From positions 1 through 47,610 of the forward strand of contig LT635926.1 in assembly GCA_900128565.1 (NCBI GenBank): DNA of 47,610 nt. Direction: 5' to 3'. The notes under the pieces are model-generated. The model made no database searches, was not told the DNA's origin, and was given only the letters and a program-made list of their open reading frames with translations. Source of the DNA: Stramenopiles sp. TOSAG23-6 (taxonomy: Eukaryota). Shown piece after piece: positions 1-47,610 of this stretch. The translations under genes and the position numbers were made by a program. Within the stretch, counting starts at the first letter, position 1, and each line of letters begins with the position of its first letter.

Positions 1-166
1 AAAACGGCCAATTTCGCCGACGCCCAAAAATGCCACTGGTACGGGCTTATCCGTTATTTTTACGGTAACTGTTTTGACTTTTGACTTTTCTCCAATGTTC
101 TCCTAGCTAGGCCTGGCTCCACTAGCTAGCAATATTATATCCTTCAACAATCAGATTGTATCATCG

Positions 167-1009
167 ATGGAAGATACTCTCGACCAAGATTACTTTTCAA
201 AGCATGGAATTAACTTGTATTTAACAGATATGGTCACTCTATTATTGGAAAATAGACCACAGCGTCCACTTGAATTCATCACTCAGTATTTAGGAAATGT
301 TGTAAGGGAAGATGGCACCGTAGCGTTACAACATGCTTACCAGTACATTCGCCTTACGAGACGTGGAGCAGAGAGTTCTATGGATAATCTTGTTTCTGCG
401 TATAGTAGTCTGGAAAAAGGATCATCAGTAGGAGTTCGAGGTCGAGCGGTAAATGAGCTTTTATTACTCTTGGCGCGAGACCTCCCTTGTAATATTGGCA
501 CCTCAGTTTGCAAAAGACTCAAACAGTGTAAGACAGAATTCATTAGTTTTGAAGACTATATACACTGTATCAAATCGTTTCTTCTTTATGAAGAAGCCAC
601 AAAACATGCTGTAGGAATCTTCAATTTAGTCGTTAACCTTTCAGAGGGAGTAAAACAATCAACAAATTTTCTTTCAGCTGGAATAAAACAAACCACAAAT
701 TCTTTGAAAAATATTGAAGTTGAAAAAACTCTACAAAATAATTTAATTGCAACCGATACTGAAAGTACCATAGATAACAAATGTAAAATGAAACATAAAA
801 ACAATGAAAATGTACAAATTTTAGTTTCAGAAGTTGTACCACTACTTCAACGAGCAATACCAAATACTAATATTAAGTNGATATTAGAAAAAAGAATTAG
901 ACAAAATGATTCTACAAAAGAAAAATCAGAAAATTTACAAATAGATTTAAGAACTTTTTTGAATTGTACCCTTGATTGTATTGATCAAGAAAATTTAAAT
1001 GAAAAATAA
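167..1009 (+). CDS. TPGS1: Tubulin polyglutamylase complex subunit 1-like protein
   Basis: N-terminal RIIa/DD-like helix pair LLLENRPQRPLEFITQY, followed by AYQYIRL...NLVSAYSSL...G.RGR..NELL...RD, the motif order I recall for TPGS1; intronless ORF. Confidence 0.7.
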   Translation: MEDTLDQDYFSKHGINLYLTDMVTLLLENRPQRPLEFITQYLGNVVREDGTVALQHAYQYIRLTRRGAESSMDNLVSAYSSLEKGSSVGVRGRAVNELLLLLARDLPCNIGTSVCKRLKQCKTEFISFEDYIHCIKSFLLYEEATKHAVGIFNLVVNLSEGVKQSTNFLSAGIKQTTNSLKNIEVEKTLQNNLIATDTESTIDNKCKMKHKNNENVQILVSEVVPLLQRAIPNTNIKXILEKRIRQNDSTKEKSENLQIDLRTFLNCTLDCIDQENLNEK

Positions 1010-1361
1010 AATGTTTAACCCAGAAGTTTTCGCTTTTCTAAATCTGCTGGTAAATCTGCTGGTACCTTAATTAAAAATAATGTATGGCCCACCCACAAAA
1101 ATTTATTAATAATTATATTATTATGGCGTATTATATCCGCGGCGAAATTGGTTCCGGGTAACGGCGTAAAAAATTTAACGTCGATCGAGCGGTTTCCGAA
1201 AACTTTCTCTTTGTTATTTTTAGCATCGACTCTACTACGTTTTATTGTATCTTAGGATTTGAAAATTGAGATTCCAGAATTTAGATTCCATCACAGACGT
1301 TGTGTTAGTTTTCAGCTTTGAATGTTGATTTGAGATTGTATACTTCTATAAACTTTAGTGA

Positions 1362-3191
1362 ATGTCTTTATTTCGTCAACCTAAAGTTGTAAAAGATACA
1401 TGGCAAAAGAATTGGGAAGAAATTACAATCCAGAGTCTGGAAAGATGGTCGTCTGGCACACAGAAACCAGTTCTAAATTCAAGTATAAATGAGGTAGATA
1501 ACCCCAATTGTGTCACTTTGTTTAAAGTTAACAAAGGATTGAACCAGAAAATTGTATTGTATATGGGAGAAGCTACAAGTATCACAGGTGATGCTATTGT
1601 GAACTCAACAAATGAAAAACTTTCACTGTTTACAAAAGTTATTGAACGTGGTGGGGACGATTTAGAATTTGAGTGTAAATCAAAACATCGTGATGGCTGT
1701 CGAACAGGTGAATGTTGTGTAACTCAAGGATGGAAACTTCCATTAAAGTATGTAATTCATACTGTAGGTCCTCAATATACTGAAAAGTACGCTCGTGCTT
1801 CAGAACATGCTTTGTTGAATTGTTATCGAGGTGTTTTAGCTATTGTACGTGAGAGGCGTTGGAAAAGTATAGTCCTTCCATGTATTTACTCTCATAAGAA
1901 AGGGTATCCTCGCAATGATGGTGCTCATGTTGCGTGTCGTACAACGCGAAGCTTACTAGAAAAGATAGGTGAAAGTATTAAAGATGTGATTTTTGTTGTA
2001 GATAATAAGACTGATTTTGATTTATACAAAACTATCCTAAGTCTTTATTTTCCTAGGTCAACTGATGAAGAGAAACACGCAGCACAATTTTTGCATCAAT
2101 ATCACAAGAAAGAAGCAGAAAGCGGTAATGCTGAAGAAGTAAATGGGATGTTTTTTTTTAATGAACATGGCGAAAAAGTTGTACGAAGTAGAAAAATCAG
2201 AATAACTGGTACATTTTCACCACCAAATGAAAGAAAAAACATTGGTCCTGAAATAAAACAAGGTGATACATTTGTAGCTTGTGGAACACTATCCGAAAGT
2301 TCTGAAAAGTATAATTTGGAAAGCAAAGATGAATTTAATGTTGAGAGTGATTTGTTTTCTGGTGGTTACTCACCTCCAGAGTATAATACTGAAATAAATT
2401 TTGGTGGTCGACTTCAACAAAAGAGATCATTTCCAAGAAACATACCATCAAGTAAAAATCATGATGTCCAGGAATCTAAAGAAAGGCAAAACCAACGAAG
2501 TTATAATCACCACAACCAACAACAAAGACATAGGTATCAGAGTGTAGGTGGTCATCGGAGATATTCTGAGGATACTAAATATAGTTCCCCAGGTGAGGTA
2601 AATGTTTATTGCAGCGCAAGAAATATTTTTCATCGAAGAAAAACACAAATCAATGATAAAGTTGCATATGATGTTTTACTACGAACTGCATGGCGACAAT
2701 CATTGAAAGATATACAAGCTCTTAATTGTGTTTACCATTCTGGGTTTGATCAACATGATCGTGCAGTTATTGTAATAATAGGTAAGAACCTACCTATTGG
2801 TGCGGATTCACTCGAAAGAGTTTTACTTTACTTAGTTAAAATAGCTGATGCAATTATTGAAAGAGGATTTATTATTATTTATGCACATGGAGGGACTCAT
2901 CGTGCACAGATGCCAAGAGTATCATGGTTGCGTTCAGCTCATGGACGACTTGATAGAAGATACAAAAAACGTTTATGCGAAATATTTGTACTGCATCCAA
3001 ACTTTGCAGTCAAGTGGAAATTTTGGGTAGCAAAGCTTTATCTATCACAGAAGTTTTATAGAAAGAAATTAAGGTATGTTACTTCTCTACCTAATTTATT
3101 CGAGACAAGTTCAATTAGTTCAAATGATGTAACTTTACCAGCATCTTTATATAGATATGACATTAGAGTTAATCAGCAAATATTCCGATAA
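1362..3191 (+). CDS. GDAP2: GDAP2-like protein (Macro domain + C-terminal CRAL-TRIO/BCH domain)
   Basis: Macro motifs DAIVNSTNE, CRTGEC, LPLKYVIHTVGP, KKGYP..GAHVACRT.R..LE, YFPRS; C-terminal G.D..DR.VIVI, YKKRL..IFVLHP typical of CRAL-TRIO. Confidence 0.9.
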   Translation: MSLFRQPKVVKDTWQKNWEEITIQSLERWSSGTQKPVLNSSINEVDNPNCVTLFKVNKGLNQKIVLYMGEATSITGDAIVNSTNEKLSLFTKVIERGGDDLEFECKSKHRDGCRTGECCVTQGWKLPLKYVIHTVGPQYTEKYARASEHALLNCYRGVLAIVRERRWKSIVLPCIYSHKKGYPRNDGAHVACRTTRSLLEKIGESIKDVIFVVDNKTDFDLYKTILSLYFPRSTDEEKHAAQFLHQYHKKEAESGNAEEVNGMFFFNEHGEKVVRSRKIRITGTFSPPNERKNIGPEIKQGDTFVACGTLSESSEKYNLESKDEFNVESDLFSGGYSPPEYNTEINFGGRLQQKRSFPRNIPSSKNHDVQESKERQNQRSYNHHNQQQRHRYQSVGGHRRYSEDTKYSSPGEVNVYCSARNIFHRRKTQINDKVAYDVLLRTAWRQSLKDIQALNCVYHSGFDQHDRAVIVIIGKNLPIGADSLERVLLYLVKIADAIIERGFIIIYAHGGTHRAQMPRVSWLRSAHGRLDRRYKKRLCEIFVLHPNFAVKWKFWVAKLYLSQKFYRKKLRYVTSLPNLFETSSISSNDVTLPASLYRYDIRVNQQIFR

Positions 3192-3379
3192 TAAAGGACT
3201 ATACAGTTTTCAATAATAAAATTCACCATGATAAAAATTAGTTTATTATAGTTCAATCAGCTAGAGTTCCTAGATGGTTGAACTTGTAAATATGAAGGAG
3301 AATAAACCCCTTCCTATGTGTTTTCTGTGAAGAAACACGAAATCCAATCAGTACACAATCGTTTTCTGTGAATGAATTT

Positions 3380-6001
3380 TCATAAAATATTATTATCTCG
3401 AACCTGACCGTGGTAAAAACTCCGAATAAGACCAATACCCATAGAACAAAGCAATGCTTGTGTAATAGCGAAACATAAGAGCATATTATTCATAGTTGGT
3501 TCAATAGATTTCGACATTTGAGAGACCGCAACAAGAATACAACCAAATACAGATCCAAGTATTGGCAAAATCATAACAAATAAACCCGTAAATGTATTAG
3601 ACACACTAATTTTTACAATATCATGTAAAACAGACATATTAAAGCCACGCGACAATTGAACAAATACAAAGTATAACATTCCACAAAAAATATACCGTAT
3701 TGAACCTCCAAAACCAAATGTATGACTTTCAGATTCTTTGAATGGATATTGAAATAATGACATTATACCTAAAACAAGTAATACTTGAAGAAATATGACC
3801 CCTAAAAATGTTTGAGCATTGCTGCTTAAATAACCTACCATAAAATGGCATGGTAAAACAAGAACTCCTAATAAAGATATATAAAGGCATGATGCAGTTT
3901 CATACCACTTAAAAAAGTAAAATGTCACTTCAGGGATCATTATAAGAAATGTTTCCTGTTGAGCATGTATTGTGAAAAAATATTTTTTTTAATCGTTAGG
4001 TACAGAATTTCGTACGAAAAAAACTACTTCGAAATTGAAATGAAAACGTACATGTAGAATAAACACAAGTATGAGACAATATGGAATACCATACATCACA
4101 CGAATTAATGAATCATTATGCGTGATATTTTCACTTCGATATTGACGTCGAGTTTTTCCAATGAATTGATTATTATTGCTGAAATCATCTTTAGATGTAT
4201 TTGTGTTTTCAGTCACATCAAAACGAATATCTTCAACGTTTTTCATTTGTCTTATATTTGATATCTTGTCCATATTTTTGGAGAGTTCTATTGTATCACA
4301 CTTTTTAGAATCCAAATCACAGTTTGACAAAGAATTATAGTTATTCACCTTGTTCCCTTTTAACAAACCGTATGAGGCTGTTGAAACAGGTCTAATAGCA
4401 TTTGATTCGTGAGAGTTGGTATCAATATCTTCAAATTTCATTATGATAAAAATTAGCAAAATAGTCCACATACATGCCAGTAAATAACCCGGTACTGGAT
4501 GACCCGCAAATTTCATGACTGGAATATTAATTTCAGTGTGATATGTAATGATAAAACCTGCAAGCATTGGGCCAAGGAATAGTCCTACTGATCCAGCAGC
4601 AACAAATATAGCAGAAGCATATGTTCGTTGTCTCCTTGGTACAAATGATGATATATATCTTCTAGATAATGAACCAGAGCAACCAAGGCCACAAAGAATG
4701 CGACCGCAAACAAGCATCCAAACATAACCAAAATAACTTGCTAATGCATACATTAAATTCCCAAAAATGAGTAAAACTACACTAAATATAAAAGTGTTTT
4801 TGAAACTTCCATTAAAAATTCTTTCTGCTCTGTATCTATAAGGAATAGCAACTAATAATGATGCAGCTGGCATTGCGCCAAATGCCACTATACCAAAGCC
4901 AGGATTGTGTAAGGCAGATGCGTAGTTTTCTACAGTAGGAAGGATTATATAATGTATTTTGGAAAAATATTTCAAAAAAACAATCGTTAGGTACAAAATT
5001 TCGTACGAAATAAACATTCAAAATTGAAAAAAAATAAAACATACATGATTTGTTGTATACAAAAGAGTACTAACAGCACTAATTATTAGTGAATTTTTAG
5101 AGTAGACAATATTTATCTTTCCCTTTTCTTGTCGTAAACAAGGTTTCAAACACAACAAAGATGTTCCACTTTCTTGTGAATCACTACTGGTACTACTCCA
5201 GTCTACGTCTACAGAATCATCTGATGAGTTGTTATACGTATCATAATTCGAATCAGAAGCAATTACAGATAGAACATCTAAATTAGCCAAATCCATCCAG
5301 CTTCCAGCTTCTTTTGCACGGAAATGATGTTTATTTACATCTTTTAATAAGGTACCAATCATAACTGTAATTTCTGCTTCGTCACTTGAACAAGTTGTAG
5401 CAGAGATTAAATTGGCAGCTCTTAGATTTTTCATTGTCCCTGACATTTTAGACACTAAATCAGTCAAAATACTATTATACTGAAGACCTTCAATAGACTC
5501 ACGACGATAACCAGATTGATAACTTTGTAAGAATTCTGTTGTTATTGGATTTGTTGAGATTTTTTTATCATGTTTTTTCAATATTTTCCGAAGACCAGTC
5601 AAATTGAGCTCAACATATTTCAATAGTCTCACAATTTGTTGGCCGAGTTTATTGTACTGATTTAAAAGTTGCTGACCTAGAATATCTTTTTCTTCTGAAT
5701 TACTTTCACTTACTCTACTGCCTACTCTTGAAGTTTTTACTCTATCACACAAATCAAGAAATGCTATTCCTTCTTCTTGAATCTCTGCTTCCTGTTTCGA
5801 ATGAAAGACAATGATTTTGCTAAGCTCCAACTCTAGTTGAGTCACAAAAATACGCTGCTTAATTTCAGTAAACGAAGAATTGCCATCTTTCTGGCACAAA
5901 ACTATCGCTTTGATACGTTTCTTTAGACTTTTATAATCTAAATATTTATCCTTCCACTCTTGATCAAGAGTTTCGTTCAGCTTCTTTGCAAATTGAACCA
6001 T
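3380..6001 (-). CDS. SPX-domain MFS vacuolar phosphate transporter (SPX-MFS/PHT5-like); exons 6001-5045, 4951-4052, 3964-3380 (~813 aa)
   Basis: SPX motifs MVQFAK..W..KYLDYKSLKK and YVELNLTGLRKILKKHDK; MFS motifs GNLMYALA, GRILCGLG, RRYIS, GL.LGP. Removing two family introns gives LLYTTNH|YIILPT and FILH|AQQETFL. Confidence 0.9.
3965..4051 (-). other. Non-canonical family intron (GT...AT), 87 nt, phase 0
   Basis: Minus strand CAT|GTACGTTTTCAT...TTTCGTACGAAATTCTGTACCTAACG...AATATTTTTTCACAATACAT|GCT; contains an in-frame stop. A CAG 9 nt downstream is an in-frame alternative but would shorten a TM helix. Confidence 0.85.
4952..5044 (-). other. Non-canonical family intron (GT...AT), 93 nt, phase 0
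   Basis: CAT|GTATG...TTTCGTACGAAATTTTGTACCTAAC...CCAAAATACAT|TAT; in-frame TGA inside; removal restores N-H-YIILPT; first downstream AG is out of frame. Confidence 0.88.
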
Positions 6002-6420
6002 TGAAAGCTATCAAAATTAAAGAATTTAATTTGCTAAAAATAATATTATCGTTTATAGCAGTAGTCAATAATATTCCATTAATGGTTAAATTTGAGGTAT
6101 TGTGCGCGGCTAGGAATACAATACGCAATCGATAATATGATGATTATGTAAACACCACAGACCAAGCCCAAGGCAAGGAAGAATAATATATTTTGGATCA
6201 TGGGCCGGCCAAGAAATGAAAAAAATTGGCTTCGGCTTCTTCGTCTGAAAATCCAATTTCGAATTTCAACAAGTCCGAGGCGAGAGTCAGTCAAATCTTT
6301 CAAAATTTCATTATAAATAGTCCACTTTTTCTTAGTATAATATTATAGTAGGACTCTTCCACAGAACTTGAAAGCGTGTTGTTCATGAAGAGGTAGTCAA
6401 ACACACCAACCAAAACACAA

Positions 6421-9085
6421 ATGGACGCATTCCATCGTGATGGATACACTGTAATTCGTGGCGCAATTTCGCCAACCTCAGTTGAAAGCTTTACTGTGCA
6501 ACTTAATGAGGAACTATGTTTGAATTGTGGAACTGGGACAACTGATCGAACTTTAGACAGCGTTAATCTATCAGAGCCTAATACATGGCCTTCTGGTGGA
6601 TCTCGTCGCGTTGTTGAGTGTGCTCCGTTGGGAGTTGGGTCGCATTGGAATGATCTGAAACAATCTAAAGTCCTGAGTGAAGCATTAAACGCTTTATTAG
6701 GAAAAAATTGTTGGGAAATACCTCTCAACACAGCGGATAGTTGTATACGACACTGGTACTGTCCTGTATCATTCCCGGAGCATAGTAATTTAAACCATAT
6801 TGATAGTAAATATAGTAGTCAACATAAAGCAAAAAATGCTGTACATAAAGTCAAGAAAAGAAAGAATTCTACACAGTCTATTCATACTTGTACAAATTGT
6901 GGCTCAATATTTCCCAGTCGGAACAAACTTTTCAAGCATTTACCTTGTGATGATCCAGTCACTACAATTTCTAACGGAAATAGATATAAAAAAAGTAAGA
7001 ATCTGAATGATTCAAAACATATAGATACTAAAAAATATTCCATTGAAAATACACAAAAACAAAACATTGAAAATACACAAAAAAAAAATCCAAATCTTCG
7101 ACGAATAATTTTAGAGTCTTGGAAAGATGAATTAAATCGTATTTCAAAGTTTAAAACCTCGCCCACTCAACACTGGCAGCCTGTGAGTAGACGTAGATTT
7201 CGGGGTAAGGGATGGCACATTGATATTGGCCCTGGTTTTCCAGTGGATGAATTGCGTCGATTATGTACGTTAACCCTAACCCTAATCATCATTTTTTTTT
7301 ATATTTTTTTTTCTTAGTAAAGTTTGTACCTAACAAATTTCTAATTTAAAATATTTTTTTCACAGTACATCAGGTAGTCCAATTCAAGGAATGGTTGTAC
7401 TTGTTTTGTTATCTGATTGGACTATAGGTAGTGGAGGAACAGCGATGATACCTGGTAGTCATAAATGGGTTTCAAAACAGTTATACAAATCGGAGTCTTT
7501 AAGCCCGCCTGGAATTTCACATTCAGATCTAAATAATTGGTGTGTTCAGTATGTACGTAAATTGGTTGATGATGGAAAATTATGGATAGAAAATAATAAT
7601 AATAATAATATCAATAATAATAATAATAATAATAATAATGAAAGATTTATTGTCCGTCAGATATGTGGGAAAGCCGGTGATATTGTATTAATGCACCCAT
7701 GGCTTATACATTCAGGTACAACAAACATGACGAATGTACCACGTTTGATGGCAAATGGTATGATTCAAATAAAAAATAGTGTTTTTTCTCGTGAAGGATG
7801 TCGCCTTCTTCAAAAGAATTTCGAAGAAGAAGATACAATGGGAATTGAAATATGTTCAGATAAAAGAAAAAAATCTATTGTTTCACCAAGAAGTTCAAAA
7901 GTAAACAAAAAACAGAAAAAAGGTAGCAGTGAAACTAATTTTACTGTAGAAACAAAATGTAGTACAGTTATACGACCTCTTCGTCTCCCATTACCGATTA
8001 TTCTACCAAAAGTTTCAGTAATTATTCCTATATATAACGCTTGTCCTTGGTTACATGAATGTTTATCATCTATACTATCTCAATCTTATTTTCATGAATA
8101 TCAAGGATCTATCGAAGTATGCATGTATGATGATGCAAGTACTGATGATTCAGCAAAAGTCATTTTAGAATGGAAATCAAAATTTATAAATGCTGGTTTT
8201 GAGTGTGTATGTAATGGACACGGTCCATATTGGGTCGATAAAACAAATATTCCTGGTGGTGCAGGTAATGCAAAAAACATGGCAGTATTAAATAGTACTG
8301 GTACTTTTCTTTGTTTTATTGATGCCGATGATTATATGAGACCTGATAGAATTGTAAAACAATTAGCATTAGTACAAGGTCGAGATGATGTACTGATCGG
8401 CTCAGGTTTTACAAGGAATCCTAATGATGCAACTTTACATTATTCAAATTGGTGCAATTCTTTAACAAAAAAACAATTATTTTTAGAACAATATCGCGAA
8501 ATTACAATTATTCAACCCACGTGGTTTTTATCACGTCGCCAATTTGATCGTGTCGGTGGTTATGAGACTCAGTCACCAGATTCAAATTCACCTTTTCCCT
8601 CGGATCTTGTATTTTTTCACTCTCACTTGGATAAGAATGGTTGTTTGGATAGAGTAAATGAACCATTAGTTACATATCGATATTTAGCAAATAGTGTTTC
8701 ATGGCGCATTCCACGAAAAGTATTACTTCAAAAACGTTTACGTGCTTTAGAAAGGCGTGTTTTATCGAAAAAGAGATGGGGGAAATTTACAATTTGGGGA
8801 GCTGGAAGAGATGGGAAAAACTTTATTAACGAACTTTTACCAAAATACAGATCTCAAGTTAGTGCTTTTTGTGATGTTGATTATAAAAAAATCAAAAGAG
8901 GTTATCATAACCATAAACCTCGCCCCGCTGGATCTCCACCTATTTCAATACCTGTAATACATTTCACCGAAGCAAAGGCTCCTATCATTATATGTGTTGC
9001 AAAAGGACGTACTGGTGGTCAATTAGAGAGTAATATTAAGTCTCTTGGACTTATTGAAGGTTACGATTATTGGCACTTTTCATAA
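6421..9085 (+). CDS. Fusion of PhyH-like Fe(II)/2OG dioxygenase, C2H2-like zinc finger and GT2 glycosyltransferase (B3GNTL1/QTGAL-like); exons 6421-7264, 7371-9085
   Basis: F..DGY.VI, WHID, GGT..IPGSHK, GKAGDIVLMHPWLIHSG..N...PR (PhyH, split across the intron); CTNCGSIFPSRNKLFKHL; VSVIIP.YNA..WL.ECL.S, DDASTD, CFIDADD, PTWF, FTIWGAGRDG, AFCDVD, TGG.LE.N..SL.L.EG.DY.HFS (B3GNTL1-like). Confidence 0.85.
7265..7370 (+). other. Family intron (GT...AT, or GT...AG at 7373), 106 nt, phase 1; carries TAACCC repeats
   Basis: TTAT|GTACGTTAACCCTAACCCTAA...TGTACCTAAC...ATATTTTTTTCACAGTACAT|CAGG. The first CAG (7365) is out of frame; CAT (7370) and the next CAG (7373) are in frame. Confidence 0.8.
7591..7639 (+). 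repeat. (AAT)n microsatellite encoding poly-Asn
   Basis: Run of aat triplets inside the ORF. Confidence 0.9.
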
Positions 9086-9234
9086 AGGATTTATTACAAC
9101 TCTTTTATTTTATTTTATTTTTTTCAATAAATAATTGGAAAACAAAATGCTTAAGGTTTTGGATTTTTAAAACATATTTAATTTTCATTCACGTTTTTCA
9201 CTTTAAAAAATACTCATGTATTTGAATCCATAGA

Positions 9235-12200
9235 CTACTGTCCGAAAAGCGCAAATGCTAATTGACTTCCAAACCCAGCAGCAAAACGAATTGCGTATTT
9301 TGGATGCGAGCGTCCCCGTTTTGCATCGTTTTCAATTGAATCAACAGTCATGACATGTAATGGTCCAAGTGATGGATCGAGAGTAGAATGATTAACTACT
9401 GGGGGAATATTTCGTTTTTTATTACTCCCTAAACAATCACGATTATTAAGGATACATGTTGCAATAACATCTTCAAATGCAACTCCCATAGCATGACCTG
9501 TCTGGCCCTTTGTAGCACAAACGCGAAGTAAAGGAAACAATTTGGGTCCAAATGCTTTACGTAATGCAGCAGCTTCAACACCACCACATGAAATCAATGG
9601 ATTCCCTAATCCATCTGTGCCTGTTTCGTGTCCAATATAAACAGCATCGTCTACAAGGTTCTTTTTTGTAATTCCATGATTCTTTTCGATACATAGAAGA
9701 AATCGATCAAGCTCTGAAGCAACATGATCAGCACTTAAACGCGCCCCATGGAATGCTGAATTACTAATTTGGGTGGCAAGAAGAAGACATTGAGATTGTT
9801 TCTCTTCAATTTGAATATTCCGCAAACTATGTGTCCTTTCAAGAACAATACCGACTGCACCTGAACCCAAAAGCATTCCATTACGACGAACATCATAAGG
9901 TAAAAGGCCATTCTCTGGTTTCCCTGAAGTACATGCAGCGCCAACAGCGAGAAATCCACTAGCTACATGGGGGAGTAGAGTGTCGTTACACGCATCATCA
10001 CCAGCAACAACAATGACTCTATCGCAACGATCATTTGTAATCCAATCTTGAGCAATTGATAAAGCCTGTGTTGTTCCTGCACAAGCTGCCATGATTTGTG
10101 TATTTGGACCTCGAGCAGCACATGCCTGTGCAAGTTGTACGGCACCTCCATTTAATATAGAAAATAAATATTTTCTATCAAATCGAGGGATATCAAATTC
10201 GTCATTATTTTCATCATTGGCACTTTCTCGTAATGATTGTCTGTAAGAAGTTTCCTCTTTCACAACAGACTCTAAAAACGCAAATGATGCTGCACAAACT
10301 ACACCTGTTCTATCTCGTAATTCTATCGGCAATTTCCAGTCATGGGCACCACCTGCACCAGGTGAATTAGCATGTGTTCTACCCACAATCATAGGTGATG
10401 GTGCTCTTTGACGGCAAACCAAACCTGCATCTAATAATGCTTCAAGTCCAGCAGCTACAGCTAATTTACATGCAGAATCCATAGTACTTACTAAAGATGG
10501 AGACATTCCATAATCTGTAACAAGATCTAATGTCCCCTCACAACGTCCAGCAAGACGCATACATTGATCTTCCCGATTTAATGAAATTAAATGCGTTGCA
10601 TTTTTCTGACGAACCAATTTTGTTATTTTCCGATCAAGTTGATTCTTCAAATTCTCAGTAGGCAAAACTGTTACCAAACATTCACCACTAAACATACGAT
10701 TTTTATTTTGACTATCGAATACACGACGACCTTTAGGACAAGGAAGCCCAATAGAAGTTCCAAGTACAGCTAGAGGAATATGCTTGGATTTGCGACCTTC
10801 CACAAATGTTTTATTCTTATTATTATTACGTTCTGCACTACTAGGTAAATCAATTGAAGGTATTGATTTAAACGACTGTGATGATTGAGATGATGAAGAT
10901 TTCTTGTGCTTTGAAAATTCTTGAATTTCATTTTCTTCATGTGGTGAATGTCGTGCTGTATTTGCTATAGAACATGCTACATTCACTGTACTTGCAGTTT
11001 CTATACATTTACTGGAGTAACTGCGTCTTTGTTTTGAATCTATACTAACAAGATAATAGCCACCAGGTACGATATTATCTACACTTCCTTGGGGATGCCA
11101 TATTTCACCTTTAGTAACTGTAGATAATAATGCAGATTTTGTCATTTCTCGCATTTTTAAAGCATTTTTAAACTCTTCAGGATGGACAATTTTTCGATCA
11201 TTTAATCGCTGTATTAAGCCAACCTTGTTTTTAATTAGTTCTAGAGAATATCGATTACTCTTTGTTTTGCGACCTCTCAATGCAAACATTGTAGCTATTG
11301 CCCCTGAACCATATGAAAACACCGAAATTCTCTTACCATGAAGTAATTTTCCTTTTGTAGATATTAAAGACAAAATACCTGCAAATACAGATGCAGTATA
11401 ACAATTACCTATAGAACAGGGTAATAATGTAGAAGGTTGAACTTTTTCGGTAAATGTAGGAAAACTAAGTTTTCGTAGGATTAGGTCTAAAGGACGATCT
11501 GTGTACGTCTCCGAAAGAGTCACATTTTTCCATGGTAGTAATTCTTTATCATACTCATTATTACTGTTATCTGTTTTTTTATGATAATCATGCAAATATA
11601 AACGAGAAAATGATTTAACAACAAGTTTGTTGTATGGTGCATGGAACACAGAATAATCAATTGTAGATAATTCTCCGTCGACATCATTCACTGGAAGACC
11701 TGTCAAAGACCTGGAAGTTTGACTCTTACGAGAAAATCCAACATAGCAATAGTCTAGTGCACGAAGGTAACATGTCTGTGACAACTTGCCATCAACGATA
11801 GGGTATTCAGATGACATATTTGGCTTGTAAAAGTCATATGTATCAGCAGCATATGAGGTCCGTGTTCGCGCTTCCATTGCAAGAGGAGCATCTGGTCCAA
11901 CCAAGAAAGCCACAGCACCGACGCCACCAGTAGGACGAGCAGGCCCATCTGCATAAACTGCAATATCTGCTGCTACAACTAATGCAAGACGACCATCCCA
12001 TTCTTCACTCTGTACCCAGGCAACAGAATTAAATAGTGCTGCAGCCCCACCATAGCAAGCGTTAACAGACGTAACACCTTCAACGTCAGTGTTGTTTCCG
12101 AAAAGTTGCATCAACACTGTCTTTGGCGACTTGGATTTGTCCACGAGAGACTCAGTGCCTACCTCAATACGACCAATATCAGATGGTAACACATCATATC

Positions 12201-12435
12201 GACGAAGAAGTGAACTAACAACAGTTAAGCATACAGAATTTAAATCTTCGCGGTCGTCAACAAAGCCCATACCCTTCTGACCAAGTCCTTTCGTATATTT
12301 ACCAGTGGACACATTGTTAAATTTTTCCAGGTCCGACTGATTAACTACACGTGTTGGGAAATAAACATCCATAGCCAAGATACCTACATTAGAAGGTCGC
12401 AATGGTATTGTATTTGAATCTGAATCCTTTGCCAT
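9235..12435 (-). CDS. HMGS: HMG-CoA synthase fused to a C-terminal beta-ketoacyl synthase (KS) domain
   Basis: GKYTKGLGQ, IGRIEVGTESLVDKSKS, EGVTSVNACYGG, ARPTGGVGAVA, YDFYKP, FHAPY, GNCYTAS, FSYGSG; then KS motifs GPN.Q..AACAGTTQA, PYD.RRNG.LLG.GA, GHETGT, KGQTGHAMG, GFG. First ATG is at 12435. Confidence 0.9.
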   Translation of the reverse strand: MAKDSDSNTIPLRPSNVGILAMDVYFPTRVVNQSDLEKFNNVSTGKYTKGLGQKGMGFVDDREDLNSVCLTVVSSLLRRYDVLPSDIGRIEVGTESLVDKSKSPKTVLMQLFGNNTDVEGVTSVNACYGGAAALFNSVAWVQSEEWDGRLALVVAADIAVYADGPARPTGGVGAVAFLVGPDAPLAMEARTRTSYAADTYDFYKPNMSSEYPIVDGKLSQTCYLRALDYCYVGFSRKSQTSRSLTGLPVNDVDGELSTIDYSVFHAPYNKLVVKSFSRLYLHDYHKKTDNSNNEYDKELLPWKNVTLSETYTDRPLDLILRKLSFPTFTEKVQPSTLLPCSIGNCYTASVFAGILSLISTKGKLLHGKRISVFSYGSGAIATMFALRGRKTKSNRYSLELIKNKVGLIQRLNDRKIVHPEEFKNALKMREMTKSALLSTVTKGEIWHPQGSVDNIVPGGYYLVSIDSKQRRSYSSKCIETASTVNVACSIANTARHSPHEENEIQEFSKHKKSSSSQSSQSFKSIPSIDLPSSAERNNNKNKTFVEGRKSKHIPLAVLGTSIGLPCPKGRRVFDSQNKNRMFSGECLVTVLPTENLKNQLDRKITKLVRQKNATHLISLNREDQCMRLAGRCEGTLDLVTDYGMSPSLVSTMDSACKLAVAAGLEALLDAGLVCRQRAPSPMIVGRTHANSPGAGGAHDWKLPIELRDRTGVVCAASFAFLESVVKEETSYRQSLRESANDENNDEFDIPRFDRKYLFSILNGGAVQLAQACAARGPNTQIMAACAGTTQALSIAQDWITNDRCDRVIVVAGDDACNDTLLPHVASGFLAVGAACTSGKPENGLLPYDVRRNGMLLGSGAVGIVLERTHSLRNIQIEEKQSQCLLLATQISNSAFHGARLSADHVASELDRFLLCIEKNHGITKKNLVDDAVYIGHETGTDGLGNPLISCGGVEAAALRKAFGPKLFPLLRVCATKGQTGHAMGVAFEDVIATCILNNRDCLGSNKKRNIPPVVNHSTLDPSLGPLHVMTVDSIENDAKRGRSHPKYAIRFAAGFGSQLAFALFGQ

Positions 12436-12817
12436 GCTTATTATGGCTGAAAGCCTAAAAAATAATAGAATTTGATCAGCCTGATCCAACACACAAAAGC
12501 AAAAGAAGACGTCGTGATTGTGCAGTCAATCACAAACAAAATCATAACACCACACCACAAACAAAAACCAAGAAAAAACAGCTTCGTTCCAAAAAAAAAA
12601 ACTTTTTCACTTCAAACCGCAAAGTTGTTGTTGGCCACTGCTTGGCCACTTCGACTTGTTGATGTTGACACACTTTTTTCGAGCGACAAACTTTAATGTT
12701 GATAACCAGCTCTAGTCTTTAGAAAATTACCCATGAAAGCATTACATCTGGACATTAACTGAATCAAAGTTGTAATTGTATTTTGCTTTATTAAACCTTG
12801 TTCTCATTGATTTAAAA

Positions 12818-14509
12818 ATGAAAACTGGTTCTGTGATGACAAGTGTATTCACTTACAAGTACTATGTTGCTTTCCTCATTATTCGACTACTTTTCGTGTT
12901 ATCGCCAGGGTACGTTCACCCAGATGAATTTTTCCAGTCTCCAGAAGTTGCGGCACGGGACATACTTAGTATACATGGACATCTCACTTGGGAATTTGAG
13001 TCGATGCGTCCTTTGCGGAGTGTTATTCCAATATTACTATCAAGTGGAGTTCCATTTACTTTTCTACAGCTAGTTTTTGGTAAACATTTTGAAGGGAATA
13101 CTTTCATTCTACTTATTCTTCCTCGGATTTGGCTTTTTATCCTTTCATGTTCTTTCGACAGCATAATCTGGTTGTTTTGTAAAAAATATGGTATATCGCC
13201 GAATAGTAAACTTTTACTCCTTGCTTCATCTTGGGTTACTCTTGTATTTTACAATCGGCCTTTTTCAAATACAGTGGAAAGTCATGTATTTACGGTATCG
13301 CTTTCTATTTTATTATTCATTTCTTCAAAGTCTTCTATATTCTGTGGTCTGTGCTCATTGAGGAATGTTTTAATGGGTGCTTCTCTCAGTTTTGGAACCT
13401 GGGTCAGATTTACATTTCCAGTATTTTTTGCTCCTTTGGGTTTATACTTGTTATGGGACATTGATCAAATATCTGTCCAAAGGCATAAAATGGCTACGAA
13501 GAAGAAAGATTCCATGAAAAAGAAAACATTGTTATCTCGTATTTTTGTTATATTTCATGCTCTCATTGAAGTAGGTGTCGGTTTTATTTTTGTTAGTCTT
13601 ATTTGTATATATGCGGATACACAATATTTCAAAATCTATCATAGTGATCGAAAACGTGGGTGGATTATAACACCATTAAATGCATTCTTGTATAATATTC
13701 GTCCAAGTAATTTAGCAGATCATGGAATTCATCCTAGGTATAATCATTCCGTGATTAATATGACAGTATTATTTGGGCCTCTTTGGTTTTTATATCTTTA
13801 TGATGTAGTATATAGTGGATTGCGTAAAAAAAATAGTAAAGAAAAAGTAAAGCAAGAAAAATATACGAATGTTATTGAAAAAATTCCTGAAAAAGTACGC
13901 TATTTATTACATGCATGTATATTTTGTGGATTATTATTACTCTCTATTGCACCTCATCAAGAAGCTCGATTTCTTTTGCCGATATTAATACCGTTACTAC
14001 TAGTATCTAATTCCACTAAGAAAAGAAAGTTTTGGTTATTTTGGTTTGCTTTTAATTTAACGCTTGCTATATTTTATGGATGTATACATCAAGCTGGTGT
14101 TGTGACCTCATTGATTGATTTAGGAGGGAACATATCTCTACATAGTAGTTCTAGTCACAAAATTATTTATGCTCATACATATATGCCACCACGCCATTTC
14201 CTTGGGATAAACAAGGATATATCTACTATACATTTCTATGATTTAGCAGGTGCGCCCTGTACAGGAATAAATGGTATATTTCACAGTGTTGAACAAATGT
14301 GGATTGCCAATAATATTGTAAAATCTAATGGTAGTGATTCAACTATTTGGTTAGTTGGACCAAAATATGTTGCTGAATGTTTTGATCAATCAAACTTTAG
14401 TTTGGAGAAAATGAACACATTTGGTCCTCATTTTTCTGGCGAGGATGTATATAACAGTGTACAAGAAATATGGAATGGTATTGGGTTGTACCGTGTTGAT
14501 AAAGATTAA
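12818..14509 (+). CDS. PIGZ: GPI mannosyltransferase 4 (PIG-Z/Smp3, GT22)
   Basis: GYVHPDEFFQSPEV, RPFSN..E, NLADHGIHPRY.H, PHQEARFLLP, HQAGVV, HTYMPP; multiple TM segments; first ATG at 12818. Confidence 0.9.
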   Translation: MKTGSVMTSVFTYKYYVAFLIIRLLFVLSPGYVHPDEFFQSPEVAARDILSIHGHLTWEFESMRPLRSVIPILLSSGVPFTFLQLVFGKHFEGNTFILLILPRIWLFILSCSFDSIIWLFCKKYGISPNSKLLLLASSWVTLVFYNRPFSNTVESHVFTVSLSILLFISSKSSIFCGLCSLRNVLMGASLSFGTWVRFTFPVFFAPLGLYLLWDIDQISVQRHKMATKKKDSMKKKTLLSRIFVIFHALIEVGVGFIFVSLICIYADTQYFKIYHSDRKRGWIITPLNAFLYNIRPSNLADHGIHPRYNHSVINMTVLFGPLWFLYLYDVVYSGLRKKNSKEKVKQEKYTNVIEKIPEKVRYLLHACIFCGLLLLSIAPHQEARFLLPILIPLLLVSNSTKKRKFWLFWFAFNLTLAIFYGCIHQAGVVTSLIDLGGNISLHSSSSHKIIYAHTYMPPRHFLGINKDISTIHFYDLAGAPCTGINGIFHSVEQMWIANNIVKSNGSDSTIWLVGPKYVAECFDQSNFSLEKMNTFGPHFSGEDVYNSVQEIWNGIGLYRVDKD

Positions 14510-14618
14510 TTTTTTTTTTAATTTCAAATGTATTTTCAAAATAATTATATAAACTTTACTCTAAAAGTATTACTTATATATTTTTTTATTATAATATGAT
14601 GGATCTCTTCGTATTGCC

Positions 14619-14747
14619 TTTTAAAATATATTATACAACTTATACAAGTAAGCGATTATAAATTTTAAAATATATTATACAACTTATACAAGTAAGCGAT
14701 TATAAATTTCATTATACAACTTATACAAGTAAGCGATTATAAATTTC
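14619..14747. repeat. Intergenic tandem repeat: 3 copies of ATTATACAACTTATACAAGTAAGCGATTATAAATTT
   Basis: Three identical ~36-nt units separated by 8 nt and 1 nt, between convergent genes. Confidence 0.9.
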
Positions 14748-14797
14748 GCGTCAAAATACATCTTCTATTTCGTAATGATACTTCGTTTGACAGAAGA

Positions 14798-15958
14798 TTA
14801 AGATAATGCTGCACATATTGCTTTGGAAAAAGTAGCAGTTGGTATAAATGTTCCATTCTCCCAAAGCTTTGCTTGGTAACTTTCAGTGAAATTTTTGATA
14901 GTTTCACAATCATCTTTTGGATTACCCTTTTCTTCAAAATTGTACAACTTTTTTTGCATTGCGCTCATTTTGCTACCATAGTTATCAAAAATTTCTTCGT
15001 TTTCCTCAATTTGTTTTGAGCTTTCAAAATTGTATTGAGTAAAACGACCATTGACTCTGGTAGGTTTCAAATAACCCCCATTTCCAGAATGATGATTAAA
15101 CATATCCATTATTGGCACAAGGATATGCATATCAGTATAATCAGGATCCCCCCATACGCGACTCTTCACACGTGATACTGCCTCCAGCCATTGTACTTCA
15201 TCAAGTTGAAGAATTTCAGATACTTTTTTGAATCGATTTTTTTGATCAATAATCACTTGTGCATAGTTCGGTGCAAATACATTTCTTGTGGTTTCGTCAC
15301 TCCAACAAACTGACATTTGACAACCAGCTGGCATAGCATTCATGTATGGAAAGAAATAATCATTCGAATCTTGAGCAAACAGCAAAAGATATAAAGATAG
15401 AAGAATAAAACTTGGTTCATTGGATCGTAAACCAGGAATCAAACTTTCATCAATACCTAATTTCTTCAGGATAACACCGTGTGTAATTGCTTCTCGTGGA
15501 TCCAATGAAGGGGGGATTTCCTTCCCAAACGCTTTTGTTACTTTTGGTAAAGCATTTGTCACACGGATCGTCAGGTGAGGTGGTACCATAACCATCGTAT
15601 CCATATTATCGATAGGTCCTCCACGGGCGAACATACCATGGATATTTGTGCCTGGTACGAGACCCACGACCAAGTTTTTATGGATAATCCCTCCCTCCGC
15701 TTTGAACCAGTTTGTGAGTTTTTCGTAGCGTTCTTCAGAAGCAGATTGTACACGCATATTCTTCTTGACGATTGATGATGGTGACCAGATGGGTGGATGA
15801 TGATATGATCCATCGGGAATGAGCGAAGCTAGGTGAGGTAATTGCTGGTGTGCGTTCGCACGGAGAAGACTCGGGTTTTCTATGGCTTTTGTCGTGATGA
15901 AAAAATATGACAATTGCAATACAACAAGGGCCTTACAGGAATTCATTGTTGTCTGCAT
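14798..15958 (-). CDS. SET-domain lysine methyltransferase (Rubisco LSMT/SETD3-like) with N-terminal hydrophobic leader
   Basis: W...EGG, G..GMFA, PYM.AMP, V.SR.W, LVPIMDMFNH, EEIFDNYG. Confidence 0.8.
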   Translation of the reverse strand: MQTTMNSCKALVVLQLSYFFITTKAIENPSLLRANAHQQLPHLASLIPDGSYHHPPIWSPSSIVKKNMRVQSASEERYEKLTNWFKAEGGIIHKNLVVGLVPGTNIHGMFARGGPIDNMDTMVMVPPHLTIRVTNALPKVTKAFGKEIPPSLDPREAITHGVILKKLGIDESLIPGLRSNEPSFILLSLYLLLFAQDSNDYFFPYMNAMPAGCQMSVCWSDETTRNVFAPNYAQVIIDQKNRFKKVSEILQLDEVQWLEAVSRVKSRVWGDPDYTDMHILVPIMDMFNHHSGNGGYLKPTRVNGRFTQYNFESSKQIEENEEIFDNYGSKMSAMQKKLYNFEEKGNPKDDCETIKNFTESYQAKLWENGTFIPTATFSKAICAALS

Positions 15959-16201
15959 TTAAAATGAAGAATTAGTTCCTACTGTTGGAGTGTGTGTATG
16001 TAGCTGTGTGCTTCTACTTGCGTAAAAACGTTTTTTGAAAATTTGGGATACTTTTACAGTGTACAACAACTGGAACGCCTGAACGACGATTTATTTTATG
16101 AATTTGAAATTTTACGTTAAAAATATATATTTTTTCTTCTCACATCAAAACAGTTTTGTGCAAAAAAAAATATTTTTTATAAATTCCAACCCTGTCAATT
16201 A

Positions 16202-17211
16202 TTAATTTCGTTGAAATGGCATCCTTTCAGTAGCTGTATCAAAGTTTGAATAATTTCTATTGTCACTTCCAATCGCCATTGCAATAGATATTGCAGCTTC
16301 TGCTGTAGCTGAGACTGATGCAAGTGTAGGAGTTGTTTCTCTACTATTTTCACTGGTGAGATAAATATCTATTGAATTTGGAATTTCTTCATGTAGTAAA
16401 CTATCAATATGATTCGCGTTCTTTGGGCTTCCCCCAGGTGCTGCAGCAAATGCATTCTGGTCATTACTTCCTCCTGTACTGTGGTTTACTAACTCCTTAT
16501 TCACATCATTGACGTAAGGGATGTATTGTGAAAAAATATTTTAAATTCAAAATTCGTTAGGTACAAAATTTCCTATGAAAAAAATTTTTTTTAAATTCAT
16601 GATAAAACGTACGCAATCGAACTAATGCGAGCTTGCATACTATTTATTTGTTGGTGCATGAGAGAGATGCGCTCTTCAAGAAAAGCAAAATTAGATTTTT
16701 CAAAATTTTCTCTATCATCATCAGATGTCTCATTGTATATTATAGTATCACTCACAGAGCCATAATCACTATTATAGTTGGAAACAATGGAGTCAGAATC
16801 ACTATAACTATCAAATTTTGTACCATTATTATCGACTTTCTTATTCGTTGACTCAAAATTCTCTCTCACTACATTTTGCTCAATATATTCATCTTCACTG
16901 TTCTGTTGTGTATCGATATGCTCCATGTAAGATATAAAATCAACATAGGAACAAATACCATTTCCCAAAAGGTCAAATATCTTCGGCACAACTTCTAGTT
17001 CATGAGCTGTTATACGAACAATTCTACACAAAACTTTTCGAAACTCGATGTCTGATACGATTCCAGTTTCTTTGCTGTCAAATTTTTTGAATTCTTCATG
17101 CATATTTTTTTGGTGTGCCAGGCCGACATACGAATAAAATCTAAGTTTTTTCCTTAACTTTGCAAGAACTGTCGCGACTTTGGTGAAATGATTCAATTCT
17201 TCAGTTGACAT
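16202..17211 (-). CDS. EF-hand protein; exons 17211-16613, 16520-16202
   Basis: EF-hand loops FDSKETGIVSDIEF and FDLLGNGICSYVDF; removing the family intron joins the two ORFs in phase 2. Confidence 0.7.
16521..16612 (-). other. Non-canonical family intron (GT...AT), 92 nt, phase 2; upstream exon ends GC
   Basis: ATTGC|GTACGTTTT...GAAATTTTGTACCTAACG...ATATTTTTTCACAATACAT|CCCT; no in-frame AG within ~30 nt downstream. Confidence 0.8.
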
Positions 17212-17651
17212 TAACTTATACTAAGTTTAGAATTATAAAGCAAGGAATACGAAAAAAGAAATATGTATCATATCTGGCAATAAAGACTGGTGTGTAAAGT
17301 TGTTCAGTTGTAAAGAGAATTGTATGTGATGCATATGAGGAGCTAATTATTTAGGCTTTGCGGTTCGTATACATAGCCGAGTAGAGGTACGGTACCCCTA
17401 TATTATATATATTGAGTAGAGGTATATGACAGTTTCGTCTCATAAAAGAAACTGTCAACTACTTTCCTCCTAAACGGGTAGTAACATTGACACACTTGCT
17501 TTATTTAGTACAAAGTTACCATTCACTACTATTAGCTGAACTACTTAGTCATTTTGATTTCAGACGAAGCTGTACTACTTCACTATGAATATTTTTACTT
17601 ATATTTATGGAATAGAATGGCAAATATCTAGTCCATAAATATCAGGTGGTA

Positions 17652-20600
17652 ATGGGTGAGCTTGTTCCAATTGAGTGGCGACTTCCAGCGGTATTTGAAG
17701 AAGAAAAGAAGCAGACTACTGTGGTCACCCGACCACCAATATTAGAGCGCAGTGTGCCTTCGCAATTGAAAAAGGCAAGGAAGCAAAGAACTAGTGGTCA
17801 CAGTAAAAATCGGAAACGAAAGAGGAATAGAAAATCACAAAAAGAAAATCCTAATGGAGATACCAAACTTCTCAAATATGCTGCTGATGGTAACACTAGA
17901 AAAGTAAAGAAACTCTTGTCAAAAGGTGTTCACGTTGACGAAGCAAATAAACATGGTCATACTGCATTATTTAAATCTGCGTTGAATGGTCATGTAGATA
18001 CTGTACAGTTATTGCTTGCTGCTGGTGCTGACGTTTTTTTTAAAGATAGTCGACAAATGACAGCTTTAGATTGGACGCGTTTGTCCCACCAAAATGAGAC
18101 TGAATCTTTGATTGAGAAAAGAATAGTTACTTTACTACAAGCTAAGCGAGAAGATGAACATTTGTCTAGACATAAAGACCGTTGTATAGGAGTAATTCAG
18201 AAGAATAGACACCTTAGAAAAGATATCAAGTATGCACTGAAGCAAGGTAGAGTTGACTTAGTCATAGAAATGGGAGAACAATCATCAGTAAACTTCACAA
18301 GAAATATTTTTGATGAAGCATGTGAAGTACTTCATATTAACAATGAAGAGGAACAATTTTTTTTAGATATAGAAACTCAAATGGGTTGGACTGCACTTAC
18401 TAAAGTATCCGCTATGGGATCACTTGAAGCTGTACAACTATTGCTCAAGTTTGGCGTAGCTGTCGACTATGAAACAAGAGTTGGACACACAGCATTATCT
18501 TGGGCTGCAAGATGTGGTAATCGAGAAGTTGCTGCTGCACTTATTATGGCTGGTGCAAAAGTTGATCGTAGGTCCAAAAGGGAATCCCGAACTCCATTGC
18601 AACATGCTGCAGCTAATGGTCATCCTGGAGTTACATCCATGCTATTAGACAAAATCTATGAAAAGAGTTATACCAAATCTGTTGAGTGGAAAGAGGAATT
18701 AAAAGTAATTAATGAAGAATTGAAACCTAGATTAGCCGCGATGCTTTCTCCTGAAGAACTATCTTTAAAAAAGAATCGTTGGCGTTTCCTCAAAGATTCT
18801 AGCTGGGCGGTATACGTCCAAGGTGAACTAGATCATAGAGATAAGCATGGTATGCAAGCAATGGAAGAAGCAAAAAAAGGGAGATTTAGTAATGTAATAA
18901 CTTTATTAGATTCTGCATACAACCGTATCCAAGATAAAAATAGTGAATTACAACGGGAGGCAAATGATTCAAAACCACGTAAATGTGTCAATGGTTGTGG
19001 ATTTTCAGATCGATCAGATTGTATTACGCACCATGAACAACATCAATGTTCTATGCGTTATGTAGACTGCGAAAATAATTGTGGGAAGCAAGTTAGACTA
19101 AATGATATGGAAAATCATAAGTTGCGTGATTGTACGAAGAGAATTGTGGCATGCTTAAATGCATACTCTGGTTGTTTTTGGCGTGGTCCTTTATCTGGAC
19201 AAAAAGAACATGCAACACTTCATTGTAGAAAGAGAAAAGTTAAGTGCCGAATAGGATGCGGGAAATCTTTGTTATTTGATCAGTTAGTGTATCATGAACA
19301 AGAGAGATGTGGTTATCGATTAGTAGAGTGTAGACAAGGTTGTGGTTACTGGGAACAAGGACGATTGTTACGAAATCACATGAAACATGCATGTCCACAT
19401 CGTCTGGTAAAATGTCCAATTGCACAATGTGATGTAAAAGTCAAATTTATTGATTTAGAAGATCACGTTGATCGCGAATGTTCACTCTTATGTAAATGGG
19501 ATAACTGTGGCATTCGTGTTGGTCCTAAAGCACGACGTGATGTTCATGAATTGTTTGAATGTCCCCATAGAATGATTTATTGCATGCATGGATGCTCTAC
19601 GGAACTTCCTGCATGTGAATTCCCCCAACATGAAGCATTCTGTACTCACCGAATGGAATTATGTACGACAGGATGTGGTGCATATATTCGTGCGGGTATG
19701 CAGTTTACTCATGCAGATCCTTATAGTGGAGATTGTCCCGCGCGATTGGTTAGATGCCCGTTAGACATAGCTAATAGAACGCCCATAAGAGTACGACGAG
19801 CGGATGGTGGGTGGGACTCCGCTACGGTGTTAGGCTATAGACAAATTGACGATCGTTATTATCTACAGTATAAGCCTGACCGTAGTATAAGTTTATTGGA
19901 GGATGCATCCAACTTTGCCGAACAAAAAGAGCACGACTTTGCTTGGGTAAATTTAAAGTTGACCCAGTGGATGCCAATACCAGAACTACCAGAAACACAT
20001 TGGAAATGTAAACAAATGACATGTGCAGATATTCCATTTCATCTTTCAGATAAAGGCTTGTGTCACCATGCACCTATTGAATGTGATTGTGGGCAAATTG
20101 TACCAGCTTCATGCATTGAAACACATCAAAATAATCGATGTCCATTAAGATGGGTCAAATGCAGACATGGGTGTGGTGAAACTGTACAAGCATTATACTT
20201 ATGGGACCACGAAAATAAAGATTGTAGTTATCGCAAAGTGATCTGTAAATGTGGTGAATTTGTATCTATAGAACCGAATCAACATGCTTTCCATATGCGT
20301 ACTTGCAAAGCTGGCTTATTTCAATGTGATTTAGGCTGTGGTTCTAAAGTAGCATTAAGAGATATGAAAAATCACACAGAAAATAAATGTCCCAAACGAA
20401 CAGTAATGTGTTCTCTTGGATGTGGTGCTTCAATGTGGGCAGAAGAGCTAAAACATCACGTTGATAAGCTATGTATGGAGAGACAAACATTTTGTGATTT
20501 ATGTGCAAAACCTGTCCGTGCGGGTTCTCTGAAAGAGCATAAGTTACATTCATGTTTAGAGCGATTAGAACCATGCCAATTAGGATGTGGTGCTGCATGT

Positions 20601-23600
20601 GCAATTAGTAAAATATCGTTTCATCAAGCATATGACTGTCCATACACTCCACTAGACTGCCTTCGAGGGTGTGGAGAAAAGGTGAGAAAGTGTGATCGTG
20701 CATGGCATGAAAAGAATGTGTGTATGCGTCGCCAAGTATTTTGTCCCAATGATTGTAATGCAAGGATAAATGCAGATAGAATAGATGAACACTTGGCAGT
20801 TTGTCCTCGTGAAATTGTAGTATGCTTGTATGGTTGTGGCATGCGACTACGGCGAGCTAACCAAAGTGAACATCTTGCGCAGTGTAATTTACGAAGTCTT
20901 CCATGTGGAGCAGATCAAGCAGGGTGTCAACGGCAATTGCGATCATGGTTGCATGACACAAAGACTCTTTGTAAATTAGCTGACCGTAATGTAAAAACAC
21001 AACAGAATATTTTATATGAAGCGGAACGCGATAACAATGCGGCCATTTTATCAGAAAATGTTGTGCGTATTCAAGAAACTTCATTGCAACTGAGTAAACA
21101 TATCAAAAAGTTAGAGATATTGGAAAAGAAACAAAAACAAATTAAAAATTTCCCTCTTAATTGTAGCCATCAAGTATTGTGTGAAAGACACAATGAGACC
21201 GCATTAAGTTATGCTGCTAGTAGTGGCGATGAAGTTCTTTTATCGTATCTAATAAGTAAAATTCCACCAGAGGAAATCGATCATGAAAGTTTGTTAGGAT
21301 TCACTGCTTTAATCCGAGCATGCAAAACTAATACTACAAAGCATCTAAATTGTGTACGTTTACTCATAGAAAATGGTGCTGATACTAATAAAGAAACATC
21401 AACAGGTTTAACACCTTTACTAGAAGCATGTCGATACAATAATGGAAAAGTTATCACTCTTCTTATTGAAAAGCGTGTAGATATCCGAAGACGTAATAAG
21501 CATGGCATTGAAGCTGTGGAATGGGCAAGGAGATGGGGTCATGTTGAGTTGAGTCAAAAGCTAAAATTCAATCATGCATGGATGTCGGAACAAAAGAAGT
21601 TATTCCACTTAATCACAATGAATGATGTAGATAGTATTAAACCGATAGTTCAAGATGGTGAAGCATATAAATTGAATGCCCGTCGCATATATAGAGATTT
21701 ACTAAAGGTGTACCATGAAGAACTTCGCGAAAAAAATGCTGAATTAGCACCAAAAGAGAAGAAGTATCAGCTTGTTAGCAAAAAGGTAGAACAAAGTAGA
21801 AAGGTAGTAGAGGATGGAACTCGATTAGCTGAACATTTGAAACAAAAGTCTATAGAGCTATTGGATACAGTAAAACGACGAGAAGCCGAATTATTAGTGA
21901 CACGTGGTATTAGTGAATCTAGTTTTCTTCGAATTGTTCCTCGTCATATAGAAGAGCTTGCCAGCGTGTATGCACCTCCTCCACAAGTGTATCATATCCT
22001 AAAGTGTCTATTAGTACTTATAGGAACTCCCCCTAAAAGAATAAGGGATCCAAAGGGCACCGGGAAAATGGTTGATGACTGGTGGGGTGCAGCGCGGATT
22101 TTATTGAAGGAATGTGACGTGCCAATAATGCTGCGATCATTTAATTTATCTAATGTTTCATTTCGAAGAATGCAAACTTTGCGACGCGATTTTATTTATG
22201 ATAAAGATACATATAGGGAATGGGTGCCAAGTATGGGTTTACCCAAAGACAAATTTGAAGGTAAAATTAGATCTGACTTTCTTTATATTTCTGGCGAAGA
22301 TGGTTATCCTCTTGTAGAAGCATTGAGCAAATGGTTTGTGTATTTAGATGCATACTGGATTGATCAGATTGAAGTCAATCCTATTAAAACAAAAGCGGTT
22401 GAGTTACGTCAACAACACAAAAAACGTATTGGTGAATTGTGGAAAGAACGCGAAGAAATGACTCGGACACAGACAAAATTTGATATCATTATTGAGCAAT
22501 ACGAATTGCTGAAAGCGAGAAGTATTGAATTAGGAAATCTGATAAATTTGACAGAGCGACGATTACGAGTTGCAGAGATATTACAGTATCAATCAGATAC
22601 TGGACATGTCCCTCTTACGTGGGCATGTGCATGTGGTGTTCCAAAAGTTGTTGCATTGTTATTAAAACATGGTGCAATGGTTGACTATTCAACAGATGAA
22701 CTTCATAATGAATCAGCAAAGTTAATCCAACTTTTTTATCGCAATTATCATTGGAAATTAACTCGTCCAGCATGGAGCATTGAGCGGGCGTTTGAATATC
22801 GGACACGAGGAATAATACACATGTTTCAGTCAAAACTCATGCTTCGTCGTATTAGAGAGCGAAGACAAACAACTCGTATTCCTCTAGCCGAAGCTGCTTG
22901 GAATGGGCATTTGGATGTTGTAGAGACGCTAAATAGACGTAAAGTAAATACGATAACAAGAATATCTTGCTATATGTCAGCACCACCTCCGTTTACTTTA
23001 CCAGAAGATGTTATAGTAAAAAAAAGCACACCTTTATGGTTATATCCTCTAGAAAGAGGCGGAAGTGATAAACCACTTGGTATTGTTGATTTATCACGAC
23101 TTGCAATGAGTGAAATGGGGTCTGCTGAATACGATACAGTCAAAGGTTGGGTTCCGTCTGGTCATTTCCCATGTTATGAACGCATTGTTAAACTATATTA
23201 TAATGCCGATCGCGCAAGAAAGGCATCCCGGAATGACATATTGGCCAAGAAAAGAGTTGCCAAGCAAGGCGCTACTCGTGCTGCAAATTTAAAGTTAATG
23301 GAATTGGCCGTAATGAATTCAAATTTTAAAGAAATCTACAGGCTTGCCGATTTGGGAACTCCAATAGACCATCCTCACCCAGAGACTGGGTTTACTGGAC
23401 TGATGATGGCTGCAATGACAGAGACTTGGGTAATTAACAGTGAAGGACATCATGTACTTGCAGTAGAACTATTACTTGATAGGCACAAACGATCACCTCA
23501 AATTGATCGCGAAGCAGCCAATGGACACACTCCATTAACTTGGGCAGCAAATGCAGGGAAAAGTATGTCGGTGGATGCATTACTAAGGCGAGGCGCATTG

Positions 23601-25064
23601 GTAAATTACCGCACTAAAGATGGAAGAACACCTCTTATATATGCAGCTATGAATGGTAAACCTGATGTTGTATTTTCTCTCATGGACTCTGCTGCTGATG
23701 TAAGTATGGTAGATAATGATGGAAAGGGTGCAATAGCTCATGCCCGAGAACGCAATTTTACAGGAGTGGTTCGGCGTCTTTGTCAATTACGTTCAGGTTT
23801 TTCCGGAGACCAAGTACCACAATCGGGCAAAGTGTGGGAAAAAGTATGTTCATGGGGATGTGGATATACGGGTACAACAAGTGAAATAAATGAGCACGAA
23901 AAATCTAAATGTGTTATGCGTGTAGTACCATGCCAATTTTGTGGCATTCGTGATCTTTGGTATATGGAAAAAGAAAACCACGAACAAAGTGAATGTCCAT
24001 TTCGCCCTGTACGGTGCGGTTGGTGTAAACAGGATGTCCGAGCATGTGATTTAAAGAAACATAGAGATCCGACAGATGGAGACTGTTCTGATAGAGTTAT
24101 AGAGTGTCGTTGGAAATGTGGTCGTAGTTTCCGAGCATCTCACCAGGCACATCACGAACGCGCAGAATGCATACATCGGTTGATAAGATGTNCAATTTGT
24201 AACATGCTTCATGAATTTTCGACCAAATATTCAGATTGTCCAAAAAGTGTCACAAAGTGTGGTCTAGGTTGTGGAGCAGAAATTAGAGTAGAATGGCTTC
24301 CAAACCATGAAGCAAAGATATGCCCTCTTCGTTTAGTCGACTGTAAATGGGGATGTGGAAAACGTATTATGTTTAAAAATGTCCGAACTCATGAAGTCGA
24401 TTTATGCAAAAAGCGTAGTGTAAAATGTCGATATGATTGTGGAAACATGATTCCTCTCGATCAGATTAAAAATCATGAAGAGAATGAATGTTTGAAACGA
24501 TTTGTGGAATGTCGAGCTGGATGTGGACGGAAAGTTCGTTGTTGTAATATGGATGAACATGTAATTAAAGAATGTCGCAATCGTCTGGTTGAGTGCACGA
24601 TGGAAGGTTGTGACGAGCTATGTAAAGCTTCAGAACTAGAGGAACATATAAAACGCTTTTGTACCTATCGAATGGTACCTTGTGGACTTGGATGTGGCGA
24701 ACGTTTCCTTATTAGGGATGTTGAAGAACACAAAAAAACGGCATGTCCAAAAAGAAGAACTAAATGCCCAGTATGTAACAAAACACTACTATTTGATGAA
24801 CTGGAAGATCATCGATTGAATACATGTAGATTACGAATGGCATATTGTACAAGTGGTTGTGGCGAGGTGGTAGTTGCTCAAAAGATGAAAGGACATCTCC
24901 TCAAACGCTGTCCAATGCGATTGGTTCCATGTCGTAACAAATGTGGAGACATGGTACGATTTTGTGATCGTGAGATGCACGAAACTTCATTATGCAACCG
25001 TAAAAGGACAAATGAGGATGGTACACGTATATCAACACAAAGTCTTTTCTCAAATATGTTTTAG
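17652..25064 (+). CDS. Giant ankyrin-repeat / TRAF-type zinc-finger protein with dynein stalk-MTBD-like and IQ-like segments
   Basis: Several ANK clusters (GHTALFKSA..GH, GHTALSWAA, GLTPL.EA, GRTPLIYAA), dozens of CxxGC...H...C repeats, central coiled coil with IEELAS...PP..V..I..CL..L....PK...D..G.....DWW..A; intronless 7.4 kb ORF. Confidence 0.85.
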   Translation: MGELVPIEWRLPAVFEEEKKQTTVVTRPPILERSVPSQLKKARKQRTSGHSKNRKRKRNRKSQKENPNGDTKLLKYAADGNTRKVKKLLSKGVHVDEANKHGHTALFKSALNGHVDTVQLLLAAGADVFFKDSRQMTALDWTRLSHQNETESLIEKRIVTLLQAKREDEHLSRHKDRCIGVIQKNRHLRKDIKYALKQGRVDLVIEMGEQSSVNFTRNIFDEACEVLHINNEEEQFFLDIETQMGWTALTKVSAMGSLEAVQLLLKFGVAVDYETRVGHTALSWAARCGNREVAAALIMAGAKVDRRSKRESRTPLQHAAANGHPGVTSMLLDKIYEKSYTKSVEWKEELKVINEELKPRLAAMLSPEELSLKKNRWRFLKDSSWAVYVQGELDHRDKHGMQAMEEAKKGRFSNVITLLDSAYNRIQDKNSELQREANDSKPRKCVNGCGFSDRSDCITHHEQHQCSMRYVDCENNCGKQVRLNDMENHKLRDCTKRIVACLNAYSGCFWRGPLSGQKEHATLHCRKRKVKCRIGCGKSLLFDQLVYHEQERCGYRLVECRQGCGYWEQGRLLRNHMKHACPHRLVKCPIAQCDVKVKFIDLEDHVDRECSLLCKWDNCGIRVGPKARRDVHELFECPHRMIYCMHGCSTELPACEFPQHEAFCTHRMELCTTGCGAYIRAGMQFTHADPYSGDCPARLVRCPLDIANRTPIRVRRADGGWDSATVLGYRQIDDRYYLQYKPDRSISLLEDASNFAEQKEHDFAWVNLKLTQWMPIPELPETHWKCKQMTCADIPFHLSDKGLCHHAPIECDCGQIVPASCIETHQNNRCPLRWVKCRHGCGETVQALYLWDHENKDCSYRKVICKCGEFVSIEPNQHAFHMRTCKAGLFQCDLGCGSKVALRDMKNHTENKCPKRTVMCSLGCGASMWAEELKHHVDKLCMERQTFCDLCAKPVRAGSLKEHKLHSCLERLEPCQLGCGAACAISKISFHQAYDCPYTPLDCLRGCGEKVRKCDRAWHEKNVCMRRQVFCPNDCNARINADRIDEHLAVCPREIVVCLYGCGMRLRRANQSEHLAQCNLRSLPCGADQAGCQRQLRSWLHDTKTLCKLADRNVKTQQNILYEAERDNNAAILSENVVRIQETSLQLSKHIKKLEILEKKQKQIKNFPLNCSHQVLCERHNETALSYAASSGDEVLLSYLISKIPPEEIDHESLLGFTALIRACKTNTTKHLNCVRLLIENGADTNKETSTGLTPLLEACRYNNGKVITLLIEKRVDIRRRNKHGIEAVEWARRWGHVELSQKLKFNHAWMSEQKKLFHLITMNDVDSIKPIVQDGEAYKLNARRIYRDLLKVYHEELREKNAELAPKEKKYQLVSKKVEQSRKVVEDGTRLAEHLKQKSIELLDTVKRREAELLVTRGISESSFLRIVPRHIEELASVYAPPPQVYHILKCLLVLIGTPPKRIRDPKGTGKMVDDWWGAARILLKECDVPIMLRSFNLSNVSFRRMQTLRRDFIYDKDTYREWVPSMGLPKDKFEGKIRSDFLYISGEDGYPLVEALSKWFVYLDAYWIDQIEVNPIKTKAVELRQQHKKRIGELWKEREEMTRTQTKFDIIIEQYELLKARSIELGNLINLTERRLRVAEILQYQSDTGHVPLTWACACGVPKVVALLLKHGAMVDYSTDELHNESAKLIQLFYRNYHWKLTRPAWSIERAFEYRTRGIIHMFQSKLMLRRIRERRQTTRIPLAEAAWNGHLDVVETLNRRKVNTITRISCYMSAPPPFTLPEDVIVKKSTPLWLYPLERGGSDKPLGIVDLSRLAMSEMGSAEYDTVKGWVPSGHFPCYERIVKLYYNADRARKASRNDILAKKRVAKQGATRAANLKLMELAVMNSNFKEIYRLADLGTPIDHPHPETGFTGLMMAAMTETWVINSEGHHVLAVELLLDRHKRSPQIDREAANGHTPLTWAANAGKSMSVDALLRRGALVNYRTKDGRTPLIYAAMNGKPDVVFSLMDSAADVSMVDNDGKGAIAHARERNFTGVVRRLCQLRSGFSGDQVPQSGKVWEKVCSWGCGYTGTTSEINEHEKSKCVMRVVPCQFCGIRDLWYMEKENHEQSECPFRPVRCGWCKQDVRACDLKKHRDPTDGDCSDRVIECRWKCGRSFRASHQAHHERAECIHRLIRCXICNMLHEFSTKYSDCPKSVTKCGLGCGAEIRVEWLPNHEAKICPLRLVDCKWGCGKRIMFKNVRTHEVDLCKKRSVKCRYDCGNMIPLDQIKNHEENECLKRFVECRAGCGRKVRCCNMDEHVIKECRNRLVECTMEGCDELCKASELEEHIKRFCTYRMVPCGLGCGERFLIRDVEEHKKTACPKRRTKCPVCNKTLLFDELEDHRLNTCRLRMAYCTSGCGEVVVAQKMKGHLLKRCPMRLVPCRNKCGDMVRFCDREMHETSLCNRKRTNEDGTRISTQSLFSNMF

Positions 25065-25420
25065 TGTAAGAATAATTTTGATTTCGTTTAAAAGTTAATT
25101 TGTCTAAGAAATAAAACAGTAAAACTGATAGTGAAATAGTTGTATATAACAAGACGTATTCAAAGTTTAGTTGTAGTGTACAAAATGTAAATACCCCAAA
25201 TCAGTATTTAGATAAAGTATGATTTTGTAGAAGCTATTTTATATTGTTGGATCTTCAATACGTAATTTAATTCCAACGAAACATTGCATATAATTTATTA
25301 TTAATAAATACAAACTAAAAAATATTTGCATCTCTTTCGAAAAATCACAATAACCCTAATAACCTATTTACTTTCAATCAGAAATATATCTGACTTTCTA
25401 TAGAATTCCACACAAATATT

Positions 25421-25966
25421 CTATTTGTGAAATTGTATTAAAAAAGTTGTTCGTCCATGATGAGTTGCTGTGTCACTAAGGTATGCTTTCACTGTCGCTG
25501 GGAAATTAGCTCCCATCAATATGCCTTGAATTACACCGGCAAGATATGCCGCACAATTTACTTGAGAAGAGACAAATTTATTTGTAACTGGGGTATCATC
25601 TGTAATCATATAGGAAAACTCCCTATCTGTACTCTTTTCTAGCGCATCAGCTTGTTTTCCAAAAAGAGACTTCCACACTGTTGTGTGTATATACTGAAGT
25701 ATTGACACTGCCTGTTGATCCCATGTTTTACCACTAATACGCCGCCCAGGAGTATCTCGAAAGGCAATTAGTTCGTTCACACGGACACCTACATTTATTC
25801 CTATTTCTGACAACTTATCCTCTAAATCAGACGATTTCGCGTTTCGCGGTACTCTAGCTCGAATGTATCGCACTATACCAGAAAACATGAAGGCAAAAGC
25901 ACTAAGGCTTACTTCTTTTTTGCCCATACTAAGAGGTCGATCTAATATACCATTACCTGAACTCAT
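25421..25966 (-). CDS. TRAPPC5: TRAPP complex subunit 5 (Trs31)
   Basis: ILDRPLS..K.EVSLSAFAF.FS, L...G..VG.R, LQYIH..VWK.LFGK.AD.LE, NCAAY.AG.I.G.L....FPA.V. Confidence 0.95.
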   Translation of the reverse strand: MSSGNGILDRPLSMGKKEVSLSAFAFMFSGIVRYIRARVPRNAKSSDLEDKLSEIGINVGVRVNELIAFRDTPGRRISGKTWDQQAVSILQYIHTTVWKSLFGKQADALEKSTDREFSYMITDDTPVTNKFVSSQVNCAAYLAGVIQGILMGANFPATVKAYLSDTATHHGRTTFLIQFHK

Positions 25967-26208
25967 CTATAAAAAATAAATCAAGAAAATCTATACGGCG
26001 ATTATGCGACGATTTTTGATTATCGTAATAGTTATGGATGGCGATTTTTTGAGTCTTTGACCGCGGTTCAAAACTTCAACAACTTGTCAACACTCGTCTT
26101 ACCCGGGACCATGCTGGATTCGCGATCGATATAATATATGCACAAGAAGAATGTGTTATATATTAAAAATAATGTGAATGTCAAAAGACTCAAAACTATA
26201 AAATATTT

Positions 26209-28075
26209 TTAATTTTGTAGCAAATGTCGTTTTTTGTTAATAATTTCCCTAACAATATTCATTACCTGAGTAAAATCTGTTGTTGGATTTAATTTAACAT
26301 AGTCTTTCGAAGCAACAGTTATAATTGAACACCATTTTGGTATATATGCAACGAGCATCACCAACAACTTATCTACTTTTTCAATAGTCACGTCACTTTT
26401 ACCCTTACAACGAAAACTTTCAGAAATTCTCAAAGCTAAATTTTTTCTCAAAATTGTTGTTTTTCGTCTTGTGCTGCAGTATTGATGTATTGTACAACAA
26501 ACATCGGGCAATAGCTCAAGTAACATCATCTGAGTATGATGCTTGGCTCGTTTTTGGAGCACATTTGCATTTTCTTCTTTTGATCGAATTGTAGCAAGTA
26601 AATCAGAAATATCTGATGAAGACGTTGAAGATTGTGAATTCTCCAGTGGATTATGTATTTTGGAAAAATATTTCAAATTGTTTTTTGTTAGGTACAAAAT
26701 TTCGTAAAAAAAATCGAATTTGAAAAAATATAAACCATACATGGATCGGACCAATTAAATCATCAGTAGATGACTTTTCATTTTGTCCACTCTTTGATTT
26801 TAAACTTGCTATGGACTTCATAGCTATTTTGTCTGCTTCAATATCATTGCAAGGTGGGTATGGAATATCCATTAAATTATCGATTTTTTTTCTGTTTGTA
26901 TGAGGATCAATAGTAGAATTAAGAGAATCTCTATGAGTTGAATTACTTTCTAAAGCATAAGCATCTTGCTTTATTTTTTTCTCTTTCAACACATTTTGAA
27001 GATGATCACAGAGACGCTGATACATTATATCAATGCGAAGACTTAATTTTTCTCCCGATGCCGAACTTTTTTTCCGAGATGTACAGTTTTGTAATTGTGT
27101 TATTTTTGTAACGTCAGGATTAATTAATGAAATGTTTTCTGATTTTTTATTAACACCACTATTTGAAATATCCATACCATTCCGCTTAGTAATGTCATAA
27201 AGCTTTTTACGTTTCNGTTTTTTACTTTTTACATTTGAAGTAAGAGTCGTAGAACAATTAAATTTAAATTTTTCTCGAGTGAATACAATTGCAGGGGGTT
27301 CTCCGACATTTCTCGAACTTTCTAAAAAAGTAGCATTTTGTTCTTTTGAATTTCCGTTCATTACATTCTTGACATGCGCTGGCCAATCTATATTATAATC
27401 TGGATCACCACCTAGAAGATACTGACGTGTAGGGGTAATTACATAAGCTTCCTCATATAAATTAGAAATTCGTCGAAGATGTTCAATTGGAAAGGAACGT
27501 TTTGTCGCATGTTCAACAGCAGATTTTATTCGTGAAAATACAGAAATTTGACGCCGTGTTTGCATTATTGTCAATACTGTATCAAGAGCACCAAATGTAT
27601 GGAGTAATATGCTGTAATTTGGAGGCAGAGTTATTGTTTTAGATTTATTTGATTTTCCAGAATATTTTTTGTTTAAATATTCTGCAGTAGCTGTATTAGG
27701 CATATTCTCATTGGTCACTTGCGTAATCTGTCTTCTGTTTTCATCTCTACGACGTGACGTTTTACGTAAAGAAGACTTCTCTAAAGATGTATAATTTCCC
27801 CTTTGTCTTACTGATGGGGCTTGCATTTCGGATCGCTTCCGTTTTTGGGGATGTGTATCAAAGAGATTATCGTCAGCGTTGCGCCGCTTTTGTGACAGTA
27901 GACAACGTTGGCGTTGCATTGGATTTTGAAACAAAAATCGTTTTCGTGCACGTCGGTTGGATAATGCATTCAATACTTTTGAACAATTTTCATCATTCCT
28001 TTTGTTTTGGGACAACTTTATACCTTTGGTATTTTCCATTAGGAATGATGAGTTGTTTTCACTATTATTGCTCAT
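26209..28075 (-). CDS. CDT1: DNA replication licensing factor Cdt1; exons 28075-26741, 26652-26209
   Basis: LP.NY..L...F.ALDTV..I...R.....F..IK.AVE..TKR.F...HL..I..L (CDT1 domain); C-terminal winged helix LPDV...I....RK...L..L...IP.W. Confidence 0.8.
26653..26740 (-). other. Non-canonical family intron (GT...AT), 88 nt, phase 0
   Basis: ATCCAT|GTATGG...ACGAAATTTTGTACCTAAC...ATATTTTTCCAAAATACAT|AATCCA; length is not a multiple of 3 and removal joins the two Cdt1 ORFs. Confidence 0.85.
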
Positions 28076-28561
28076 ACTTCACGTGTTTGATTATATTTGG
28101 AAAATATTGGAGCCAAAGAAGTATAGTCCCCGTCTGCGAGTTGTGATGCCGTTAAATCTTGGATTGTGAATAGATACACGATACACTTTCACGTGAGTTC
28201 CTTATTTAGACATCAAATGTAGTTCGTATAGTTCACTGTATCAATCGAAGAAAAAATATCCCTATGACAATCATGAACAGAGTCGGAAAAATGTTCAAAG
28301 AAAAAGAGGCAAAGAGAGAGAGCCACACAAGTTTTTGACCACCGAAATCGCAAATCAAAAATGCACATCAATCAAATTTTTTCACAGTTATTTCGTGTAG
28401 TATTTGAAATTTAATAAATAAAAATGAAGCAAAAATGAAGTCGTCCTTCAAATCTAATTTTTAAATCGAAATTTTGTGCATTACAAAATTGAAATAATTA
28501 TTTAAAGTGTCTATTATTATTATTATTATTATTCTTGAATGTAAATTTATTTTTGTCTCAA

Positions 28562-31336
28562 TTATTCACTTTTAACATCTTCAGCTTCTCTACGCAATTT
28601 CTCAGCCTCTTCAGCTTCTCTACGCAATTTCTCAGCCTTTTCAGCTTTACCTCTTGCGCGGTGCATAGCTTTTTTCTCAGCTCTCAACTTTGCTTTTTGT
28701 GCTTGTGCAATTCCTTCAGGAGATGACGCAAATGTTGCTTCACTAGATTCCATGTTACGTTCAAATACCATAACCATCTCACAGTGATCAGTACTAGGAA
28801 ATAAATCTACAGGTTGGGCATGAACAGGATAAAATGGAATCCCAGGAATTGTATCTCTTTTGCCTCTTGCTGATCTGCAAAGTTCTACCTGTTTTATATG
28901 TAATATATTTATTGTCAATATAAGTAAGAGTTTTTTATTTCATTTTTTTTCTGAATGTAAAACACAAAAAAAAATTAAATAAAAGTATATATTAGATGGC
29001 ATCACGAAATAGGTTTGCCTTTAAAAAAATAGTAGAAAATAAATAGTAGTATAGATTAGATGGCATCACTGAATGGGTGTGCCTTTCAAGTTTTCTTTTC
29101 ACAACAATTTGTTCAATTGACGCGCATGAAAATCTCCTCATTTCAAATAAAACTATTATTGAAAACACAAAATATGTAAAAAAACAATGTGAGGAATTGA
29201 AAACACAAAATATGTAAAAAAAACAATGTGAGGAATATTACGTACAGCATTACTAAGTAAAGAGCCAGAAGGATTACATGAAACATATACCAATCTCTGT
29301 ATTGCGCTACAACTACGAATAGCTTTGATAGTATTTTGATGTAAACCACAACGGGGAGGGTCCACGATAGCAACACATCTCAATTCATCAATTTGTAATT
29401 TACTACTTTCGGTTGTTTTATTTATTTCAGTTGTTTCATTGTTTGATGATGGTGTTTTATTTATTTCAGTTGTTTCATTGTTTGATGATGGTGTTTTATC
29501 CCAAGTAGCAAGCATTTGCTGCAATCCTTTCTCAGCTGGTGCACAAACAAATTCACAATTTGAAATACCATTTAACTTAGCATTTTCATTCGCAGATTTA
29601 ATAGAAGCATCAACAATATCAATACCAAGAATATGTCTCGCGTCTTTAGCCATACTGAGTCCAATACTGCCAGTACCACAACACACATCAACAACTACTG
29701 TATTTTTGTCTGGTTTGACAAATTGCTTTACTGTCTCGTATAAAACTTCAGCAGCTTTTGTATTAACCTGAAAGAATGCTTGTGGTGCAATTTGGAATTT
29801 CAGACCAAGTAATTCTTCTTCATAATAAGAGAGACCAAAAAGAATTTTTCTGTCAGCATTATAAGAAGCATTTGAACATCCTCTAGATTCAACAATATGG
29901 AGTGCAGATAATTTGGCAAGACTCGATGTGTCTTGTTTTTCATGTGGTCCAATACCAGGAAAAGTACAAAAATGTTTAGTTAAGGATTTCAATTCTAAAT
30001 CCCATTCTGGATGGACACGAAATCCGTCATTTCCACTATCTTTGACACTTTCAACAATGTCACCATTTTCATTTATAAGTGGCGTTGCTGCTTCAATAAC
30101 TACCATTAATTGACCTGTGCGATTAGAATGTCTAACTGTCATCATTCGCCAAACACCAGATGACTTGACCTTATCATACACTGAAAATTTTGACATTTTG
30201 GAACAAAATTGTTGCATTGCTTCAGCTGCAATTAACGAAGGTTTGTCTATGTTTGAACAGTTTTCTGCACTACAAACTGTTGTAGTGTGTAAATAATGTC
30301 CAATACGAAATCCAACTGAAATATCATTTTTTGTATTTTCAACTGAAATATCATTTTTTGTATTTTCACATTTTATACCAGGTTTTGAATTTGTCCAGCC
30401 AATAGTAAAAGATACTTTATTTCTATATGCTTTTGTATCAGGTGATGCTTTGATAGTTTCTAACGCACAAACTAAACCTTTGTTTTTGTATAAATATGAA
30501 GGTAAACTTTTCACAGTTTTCTTATCTTTGTTAATTGATAAAAGGCGTTGTACATCAACACCTCTTCTCTCGGCTTCTTCAAGTGAAATTTCTGGACAAT
30601 TAGGAATTTTGGTAAATTTTTTACGCAATCTTCTAGCAATACGCAACATATTCTTACGACTTTCTTCTTGTTTTAGATTGAGTTGTTCATCATACGACAT
30701 TTTCCACAAAGGAGTGACAACGTCTTCTATACAGCTTGGAATTTCATATTTCTCTTCTTTTTTTTCTTTTTCTTTTTTTTCTTCTTTTGGTTTTGAAGCA
30801 CGAGTTTCGATATCACCATGTGAATATTTACAGCGTTTACCATATTTACACTTACCTTTCTTTACGAAACTAAAACATTCATCAACAGTTGAAGACAACT
30901 TTTTTCTTTTTGGCGCGCACTCATCAGCACCAACCTGTCTTCTTTTCAGAGTTTTTTTAATCTGTTTTTGTATTGCAGGGACAATTTTAAGTATAGAATT
31001 TTTATATTTTATACCTTGCATTTTCTCTTTTGCTATATCCTTGGTGGCAAGTGAGTCAAACTTTATAAAAGCCGTATTTCCATTTTTGATTTTCTTCACA
31101 GAAGAGAACTGAATACCTGCTTTTGTCAAGAAAGTTTTTGCGTCATTCGAGCCTGCCCATTTCCAAGCACCTTGTCCAAGTATACAAAGTTTCAAACTAG
31201 TATCGTCAGAAGATTCCATTGCTTCACGAATTTCATGTGTAAGTACCATACTTGGGGAATATTCTACTTCCATAGGAGAGTCTGTAGACTGAGTAGCGAC
31301 GGTGTCAGTTGTTTCTACTTCTTTGGTGGATTGCAT
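28562..31336 (-). CDS. TRMT2A: tRNA (uracil-5)-methyltransferase TRMT2-like with RRM-like and CCCH regions; exons 31336-29246, 28888-28562
   Basis: DVVTPLW...Y.EQL, YRNK..F.IG, F.I.P.AFFQVNT, DVCCGTG.IG, AIVDPPR.GL, LVYVSCNP, PVDLFP.T.HCE.V. Confidence 0.9.
28889..29245 (-). other. Ordinary GT-AG intron, 357 nt, phase 0, with internal tandem duplications
   Basis: GCT|GTACGT...TATTGAC...AAAACAG|GTAGAA gives SNA|VELCRS; lacks the family TACCTAAC and CACAATACAT boxes. Confidence 0.85.
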
Positions 31337-31715
31337 GCTCCAAGTATTGTACTTTACAAAATATATTGTACGATGATAGAGTATGCAACAAAAATAGGGT
31401 TATTTACAATACTGCCTTCTCAAAGAGTTATAAACAAATCAATTACAACTATATACACTGAGGTTGCTTTTTATTGAGAGAGTTTTTACTTTATTATCGA
31501 TTTCTCACACACGCGTCTTCTTTCTGTTGTTGTGATGGAGTCAGCGAATGCTCCAATATATAACTGCTTTGAAGCACCAAAATGGTACAAATATTCGTAC
31601 CTAAGCTAAAAGAAAAAAGTCGGCATCAACGATGAAACATGCAAGACTTTATGTATTACGTAATAGTACAGTAGGAAGTCCATTATCAGTACAGTAGAAA
31701 GAGTTTCATTTCAAT

Positions 31716-32681
31716 ATGGATCCAAATATAGTAAACACCCGCCTTCAGCTCTCACCCGGCAATTTGGTATGGATACAAGAAGAACATTTGCAATATGACT
31801 TATCTCCTCAAAAGAAGGTGAAACGCCGCACTACACCACTTTCACACTCCAAAGTCACAAACTCTAGTTCATTTTCAACCTCGACAGAGCGGAGCAAAGA
31901 TGAAGAAATATGTAATAAAGCAGCATTACATGATGCAGAATTGAAAATGAAACAAATGCAAGTAAATAGTGTTAATTCAGATTCTGTATCAAAGAAGATA
32001 TCAACTGGTACCGCGAACTTGAAAAAGTCAGAAAAAACAAAGTTTACAGTTGAGAAGTGTCAGAATGCGTTTTGTCAAAAAATGTCGTCACCAGAAACGC
32101 AGTTTTCACGTTGCGCTGGCTGCAAATCAGCATATTGTAGTCGTCAGTGTCAACTAGTTGACTGGAAATCAACACATAAGAAAATGTGCTCTCAATTATC
32201 ACAGTTAAAAACTGGTATAGCTGATCTAAATGTTCGCAAAATTGTTGGAAAGTGGCTAATAGCGACGAGATTATATTTGTGCCCGTTTGCTGTTCACCAA
32301 TACAAAAAACGAGGATGTGGTTTTATGTTTGTACAAAGTGAAAATACTCTTCTCGAGTTGTTTTATAATTCTCCTGTGAATTCAAGAGGATTTCGGTTGA
32401 ATAGAAGATTTTTCATTCATTATCTGACAGTTGAGGAATGGAAAAAAAGATGTGTTCAAAATTTTGAGTTCAGTTTAATTACTTCAGCTTTAGTTAAAGA
32501 GGTATCAACAAAGGATTTAAAAGTAGATGAAAAATTAACTATTGTTGTATTGCTTAGATGTGGTCGGCTTGTAGTCGTGCGTATGCCTCTTGTCCCTGAT
32601 TATAGAATATGTGAAAAATTATGCAGCACTGGTGGTGAATCTGTTGAAAGTGACATGCTTCAGCTTAATTTGGATGAATAA
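31716..32681 (+). CDS. MYND zinc-finger protein
   Basis: CQNAFC...RCAGCK.AYCSRQCQ..DW...HK..C. Confidence 0.85.
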   Translation: MDPNIVNTRLQLSPGNLVWIQEEHLQYDLSPQKKVKRRTTPLSHSKVTNSSSFSTSTERSKDEEICNKAALHDAELKMKQMQVNSVNSDSVSKKISTGTANLKKSEKTKFTVEKCQNAFCQKMSSPETQFSRCAGCKSAYCSRQCQLVDWKSTHKKMCSQLSQLKTGIADLNVRKIVGKWLIATRLYLCPFAVHQYKKRGCGFMFVQSENTLLELFYNSPVNSRGFRLNRRFFIHYLTVEEWKKRCVQNFEFSLITSALVKEVSTKDLKVDEKLTIVVLLRCGRLVVVRMPLVPDYRICEKLCSTGGESVESDMLQLNLDE

Positions 32682-32860
32682 TTGGTTAATCTGTTTATAA
32701 TTACAATTGTATTGGTGATTCAAACTGTAGATTTTTTATTGAAGTATCTGAAACGTTTATGAAATATTTTTTATTTCTTAGCATATAAATAGTCTAAATT
32801 GTAGTATTATTTTTGTTAAAAACATCACAAAACCTAATTTCTGTGAAAAAAAAACCCATT

Positions 32861-34297
32861 TCATTGAAATAATTTAACCAATTTGTTATACCTTGACTTT
32901 GAAAGTTCTCCAACACACGCAAAAGAAGGTGATGATTTCAACATTTCTGTTGCAACACGTTTTACGTCAGCAGGTTGAACAGCCTCAATATCAGCTACTT
33001 CACCAGACAATCCTGTTGCTTTACCTTTTAAACTGACTTGAGTAGCCAAAAGCTCAGCGTATTTAGAGTTGGAGTCAATCTTTGAAAGTATTTGACTCTT
33101 AAGTCGTCCTTTTGCTGCTGTAATTTCATCGGCACCACAATTGACCGATTTACGAATTTCTTCTGTAAGTTGCTGAAAGCATGCATCGGGGGTTTCTCCT
33201 GTTACACCTTTTGCAGTCACTGTCAATAAACCTGAATCATTATACATTTTCAAAGAGGAAGAAGCAGATGAAAATGAAGTAGGTTTTTTTTCACTCGAAA
33301 ATAACCTTCCAAATATTGAGGAACTGAAACCACCAATACGACCAACAGAACGAGAAGTCACGTGGGAACCATGTCCAAGTGCTTCTGCAAAAACAGCAGC
33401 AGTTGCAGAATCTTTACTTTTTTTTGACGGTGCTTTCAAAGCAATACCGACGTATTTTTCACCCGATGAAGATATTTTTCTTTCTTCGCCACCAACATAC
33501 TCTGCTGGTATTTGTTTCGATGCATCACATGGTTGGAGATTACCAAGACTTTCTTCTGCAAGACGAACAAGTTCTGAATGATTGACGTTGACTGCTGATA
33601 CAACCAAGTTTTTTGGAACAAAATGAGAGTCAACAAAATCTCTAAGCAATTCTGGGGTGTAGGTGCTTTGCTTATTTGAGTAGAGAGACTGTCCTAGTGT
33701 CTCGGAATCGTAATAAGCAGCTGCGTGAAGCGCTTCATTGACCATAGTTTTCCCATCAGCAGCAACTTCACAGTTTACTGTTCCACTGACCAAAGATCTT
33801 TCAGAAATTTCCCATGACTTGAAAGCTGGTAAAGTCGCAGTTTCCATTAAAGCATCAAAAACAGTGTCAATTTTTGTGCGTAAGCAATCTGCGGTGTAAT
33901 GGATTGATTCACGATGGTGATCTACATTTACCTTTGCTCCAGCATCCTCAATATCACGCATAATTCGTAACGACGAACGGTTTTTTGTGCTTTGGAAAGC
34001 CATGCGAGATAAAACGTGACATACACCACTTGTTGTTTCGTCTTCGTCACGTGTTCCAACACCAACATGTAGTAGTAAGCTAGAAGACAGACCATGTAGA
34101 TCCCGAGATACAACTTTCACACCATTTTTTAGTGTTGTCAGCTGCACAGATTCCACGGCAGGGTGGCTCGTGTTTTGCGATAGAGGAACTCCAGGGAACT
34201 CTTCATCTAGTGGATAAGCCTGTGCTGACGAAAAATTTCGACATGAGTTTGCTGTCGTCAATCTTCGGAAATGTGAAACAGAAGTACGTAACGCCAT
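32861..34297 (-). CDS. Mitochondrial processing peptidase alpha / complex III core II subunit (M16, non-catalytic)
   Basis: Arg-rich presequence MALRTSVSHFRRL; TTLKNGVKV, G.R.E...G..H.L.R.AF.ST..RS; HxxEH is degenerate (HVLSR); Y.DSGL. Confidence 0.9.
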   Translation of the reverse strand: MALRTSVSHFRRLTTANSCRNFSSAQAYPLDEEFPGVPLSQNTSHPAVESVQLTTLKNGVKVVSRDLHGLSSSLLLHVGVGTRDEDETTSGVCHVLSRMAFQSTKNRSSLRIMRDIEDAGAKVNVDHHRESIHYTADCLRTKIDTVFDALMETATLPAFKSWEISERSLVSGTVNCEVAADGKTMVNEALHAAAYYDSETLGQSLYSNKQSTYTPELLRDFVDSHFVPKNLVVSAVNVNHSELVRLAEESLGNLQPCDASKQIPAEYVGGEERKISSSGEKYVGIALKAPSKKSKDSATAAVFAEALGHGSHVTSRSVGRIGGFSSSIFGRLFSSEKKPTSFSSASSSLKMYNDSGLLTVTAKGVTGETPDACFQQLTEEIRKSVNCGADEITAAKGRLKSQILSKIDSNSKYAELLATQVSLKGKATGLSGEVADIEAVQPADVKRVATEMLKSSPSFACVGELSKSRYNKLVKLFQ

Positions 34298-34597
34298 GAG
34301 TATAATACACAGGGAAATATAGAGACGCCTGTATGAAGAATAAAACCTTGCGTGCTTCTTTTTGTTCAATAAACTTGTATCAATAATTAAATCATGAAAG
34401 TTGAGTGAGTCATGCCGCATGACTCGCGNCTNCACAACGTCTGCGTGACACGTGTCAATCGCAAATCGATTTTTTTAAGATGTCATCGTGTCACTACTCT
34501 ATATAAATTGGCATAGTATTAATTAATAGTATTCATAATTGTGCATGTTCTACTTGTAAATCTCTATTTTTTTTGTATTGAATTTATTTCATTAACA

Positions 34598-35728
34598 ATG
34601 CCAAATTTAAAACTGCAGCCAGATTTACGCCGAGTGTCCTTTGATAGTCCAAAGTACACCTCAGTACAAGGTAGTGAAATTGAATCTCTGGAAGTACCCG
34701 GAGAAAACAGTTTAGTACTTGCTCCTGAAAGAAATGAGGCATTGAAAGATTCATCAGATTATAAGAAAATAAGTTTATCCATCTTGTTTCTATTATTTGG
34801 TTGTTTAGAGCTAGTATTGAAGCGATGGTTATTTCTCCATAAATTCCATTTTCCGGTTTTTACAGCTTTTGTAACTCAATTATTTTGCTCTTTTGCTTTA
34901 TTATCTGGTCTTTTACTTCAACTTTGGAAATTTTCTCCTGAACGTAAAGAGCCATTTTTTACTGATTCTTCTTTATGCTGTAAGTTACTGGGATTAATGT
35001 TGCTACATGGTGGAAACGTCACATTAGATTTGGTTGGGTTGATGGAAATGCCAGCTGCTGTTGTTAAAGTAATCCGAACACCTAAACCTCTTTATACCGA
35101 CTTACTCACGTGGGCATTTTATGGAGTTCGTAGTACTAGGAATCAATGGTGTGCAATGATTTTAACATTATTTGGTGCCATATGCACAATTGCTAAAAAC
35201 CCACATGTTACAATCCTTGGTTTAATATCAGTGTCTGTTGCAGCTGTGTTTTCAGCTGGTCATTTTGTATTAGCAGCGTCAGTTATGAATGTTTTATTTT
35301 TTTTTCAAATTCGAATTTATTTTTCATACGAAATTTTGTACCTAAGGATTTTTTTTTTTTTTTTTGAAATATTTTTCTAAAATACATGAATGATAATGGT
35401 GTAGACCCTTTGTCTCTCATGCTATTACTCAGTGCCCCATTAACTATATTTTTAATACCGATTGTTTCATATGTAGATGGATTTACAAATGTAATTGAAT
35501 TTTGTGATCAACCCGGGGAAATGTATGTATGTTTTTTTTTTTCAATTGTTTTGTCTACATTTTTTTTTTCAATTGTTTTGTCTACATTTTTTTTCTAACA
35601 AAATTAAAAATGCTTTTTTGAAATATTTTCATACAATGTATAATGTTTTATCAGCTTTACTTCCAGCGTCAATTATATCATTTTTTCATAGTATTTTAGG
35701 TTGGTATCTAATTAAGTGGACGACACCG
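34598..35728 (+). CDS. TPT/SLC35 nucleotide-sugar transporter, C-terminally incomplete; exons 34598-35286, 35388-35526, 35642-35728
   Basis: FHFPVF.AF..Q, L...L..M......VIR..KP, DPLSL....AP, LIKWTTP; many TM helices; the usual last two helices are absent. Confidence 0.7.
35287..35387 (+). other. Family intron, 101 nt; GA...AT in the family register (GT...AT if slid 4 nt)
   Basis: GTTAT|GAATGTTTT...TACGAAATTTTGTACCTAAG...ATATTTTTCTAAAATACAT|GAATG; 7-nt direct repeat ATGAATG; removal restores frame. Confidence 0.8.
35527..35641 (+). other. Family intron (GT...AT), 115 nt, phase 0
   Basis: ATGTAT|GTATGTTTT...TTCTAAC...AAATATTTTCATACAATGTAT|AAT; internal ~27-nt duplication; removal gives GEMY|NVLSALL. 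Confidence 0.8.
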
Positions 35729-35823
35729 GTACGTTTTCATTTCAATTTCAATTTCAATTTTTTTTTTCGTACGAAATTTTGTACCTAACGATTTTAATTT
35801 TTGAAATATTTTTCATAATGAAT
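35729..35823 (+). other. Family intron at the TPT / PA-domain junction; 3' end uncertain (35819 or 35823)
   Basis: CCG|GTACGTTTTCAT...TTTCGTACGAAATTTTGTACCTAACG...AAATATTTTTCATAATGAAT. Confidence 0.7.
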
Positions 35824-37186
35824 GTAGCCCTTTGCTTAATACTTCTGTAGGGTTAGGGTTAGAGGATTCTGTACCTAACACAAATAAAGATGACACAGCA
35901 TATGTATGTTTAGAAGGAGATGGTATCAATAATGACAATCCACCTTGTTTATCATGTACGTTTTCATTGTGAATATCAAATGTATTTTTGTTTTCATAGT
36001 AAATTTTGTACCTAACGATTTAAAAAAAATACTTTTTCACAATACATCAAGTATCAAAGGTAAAGCCGTTATTATGCTACGTGGCTCTTGTGACTTTTCT
36101 ACTAAAGTAAAACATGCTGAACAAGCTGGTGCTGCAGCAGTTATTGTTGGTAATTATAGAAAAGATGTAAATGAAGGCAAAATTAAATCTTATTTTAGTC
36201 GGTATACTACAACATACAAAACAACAACTGATATTATTAGTCATGAAAAAACTGATAATGATTTTCAAAGTATTTATGGTGATGAGACTGTACGTATGAG
36301 TAGTGATGATATTATTAGTATGAGCCGTGATTTTAGTGATACAACTGAAATCCGAATGTACGTGTATATCATTTTAATTTTCATTTTAAGTTTGTTTTCG
36401 TACGTAATTTTGTACCTAACAATTTTTGAATTTTTGAAATATTTTTTCACAAAACATTCCTTCAATATTTTTGTCTCTCAATGATTTTCGTACTTTTCTT
36501 TATCAATTAAATGAACAATATAGAGCGAAAAGTTCAGATATACATTCAAATGTATCAAACGATACACGCGAAATTCATGTAAAATTTCATGGAAAATTAC
36601 ATCAAACAAAGCACAAAGGACTTCATTTTAGAGATTTAGGTTTACATGTACGTTTTCATCATGAATTTCAAAAAAAAATCATTCTCTCTCTCTCTCTCGC
36701 TGTCTCTCTCTCTCTCTCTCTCGCTGTCTCTTGCTTCCTCCACTGCCCATGTCTAAATTCTCGCGCTCTCTCTCTTCTCTCTTACTTCGTCTCTCTCTCT
36801 CTCTCTCTNTCTTGCTATCACTCTCTCTATTCCTCTTCTCTGTCCGTGTCTCAAGTTTTTTTTTCGTACCAAAATTTGTACCTAACGAATTTTTTGTACG
36901 CAAAAAAAAATATTTTTTCACAATGCATCCTTTTGTACAAGTTAGTAATGCTAAAGTCAAAATTTCAAATGTCAAGAAAATTGATATTAATAATAGTAGT
37001 ATTAGAAATATGCCAACTCCAATGAATCAAGCTTTTTCTGAAAGTAAACTTGAATGTGTTTTGTCTTCAATTTCACATTTGAAAAAAAAAGATAAAATAT
37101 CTCAAGATGAAGAAATTATTGATGAAAATTCAAGTCGTCAAAAAGTTCTGATTAGTAACGTTCAAATATGTAGAAATAAGAATTAA
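35820..37186 (+). CDS. PA (protease-associated) domain protein, 5'-incomplete or fused to the upstream transporter; multi-exon
   Basis: Spliced product CSPLLN...SIKGKAVIMLRGSCDFSTKVKHAEQAGAAAVIVGN...IRIPSIFLS has the classic PA-domain motif order. Confidence 0.75.
35847..35903 (+). other. Candidate 57-nt minimal family intron (GT...AT), in frame and stop-free, with GGGTTA repeats
   Basis: TCT|GTAGGGTTAGGGTTAGAGGATTCTGTACCTAAC...GACACAGCATAT|GTA. Confidence 0.55.
35956..36047 (+). other. Non-canonical family intron (GT...AT), 92 nt, phase 1
   Basis: TCAT|GTACGTTTTCAT...AAATTTTGTACCTAACG...CACAATACAT|CAAG; the AG 4 nt downstream is out of frame. Confidence 0.85.
36358..36457 (+). other. Non-canonical family intron (GT...AT), 100 nt, phase 2
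   Basis: CGAAT|GTACG...TTCGTACGTAATTTTGTACCTAAC...ATATTTTTTCACAAAACAT|TCCT; restores the PA motif IPSIFLS; no AG from the branch box to >60 nt downstream. Confidence 0.9.
36648..36928 (+). other. Family intron (GT...AT), 281 nt, expanded by a CT-rich microsatellite
   Basis: TTACAT|GTACGTTTTCATCATGAA...(CT)n...TTCGTACCAAAATTTGTACCTAACG...CACAATGCAT|CCT; removal is in frame. Confidence 0.8.
36683..36853. repeat. Imperfect (CT)n microsatellite
   Basis: Runs of ctctct within the intron. Confidence 0.9.
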
Positions 37187-37290
37187 ATAAGTTAAAATTT
37201 AATATAAAAAATAGTATTTATAGTAAAATGAATCATTATTTAGGTATATAGTATTTACATGATATATATATATATACAATATATATACCA

Positions 37291-38241
37291 TTATAAAAAG
37301 TAAAGTGAATCATTTTGAACGTCAATTCTTAATTTTGATACTAAATGTAAACCCAATTGCATTGTAAGTAAAGTATGTGCTCCACCAAAAATATCTGTAA
37401 ATGTTCTTTTTAATGCTCCAGTATGTTCCAATGCTTTAGACAATAGCATTGAATCAGCACATAGATCAATGACACTTTCTAGAGTAACCAATAATTCGAA
37501 TCTTTTCTGAATATCTTTATTTCCTACTGTTACCCGGATCACATGCAAGGCTTCACGAGCAGGAATCGACGGAGCTGCATCCCAGATACAACATTCCATC
37601 AAAACATTTCCTTCAAACACTTTAGTATCCATAAAAAGAAGTGCTTTATCTAATGCATTGATTCTTTGAGTATGTGAGGTTGATGTTTGAGGTCTACTGA
37701 GATTTTGTTTTTCATCAAATTGTGACTTGAGTATTTTTTTTCCAAGTTCTTTTTGACGCCTTGCCGTCCTTGCTCGACGAATATGTGCATATCTTGATGT
37801 TTTTTCGACATTTTTCCTGTTTGCTTTGTGTTGTAATAAAAGAAGAGAATGATCAACGTCAAATGATGGTACAGTCTTTTGTAAACGATCAAGCAGAGCT
37901 TCATTTTGTGTCATTATTTTTAACATTCGCTTCTTTCGGTTGATACGATTAAGACTTAAAAGTTTGGCTCTAGTCGTCTGGTTTGGTGTACGCATTCGTT
38001 CTTGCATTATACCTGCCATTTTATCTAATAACATTCGATTACTCTTGTCTATTTGTTGAAACCTTTCTTCTCTAGCTTGTCTACCTTTGGCATCATTTCG
38101 ACGGTGAAATCTTGGAGCACTAGTATCTATGGAAGCCTTGATATTACGAATCCTTTCTAATTCAACACGACGCTTACGACGTCGTATACGTTCATCTAAA
38201 AGACGATTGCATGATAATCGACCAACGGGTGCCGCTGACAT
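37291..38241 (-). CDS. CFAP97/KIAA1430 (hemingway)-domain protein
   Basis: IDTSAP, EER...ID..NR.LL.KM..I, SLN...RKK....I..QN..LL.RL. Confidence 0.7.
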   Translation of the reverse strand: MSAAPVGRLSCNRLLDERIRRRKRRVELERIRNIKASIDTSAPRFHRRNDAKGRQAREERFQQIDKSNRMLLDKMAGIMQERMRTPNQTTRAKLLSLNRINRKKRMLKIMTQNEALLDRLQKTVPSFDVDHSLLLLQHKANRKNVEKTSRYAHIRRARTARRQKELGKKILKSQFDEKQNLSRPQTSTSHTQRINALDKALLFMDTKVFEGNVLMECCIWDAAPSIPAREALHVIRVTVGNKDIQKRFELLVTLESVIDLCADSMLLSKALEHTGALKRTFTDIFGGAHTLLTMQLGLHLVSKLRIDVQNDSLYFL

Positions 38242-38682
38242 GGTCTAAAACCAATGAAATATTATAATATAGAAAGATTTACAAGTTGATGTGATGTGGT
38301 ATCTAAAGTATAAATACGGTTACAAAAATTGACTAGTATCACCACGGTATTTCGTGTTTTGTCCAAAGATAAGCTCAAAAATTAAATTTCATAAAAAAAA
38401 CAAAAAGAATACGATTTCTGATATACTTTGTTTATTTTCGAGACTTTTTTCTTTTTTACATTTCTTTTCTTCTTCCATGTTAACCAGTATACAAAGTAAT
38501 GATAATCGGCATTATAAATTCAATAAAATATTATAGCTTTATATTCAAGAAGAAATTACACAATCAATCTAGGCTGCCATAATTAACAATATTATGCAAA
38601 CGATTAATTTATAACTGCTTCTGCCATTCGCATTATTTGATGTTGTTTCTTTGCAATCGGGCTAAAGCATAAAGTTGTGGGT

Positions 38683-39915
38683 TCAGGGAAATGTCAGAAC
38701 AATTTCTAAATTATTCTTCAATTCATCTGAAGCATGCTGCAAAGCAAAACCACGATTTTTCACTGCTGCCATAACAATTTTCACTGCTGCCATAACAACT
38801 TCAAAGGTATTCTTCATTTCATCTGAAGCAAACCTCCAAACCATGCTACACTTTTTCGTTTTCAATGCTGTCATAACAATTTCTAAATTATTCTTCAATT
38901 CATCTGAAGCATGGTACCAAGCACCGCCATCATTTTTCACTGCTGCCATAACAACTTTAAAGTTATTCTTCATTTCATCTGAAGCATACTCCAAATTATT
39001 ACCATTCGTTTTCAATGCTGCCATAACAATTTCTAAATTATTCTTCAATTCATCTGAAGCATACCTCAAATTATTGAACTCACATTTGTAAAGATTGCCC
39101 CTAGTTTTCACTGCTGCCATAACAACTTTAAAGTTATTCTTCATTTCATCTGAAGCATCCCCCAAACTAAACACGTCACTTCTGAAACCTCTCAATAAAA
39201 ATGCCTCATTATCTTTCAGAGAATTTGGAGCAAATTGTAGAAAAGATGTATTTGCGCTCACTGATAAATCAAAGATAAACTGTCTATCATTTCTCATTTC
39301 TTCAGAAAGAAAGTCCGAAATTACGCCAGAAAACCAGTCTGCCGTGTCTGCTGCATAATCGCTGTCGATAGATACTACAGTTCGTCCTACCAAGAGTATG
39401 AAGTTTTTATCTTTGAAAAGTGTATCTGATTGACTTAACTTGTCAAACCAACATTGCCTTACCTTGTCAAACCAAGGTAAGTCCCAGTCAGAGTAAGGTT
39501 CAAAATCTTCAGGTCCATCTAAGTTCAAAGTACCCTCCCACATTATATCGTCCGTAAAATCTTTCCAGTTTTCTGAATTGACTTCACTAAGTCTTGAGTA
39601 GCAGTATTTGCTGTAATCAATTCCAACTTTCATTAACTCTTGAAGTATCCATTCTTTTCGTTTAGTGACCCTGCTCACTTTTAGTTTCACCCATAAAGAT
39701 TCAAGTAAACTTAATTCAACGTTAAAGCACTTACCAACAACTGCAACAAAATCTTCATCATCTTCAGTAATATATTCAACAATTGAAAGAACAATAGCCA
39801 TAGGAATTATATTTTGCAGATTACTACAGGGCTTATTCGAAGATGTACTAGTACTATCANCTTTTNGCTTTATTCTGCGAGTACTAGTNTTTTGAGATGA
39901 ANTCTTTTTTGCCAT
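38683..39915 (-). CDS. DUF4116-repeat protein
   Basis: Tandem ~25-aa units ASDE(L/M)KNN(L/F)(E/K)(I/V)VMAAVK.NG..L.Y, visible as ~75-bp DNA repeats at 38700-39160. Confidence 0.8.
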   Translation of the reverse strand: MAKKXSSQXTSTRRIKXKXDSTSTSSNKPCSNLQNIIPMAIVLSIVEYITEDDEDFVAVVGKCFNVELSLLESLWVKLKVSRVTKRKEWILQELMKVGIDYSKYCYSRLSEVNSENWKDFTDDIMWEGTLNLDGPEDFEPYSDWDLPWFDKVRQCWFDKLSQSDTLFKDKNFILLVGRTVVSIDSDYAADTADWFSGVISDFLSEEMRNDRQFIFDLSVSANTSFLQFAPNSLKDNEAFLLRGFRSDVFSLGDASDEMKNNFKVVMAAVKTRGNLYKCEFNNLRYASDELKNNLEIVMAALKTNGNNLEYASDEMKNNFKVVMAAVKNDGGAWYHASDELKNNLEIVMTALKTKKCSMVWRFASDEMKNTFEVVMAAVKIVMAAVKNRGFALQHASDELKNNLEIVLTFP

Positions 39916-40569
39916 GCTGAACTAAGATCTATGATTTGAAGTTATTGTAATGAATATCTGATTATAATGGTTCTACTTCGCGGTGTCGTTTGTTTGGGGA
40001 CGGTGCAGCAGAAAGAAAAAGTATAATAATCTTCTCTGACTGGCCAGGCCTAGCTAGGGTACCAACAACGCGCGAGACACAAATGAAATTCTATATCAAA
40101 ACACAAGACTCAGATGGAATCTAACAATGTTTCGAACTAAAACAGACAAACTAAGTGTCTCGTTTTCAATAATCTAAAGAAACAACGAACAGCAAACAAC
40201 CAAAACCCAACCAATCAGCGATTGGCTCGCACAAAAATGTGAAATTTTGCTGTCATAATATCGTTTTCACACTGACGTCATCGAATTATCATAATAAATT
40301 CATAAATCGCTTTTCGGATTTTTTTTCAAAATCTCGAAAAAAATGTCTAAAAAAAATCTTTAGTTTTCGAATTTTCTTTGATTTTCTTTTGGACATCTCC
40401 GACATCTCTTGGATGTTAATGATTTTTGCAAGTGCTGTGGAAAAAATAAAAAGAATCTATTATTTACATAAACATATTTTAATTTTCAAAACAATTTATT
40501 AATCAAACATTCAAAAAAATGCACCAAAATTATAAAATTATATTTATTTACATCTCTCTTTATTCAAAC

Positions 40570-40860
40570 TTAGCCGATCGATCGATGATGTGTATTTTTG
40601 TGTATACCTTGTGCTATATCAGGATTCTTTTGGTTGTTTACTTTATGTAGAGAAGCGTGTAAAACATGAATTGCTTTTGGTGTTTGAATTTGATGAAAGA
40701 TTTTCTTTTGATCCTCTATAGGTATATTGAATTGTGCTTTCCATGTTTTTCTTAATAACATATTTCCACTCCTTTTATTCGAATGATCTAAATCTGCTGA
40801 AACATCATGTGACCTTAGAAGGGTTAATATCAACGTAATGAAAAGAAAATATTGCATAAC
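40570..40860 (-). CDS. Small hypothetical protein with signal-peptide-like N-terminus
   Basis: MQYFLFITLILTLLRSHDVSA leader in a short ORF; no recognisable domain. Confidence 0.35.
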   Translation of the reverse strand, partial: VMQYFLFITLILTLLRSHDVSADLDHSNKRSGNMLLRKTWKAQFNIPIEDQKKIFHQIQTPKAIHVLHASLHKVNNQKNPDIAQGIHKNTHHRSIG

Positions 40861-41424
40861 ACCAGTGTACGTTGGATACAAATGATATGGACTTATTATG
40901 TATGTAATCTTCGTCAATCGTCGTCGATCGTCGTATATACTATATACTAGGGACTTCTATAAAATATTGCAACGTTCGCCTCAAGATCGATCGATTGGAT
41001 CCGGCAAAGTTCCGCAAAGTTCTTGTCTACAATGAAGAATATCTCTGAGATGAAAGTAAATGACAACTGTAATTTGGAAGGAAACAATCTATGTAGAATA
41101 AGGAATAATAATCGTTATGATAATCAGCACACCAGGCACTGCTGTGTCTAAAATATTCGTGTGCGTATCTTGTTTTTGTGTAAGGCACGACGACACAGTG
41201 TGATCTTTTTTTGAAATTTCAAATTTGAATTGAATTTTGTGCAGCAAAACAGGTTCGTGACATCAATTTCGGACCTTTTTCACTGACAAAGGAACTCGAG
41301 CAAGAATTGCTACCACTAGCTAGAAGTAGTAGTAGTTGTTGATGCTATTCTTTTGTGTATTACGTACAGCGTTGATTTCATAGTTTCTTCAGCAACCCCA
41401 CAGTGCTTCTACAAAAACCTCAAA

Positions 41425-42609
41425 ATGTATACAGTATTCAAATGTAGTAGCTCTTTGCTTTTACTAGTAATTCTCAGCTGCTGCACCAACGCCGCCTCAA
41501 TTCAACCAGCTGCAAGAAGTTTTAGAGCAAGTCGCGCATATCAGTCCGCATATCAGCTGTTGGAGAAAACTCCTGTGTGGTATTACTTCAACAGTGTCAT
41601 GCCTGCCGGCCTGTCCGCGCAAAAACCTCTCAGTTACGAGGAGTTGACGCGCATAAGAGAACTCTTTGAGCAACAATATCTCAACAAGCCACAGTATGCT
41701 CTACTAGAAGATAAGCCACAGTATGCTCTACTAGAAGATAAGCCACAGTATGCTCGACTAGAAGATAAGCTACCAGAAAATATGTATCCTACTTCTATTG
41801 GACTTGTACTAAATGATGCTGCTTTCGAGGATACTTTCGAGGGTAGTAAATGTTTTCTTGGTACGATGCTGGGACCACACAATCGTATAGTTGGAGAAAA
41901 TATACAGTCGTGGTTGAATCAACCGTCTGATGAATTTTTGTCTCAGTCAAAGTTAATAGAAGTGAAAGAGAATATCGATACAATAATTGTTCACATCAAT
42001 GTTCATGGTTGTCGTGAAGGGAAATTTATGTGTAAAGACAAGTACTGTACTAGAGAAAGTGAATATTTTAAGAAAGATAAAGTACACCCTATAAAGATTT
42101 TTGCTAAACTCCGAGAAATATTTGGTTCAGAACAACCAATATTGATAATTGCAGACTCCTGCTACGGGTTCTTGGTAAAACAAACATTGGATGAAAACAG
42201 AGAAATTTATGGTAATATATCATTAATTTCTAGTGGAGAAAACCCAATCAAAATATCCTTTATATCGGGTATTATTCAAGGTATTATCTTCAATACACTG
42301 GTAAATGATGAAGAGTCCAAAGGTCCAATTACAATATCTAAATTCCTGGAACTATTCGAACAAATCGCCAAACAAAATCACCGACAAATACAAAATCAAA
42401 ATACTTCAAAGAAACTGGATACAATATGTACATATGCATATAATAAATCAATTCCAGATGGGTATATCTATCGCGCAGGTAGTAATACTGGATATCTAAG
42501 TGAATGCAGTGTTAAAGGACAGATACACCTTTTGAGAAATTCAGCTGGTGTTGGTGACATCACCATGATGCAAAACATTATTAGTCAAGGTAGAATTATA
42601 ATATTGTAA
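41425..42609 (+). CDS. Secreted protein with putative clan CD (caspase/legumain-fold) peptidase domain
   Basis: Signal-like SSSLLLLVILSCCTNA; (KPQYALLED)x3; hydrophobic strand + HG (IIVHINVHG) and strand + DSC (ILIIADSCYG). Confidence 0.55.
   Translation: MYTVFKCSSSLLLLVILSCCTNAASIQPAARSFRASRAYQSAYQLLEKTPVWYYFNSVMPAGLSAQKPLSYEELTRIRELFEQQYLNKPQYALLEDKPQYALLEDKPQYARLEDKLPENMYPTSIGLVLNDAAFEDTFEGSKCFLGTMLGPHNRIVGENIQSWLNQPSDEFLSQSKLIEVKENIDTIIVHINVHGCREGKFMCKDKYCTRESEYFKKDKVHPIKIFAKLREIFGSEQPILIIADSCYGFLVKQTLDENREIYGNISLISSGENPIKISFISGIIQGIIFNTLVNDEESKGPITISKFLELFEQIAKQNHRQIQNQNTSKKLDTICTYAYNKSIPDGYIYRAGSNTGYLSECSVKGQIHLLRNSAGVGDITMMQNIISQGRIIIL
41686..41769 (+). repeat. 27-bp coding tandem repeat x3
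   Basis: aagccacagtatgctctactagaagat repeated. Confidence 0.9.
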
Positions 42610-42614
42610 TTTCT

Positions 42615-45600
42615 TCAGACTGTTTTAACATACATTACATATTTCGGTTGCATTATGCTGGCCACCCTACCAATTCGAAAATCTTTTTCACTGTCAGGAA
42701 TAGCGCAGTAGGGAATATCAGTCAATTTCGGATCGGAAATATCCCTGTTCAACTCAAAAAGCTCTCGTTGGAGACGTTCATGATAGTACTTTTTTGTGTT
42801 TTCCTCGACACAGTCCAATTTCAAAAACTTAGATACTATCAATGCTTTGATTGATGGAGAAGTATCTTCAGATGAATATGTCATTGCTGAATGAATACTA
42901 GTTGTAGAATAAATACCAAAGCCATGTATTGTGAGAAAATATTTCAAAAAAAATCGTTACGTACAAAATTTCGTATGAAAAAAAACTTAAAAAGTTGAAA
43001 TAGAAAACGTACATGCACACTTCGCTTCAATTTGGAAAGGTCAAAACCATGTTTCATAATAGAAAAAATATTTCGTGGTTTGGTACCATGAAACGTCCAA
43101 TCAAATTGAATCTCTGGAGTTTTTGGATTACTTTCAAATTGAGATTTTAATTCCAGATATTGATGCTCAAGACGTGGATTATTGCAATATACAACTTTAT
43201 CTAATTTATATTTCGCTAATGTACCAGATTGTTCGTTTGATCTCTTGAATATTTCTTCTGCAATTGTATAATTAGGGTCACCTTGATAGATAACTTTGCA
43301 AAATGAAAACGTTGGATGTATCTGAAATTCTACAAATATTCCATTATGGTCAGATGCACCACTTTCCAACATATCTAATACCCGATGTGAAACTAATGTT
43401 GCAGGGAATTCAGATGCATGGCATTGTTTAGCAGCGACCATGGTATCAGATTGTGAAGGTTGAAGTTTTTGAGATATCAATTCGAAGGACATAGATTCTT
43501 CAGAATTAGGTTTAAATTGAGATTCTTCTTCAAATTCAGGTTCAGGTTCAACTTGAGATTCTTCTCTAGATTCAGGTTCAGGTTCAACTTGAGATTCTTC
43601 TTTATATTCAGTTTTTCCTTCAAGTTCAATTCGAAAAAGAAAACGCTTCTTATAAAATACTCCATCTGGAGTACCACCATATGCAGAAGTTATTTCTGCA
43701 ATTTCTACAGGTGTGTACTGTGTTGGAAAAAATATGTTTTATATTTGAAATTCGTTAGCTTAGGCACAAAATTTTATACCAAAAAAAAAACAAGATTAAA
43801 ATTAATTATGAAAACGTACATTCTCATCAATGAGATATTTTTCTGGTAGAGAATTCCACTGTACTATATCACTCTCTGTCCAGTTTAATTTCTGTAAATA
43901 AGATACATTGTTTCCTCTGGAGTCACTATTCAAATCACCCAAGATAAAATCTGAATTTTGATAAACAGCAACTTTCAATAATTCTAATTTAGCTTTTTTT
44001 ACATCAATACCATTACTAAATATAATTGACTCGTCATTCGATCCACCACAGAGATGGACATTTGTTATGGTATATCTATCAAGTAAATTATCGGTTTTTC
44101 CATCAGTAATTTTTGGTTTGATTGTAATTGTGTTAATTGCTCTATGAGTTGGACAAGTTTCCTGATTTTTTACAACTTCTAATTGATGCCATCGTTCATT
44201 ATCTATCACCCATAAAGACTCATCTCGAATATATATTGACATACTCTCCGTATGCATATCAATATAAGATTTTCGGGAATATCCAAAAAGATGTAAATCA
44301 TCAAAAGACTCCTGAAGTACTACAACATCTGGAGTACTTTCAGCTAAATGTTTATTCAACATATCTTCAACATTTTCTCCACGATTATTATAAATATTGA
44401 AACTTGCAATTTTTAATGGTATAGATGTACTTCTTCTTCTTGACTTATCTAGATGCATAACAATCTCTTTTTGTTTTTCTACTCTCAAAGTAGAATAAGT
44501 CGTTATTTTAGAACCCAATTCAGGTTCATATTCAATTGTAACCCTAGGAACAGTTTGAGCTTTGTCCATTAAGTCAGTATCTTGTAAAAGCATTTGAATA
44601 GCATCTGTGCTATCTTTGCTTTCTTTTCCAGGATTCGTACGCAGTATATCTATAAATGGTACTCCTAAATGAAGAATTGCTGCTCGGAGAAAAGTTTCGT
44701 CATTCCATAATTCAGGATTATTTTTCATAATTGGATTCAAAGTCTCAACAGATCGAATGACAATGTTATGGCTTAGAAAACATTTCAAAACGAAGTCTCG
44801 ATTATTTAAGAATTTTTTTGCAGCTTTTCCAAATGTTTCTTTGGCATCTTCATGTAAATAAATTTCAGACCAAATTTTAGGAAATTCATTAATATTTTGT
44901 AAAACAAATGCAACATTTGAATATAAATCAAAAGGTACAAATTCAAACATTGACCAATCTTGTTGAATAGCATATAATGCGATTTCTTTCTCATTCCTCA
45001 AATCAGGAGATACGTAATAAAAATTATCCGAATTCTGTTGAATAGCACATAATGCAATTTCTTTATCATTCTTCATATTTTCTGGGATGTATTGTAATGC
45101 TTCGCCATTTTTACAAACAACAGAAAAAATAAAATCACGATCTTCAAGTAAAGCTGAAGAAAACACATAGTTCAATACATGACGTATCTTAAAAAATATG
45201 TCAAATTCGAAAATCGTTAGGTACATTTTTTTTAACGTAAAAAAAGATATTGAAATACATTATGAAAACGCACAGGAAATTTTTCACTTGCATTTAAAAT
45301 AAAGTTACGATTAGCAAGTAACTCTTTTGTCGCATGTTCCATGATAAAACCGAAGAGAAATTGAGCATTGGGAATTTTTAATACGTCAAGTATAAATGCA
45401 GAATCGCCACGCAAAGTCACCGAGGCATTTTGAAATAGGTTTATTTCATGACGCAAAATCTTCAGCATAAAATTGGCATCGCTACGTAACTCTGAAGAAC
45501 CAAATTTTATAAAGACTACCAACTTTAGAGAATCTGTAGAGTCAAGTATTTTTCTTTCTTTTTTGAGTTGAAAAATATCCCTCAAAAGAATATCCTTTAT

Positions 45601-46056
45601 CCTCTGAGATGCAAATTGAAACTGATATTTATCTTGAGAAATGAATGACAAAGCAACCTCCATGTCATCCTTCCAAATATAAGATAGGCAACTAAAATGA
45701 AAATCACAGTAATCTTTTTGGTTTAATAACAAGTTTTTCACGCTACTCAAAAAGTCACGATTTTCACGTAAAATAGGAAACTCGGATAGATAGATATCAA
45801 AAATACCAACAGTTTTGCAAATATCAACAGCTGCAGCAGCAATGACACAATCAAGATTGGCACGTATCCATTCATTTTGAAATTGCTGTAGAAATGGTAA
45901 GTTCAAAGTTCGTGTTTCGATTCCTCTCAGGAATTCTTCCGGAGACATTTCGACTACAGATTTTTCTTCACTAGTCTTTGGTGTAACACGCAACGAACTC
46001 TCAGCATCGATTATAACAAAAGCTAATGTAAGAAGTATAACATTTTTTATCGCCAT
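42615..46056 (-). CDS. Signal peptide + DUF4116-like repeats + EEP (DNase I-like) domain + PARP-like ADP-ribosyltransferase domain; exons 46056-45274, ~45181-43820, 43717-43013, 42923-42615 (~1050 aa)
   Basis: Leader MAIKNVILLTLAFVIIDA; LQY.P..MKNDKEIAL.AI repeats; EEP motifs ASFNI, DVVVLQE, NVHL, LGDLN, PD.VFY, SDH; ART motifs NPRL, FHGT, GF, H|GFGIYS, PKY; three family introns join four segments in frame. Confidence 0.8.
42924..43012 (-). other. Non-canonical family intron (GT...AT), 89 nt, phase 0
   Basis: GTGCAT|GTACGTTTT...TACGAAATTTTGTACGTAACG...CTCACAATACAT|GGC; restores the PARP-type RSVH|GFGIYS; next AG is out of frame and would delete GxGIY. Confidence 0.88.
43718..43819 (-). other. 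Family intron with canonical GT...AG ends, 102 nt, phase 0
   Basis: GAGAAT|GTACGTTTTCAT...AAATTTTGTGCCTAAGCTAACG...ATATTTTTTCCAACACAG|TAC; in frame through to the MSFEL ORF. Confidence 0.8.
45182..45273 (-). other. Family intron, phase 0; 3' end ambiguous (AAG at 45188, CGT at 45182 or CAT at 45179)
   Basis: CCT|GTGCGTTTTCAT...TGTACCTAACG...ATATTTTTTAAGATACGTCAT; all three acceptors are in frame. Confidence 0.75.
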
Positions 46057-46408
46057 TGAAAGTTTTCTAGAGTATCAAGGAAAAAATAAAGTTCGTAGAA
46101 GGATTGTTTTCGAAAAGAATTGTGTGTTTTCTATAGGCTGTAGTAGGTATAGATATATAACACAAAAATCATTCCACGCTGACTCGTTTTGCACTCGTTT
46201 TTAAAATCTCAAAAATTTAGTTTTTCGGTCAAAACCGAAAACGAAAATGCCAAGGAGAAGAAAAATCTTCCACTACGAAAAAAAGCTAACTTTAGTTTTA
46301 AAAAAAGGTCTGCATTTCTAAAGAGATCTGGAAATAAAGATATATTTTGTTATAGTAGGAGAGTTGTCCTTGGTGTAGCAATTTTATTGATAGGATCTGA
46401 ATTTAACA

Positions 46409-47503
46409 ATGGTGGATATAAAAGGATTTTTCATGAATTTTTTGTCAAAGTCGCAACCTGTGGATCAATTCCAGGAGCACTGGAAAAGCGTTCAAAATAG
46501 TCATAATATTTTAGTAAGACAATCTAAAACGTACAATGATGTCAAAGCTTTAAAAGCGTCTAAAATTCCGGATAAGTTGCGTCACATGTTAAAATTATTA
46601 CTTGAAGAACAAAATGAGTTCCTTGAGTTTGATGGTGGAGGTGTAAGTGACGTTCCTGCTGCTGGTCCTTGCCTTGAGTTCCTTCTTAATAGTCGGTTAG
46701 TTGAGTCATTATGCATGATGGGCTTAGCAGATACTCCTCATGGTATGATGTCGATTGTTCTCCAAACAGTCTATGTCCTCGTAAAACACGTGAAAAGTTC
46801 CTTATTACCTCATATGTTTGTACATGCCCCAGTATGTCAACTGATTTTTGTTACCTCTGAATTAGTGAAAGATTTACGTTCAAAGGCGGCAACTGAACAT
46901 ACAGTGAACCAAAAAAAAGTTCAGTTGGCACTCGTTGCACTTATAAATGCTATATGGTGGAGAATTAAAGAGGATACATCACAGCTTAGTTTTTTTATTC
47001 ATGAAAATAATACGAGAAAATATCCAGATATTGTCATTTTTACTGCACTTTTACCTTATATTCATGTAGGTTCCTACGTACTATATTTTATTATTATTTT
47101 TTTTCCTTTTTTTATAGATAATTTCGTACCTAACATTTTTTTTAGTAAAAATATGTTTCACAGTATTTGTACGTGGACGTATTGGTGAGTATGCTCGAAA
47201 TGCTATTTTAACTGTAATGCAGTTAAATAATCTCTCCAAAATATCGAAAATGATAGTTCATGTATGTTTTTTAACCCTAACCCTAACCATATATGATGAT
47301 CATGAATTTCAATTTTTTTTTTTTTCATAGTACATTAAATTTTCATACCTAACAAAAAAAAATAAAATTTGACATACTTTCACAAAATACATGCAACTAG
47401 TTTTTGTCATCGAATTGTCGAAGGCTTAGTAAGATCGTATAAAGTGTTACCGATGACTTTTGAAGCTGCAAAAACTGCATCAAATTCGACAACGATGTTA
47501 CAT
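46409..47503 (+). CDS. FHIP/FAM160 (RAI16-like) protein, runs off the window; exons 46409-47065, 47169-47261, 47393-47503
   Basis: F..HW..V, L..EE, GPCLEFLL...L...LC..G..D.P.GM, LLPH..VH.PV..L; spliced LLPYIH|VRGRIGEYARNAIL and IVH|ATSFC...GL...Y..LP. Confidence 0.85.
47066..47168 (+). other. Family intron, 103 nt, apparent GT...TT ends
   Basis: ATTCAT|GTAGG...TTCGTACCTAAC...ATATGTTTCACAGTATTT|GTACGT; with this donor the internal CAG is out of frame and leads to a stop. Confidence 0.7.
47262..47392 (+). other. Non-canonical family intron (GT...AT), 131 nt, phase 0; carries TAACCC repeats
   Basis: GTTCAT|GTATGTTTTTTAACCCTAACCCTAACC...CATACCTAAC...CACAAAATACAT|GCA; next AG is out of frame. 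Confidence 0.85.
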
Positions 47504-47610
47504 GTACATTTTCATCATGAATTTCGAATTTATATTTTTTTTTTTTGAAAATTTTGTACCTAACAAAAAAAAAACATTTTTTTTTTTTTAGTTTTTTTTC
47601 GTTACATTTT
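47504..47610 (+). other. Family intron at the window edge (possible end TTACAT at 47607)
   Basis: TTACAT|GTACATTTTCATCATGAA...AAATTTTGTACCTAAC; downstream exon not visible. Confidence 0.65.

What the first reader, a model, noticed from the sequence alone, without database searches (positions are those of the whole stretch)
3965..47610. Window-wide family of non-canonical GT-AT introns as the dominant intron class
Seen: 18 related insertions start at 3965, 4952, 7265, 16521, 26653, 35287, 35527, 35729, 35847, 35956, 36358, 36648, 42924, 43718, 45182, 47066, 47262 and 47504. All are inside coding sequence, all in sense orientation, none intergenic. They share GTAYGTTTT at the 5' end, usually a TACCTAAC box ~25-45 nt from the 3' end, and ATATTTTTTCACAATACAT at the 3' end. 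Excision at GT...AT restores frame in phases 0, 1 and 2. It rebuilds conserved motifs (SPX-MFS N-H-YIILPT, PA-domain IPSIFLS, PARP HGFGIY, FHIP IVHATSFC) where no in-frame AG exists nearby. Established: spliceosomal introns almost always end AG, or AC for a U12 subset. Inference: this lineage routinely splices at YAT 3' sites, including in essential genes such as Cdt1, which implies altered 3' splice-site recognition. The exon usually ends AT too, so AT...AC gives the same mRNA. GT...AT is preferred because GT is kept in 17 of 18 copies while the preceding AT is kept in 14, and the putative AC varies (GT, GC, GA, AT).
Basis: partly seen in the sequence, partly recalled or inferred. Interest (0 to 1): 0.95.

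Follow-up and report, generated by a model that had tools for sequence, protein, structure and literature searches.

The report
Repeated mobile introns ending in AT
A marine protist genome fragment carries 17 copies of one ~90-base repeated intron, always in the sense direction inside genes, and most can only restore the protein if they are cut out at a GT...CAT boundary instead of the near-universal GT...AG; RNA proof is still missing.

Summary
The repeat family is real. A profile finds 17 copies in the window, all in the sense direction inside open reading frames.

Copies share GTAYGT at the 5' end, a TACCTAAC branch-like box 28-43 nt from the 3' end, and a conserved tail ending CAT. Cutting GT...CAT gives stop-free ORFs in all seven host genes, including one 628-aa ORF spliced through six copies.

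In the SPX-MFS gene, exact excision of both copies aligns without gaps to 45 homologues. It also outscores every canonical alternative tested.

Two copies have acquired an in-frame AG (43718, 47066). Depth in a DNA run implies thousands of copies genome-wide.

The best reading is an introner-like element family removed by the major spliceosome at a non-AG (CAT) 3' site, in a stramenopile that a database label points to as MAST-3.

No spliced RNA junction was seen. The only informative RNA-library contig retains both flanking intron parts, so splicing and its register remain inferred.

Related cases are known (Fritillaria, Amoebophrya). This is a new variant, not a new category.

The parts
3965..4051 (-). 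Family copy, 87 nt, phase 0, CAT|GTACGT...ACAT|, in the SPX-MFS gene
   Evidence: The junction VFILH|AQQETF aligns without gaps to 45 homologues. Exact excision scores 423.6 bits against 415.5 for the in-frame AG at +9.
4952..5044 (-). Family copy, 93 nt, phase 0, CAT|GTATGT...ACAT|, in the SPX-MFS gene
   Evidence: The junction LLYTTNH|YIILPT aligns without gaps to 45 homologues. With this donor there is no in-frame AG within 60 nt. GT-AG alternatives score 373-376 bits against 423.6.
7265..7370 (+). Family copy, 106 nt, phase 1, with (CCCTAA)2 after GTACGTT. It has an out-of-frame AG at -5 and an in-frame CAG at +3.
16521..16612 (-). Family copy, 92 nt, phase 2, GC|GTACGT...ACAT|. There is no AT before the GT.
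   Evidence: The host gene has no homologue other than itself.
26653..26740 (-). Family copy, 88 nt, phase 0, in the Cdt1 gene, between the CDT1 and CDT1_C domains
35287..35387 (+). Family copy, 101 nt, phase 2, starting GAATGT. GAAT is repeated after the 3' end, so GT(+4)...AAT(+4) gives the same mRNA.
35527..35641 (+). Family copy, 115 nt, phase 0, ending GTAT with a 7-nt repeat of the exon end. An in-frame CAT| also lies at -9.
35729..35816 (+). Family copy, 88 nt, phase 0, CCG|GTACGT...TTTTTCAT|.
   Evidence: only this end keeps the 628-aa ORF open. With the aligned end at 35823 the model has 14 internal stops.
35847..35889 (+). It is not an intron. It is coding sequence (..SVGLGLEDSVPNTNK..) that happens to contain GGGTTAGGGTTAG and a TGTACCTAAC box.
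   Evidence: (E = 0.58, box only)
35956..36047 (+). Family copy, 92 nt, phase 1, inside the PA domain
36358..36457 (+). Family copy, 100 nt, phase 2. No GT-AG alternative was found within the range scanned.
36648..36928 (+). Family copy, 281 nt, phase 0, with a CT-rich microsatellite insert, ending GCAT|
   Evidence: (3' part 36850-36928)
42924..43012 (-). Family copy, 89 nt, phase 0, box TACGTAAC, in the PARP-domain gene
43718..43819 (-). Family copy, 102 nt, phase 0, with a tail ending CACAG|. This makes it a canonical GT-AG copy.
45182..45273 (-). Diverged copy starting GTGCGT. Three in-frame ends are possible: AAG| (45188), ACGT| (45182) and CAT| (45179).
47066..47168 (+). Diverged copy in the FHIP (RAI16-like) gene. 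It fits either GT(47070)...CACAG|(47163) or GT(47066)...TA|(47168).
47262..47392 (+). Family copy, 131 nt, phase 0, with (CCCTAA)2. An earlier, out-of-frame CAT lies 23 nt after the branch A.
47504..47610 (+). Family copy with its 3' end at or beyond the window end

Best explanation
These are copies of one short (about 87-131 nt), AT-rich, introner-like mobile element that has colonised the coding exons of a marine stramenopile. A database label points to the MAST-3 lineage.

Each copy carries a yeast-like 5' splice site (GTAYGT) and a branch-site box (TACCTAAC). The box is followed by a T-rich stretch and a conserved tail, ...ATATTTTTTCACAATACAT.

The pre-mRNA is restored by removing exactly the stretch from the G of GT to the T of the terminal CAT. 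The most likely agent is the major (U2-type) spliceosome. The 3' splice site would then be CAU rather than CAG.

The exon in front usually ends (C)AT as well. This looks like a 2-3 nt target duplication or a target preference, and it makes the register formally ambiguous in most copies.

What is shown:
- the family and its strict sense orientation;
- conserved ends;
- the need for exact excision, from ORFs and from homology at two junctions.

What is inferred:
- that excision happens in RNA, by the spliceosome, in the GT...AT register;
- how the element moves.
For: - **Family size and orientation.** 17 copies, all sense (P = 7.6e-6).
- **Conservation.** The first 7 nt (0.86), the box region (0.89) and the last 19 nt (0.89) are more conserved than the parts between them (0.69 and 0.65). 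Overall pairwise identity is only 0.59-0.87, median 0.73. This points to constraint on three signals, including the 3' tail.
- **Frames.** Cutting GT...AT keeps the flanking long ORFs in frame in 12 of 13 copies, and in 13 of 13 after copy 35729 is corrected.
- **Complete ORFs.** All seven host gene models become stop-free ORFs that end at a stop codon. One is a 628-aa ORF through six copies, and one is an 813-aa SPX-MFS protein.
- **Homology at two junctions.** Both SPX-MFS junctions align without gaps to 45 homologues. An HMM built from those homologues scores exact excision at 423.6 bits. Alternatives score 415.4 and 420.2 (6 nt retained), 415.5 and 412.7 (AG alternatives at copy 3965) and 373.2 and 375.6 (GT-AG alternatives at copy 4952).
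- **AG is not a general way out.** In 12 typical copies the first AG after the box lies at -5 to +66 nt from the family end, and it is in frame in only 3. With the family donor, 6 of 12 have no in-frame AG within 60 nt.
- **Not structure-driven.** There is no conserved RNA structure (-0.21 kcal/mol, no covariation), which argues against structure-driven non-spliceosomal excision.
- **Copy number.** At copy positions the summed depth in DNA run X1 is 1e5-1e6, against 12-60 in most unique bins. 5,449 contig pieces were laid on 5.4 kb.
Against: - No spliced junction was observed in RNA.
- In the one RNA-library run that could be laid (X6), record 31 holds exon 36458-36647 together with 63 nt of the upstream copy and 21 nt of the downstream copy. 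That means unspliced RNA or DNA carry-over. 702 X6 contig pieces match the copies.
- The homology test covers only 2 of 17 junctions. One alternative, 6 nt retained at copy 3965, is only 3.4 bits worse.
- TAT, and in copy 47262 a CAT, occur upstream of the proposed site, so a simple 'first YAT' rule cannot explain site choice.
- A 3' terminal U has no established pairing partner in the known second-step active site (my own knowledge, not from a call).
- Two copies use AG, so the machinery is not AG-blind.
Confidence: 0.65

Rival explanations
1. The family is the same and is removed by the spliceosome, but the register is AT...AC: the intron starts at the AT before the GT and ends at the AC before the final AT. 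That would make these U2-type (or U12-type) AT-AC introns, a known class.
For: AT precedes the GT in 14 of 17 copies. An AT-AC pair shifted by -2/-2 that gives the same mRNA exists in 10 of the 15 copies scanned. A(+1)/C(-1) is an established compatible pair (my own knowledge, not from a call).
Against: - The shifted register gives AT-GT (35527), AT-GC (36648), GC-AC (16521) and CG-TC (35729). GT...AT holds in all four.
- GTAYGT matches the U1/U6-type 5' site only in the GT register.
- The U12 hallmarks are absent: no RTATCCTT at any copy, and the box lies 28-43 nt from the end rather than about 10-20.
Confidence: 0.12
2. The copies are removed by something other than the spliceosome. One possibility is an RNA endonuclease-plus-ligase pathway, as proposed for euglenid non-conventional introns or bulge-helix-bulge introns. 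Another is excision from DNA between short direct repeats, as for ciliate eliminated sequences.
For: Short direct repeats of 0-7 nt, usually AT or CAT, overlap the boundaries. The ends are not GT-AG. An RNA-library contig still holds intron parts.
Against: - The strict sense orientation (17 of 17) is not expected for DNA excision.
- The copies are present in contigs of three DNA runs.
- No conserved helix brings the ends together.
- The conserved signals are exactly those of a 5' splice site and a branch site.
Confidence: 0.06
3. The copies are not removed precisely. Either nearby canonical GT-AG sites are used, which changes the proteins as in the database gene model, or the host genes are decaying.
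For: The database CDS P0002 models copy 4952 with a 150-nt GT-AG intron and reads into copy 3965. Copies 43718 and 47066 do have in-frame AG ends. Copy 7265 has an in-frame CAG at +3.
Against: - The GT-AG alternatives at copy 4952 delete conserved residues and lose about 48-50 bits.
- 6 of 12 typical copies have no in-frame AG within 60 nt of the family donor.
- Long ORFs of up to 570 codons stay open on both sides of the copies in all seven genes. This is not expected of pseudogenes.
Confidence: 0.05

Closest known systems
Introner elements (Micromonas, Aureococcus, dinoflagellates, fungi; surveys PMC9860276 and PMC12130899, passages read)
   Same: Many near-identical short introns in unrelated genes. 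The similarity runs to both boundaries. There is a short duplication at the insertion site, the element supplies splice signals, and copy numbers are high in a marine protist.
   Different: - The described families are reported with familiar splice sites, and the 2025 survey dropped families with unfamiliar sites unless RNA data confirmed them (PMC12130899, passage).
- Here the 3' end is CAT.
- Here no intergenic or antisense copy and no clear terminal inverted repeat were seen, though the sample is only 47.6 kb.
Non-canonical introners of Amoebophrya (PMC7789003, abstract and passages read)
   Same: Repeated non-GT-AG introns in a marine protist, with 3-5 nt direct repeats overlapping the exon/intron boundaries, so the borders are ambiguous.
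   Different: - Amoebophrya copies have 8-20 nt inverted repeats that form a hairpin, and no consistent terminal dinucleotides.
- Here there is no conserved hairpin.
- Here the signals are uniform: a standard GTAYGT 5' site, a CTAAC-type box and a fixed CAT end.
Non-canonical introns of the tunicate Fritillaria borealis (summarised in PMC11282704, passage read; PMC13326754, abstract seen in a listing)
   Same: Transposon-derived introns that escape the GT/AG rule and are processed by the major spliceosome. Introns ending AT are common there (AG-AT).
   Different: Fritillaria's prevalent types are AG-AC and AG-AT, so the 5' end is non-GT. Here the 5' end is a textbook GTAYGT and only the last base departs from the rule.
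Rare GT-AT introns of animals (PMC1557818, passages read)
   Same: The same terminal dinucleotides. That paper lists 7 U12-type GT-AT introns in human plus mouse and one conserved U2-type case (DGCR2), and cites experiments showing that GT-AT is competent for U12-type splicing.
   Different: Those are isolated introns, mostly U12-type with U12 motifs. Here GT-AT would be the majority class of a family with thousands of copies and U2-type motifs.

Membership tests
Introner / introner-like element | Many introns of unrelated genes share sequence similarity that extends to both intron ends | tested here: met
   17 profile matches in 7 genes. Depth and piece counts imply thousands more.
Introner / introner-like element | The copies are removed from transcripts as introns | tested here: inconclusive
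   ORF logic and homology require exact removal. No spliced RNA was seen, and one RNA-library contig is unspliced.
Introner / introner-like element | Transposon hallmarks: target-site duplication, terminal inverted repeats, copies also outside genes or in both orientations | tested here: inconclusive
   - AT or CAT is repeated at both ends in 11 of 13 copies, but the repeat length varies from 0 to 7 nt.
- There is only a 4-6 nt GTAY/RTAC end symmetry (read from the alignment).
- There are 0 intergenic and 0 antisense copies in 47.6 kb (P = 0.11 for intergenic).
U2-type (major) spliceosomal intron | 5' GTRNGT-type site and a CTRAY-type branch site upstream of a pyrimidine-rich tract | tested here: met
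   GTAYGT in 13 of 17 copies and GT in 16 of 17. TACCTAAC lies 28-43 nt from the end and is followed by a T-run.
U2-type (major) spliceosomal intron | 3' terminal YAG | tested here: not met
   13 of 16 complete copies end AT. Only 43718, and probably 47066, end AG.
U12-type (minor) intron | 5' RTATCCTT and a TCCTTAAC branch site about 10-20 nt from the 3' end (motifs recalled from my own knowledge) | tested here: not met
   None of the 7 RTATCCTT matches in the window lies at a copy. The box-to-end distance is 28-43 nt.
Structure-dependent non-conventional introns (euglenid type, Amoebophrya introners) | A stable helix or 8-20 nt inverted repeat that brings the intron ends together | tested here: not met
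   The RNAalifold consensus is -0.21 kcal/mol, with 5 pairs and no compensatory change.
Ciliate-type internal eliminated sequences | Excision from DNA, independent of transcription strand | tested here: not met
   17 of 17 copies are sense. The copies are present in contigs of DNA runs X1, X3 and X4. Somatic versus germline DNA cannot be separated with these data.

The most novel reading that the evidence does not exclude
In this stramenopile lineage the major spliceosome has lost its dependence on the 3' terminal G. It reads an extended element-borne signal (T-run + CACAATACAT) at a set distance from the branch site and ligates after CAU, while still accepting CAG when a copy mutates to it. 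The element may then spread by reverse splicing into transcripts rather than by DNA transposition, which would explain why all copies are sense and genic and why the flanking repeat has no fixed length. If so, this is a natural system with thousands of substrates for studying how the second catalytic step picks its site.
Probability: 0.3. Interest if true: 0.85.

Novelty: new variant of a known kind. Interest (0 to 1): 0.72.

Why it matters
If the GT...CAT junctions are confirmed in RNA, three things follow.

1. **A clean natural exception.** Thousands of introns would have textbook 5' and branch signals and differ from the rule by a single base at the 3' end. That is a cleaner exception to the AG rule than the heterogeneous non-canonical introns of Fritillaria or Amoebophrya. 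It would be a direct handle on 3' splice-site choice.

2. **Gene models would be wrong.** Gene finders that insist on GT-AG will truncate or mangle every host gene. The one database model I could check loses conserved residues and its whole last exon. Gene counts, 'pseudogene' calls and functional inferences for such uncultured marine flagellates could therefore be biased. This is my inference and was not tested genome-wide.

3. **Surveys would miss such families.** Introner surveys start from annotated introns and discard unfamiliar splice sites that lack RNA support (PMC12130899, passage).

Tried and rejected
**Whole genome and earlier findings**
- No whole genome is held for this window.

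**RNA evidence**
- One RNA run (X6, a seawater metatranscriptome kept as contigs) was laid on 34433-39859.
- No exon-exon joint of the expected sizes (88-281 nt) appears among the 15 joints listed; 259 more were not shown.
- X6 record 25 stops at 35278, 8 nt before copy 35287, while DNA contigs run on to 35314/35315. That is one study only and too weak to use.

**Homologue searches that gave nothing usable**
- EF-hand gene of copy 16521: only itself.
- PA exon, longer proteins: none.
- PDB: MFS exon none; the SPX exon hit only SPX domains far from the junction; PARP exons none relevant.
- Pfam on short exons gave no profile coordinates near junctions. The one exception is that FHIP exon 1 ends at RAI16-like position 135 of 358.

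**Other collections**
- The search for related loci in metagenome contigs: none.
- The 19-nt core pattern gave 3 hits in metagenome contigs, 1 in genome contigs and 0 in viral contigs.
- All 4 hits match only the core and lack the family ends, so they are chance matches.
- No empty sites, orthologous loci or extra copies were obtained.

**Models considered and rejected**
- Retention of 6 nt (TA...TA cut): 3.4-8.2 bits worse.
- First AG after the box.
- U12-type.
- Hairpin-guided excision.
- An intron at 35847.
- The DUF4116 repeat period could not decide among the three possible ends of copy 45182.

**Other scans**
- A scan for other GTRNGT...YTAAC candidates listed 26 sites, none needed by any ORF. 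I did not test them one by one.
- Rfam and tRNA scans: nothing.

**Literature and technical**
- Searches found no paper that mentions introners together with MAST-3 or MAST-4, or describes this family.
- Supplementary files were not consulted and may hold intron statistics.
- timed out and was repeated.


Full report
**What the window is.**
- It is 47,610 nt, 34.6% G+C, with 10 single Ns.
- It is a gene-dense eukaryotic fragment: 88% lies in ORF-defined gene spans.
- Pfam finds ordinary eukaryotic genes. These include Macro/CRAL-TRIO, SPX-MFS, PhyH + GT2, HMG-CoA synthase, ALG9, a 2,482-aa ankyrin/TRAF protein, TRAPP, Cdt1, a tRNA U5 methyltransferase, an M16 peptidase, an EamA/TPT-like + PA protein, CFAP97, DUF4116, a PARP-domain protein and FHIP/RAI16-like.
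- The only near-identical database protein is P0002 (99% identity). Its source label is eukprot:GSMAST32.ASY1.ANO1.807.1, which points to a MAST-3-type marine stramenopile.
- Near-identical DNA is held by two runs of one organism and, in part, by seawater metagenomes.
- No whole genome is held.

**The observation.**
- The sequences at all 18 reported starts are as described.
- A profile from 12 clear copies finds 17 matches at E <= 5.4e-4. The next hit (E = 0.58) is only the branch box at 35866-35883.
- All 17 matches are in the sense direction of their host ORF (P = 7.6e-6). The absence of intergenic copies is not significant (P = 0.11).
- The consensus is GTAcGTtTt ... TTTTGTACCTAAC ... gAAATATTTTTtCAcAATACAT.
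- Copies are only 59-87% identical to each other, median 73%.
- Column conservation is 0.86 for the first 7 nt, 0.89 for the box region and 0.89 for the last 19 nt. The stretches between score 0.69 and 0.65. Three signals therefore look constrained, including the 3' tail.
- The family is 24% G+C and makes up 3.7% of the window.

**Copy number.** When four runs were laid on 34433-39859, summed depth at copy positions in DNA run X1 reached 1e5-1e6, against 12-60 in most unique bins. 5,449 pieces were laid from X1's 119,919 contigs. The family therefore has thousands of copies in that assembly. At about one copy per 2.8 kb, the window agrees with this.

**Must the copies be removed, and where?**
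- All but two of the 13 copies tabulated put a stop into the upstream reading frame within or right at the end of the copy. The other two change the frame.
- Cutting from the G of GT to the T of the terminal AT keeps the flanking long ORFs in frame in 12 of 13.
- The exception, copy 35729, is resolved by an in-frame CAT| at 35816, 7 nt before the aligned end.
- With that end, exons 34523-35286, 35388-35526, 35642-35728, 35817-35955, 36048-36357, 36458-36647 and 36929-37186 form one 628-aa ORF with no internal stop, through six copies. With the aligned end the model has 14 stops.
- All seven host gene models become stop-free ORFs ending at a stop codon.

**Homology test.**
- An exhaustive HMMER search with the middle SPX-MFS exon gave 688 relatives at E <= 0.001, of which 150 were listed.
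- I aligned the exact-excision model with the first 45 of the 149 listed homologues that are 600-900 aa long.
- Both junctions are gapless: LLYTTNH|YIILPT against FLYMTNY|YIVAPT, and VFILH|AQQETF against YFVLK|LVLESL with the conserved E in register.
- An HMM of the 45 homologues alone scored the alternatives as follows:

| Model | Bits |
|---|---|
| Exact excision of both copies | 423.6 |
| 6 nt kept at copy 3965 | 420.2 |
| AG at +9, copy 3965 | 415.5 |
| 6 nt kept at copy 4952 | 415.4 |
| GT-AG (-15, +9), copy 3965 | 412.7 |
| GT-AG (-26, +22), copy 4952 | 375.6 |
| Database model's GT-AG intron, copy 4952 | 373.2 |

- The database CDS removes 150 nt around copy 4952, which deletes SAVSTLLYTTNH and YIILPTVE. 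It then reads into copy 3965 as far as a stop and loses the last exon.

**Why not AG?**
- In the 12 typical copies scanned, the first AG after the box lies at -5 to +66 nt from the family end. It is in frame in only 3.
- With the family donor, six copies have no in-frame AG within 60 nt: 35287, 35527, 36358, 47262, 4952 and 42924.
- Copy 7265 has an out-of-frame AG 5 nt before its CAT end, which would have to be skipped.
- Two copies have changed tails that end CACAG and are in frame as GT-AG: 43718, and 47066 with a donor 4 nt further in. AG is evidently still usable.
- Copy 45182 is undecided (AAG|, ACGT| or CAT|).

**Register.**
- The exon in front ends AT in 14 of 17 copies. The -3 to -1 positions are C 8, A 11 and T 11 of 13. 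An AT...AC cut therefore gives the same mRNA in 10 copies.
- In copies 16521, 35527, 35729 and 36648 the shifted register is GC-AC, AT-GT, CG-TC and AT-GC, while GT...AT holds.
- GTAYGT matches a U1/U6-type 5' site only in the GT register.
- U12 features are absent.
- I therefore prefer GT...(C)AT, but only RNA can settle it. The one gene that could decide by protein sequence has no homologue.
- Copy 35287 starts GAATGT, but GAAT recurs after its 3' end, so GT...AAT shifted by 4 gives the same mRNA.

**Mechanism.**
- The conserved parts are what a U2-type spliceosome reads. There is no conserved RNA structure, and the strand bias points to an RNA-level process. The best reading is therefore spliceosomal removal with CAU in place of CAG.
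- Site choice cannot be 'first YAT', because TAT occurs in the tail and copy 47262 has an earlier CAT 23 nt after the branch A. The conserved tail, or the distance from the box (28-43 nt), probably helps. This is inference.
- How the element moves is open. The flanking repeat (AT or CAT, 0-7 nt), the 4-6 nt end symmetry and the sense-only distribution fit more than one route. One is a DNA element with a 2-3 nt duplication followed by selection; the other is reverse splicing.

**RNA evidence.**
- None supports splicing.
- The RNA-library run X6 yields a contig with exon 36458-36647 plus parts of both flanking copies, and 702 pieces matching copies. This may be pre-mRNA or DNA carry-over.
- This is the main weakness of the case.

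**What is known.**
- Introners are well described (PMC9860276 and PMC12130899, passages).
- Non-canonical repeated introns with boundary repeats are known in Amoebophrya (PMC7789003, abstract and passages).
- Fritillaria has prevalent AG-AC and AG-AT introns (PMC11282704, passage).
- GT-AT occurs as rare single introns in mammals (PMC1557818, passages).
- Five full-text searches found no paper that links introners with MAST-3 or MAST-4, or describes this family.
- Three papers on MAST genomes barely mention introns: the word occurs 2, 0 and 0 times in PMC5778133, PMC12614181 and PMC8163842 (passages only, supplements not seen).

**Verdict.**
- It is a new variant of a known kind: an introner-like family with a uniform non-AG 3' end.

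Noticed in passing
window 7274-7285 and 47275-47286: The only two (CCCTAA)2 telomere-like repeats in the window both lie inside family copies. They sit at the same place, right after GTAYGTT, and in the same orientation. This could be a subfamily or a trace of how copies are made.
   Followed up: partly
window 35850-35862: GGGTTAGGGTTAG followed by a TGTACCTAAC box looks like a decayed copy, yet it is read as protein (VGLGLEDSVPN) in the 628-aa ORF. It may be an exonised remnant of a copy.
   Followed up: partly
window 36680-36870: Copy 36648-36928 carries a CT-rich microsatellite insert of about 190 nt, with an N at 36809. This makes it three times the usual length.
   Followed up: no
window 3380-6001 (-), protein P0002: The database gene model for the SPX-MFS gene forces a 150-nt GT-AG intron, reads into the second copy as far as a stop, and drops the last 194 codons. 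Other models of this organism may be affected in the same way.
   Followed up: yes
window 34523-37186 (+): One ORF joins a multi-pass EamA/TPT-like membrane part to a C-terminal PA domain. This is an unusual domain pairing. No homologue was found with the PA exon.
   Followed up: partly
window 9235-12525 (-): A single 1,096-aa ORF combines the HMG-CoA synthase N and C domains with a ketoacyl-synthase-like domain.
   Followed up: no
window 17616-25064 (+): An intron-free 2,482-aa ORF with many ankyrin repeats and nine TRAF-type zinc fingers.
   Followed up: no
window 36395-36668, run X6 record 31: A contig from an RNA library covers an exon together with parts of both neighbouring copies. Its first 40 letters belong to another copy.
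   Followed up: partly
window 42615-46074 (-): The PARP-domain gene has DUF4116 repeats in its N-terminal half. A separate DUF4116 gene lies at 38683-39921.
   Followed up: no

What the first reader, a model, noticed from the sequence alone, without database searches (positions are those of the whole stretch)
4952..5044. Introner/MITE-like signatures: AT target duplication, terminal inverted repeat and internal palindrome
Seen: 14 of 18 upstream exons end in AT (9 in CAT), matching the AT at the intron end. The junctions read ATGTA....TACAT, which is an inverted repeat. The body carries the palindrome TTTCGTACGAAA, overlapping the near-palindrome GTACGAAATTTTGTAC. Copies in unrelated genes are alignable. 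Established: introner elements (Micromonas, Aureococcus) are non-autonomous DNA transposons that co-opt a splice site from the target-site duplication. Inference: an element GTA...TAC inserted at (C)AT sites and the duplicated AT became the 3' splice site. Homopolymer drift between copies suggests the burst is not very recent. No transposase is in this window.
Basis: partly seen in the sequence, partly recalled or inferred. Interest (0 to 1): 0.8.

Follow-up and report, generated by a model that had tools for sequence, protein, structure and literature searches.

The report
Repeated introns ending in AT, not AG
The 93-base segment is one copy of a many-copy family of near-identical short introns in a marine protist, and these introns appear to be cut out at GT...AT instead of the near-universal GT...AG, which breaks standard gene prediction.

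Summary
Window 4952-5044 (minus strand) is a 93-nt intron in an SPX-MFS transporter gene. The nearest database protein carries a MAST-3-like label.

- **Family.** It is one of 16-17 alignable copies in this window, sitting in at least 8 unrelated genes. All are sense-oriented and none is intergenic.
- **Shared parts.** Copies share GTAYGT, a non-signal block, TTTCGTACGAAA, the branch motif TACCTAAC, and a 22-nt 3' block ending ACAT.
- **Boundaries.** Removing exactly GT...AT restores gapless colinearity with homologues at 4 of 4 tested junctions and keeps the frame at 8 more. GT-AT is the only terminal pair that fits all 12. One copy ends ACAG at the homologous place.
- **Annotation.** A database gene model for this gene forces a GT-AG intron, losing 20 conserved residues, and reads through the next intron to a stop.
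- **Abundance.** Seawater DNA contigs show many further copies with different flanks. Their similarity stops exactly at the intron ends.

"Introner-like family" is supported. "MITE with TIR and TSD" is not shown: the inverted repeat is 5 nt, there is no conserved hairpin, and the (C)AT repeat is fully explained by two consensus motifs.

Direct RNA junction evidence is still missing.

The parts
4952..5044 (-). The finding: 93-nt family intron (GTATG subfamily) in the SPX-MFS gene, phase 0, GT...AT
   Evidence: Removing it gives a gapless alignment to 40 of 40 homologues within +-6 columns. No in-frame AG is available.
3965..4051 (-). 87-nt family intron (GTACG subfamily) in the SPX-MFS gene, phase 0, flanked by the 6-nt direct repeat TACATG
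   Evidence: Colinear with homologues: 35 of 40 have no gap, and the other 5 lack the region.
5045..6004 (-). SPX-MFS exon 1 (SPX domain), ends ...TTNH (CAT)
   Evidence: Pfam SPX, E 4.8e-18.
4052..4951 (-). SPX-MFS exon 2 (MFS N-terminal half), starts YIILPTVENY, ends ...FILH (CAT)
   Evidence: Pfam MFS_1, E 3.7e-15. 688 relatives at E<=0.001, and nearly all of the 150 listed align from query residue 1 or 2.
3380..3964 (-). SPX-MFS exon 3 (MFS C-terminal half)
   Evidence: Aligned to homologues.
7265..7370 (+). 106-nt family intron in the PhyH/GT2 gene, phase 1. An AG 5 nt before the end is out of frame. The end is ACAT| or, 3 nt later, CAG|. Carries AACCCTAACCCTAA just after the 5' splice site.
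   Evidence: A seawater DNA contig (X3 record 3) spans it.
16521..16612 (-). 92-nt family intron in the EF-hand gene, phase 2, exon end GC. No direct repeat, so GT-AT is the only register.
   Evidence: DNA contigs X3 records 6 and 7 run into it from both exons.
26653..26740 (-). 88-nt family intron (GTATG subfamily) in the CDT1-like gene, phase 0
35287..35387 (+). 101-nt family intron in the TPT transporter gene. The homologous 5' end is GAATG, and a 7-nt direct repeat ATGAATG allows a GT-AT register 4 nt downstream.
   Evidence: Gapless against 2 of 2 homologues.
35527..35641 (+). 115-nt family intron in the TPT gene with an internal 27-nt tandem duplication. Ends GTAT. The 7-nt direct repeat AATGTAT excludes an AT-AC register.
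35729..35816 (+). Family intron 5' part and core. The 3' end is uncertain (CAT at 88 nt or AAT at 91 nt fit the frame, AG does not). TPT homology stops here.
35956..36047 (+). 92-nt family intron before the PA domain, phase 1
36358..36457 (+). 100-nt family intron, phase 2, ends AACAT
36648..36928 (+). 281-nt family intron enlarged by a (TC)n tract, phase 0, ends GCAT
42924..43012 (-). 89-nt family intron in the DUF4116/PARP-like gene, phase 0, branch motif TACGTAAC
43718..43819 (-). 102-nt family intron that ends ACAG at the place homologous to ACAT: the one GT-AG copy
45182..45273 (-). Family intron starting GTGCG. The homologous end ACGT (92 nt) is in frame, and so are AAG (86 nt) and CAT (95 nt).
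47078..47168 (+). Degenerate family intron in the RAI16-like gene. The homologous end ...GTATTT is in frame; no AT or AG end is in frame. The donor could also be at 47066. Unresolved.
47262..47392 (+). 131-nt family intron (GTATG subfamily) with AACCCTAACCCTAA after the 5' splice site, phase 0
47504..47607 (+). Family intron at the window's end (CAT|GTACATTTTCATCATGAATTTCG...TTACAT|). The downstream exon is cut off.

Best explanation
Window 4952-5044 is a U2-type-looking spliceosomal intron. It belongs to one introner-like family that has multiplied through the genes of a compact, AT-rich marine protist. The nearest protein bears a MAST-3-like label.

Each copy carries its own signals: GTAYGT at the 5' end, a TACCTAAC branch motif, a T-rich tract, and a 22-nt 3' block. 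The intron ends a fixed 22 nt after the start of that block. It is excised at GT...AT (usually ...ACAT|), not GT...AG.

Shown here:
- family membership;
- similarity outside the splice signals;
- subfamily structure;
- exact agreement between the repeat unit and the intron;
- frame and homology proof of which bases must be absent from the mRNA.

Inferred:
- that the spliceosome performs the excision and tolerates U (or G) as the last intron base;
- that copies arose by copy-and-insert.

For the mode of spread, I favour insertion of the intron itself into transcribed, sense-oriented (C)AT| sites. That means either a reverse-splicing-like route or TIR-less 'direct insertion'. My odds are about 35% for this route and about 25-30% for a DNA transposon whose AT/CAT target duplication supplies the 3' site. 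The window cannot separate the two.
For: 1. Family. BLAST of the 93-nt copy against the window gives E 1.4e-14, 3.5e-12, 5.4e-11, 8.5e-10 and 3.3e-9 to other copies. The alignment of 11 copies runs end to end. The profile finds 14 copies at E<=2e-6 and 2 more at E<=0.0014, though it was built from 11 of them.

2. Similarity outside signals. TCATCATGAATTTCAA has 12 matches against 2.7 expected, 7 of them at the homologous place. The 5' variant is linked to the 3' variant: 4 of 5 GTATG-type copies against 1 of 10 GTACG-type copies have A at -8 (p 0.017).

3. Boundaries.
- Removing 93, 87, 101 and 115 nt gives gapless colinearity with homologues at 4 of 4 tested junctions. At SPX-MFS junction 1, 0 of 40 homologues have a gap within +-6 columns. 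At junction 2, 5 of 40 do, and those lack the region. At the two TPT junctions, 2 of 2 homologues are gapless.
- The GT...AT cut keeps the flanking long frames joined in 8 more copies, with lengths 88 to 281 nt, 5 of the 8 not multiples of 3.
- GT-AT is the only terminal pair common to the 4 homology-tested copies and to all 12 clean copies.
- No in-frame AG exists for the finding's intron.
- In 13 of 16 copies there is no AG between the branch motif and the end. 11 of 16 end exactly 22 nt after the start of the 3' block, 4 end at 21-23 nt, and the uncertain i35729 ends at 14 nt.

4. Position over dinucleotide. One copy ends ACAG at the homologous position. This suggests the position matters more than the dinucleotide.

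5. Annotation. Gene model P0001 (99% identical) uses a forced GT-AG intron that deletes SAVSTLLYTTNHYIILPTVE, and it reads through the second intron to a stop.

6. More copies elsewhere. In seawater DNA run X3, 30 contigs diverge from the window exactly at 4952 and 18 at 3964, with low flank agreement (0.39). At least 92 contigs cover place 5011.

7. The intron is in the DNA. DNA contigs of X3 run from exons into or across three of the introns, so it is not removed at the DNA level (records 2, 3, 6, 7).

8. Context. 16 of 16 copies are sense and genic (P of 0 intergenic is 0.013 under blind insertion). 11 of 15 are in phase 0 (p 0.0018).

9. Weak hint. A polyA-RNA contig (X7 record 26) stops at 3963 with 74 letters unplaced. 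That is where a transcript lacking the 87 nt would stop, but its other piece was not listed.
Against: - No RNA junction was seen. The joint table was filled by repeat noise and cut, with 122 rows not shown.
- Because of the (C)AT repeat, the exact phosphodiester bonds are ambiguous in most single copies. GT-AT is an inference across copies.
- For 7265-7370, a canonical CAG 3 nt downstream is also in frame. Canonical in-frame AGs further downstream exist for 5 other copies. Only the 4 homology-tested junctions exclude such alternatives.
- Two copies fit neither AT nor AG cleanly (45182-45273 and 47078-47168).
- Only one window is available. I could not count non-family introns genome-wide, and summed contig depth is not a copy number (the tool's own warning).
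- A global pairwise identity measure did not separate copies from shuffles (median 0.82 against 0.76), so low complexity inflates apparent identity.
- The assembly may be chimeric at one copy.
Confidence: 0.7

Rival explanations
1. A non-autonomous DNA transposon (GTA...TAC) inserts at (C)AT, duplicates the AT, carries its own 5' splice site and branch site, and co-opts the duplicated AT as the 3' splice site.
For: - Exon end and intron end share AT in 12 of 15 copies and CAT in 8 of 15.
- Whole direct repeats are longer between an intron's own two ends than between shuffled pairs (mean 2.93 against 2.23, p 0.009). Three copies have repeats of 6-7 nt.
- It would explain why an otherwise orthodox intron lacks its own AG.
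- A published precedent has the same logic: Chrysochromulina introners with a 4-bp TSD, no TIR, their own 5' site and a co-opted 3' site (PMC9860276, passages seen).
Against: - Per-position own/cross match is about 1 at -1 to -3, so the repeat is what two consensus motifs give.
- Repeat length varies from 0 to 7, which is not a fixed TSD.
- The TIR is only 5 nt and does not co-vary. There is no conserved hairpin.
- 0 of 16 copies is intergenic or antisense.
- Deviant copies do not keep exon end equal to intron end: 16521-16612 has GC against AT, and 43718-43819 has AT against AG.
- At both SPX-MFS junctions, the exonic CAT (His) replaces residues conserved in homologues: Y in 33 of 40 and K in 31 of 36 aligned, with His in 0. 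The target was therefore probably not CAT originally.
Confidence: 0.25
2. Not mobile. These are ordinary, possibly old introns of a lineage whose splicing machinery demands very long fixed signals, so the likeness is convergent constraint.
For: The best-conserved blocks are the 5' site, the branch region and the 3' block with fixed spacing. Every intron I could find in the window looks like this.
Against: - Shared blocks lie outside any known signal.
- 5' and 3' variants are linked into subfamilies.
- Shared oddities such as AACCCTAACCCTAA sit at the same place in two copies.
- Homopolymer and tandem-repeat drift occurs between blocks.
- Exon-end His replaces conserved residues.
Confidence: 0.1
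3. They are minor-spliceosome (U12-type) introns read in the AT-AC register, like the AT-AC-rich, phase-0-rich minor introns reported in the related stramenopile Blastocystis.
For: 9 of the 12 clean copies allow an AT-AC register. The branch motif ACCTAAC resembles the U12 consensus CCTTAAC (consensus recalled). Blastocystis has 196 of 253 minor introns of AT-AC type and 49% in phase 0 (PMC10639083, passages seen).
Against: - The AT-AC register is impossible in 16521-16612, 35527-35641 (homology-tested) and 36648-36928.
- The 5' end ATGTACGT or GTACGTTT does not match [AG]TATCCTT (consensus recalled).
- The distance from branch A to the 3' end is 28-43 nt, far beyond the short spacing recalled for U12 introns.
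Confidence: 0.03
4. Artefact. The genes are pseudogenes or the assembly is wrong, and the true introns are GT-AG.
For: The source looks like a fragmented assembly, with ten single Ns. One probable mis-join lies at an intron copy.
Against: 12 copies behave alike. Independent seawater DNA contigs from another year agree with the window across or into three of the introns. Long intact frames and conserved domains lie on both sides.
Confidence: 0.02

Closest known systems
Introner elements of marine algae (Micromonas, Aureococcus; survey in PMC9860276 and PMC12130899)
   Same: Short, ORF-less, many-copy introns alike over their whole length, sitting in unrelated genes of an aquatic protist. Insertion and splicing leave mRNA length unchanged.
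   Different: Those use GT/GC-AG, and most confidently classed families show TIRs and/or TSDs of a known transposon type (passages seen). Here the 3' end is AT, the TIR is 5 nt, and a TSD cannot be shown.
Chrysochromulina sp. introners (PMC9860276, legend of Fig. 2C, seen)
   Same: No TIR. The element carries its 5' splice site, and the 3' site is taken from the target duplication.
   Different: There is a clear 4-bp TSD and a canonical 3' AG there. Here there is a 2-3-nt invariant repeat indistinguishable from consensus, and a non-AG end.
Alternaria-type and fungal introner-like elements (PMC9860276, legend of Fig. 2A, seen)
   Same: No transposon hallmarks; the copies appear to spread by 'direct insertion' of the intron itself. 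The repeat unit equals the intron.
   Different: They have canonical splice sites, and the lineage is fungal.
Amoebophrya non-canonical introner elements (PMC7789003, passages seen)
   Same: Repeated introns with non-GT-AG borders and 3-5-nt direct repeats overlapping the exon/intron boundaries. The host is a marine protist, and gene prediction is affected.
   Different: Those have 8-20-nt inverted repeats forming hairpins, no single dinucleotide rule and no clear 5' site. Here there is no hairpin, one rule (GT-AT), and strong yeast-like 5' and branch signals.
Rare GT-AT and AT-AC introns of animals and plants, and Blastocystis minor introns (PMC1557818, listing only; PMC10639083, passages)
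   Same: A non-AG last dinucleotide is tolerated by a spliceosome.
   Different: Those are a tiny minority and are mostly U12-type, with ATCC 5' sites and a short branch-to-3' distance. Here it is the prevailing type in the window and has U2-like signals.

Membership tests
U2-type spliceosomal intron | 5' splice site GTRNGT-like at the first intron bases | tested here: met
   G at +1 in 15 of 15, T at +2 in 14 of 15, A at +3 in 14 of 15, G at +5 in 15 of 15, T at +6 in 14 of 15.
U2-type spliceosomal intron | Branch motif like TACTAAC upstream of a pyrimidine-rich tract | tested here: met
   TACCTAAC in 12 of 16, and near variants (TACCTAAG, TACGTAAC, GCTAAC, TCTAAC) in 4 of 16, lying 28-43 nt from the end.
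U2-type spliceosomal intron | 3' terminal AG | tested here: not met
   1 of 15 ends AG; 13 of 15 end AT. GT-AT is the only pair fitting all 12 clean copies. Homology excludes AG alternatives at 4 junctions.
U2-type spliceosomal intron | Removed from mature mRNA, seen as junction reads or a lariat | tested here: inconclusive
   RNA contigs were laid, but the joint table was cut. One polyA contig stops where a spliced transcript would. There are no raw reads.
Introner (intron-generating repeat family) | Many copies alike over the whole length in unrelated genes | tested here: met
   16-17 copies in at least 8 genes. Further copies with different flanks occur in seawater DNA.
Introner (intron-generating repeat family) | Recent gain: presence/absence between strains or species, or positions not shared with relatives | not testable with these tools
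   No whole genome. No related genomic loci were found. Intron positions of homologues are not available.
MITE / TIR DNA transposon | Terminal inverted repeats of about 10 bp or more, specific to the family | tested here: not met
   Only ATGTA/TACAT (5 nt, 2 of them exonic), and it is broken in deviant copies. 0 conserved pairs.
MITE / TIR DNA transposon | Target-site duplication of fixed length | tested here: inconclusive
   Own/cross match ratio is 0.98-1.17 at -1 to -3. Repeat length is 0-7. Own pairs are longer than shuffled pairs, p 0.009.
MITE / TIR DNA transposon | Copies in both orientations and outside genes; an autonomous partner with a transposase | tested here: not met
   0 of 16 copies is intergenic or antisense in this window. 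The partner is not testable without the genome. No transposase domain was found in the window's ORFs that were scanned.
U12-type (minor) intron | 5' site [AG]TATCCTT and a branch site close to the 3' end | tested here: not met
   The 5' end is GTAYGTTTT and the branch-to-end distance is 28-43 nt. The consensus itself is recalled, not taken from a call.

The most novel reading that the evidence does not exclude
In this MAST-3-like stramenopile, most or all introns descend from one burst of a self-contained intron element. The major spliceosome picks the 3' cut by position, 22 nt after the start of a conserved intronic block, and accepts U as the last base.

The AG rule would then be broken genome-wide by U2-like introns. 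Published gene sets for such genomes, built with GT-AG-only predictors, would be systematically truncated. Some reported gene losses could then be annotation artefacts.
Probability: 0.35. Interest if true: 0.9.

Novelty: new variant of a known kind. Interest (0 to 1): 0.8.

Why it matters
**Spliceosome biology.** The last two intron bases (AG) are among the most constant signals in eukaryotic biology. A free-living, abundant ocean protist whose prevailing introns look U2-type but end in AT would be a natural experiment on how the spliceosome recognises the 3' splice site.

**Intron origins.** It would also be a new case of intron gain by a multiplying element.

**Annotation.** Gene finders that allow only GT-AG mis-model these genes, and one such model is shown here. 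Gene counts, completeness scores and claims of gene loss for such genomes need re-checking.

**What is in print.** In my searches and in the passages I read, I found no mention of such introns in this group. The papers read were:
- PMC5778133;
- PMC8163842;
- PMC12614181;
- PMC9860276;
- PMC12130899.

Supplements were closed and may hold more.

Tried and rejected
- Whole genome: not held.
- Rfam: 0 matches in the window.

**Searches for more copies**
- Scanned with the core pattern. Metagenome contigs gave 66 stretches, and none of 67 matches had the family context. Genome contigs gave 40 prokaryotic chance hits. Viral contigs gave 0.

**RNA**
- The two RNA runs are contigs only, and the joint table was swamped by cross-matches between copies and cut. 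No visible splice joint resulted.
- In the polyA run X7, the intron core has summed depth 7.2. In DNA run X3 it has 33,608, beside about 6.4 on single-copy flanks.
- In run X6 the ratio looks DNA-like.
- The tool warns that contig depth is neither a copy number nor a measure of expression, so I do not count any of this as evidence.

**Transcript-derived peptides across junction 2**
- The 'shorter' protein search gave 0 hits among 20 candidates.

**Homology tests that gave nothing**
- PDB search with SPX-MFS exon 2: 0 hits.
- The PARP junction: 0 and 1 irrelevant hit.

**Conserved RNA structure**
- None found.

**Pairwise global identity**
- Uninformative: 0.82 against 0.76 for shuffles.

**Registers and intron type**
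- The AT-AC register and the U12 type were rejected.
- Canonical alternatives for the finding's intron were also rejected. The only nearby AG (CTGTAG) is out of frame with every usable donor (and direct reading).

**DNA-level elimination**
- Rejected, because DNA contigs hold the introns.

- One search failed on a coordinate slip and was redone.
Full report
**What is at the coordinates.** On the minus strand, 5044..4952 reads CAT|GTATGTTTTATTTTTTTTCAATTTTGAATGTTTATTTCGTACGAAATTTTGTACCTAACGATTGTTTTTTTGAAATATTTTTCCAAAATACAT|TAT. It lies between two long open frames of one gene. Upstream is an SPX domain (Pfam E 4.8e-18) and downstream is an MFS transporter half (E 3.7e-15). The window is compact eukaryotic DNA of about 33-36% G+C. 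About 86% of it is covered by long frames.

**Likely lineage.** Seawater metagenomes hold the sequence. The nearest database protein, P0001, is 99% identical and carries the label eukprot:GSMAST32.ASY1.ANO1.807.1. That label reads like a MAST-3 marine stramenopile assembly. I treat the lineage as a lead only.

**A real family.**
- BLAST of the 93 nt against the window finds other copies at E 1.4e-14 to 3.3e-9.
- Eleven copies align end to end. A profile built from them finds 14 copies at E<=2e-6 and two more at E<=0.0014.
- Counting one more degenerate copy at 35527, I count 16-17 copies.
- The host genes are unrelated: SPX-MFS, PhyH/GT2, EF-hand, CDT1, a TPT transporter, a PA-domain protein, a DUF4116/PARP-like protein and an RAI16-like protein.

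**Likeness is not confined to splice signals.**
- A block just after the 5' site (TCATCATGAATTTCAA) has 12 matches at up to 3 mismatches, against 2.7 expected. Seven of the 12 lie at the homologous place.
- The 22-nt 3' block has 9 matches against 0 expected.
- The palindrome TTTCGTACGAAA is exact in 3 copies. It has 14 matches at up to 2 mismatches, against 3.6 expected.
- There are subfamilies. GTATG-type copies go with ...AAAATACAT and GTACG-type copies with ...CACAATACAT (4 of 5 against 1 of 10, Fisher p 0.017).
- A crude global identity measure did not separate copies from shuffles (0.82 against 0.76). I rely on the tests above instead.

**Where the intron ends.**
- The GT...(C)AT cut joins the flanking long frames in every clean copy, with lengths from 87 to 281 nt, most of them not multiples of three.
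- For the finding's intron there is no in-frame AG at all. The nearest AG (CTGTAG, 20 nt into the next exon) is out of frame with every usable donor.
- I tested four junctions against homologues. In scripts I joined the exon translations and aligned them.
- For SPX-MFS, 40 full-length relatives show ...STLLYTTNH|YIILPTVENY against the consensus ...STFLYMTNY|YIVAPTSGEY, with no gap in 40 of 40 within +-6 columns. They also show ...LILVFILH|AQQETF against ...IYFVLK|LVLESL. Here 35 of 40 have no gap, and the other 5 lack the region.
- For the TPT transporter, two homologues run straight across both junctions...AASVMN|DNGVDPLSL and ...PGEMY|NVLSALL.
- Because exon end and intron end share AT or CAT, a single copy allows several registers. 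Across copies, GT-AT is the only terminal pair common to the four tested introns and to all 12 clean ones. AT-AC is impossible in three.
- One copy (43718-43819) ends ACAG at the homologous position and is an ordinary GT-AG intron there.
- Two copies (45182-45273 and 47078-47168) have ACGT and ATTT at the homologous position, and that position is in frame in both.
- 11 of 16 copies end exactly 22 nt after the start of the block [GA]AAATATTTTT..., and 4 end at 21-23 nt.
- In 7265-7370, an AG 5 nt before the end is out of frame and must be skipped.
- This pattern suggests, as inference, that position matters more than the last dinucleotide.

**What the public annotation does.** P0001 is a gene model of this very gene. 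It replaces the 93-nt intron by a forced GT-AG intron, with its donor inside exon 1 and its acceptor at CTGTAG. This deletes SAVSTLLYTTNHYIILPTVE, the conserved start of the transporter. It also reads through the second family intron into ...FILHVRFHFNFEVVFFVRNSVPND-stop, losing the C-terminal 194 residues.

**Copies outside the window.**
- In seawater DNA run X3, at least 92 contigs cover place 5011. Thirty contigs diverge from the window exactly at 4952 and 18 at 3964, and their flanks disagree with each other (agreement 0.39).
- The repeat unit therefore stops at the intron's last base, and the flanks are different loci.
- Summed depth at the core is thousands of times that of the flanks. 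The tool warns that this is not a copy number, so I say only that copies are many.
- DNA contigs run from exons into, or right across, three of the introns (records 2, 3, 6, 7). The segments are therefore in the DNA of natural populations and must be removed at the RNA level.
- RNA evidence is the weak point. The RNA runs are contigs, and the joint table was cut.
- One polyA contig stops at 3963 with 74 letters unplaced. That is where a transcript lacking the 87 nt would stop.

**Testing the MITE reading.**
- The inverted repeat is ATGTA/TACAT, 5 nt of which 2 are exonic. It follows from GTA at one end and TACAT at the other, and it is not kept by compensating changes in deviant copies.
- RNAalifold predicts no conserved pair in 10 copies.
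- Exon ends are strongly (C)AT: AT in 12 of 15 against 9.4% background, and CAT in 8 of 15 against 1.9%.
- Position by position, an intron's own two ends match no better than ends of different introns (ratios 0.98, 1.07 and 1.17 at -1, -2 and -3).
- Total repeat length is somewhat longer for own pairs (2.93 against 2.23, p 0.009). This is driven by three copies with 6-7-nt repeats, and lengths range from 0 to 7. That is not a fixed target duplication. It could be microhomology.
- All 16 placed copies are genic and sense (P 0.013 for none intergenic under blind insertion). 11 of 15 are in phase 0 (p 0.0018).
- At both SPX-MFS junctions, the exonic CAT encodes a His where homologues have Y (33 of 40) or K (31 of 36), and never His. 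The CAT is therefore either selected as part of the 5' signal or made at insertion, rather than a pre-existing target.
- None of this proves or excludes a DNA transposon. I rate direct insertion of the intron slightly above the target-duplication transposon.

**Comparison with what is known.**
- Introners are established in many aquatic protists. Their ways of recruiting splice sites vary, including a family that carries its 5' site and takes its 3' site from a 4-bp duplication, and families without any transposon hallmark (PMC9860276, passages).
- Non-canonical repeated introns are known in Amoebophrya, but these have 8-20-nt hairpin-forming inverted repeats and no single boundary rule (PMC7789003, passages).
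- GT-AT occurs as a rare class elsewhere (search listing).
- Blastocystis, a stramenopile, has many AT-AC minor introns rich in phase 0 (PMC10639083, passages).
- The present family differs from all of these. It has U2-like 5' and branch signals, one boundary rule (GT-AT), no hairpin, and prevalence among the window's introns.

**Literature on MAST genomes.**
- The papers I read were PMC5778133 (passages), PMC8163842 (passages) and PMC12614181 (passages). They do not mention such introns. My searches found nothing either. Supplements were closed.
- One of these papers reports missing full-length dynein heavy chain genes and 'advanced pseudogenization' in one MAST-3 genome. I do not know whether that is the window's organism. 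If these introns are genome-wide there, such inferences deserve a second look.

**Verdict.** The intron is a member of an introner-like family that is cut at GT...AT. The finding is a new variant of a known kind. What is still missing is junction-level RNA evidence and a whole-genome census.

Noticed in passing
window 3380-6004 (-) and protein P0001: The database gene model of this gene forces a GT-AG intron that deletes 20 conserved residues, and it reads through the next family intron to a stop. It also removes an in-frame 54-nt GT...AG segment (about 5672-5725) that has no family features. Whether that segment is a real small canonical intron is open.
   Followed up: partly
window 35729-35900: Homology to TPT transporters stops at ...KWTTP(V) at 35731. 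The last ~70 residues found in both homologues are nowhere in the window, and a PA-domain reading frame follows instead. The contig is either mis-joined at an intron copy or rearranged there.
   Followed up: partly
window 7272-7285 (+), 47273-47286 (+), 35847-35860 (-): A telomere-like AACCCTAACCCTAA occurs three times (0 expected). Two of the three sit directly after the 5' splice site of family introns, in sense orientation. The third lies in the doubtful stretch after 35729.
   Followed up: partly
window 5045-5047 and 4052-4054 (-): The last codon before both SPX-MFS introns is CAT (His). Homologues have Tyr (33 of 40) or Lys (31 of 36) there and never His. The exon-end CAT seems to be imposed by the intron, not inherited.
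   Followed up: yes
window 36683-36828 (+) and 35533-35594 (+): Family introns grow by simple repeats. One holds a (TC)n tract of about 146 nt, and another holds a perfect 27-nt tandem duplication (2.3 copies).
   Followed up: no
window 9235-12525 (-): An intronless 1096-residue frame joins complete HMG-CoA synthase domains (E 2e-81 and 2e-79) to a C-terminal ketoacyl-synthase/thiolase-like part. This is a possible two-enzyme fusion of the mevalonate pathway.
   Followed up: no
window 17616-25064 (+): A 2482-residue frame without any intron lies beside genes that hold several. Introns are very unevenly spread: 34523-37186 holds seven, though that stretch may be two genes.
   Followed up: no
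window 36400-36405 (+) and the internal CGTACG of most copies: The motif GTAC recurs three times per intron: in the 5' site GTACG, in the internal CGTACG, and in TGTACC before the branch point. In one copy the internal motif is a perfect second GTACGT. This could be a relic of internal duplication or a decoy site.
   Followed up: no

Follow-up and report, generated by a model that had tools for sequence, protein, structure and literature searches.

The box flagged in an earlier note on this DNA (TACCTAAC) is a real branch-site box in a previously undescribed variant of transposon-derived introns. It is probable (roughly 0.7) that it constitutes the branch-point sequence of an introner family, which is removed by the ordinary U2-type spliceosome. 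At its core the signal resembles an ordinary one, and we saw no sign of a special spliceosome. The AG formed by the last two intron bases is one of the least variable signals of eukaryotic genes; in this mobile family, ordinary donor and branch signals are combined with a 3′-terminal AT, which isolates the question of how the second step of splicing selects its site.

Copies of the intron family and their removal

Inspection of the window (the whole stretch of DNA analysed, 47,610 nt) revealed 17 copies of an element of roughly 100 bases, all located in the sense orientation in approximately 8-10 genes within 47.6 kb (Table 1), a distribution characteristic of introners. Long intact reading frames lie on both sides of every copy. 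With the ends placed a priori at the family consensus, the frame is open across 12 of the 16 testable copies (chance, one third), and in the remaining four it fits after small shifts of the ends. HMMs built from only the 5′ 33 nt or only the last 28 nt of the element detected no further family copies in the window.

Table 1. Introns and intron signals located in the window.
Feature	Coordinates	Strand	Remarks
Flagged intron	36358..36457	+	100 nt, GTACGT...AACAT, PA-domain gene
5′ splice site GTACGT	36358..36363	+	GT in 15/16 copies
Proposed hairpin GTACGTAA/TTTTGTAC	36400..36415	+	stem in MFE structure of flagged copy
Extended box TTTTGTACCTAAC	36408..36420	+	core CTAAC 36416-36420; presumed branch adenosine 36419
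3′ box ATATTTTTTCACAA	36439..36452	+	U-run (presumed polypyrimidine tract) and start of the terminal block
Terminal AACAT	36453..36457	+	cut after AT
Family copy	3965..4051	-	exact box
Family copy, SPX-MFS transporter gene	4952..5044	-	junction verified by homologues
Family copy, PhyH-glycosyltransferase gene	7265..7370	+	ends CACAG TACAT, CAG passed over
Family copy	16521..16612	-	exact box
Family copy	26653..26740	-	exact box
Family copy	35287..35387	+	box TACCTAAG, donor GAATGT
Decayed family copy	35527..35641	+	GTAC lost, TTCTAAC kept; ends GTAT
Family copy	35729..35819	+	exact box; 3′ end ambiguous, 35819 or 35823, both AT
Family copy	35956..36047	+	exact box
Family copy, 281 nt	36648..36928	+	internal TC-rich repeat insertion; exact box
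Family copy, PARP-like gene	42924..43012	-	box TACGTAAC
Decayed family copy	43718..43819	-	box TGCCTAAG, then new CTAAC; ends CACAG/TACAC, only CAG keeps frame
Family copy	45182..45273	-	exact box, donor GTGCGT; 3′ end ambiguous: AAG, ACGT or GTCAT, all in frame
Family copy	47066..47168	+	exact box; TT at family-typical end; two internal AGs would shift frame
Family copy	47262..47392	+	box ATACCTAAC; telomere-like CCCTAA repeats after donor
Family copy at window edge	47504..47607	+	exact box
Ordinary GT-AG intron, tRNA methyltransferase-like gene	28889..29245	-	GTACGT...AAAACAG

The precise removal expected of an introner is seen in two genes, in which the reading frames and the exact spacing of homologues agree. 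Removal of the SPX-MFS copy as GT..AT yields LLYTTNH/YIILPT (slash, junction), whose alignment to TFLYMxNYYIVxPT is free of gaps in 13 of 13 homologues. Removal of the PhyH copy, also as GT..AT, yields GPGFPVDELRRL/SGSPIQG, gap-free against 11 of 11 homologues. In the latter, a CAG at position 7365, 5 nt upstream of the cut, is bypassed; a GT..CAG intron would shift the frame. Single-exon Pfam coordinates were too coarse for fixing junctions, and a PDB sequence search with the MFS exon returned nothing usable.

The public model of the SPX-MFS gene contains a forced GT-AG intron, by which a conserved membrane helix is lost and the next family intron is read through into a stop. Predicted proteomes of such organisms will therefore be systematically wrong, and searching for the box offers a useful way of locating and correcting introns of this kind.

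Removal of the flagged intron joins ...TTEIR to IPSIFLS... (phase 2, split codon ATT), and the frame is open at the a-priori GT..AT ends. The upstream exon matches the Pfam PA domain (2.5e-11). We found no homologues of this exon and a PDB sequence search of the PA exons gave nothing usable, so the junction of the flagged intron is placed only by reading frame and motif plausibility.

The elements might instead be excised as DNA, or interrupt dead genes, with no RNA splicing at all. In two seawater metatranscriptomes (shares 0.13 and 0.07; 702 and 5 contigs) there was no spliced contig and no lariat information, and the sole piece lying on the flagged intron among the 14 contig pieces listed, beyond which there were 745 more, is unspliced (36395-36668). 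The contigs mostly represent short stretches of many family copies, stacked on the central and 3′ modules, and unspliced ones may stem from pre-mRNA or library DNA; the lack of spliced contigs in these data is no evidence against splicing. None of the 15 listed joints spans a family intron, and all were rejected as false, since they link repeat modules of different introns by sides of 21-25 nt. Against an absence of RNA splicing stand the intact frames flanking every copy, the domain spacing restored exactly in two genes, and the presence of donor, branch core and U-run in spliceosomal order. We therefore give this reading almost no credence.

Conservation of the probable branch box

Counted over both strands of the window, the 8-mer TACCTAAC is matched exactly 14 times, where 1.00 is expected (sd 1.03); none of 100 shuffles reaches this number. 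Thirteen of the 14 are inside copies of the single intron family. The other, at 35872-35879, was rejected as a chance exonic occurrence, which codes for S-V-P-N-T and does not belong to a family copy. The extended box has seven exact matches and 18 with up to two mismatches (2.14 expected), 15 of which fall in family copies. Among viral contigs, the 28 matches to AAATTTTGTACCTAAC were all due to chance in coding DNA and none was a family copy.

TACCTAAC is the best-kept part of the element, with 6 mismatches in 136 cells (4.4%); there are 74 in 374 (19.8%) in the 22 columns upstream of the box and 39 in 102 (38.2%) in the adjoining left arm of the palindrome. It survives unchanged in 11 of 15 aligned copies (13 of all 17), and other 8-mers, namely AAATATTT, the donor and the palindrome arm, in 8, 6 and 3, respectively. 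The difference between the box and the adjoining AAATTTTG is not significant (6/136 vs 14/136 mismatches, p = 0.10). Common ancestry of the copies and their division into subfamilies (CGTACGAAA vs CATAGTAAA) mean that mismatch counts are not independent and that the Fisher p-values are nominal. Moreover, it was the box itself that first led to 13 of the 17 copies, an ascertainment bias that the independent HMM check cures only partly.

The statement of the earlier note that the box is kept while the flanking A/T tracts drift was borne out: the distance from the presumed branch adenosine to the 3′ end ranges from 31 to 43 nt in 16 copies, and RNA contigs carry 1-3 nt indels beside the box. The branch adenosine was assigned by analogy with TACTAAC. 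Its distance from the end is in the usual U2-type range (textbook values), and the flagged box, the most conserved block of the element, is placed as expected of a U2-type branch site. CTAAC or a one-letter variant of it is present in 17 of 17 copies, followed by a run of 5-7 T, as predicted for a U2-type branch site (yUnAy approximately 18-40 nt before the 3′ end, then a pyrimidine run).

Within TTTTGTACCTAAC, mismatches amount to 3 in 85 cells for CTAAC, 3 in 51 for TAC and 10 in 85 for TTTTG. The letters T, A and A of CTAAC are invariant across the 17 copies. The three most decayed copies have lost GTAC and have kept or re-created CTAAC, the ordinary yUnAy core of U2-type branch sites. The need for a longer or novel branch signal, as postulated earlier, is therefore not supported: the longer TTTTGTACCTAAC is mostly the inherited consensus of the family, and selection is visible on the CTAAC core.

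The same pattern bears on a role of the box in mobility, as a subterminal motif bound at the DNA level and kept mainly for that purpose rather than for splicing. The 5′ end (ATGTAC), the centre (CGTACG) and the box (TGTACC) all repeat TGTAC, which is also present in inverted form at the 3′ end; the two subfamilies have different central palindromes and a common box, which would follow if retention of the box is required in master copies. However, once inserted, a non-autonomous copy experiences no selection for mobility, and still the most decayed ones retain or regain CTAAC while losing GTAC, and the invariant letters are the T-A-A of the branch core, not GTAC. We consider this explanation unlikely.

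A hairpin adjoining the box had also been proposed. It can form in the flagged copy, whose MFE structure contains a 5-bp GUACG/UGUAC stem (whole-intron z-score -0.85), but it is not conserved: 68.6% of hairpin cells are paired in the 17 copies vs 69.1% in shuffles, and the outer G-C pair is held in 7 of 17. Whole-intron folding of 10 copies gave z-scores from -2.21 to +0.72 and no shared fold. Pairing of the GTA...TAC ends is feasible in 13-15 of 16 copies; we detected no covariation between them (88 paired cells vs 87.2 in shuffles).

The 3′ terminus and the splicing machinery

The family departs from the U2-type YAG rule at its 3′ end. At the inferred ends, the terminal dinucleotide is AT in 13 of 16 copies and TT, GT and AG in one each; the GT copy (45273-45182) is ambiguous and could equally end AG, GT or AT. 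Hence the 3′ end is other than AG in 15 of 16 copies, and AG is found in one, perhaps two. As the earlier note had described, a 3′ box (ATATTTTTTCACAA) lies 5 nt before the intron end in the flagged copy. It has four exact matches in the window and 15 with up to two mismatches (3.5 expected), nine of which are in family copies; column identities are 0.87-1.0 for AAATA and 0.67-1.0 for the T-run. Among the matches listed (at least 120) to the 3′ box pattern in prokaryote genome contigs there was no family member.

The preferred reading, a U2-type introner, implies that the element carries its own splicing signals: (i) the donor GTAYGT, (ii) the branch core CTAAC, whose second A would be the branch point, (iii) a run of 5-7 U approximately 10 nt before the end, and (iv) the terminal block CACAATACAT. 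U2 snRNA would pair with the core, the U-run would act as a polypyrimidine tract, and the exons would be joined right after the terminal YAT, at a position set by the end of the element and not by its distance from the box. The earlier note had cast the box as a positional ruler. Its distance from the end varies by 12 nt, and it is therefore not a ruler; the cut keeps its place relative to the last 10 nt of the element. Of the wider proposal that AG recognition is replaced, the part that holds is the non-AG terminus of 15 copies together with the bypassed CAG, and the measurement from the box falls away. Five AGs occur between box and end (13.0 ± 2.8 in shuffles), a depletion that was not used as evidence, since all copies descend from one AG-free ancestor.

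The 5′ side is conventional: the family donor consensus is GTAYGT, resembling U2-type GTRNGT, with GT in 15 of 16 copies. The sole non-family intron identified in the window, the GT-AG intron at 28889-29245, is real and lacks both CTAAC and the 3′ box, as noted earlier, which makes this a comparison of n = 1; its possible branch sites are CTTAC or TTGAC. It shares the donor hexamer GTACGT with the family, which argues for one splicing machinery serving both.

A dedicated or modified spliceosome, in which a variant U2 snRNA (e.g. GUAGGUA) pairs with the whole of UACCUAAC and this strong anchor with a measured distance replaces AG recognition, would account for the intactness of the 8-mer beyond CTAAC in 13 of 17 copies and for the well-kept UAC that immediately precedes the core (3 mismatches in 51 cells). 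With the standard GUAGUA, the box forms four contiguous pairs, or seven with an extra bulged C (by hand, on the Rfam U2 consensus). U2 genes with a 7-nt branch-pairing stretch do exist in nature: a metagenome scan revealed four (GUAAGUA, GUAGUAA twice, and GUAGUUU). However, no GUAGGUA form was among them, none could be linked to this organism, and their contigs (41-62% GC) contain no family copy. The loss of UAC with retention of CTAAC in decayed copies, the variable box-to-end distance and the donor common to the family and the ordinary intron also argue against this reading. In Fritillaria, where 95% of introns are off the GT/AG rule, the branch-recognition sequence of U2 is described as strictly conserved (PMC13326754). 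Nothing in favour of the variant U2 snRNA suggested earlier was found in the window or the metagenome scan, and a dedicated spliceosome is very improbable.

Removal by the U12-type (minor) spliceosome, known for its tolerance of unusual 3′ ends, or by a hybrid one is also improbable. GT-AT is a documented rare U12-type pair, reported for 7 of 66 non-canonical U12 introns, and introns with this pair were shown to be spliced by the U12 route (PMC1557818). At 6 of 8 letters the box agrees with the U12 branch box TCCTTAAC. However, the consensus donor GTACGTTT lacks the defining TATCCTT of RTATCCTT (5 of 8 letters, TCC missed). The U12 branch box normally lies approximately 10-26 nt from the 3′ end, and TACCTAAC lies 31-43 nt from it; the U-run of the family is likewise unlike U12 introns. 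The window contains no snRNA gene, including U11, U12 and U6atac, a result that has no bearing on the rest of the genome.

An unmodified spliceosome is not known to accept terminal AT on this scale, and some change in the machinery is therefore likely, presumably in a component that would accept U in place of G as the last intron base. It is possible, although doubtful, that the major spliceosome has a re-tuned acceptor rule, by which YAU marks the intron end even over a well-placed YAG 5 nt upstream, and which co-evolved with the composite 3′ signal of the invading introner (CTAAC, U-run, CACA-N4-AT). Such a rule would predict a heritable change in a trans-acting part. The likeliest candidates would be a U2AF1/U2AF2 paralogue, as in Fritillaria, or Prp8, Slu7 or Prp18; a U2 snRNA reading GUAGGUA is far less likely.

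Relation to known intron families

Introners are transposon-derived intron families described in Micromonas, Aureococcus, Chrysochromulina, Symbiodinium and others (PMC9860276, PMC12130899). The present family resembles those described in these papers in (i) its many near-identical short sense copies at unrelated positions in unrelated genes, (ii) tentatively, the short direct repeat (here AT or CAT) at its borders and the very short inverted ends (GTA...TAC), and (iii) the splice signals that the element itself brings, so that its removal keeps the mRNA at its original length. The dinucleotide AT is found before the donor in 13 of 16 copies and at the intron end in 13 of 16; these repeats are too short for naming a transposon superfamily. 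In contrast, the published families presented there are GY...AG, while here AT ends 13 of 16 introns and one CAG is bypassed. As set out in the same sources, the 2025 introner survey accepted AG and AC as the only 3′ sites, and families with unfamiliar sites were discarded unless supported by RNA. We found no description in the literature of GT-AT introners or of odd introns in marine stramenopile genomes, and the word "introns" has zero occurrences in the main text of the main single-cell genome papers.

Fritillaria borealis and its relatives offer a parallel, as described in PMC13326754, in their large-scale departure from the 3′ AG with an otherwise conserved U2-type core. There, however, non-canonical and very varied sequences occur at both intron ends, and the odd 3′ ends are recognised by duplicated U2AF1/U2AF2 paralogues; the family reported here keeps a GT donor, prefers one 3′ dinucleotide and resides in a protist.

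The near-invariant CTAAC-containing motif, in a genome otherwise poor in introns, recalls the strong, yeast-like branch sites of intron-poor eukaryotes (PMC2483917). In the lineages treated in that paper the motif stands before a normal AG; here it is found in a mobile family, before AT.

Amoebophrya, also a marine protist, contains repeated introns with direct repeats over the borders, inverted terminal repeats and non-GT/AG borders, and its elements are characterised in PMC7789003 by inverted repeats of 8-20 nt that form hairpins bringing the ends together, and by the lack of any preferred terminal dinucleotide. By comparison, the inverted ends of the present family measure approximately 3-5 nt and show no covariation, and its donor, branch core and U-run form a strong linear signal. 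The G+C content of two Amoebophrya cox1-like gene fragments is approximately 54-58% (PMC7789003), and that of the window approximately 34%.

The presumed branch box and the intron family that carries it

The window is AT-rich (G+C content ~34%) and is occupied by long, seldom interrupted open reading frames. The span 36398-36457, in which a branch box had been noticed, belongs to a 100-nt intron, of which it makes up the two thirds on the 3′ side, and the exon upstream of this intron gives a Pfam PA match (2.5e-11). Excision of the intron from GT to AT leaves the reading frame intact and joins ...TTEIR to IPSIFLS....

Introns discussed in the text, with their coordinates in the window
Feature	Coordinates	Strand	Description
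Flagged family intron	36358-36457	+	100 nt, in PA-domain gene, GTACGT ... TTTTCGTACGTAATTTTGTACCTAAC ... GAAATATTTTTTCACAAAACAT
Non-family GT-AG intron	29245-28889	-	In tRNA methyltransferase-like gene; only one identified in the window

The presumed branch-site word, TACCTAAC (the box; core CTAAC), matches 14 times in the window against 1.0 expected, and 13 of these matches lie in copies of one element; the remaining one, at 35872, is an exonic chance match. A profile of the 3′ module, whose training set took in this chance match too, revealed four further diverged copies, which brings this GT-AT intron family to 17 copies in the window, all oriented as the flanking reading frames (17/17 sense). 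Profiles free of the box recovered 10 (first 33 nt) and 15 (last 28 nt) of the known copies and, over the window, zero additional ones; the window thus contains no end-detectable family member lacking the box. Seven copies carry the extended box, TTTTGTACCTAAC, without a mismatch and 15 carry it with at most two, the corresponding figures for the 3′ box, ATATTTTTTCACAA, being 4 and 9. From copy to copy, the A/T tracts that separate the blocks differ in length; the earlier note was right both about a repeated branch box and about drifting A/T tracts around it.

The family shares with introners its many similar copies, sense orientation, short border repeat, splice signals carried by the element and unchanged mRNA length; its anatomy is that of an introner. 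One copy (36648-36928) carries an imperfect TC-rich repeat of ~150 nt (36672-36830) between the 5′ and central modules, which shows that large insertions inside the element are tolerated. At 7271-7287 and 47272-47290 (+), the donor module is followed directly by telomere-like CCCTAA repeats (2-3 units), and GGGTTAGGGTTAG is present in an exon too (~35850).

Among the 8-mers in 15 copies aligned with MAFFT, the box was the one most often intact (11/15), ahead of AAATATTT (8), the donor GTACGTTT (6), TTTTCACA (5) and the central palindrome (3-4), figures biased towards the box, through which most copies were first detected. All 17 copies, aligned without gaps over 30 columns, have the same T, A and A in CTAAC. 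The same bias applies to the mismatch rates listed below.

Mismatches in the 17-copy alignment
Segment	Mismatches/cells	Rate
CTAAC	3/85	3.5%
TAC	3/51	5.9%
TTTTG	10/85	11.8%
AAA	4/51	7.8%
Upstream T-run	21/136	15.4%
Left palindrome arm CGTACG	39/102	38.2%

The box is clearly more conserved than the adjoining palindrome arm (nominal p = 4e-11; the copies share ancestry, and two subfamilies, CGTACGAAA and CATAGTAAA, explain much of the variation of the arm), and its mismatches are not distinguishable from those of AAATTTTG just upstream (p = 0.10). Among decayed copies, 35527-35641 has lost GTAC and retained TTCTAAC, 47262-47392 reads ATACCTAAC at the box, and 43819-43718 reads TGCCTAAG, followed two bases on by a fresh CTAAC. 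The part that outlasts decay in them is yUnAy, the universal branch core, rather than the extended word; the family consensus would make the branch box look longer than the selected core. One contig-derived variant from an RNA library has TACCCAAC at the place of the box (35157-36423).

Intron ends and the AT acceptor

The ends were set a priori from the family consensus, at the 5′ GT and the 3′ T of ...ACAT. With these ends the flanking frames are open in 12 of the 16 testable copies, chance being one third. The frame of 35729-35819 fits an AT end 4 nt earlier, and that of 35527-35641 fits if the donor lies 4 nt further on. In 47066-47168 a TT takes the place of the family's AT as the intron end, and 47262-47392 is an exception whose exons are shorter than the flanks used. 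Since the frame test fixes an intron end only modulo 3, two junctions were compared with homologues. Removal of GT...AT (5044-4952) from the SPX-MFS transporter gene joins STLLYTTNH to YIILPTVENYA, gap-free against TFLYMxNYYIVxPTxxxYA in 13/13 homologues, and removal of 7265-7370 from the PhyH-glycosyltransferase gene joins GPGFPVDELRRL to SGSPIQG, gap-free in 11/11.

The latter intron ends in ...TTTTTTTCACAG TACAT, with a CAG 5 nt upstream. This CAG, if used with the GT donor, would put the exons out of frame, and if used with an intron start at an AT 2 nt upstream, it would add one residue absent from all homologues. An ATTATG...CAG intron would preserve the length, with a donor unlike that of every other copy, and was dropped by parsimony. 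With this one alternative so set aside, the CAG is bypassed at a homologue-verified junction.

AT often stands before the donor, so that in most copies the registers GT-AT, TG-CA and AT-AC yield identical mRNA. The GT-AT register is preferred, as three copies have no AT there (ccg, tgc and cct directly before GT) and 15/16 copies start with GT. The terminal dinucleotides at the inferred ends are AT (13), TT (1), AG (1) and GT (1), the last being ambiguous owing to two in-frame alternatives nearby, AAG and CAT.

In one copy the donor is GAATGT (35287-35292) and the frame demands a cut exactly there (split codon ATG), so that the donor dinucleotide is not absolute either. The 3′ end within 35729-35850 is ambiguous: with a cut at 35823, the transporter-like gene upstream terminates 8 codons further on, and with one at 35819 it reads on without a stop into the PA-domain frame, which lacks a nearby in-frame ATG of its own; the arrangement could reflect alternative ends or a gene fusion. 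The decayed copy 43718-43819 (-) now ends CACAG followed by TACAC, where the CAG alone keeps the frame, and has possibly turned into an ordinary AG intron.

Branch distance, folding and the spliceosome

The earlier note had inferred that a strong branch box together with a positional ruler could replace AG recognition. The presumed branch A proved to lie at variable distances from the 3′ end (31, 31, 32, 33, 35, 35, 35, 35, 36, 37, 37, 38, 40, 42, 43 and 43 nt in 16 copies), and the cut is constant relative to the last ten bases of the element (CACAATACAT and variants), in the TT-ending copy too, which does not bear out a ruler from the box. The hairpin said to abut the box (GTACGAAA/TTTTGTAC) fared no better: 68.6% of its cells are paired, shuffles giving 69.1%, and the G-C pair that closes it occurs in 7/17 copies. 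An alternative palindrome hairpin did not outperform its shuffles either (80.9% versus 76.8%; 42/500 shuffles as high), and whole-intron folds of 10 copies had z-scores from -2.21 to +0.72 with no common shape. The short inverted ends (AT/GTA...TAC AT/, slashes marking the cuts) can pair in 13-15 of 16 copies, with no covariation (88 paired cells versus 87.2 in shuffles); they look like an inherited target duplication plus an inverted terminus.

The motif observation on the branch box is confirmed, and the reading favoured for the box is an ordinary U2-type branch site that a mobile intron brings with it. Worked by hand against the Rfam consensus, the box would form four contiguous pairs with the standard U2 GUAGUA around a bulged A, or seven pairs with one C also bulged; full pairing would need a U2 reading GUAGGUA. 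An Rfam search of the window at the gathering score gave no match. Metagenome contigs were scanned for U2 genes with 7, not 6, bases between the conserved flanks, yielding four (L001-L004: GUAAGUA, GUAGUAA twice and GUAGUUU), all confirmed as U2 by Infernal (85-103 bits), on contigs of 41-62% GC with no family copies. None of them reads GUAGGUA, and the variant U2 envisaged earlier is not supported, a weak negative, since the DNA of the organism may be absent from that collection. These four U2 genes, unrelated to this organism, carry one extra base in or next to the branch-pairing stretch, which is unusual at so conserved a site.

U12-type features are not seen in the family: the donor does not contain TATCCTT, and the 3′ end is too distant from the box. 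The GT-AT pair is documented in PMC1557818 as rare in U12 introns and rare in U2 introns too. The ordinary intron starts with GTACGT, as the family does, and ends in AAAACAG; as had been claimed, this single intron has neither CTAAC (only CTTAC or TTGAC) nor the 3′ box. The common donor argues for one machinery serving both, although one intron (n = 1) says little. The ordinary intron also holds a 38-nt tandem duplication (29158-29236; 2.1 copies, 97% match). The unusual part of the family is the acceptor, which the box does not explain. For the box a dedicated spliceosome is not needed; at the 3′ end one could play a part.

Known systems, RNA libraries and a public gene model

Introner families are described as GY...AG in published surveys, the 2025 one taking AG or AC 3′ ends only, and other ends if RNA-supported (PMC9860276, PMC12130899). 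The nearest parallels for non-AG splicing on a large scale are Fritillaria, with a strictly conserved U2 branch-recognition sequence and odd 3′ ends read by duplicated U2AF subunits (PMC13326754), and Amoebophrya, with hairpins formed by long inverted repeats (PMC7789003). Unlike these, the present family combines a normal donor and branch core with one preferred odd end, AT. A literature search, supplements aside, found no such introns in marine stramenopiles.

Among public runs, only two seawater metatranscriptomes contained parts of the region. The contigs listed from them include many short ones of family modules, no spliced joints, and one unspliced 315-nt contig that starts in the flagged intron and spans the exon after it; they neither show nor refute splicing. 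With runs X1 and X2, contigs of one RNA library accumulate on the family's central and 3′ modules within 35157-36423 (702 contigs; summed word depth up to 8270 in one bin), so the family is abundant in the RNA library of the sample or in DNA carried with it.

For the SPX-MFS gene (3965-6007, -), a public predicted CDS (P0001) is 99% identical and misses both family introns. Another splice is forced in it, deleting the conserved SAVSTLLYTTNHYIILPTVE stretch, its SPX domain is short by 18 residues (VGSRVSESNSEEKDILGQ), and it runs through the second family intron to end in ...VRFHFNFEVVFFVRNSVPND.
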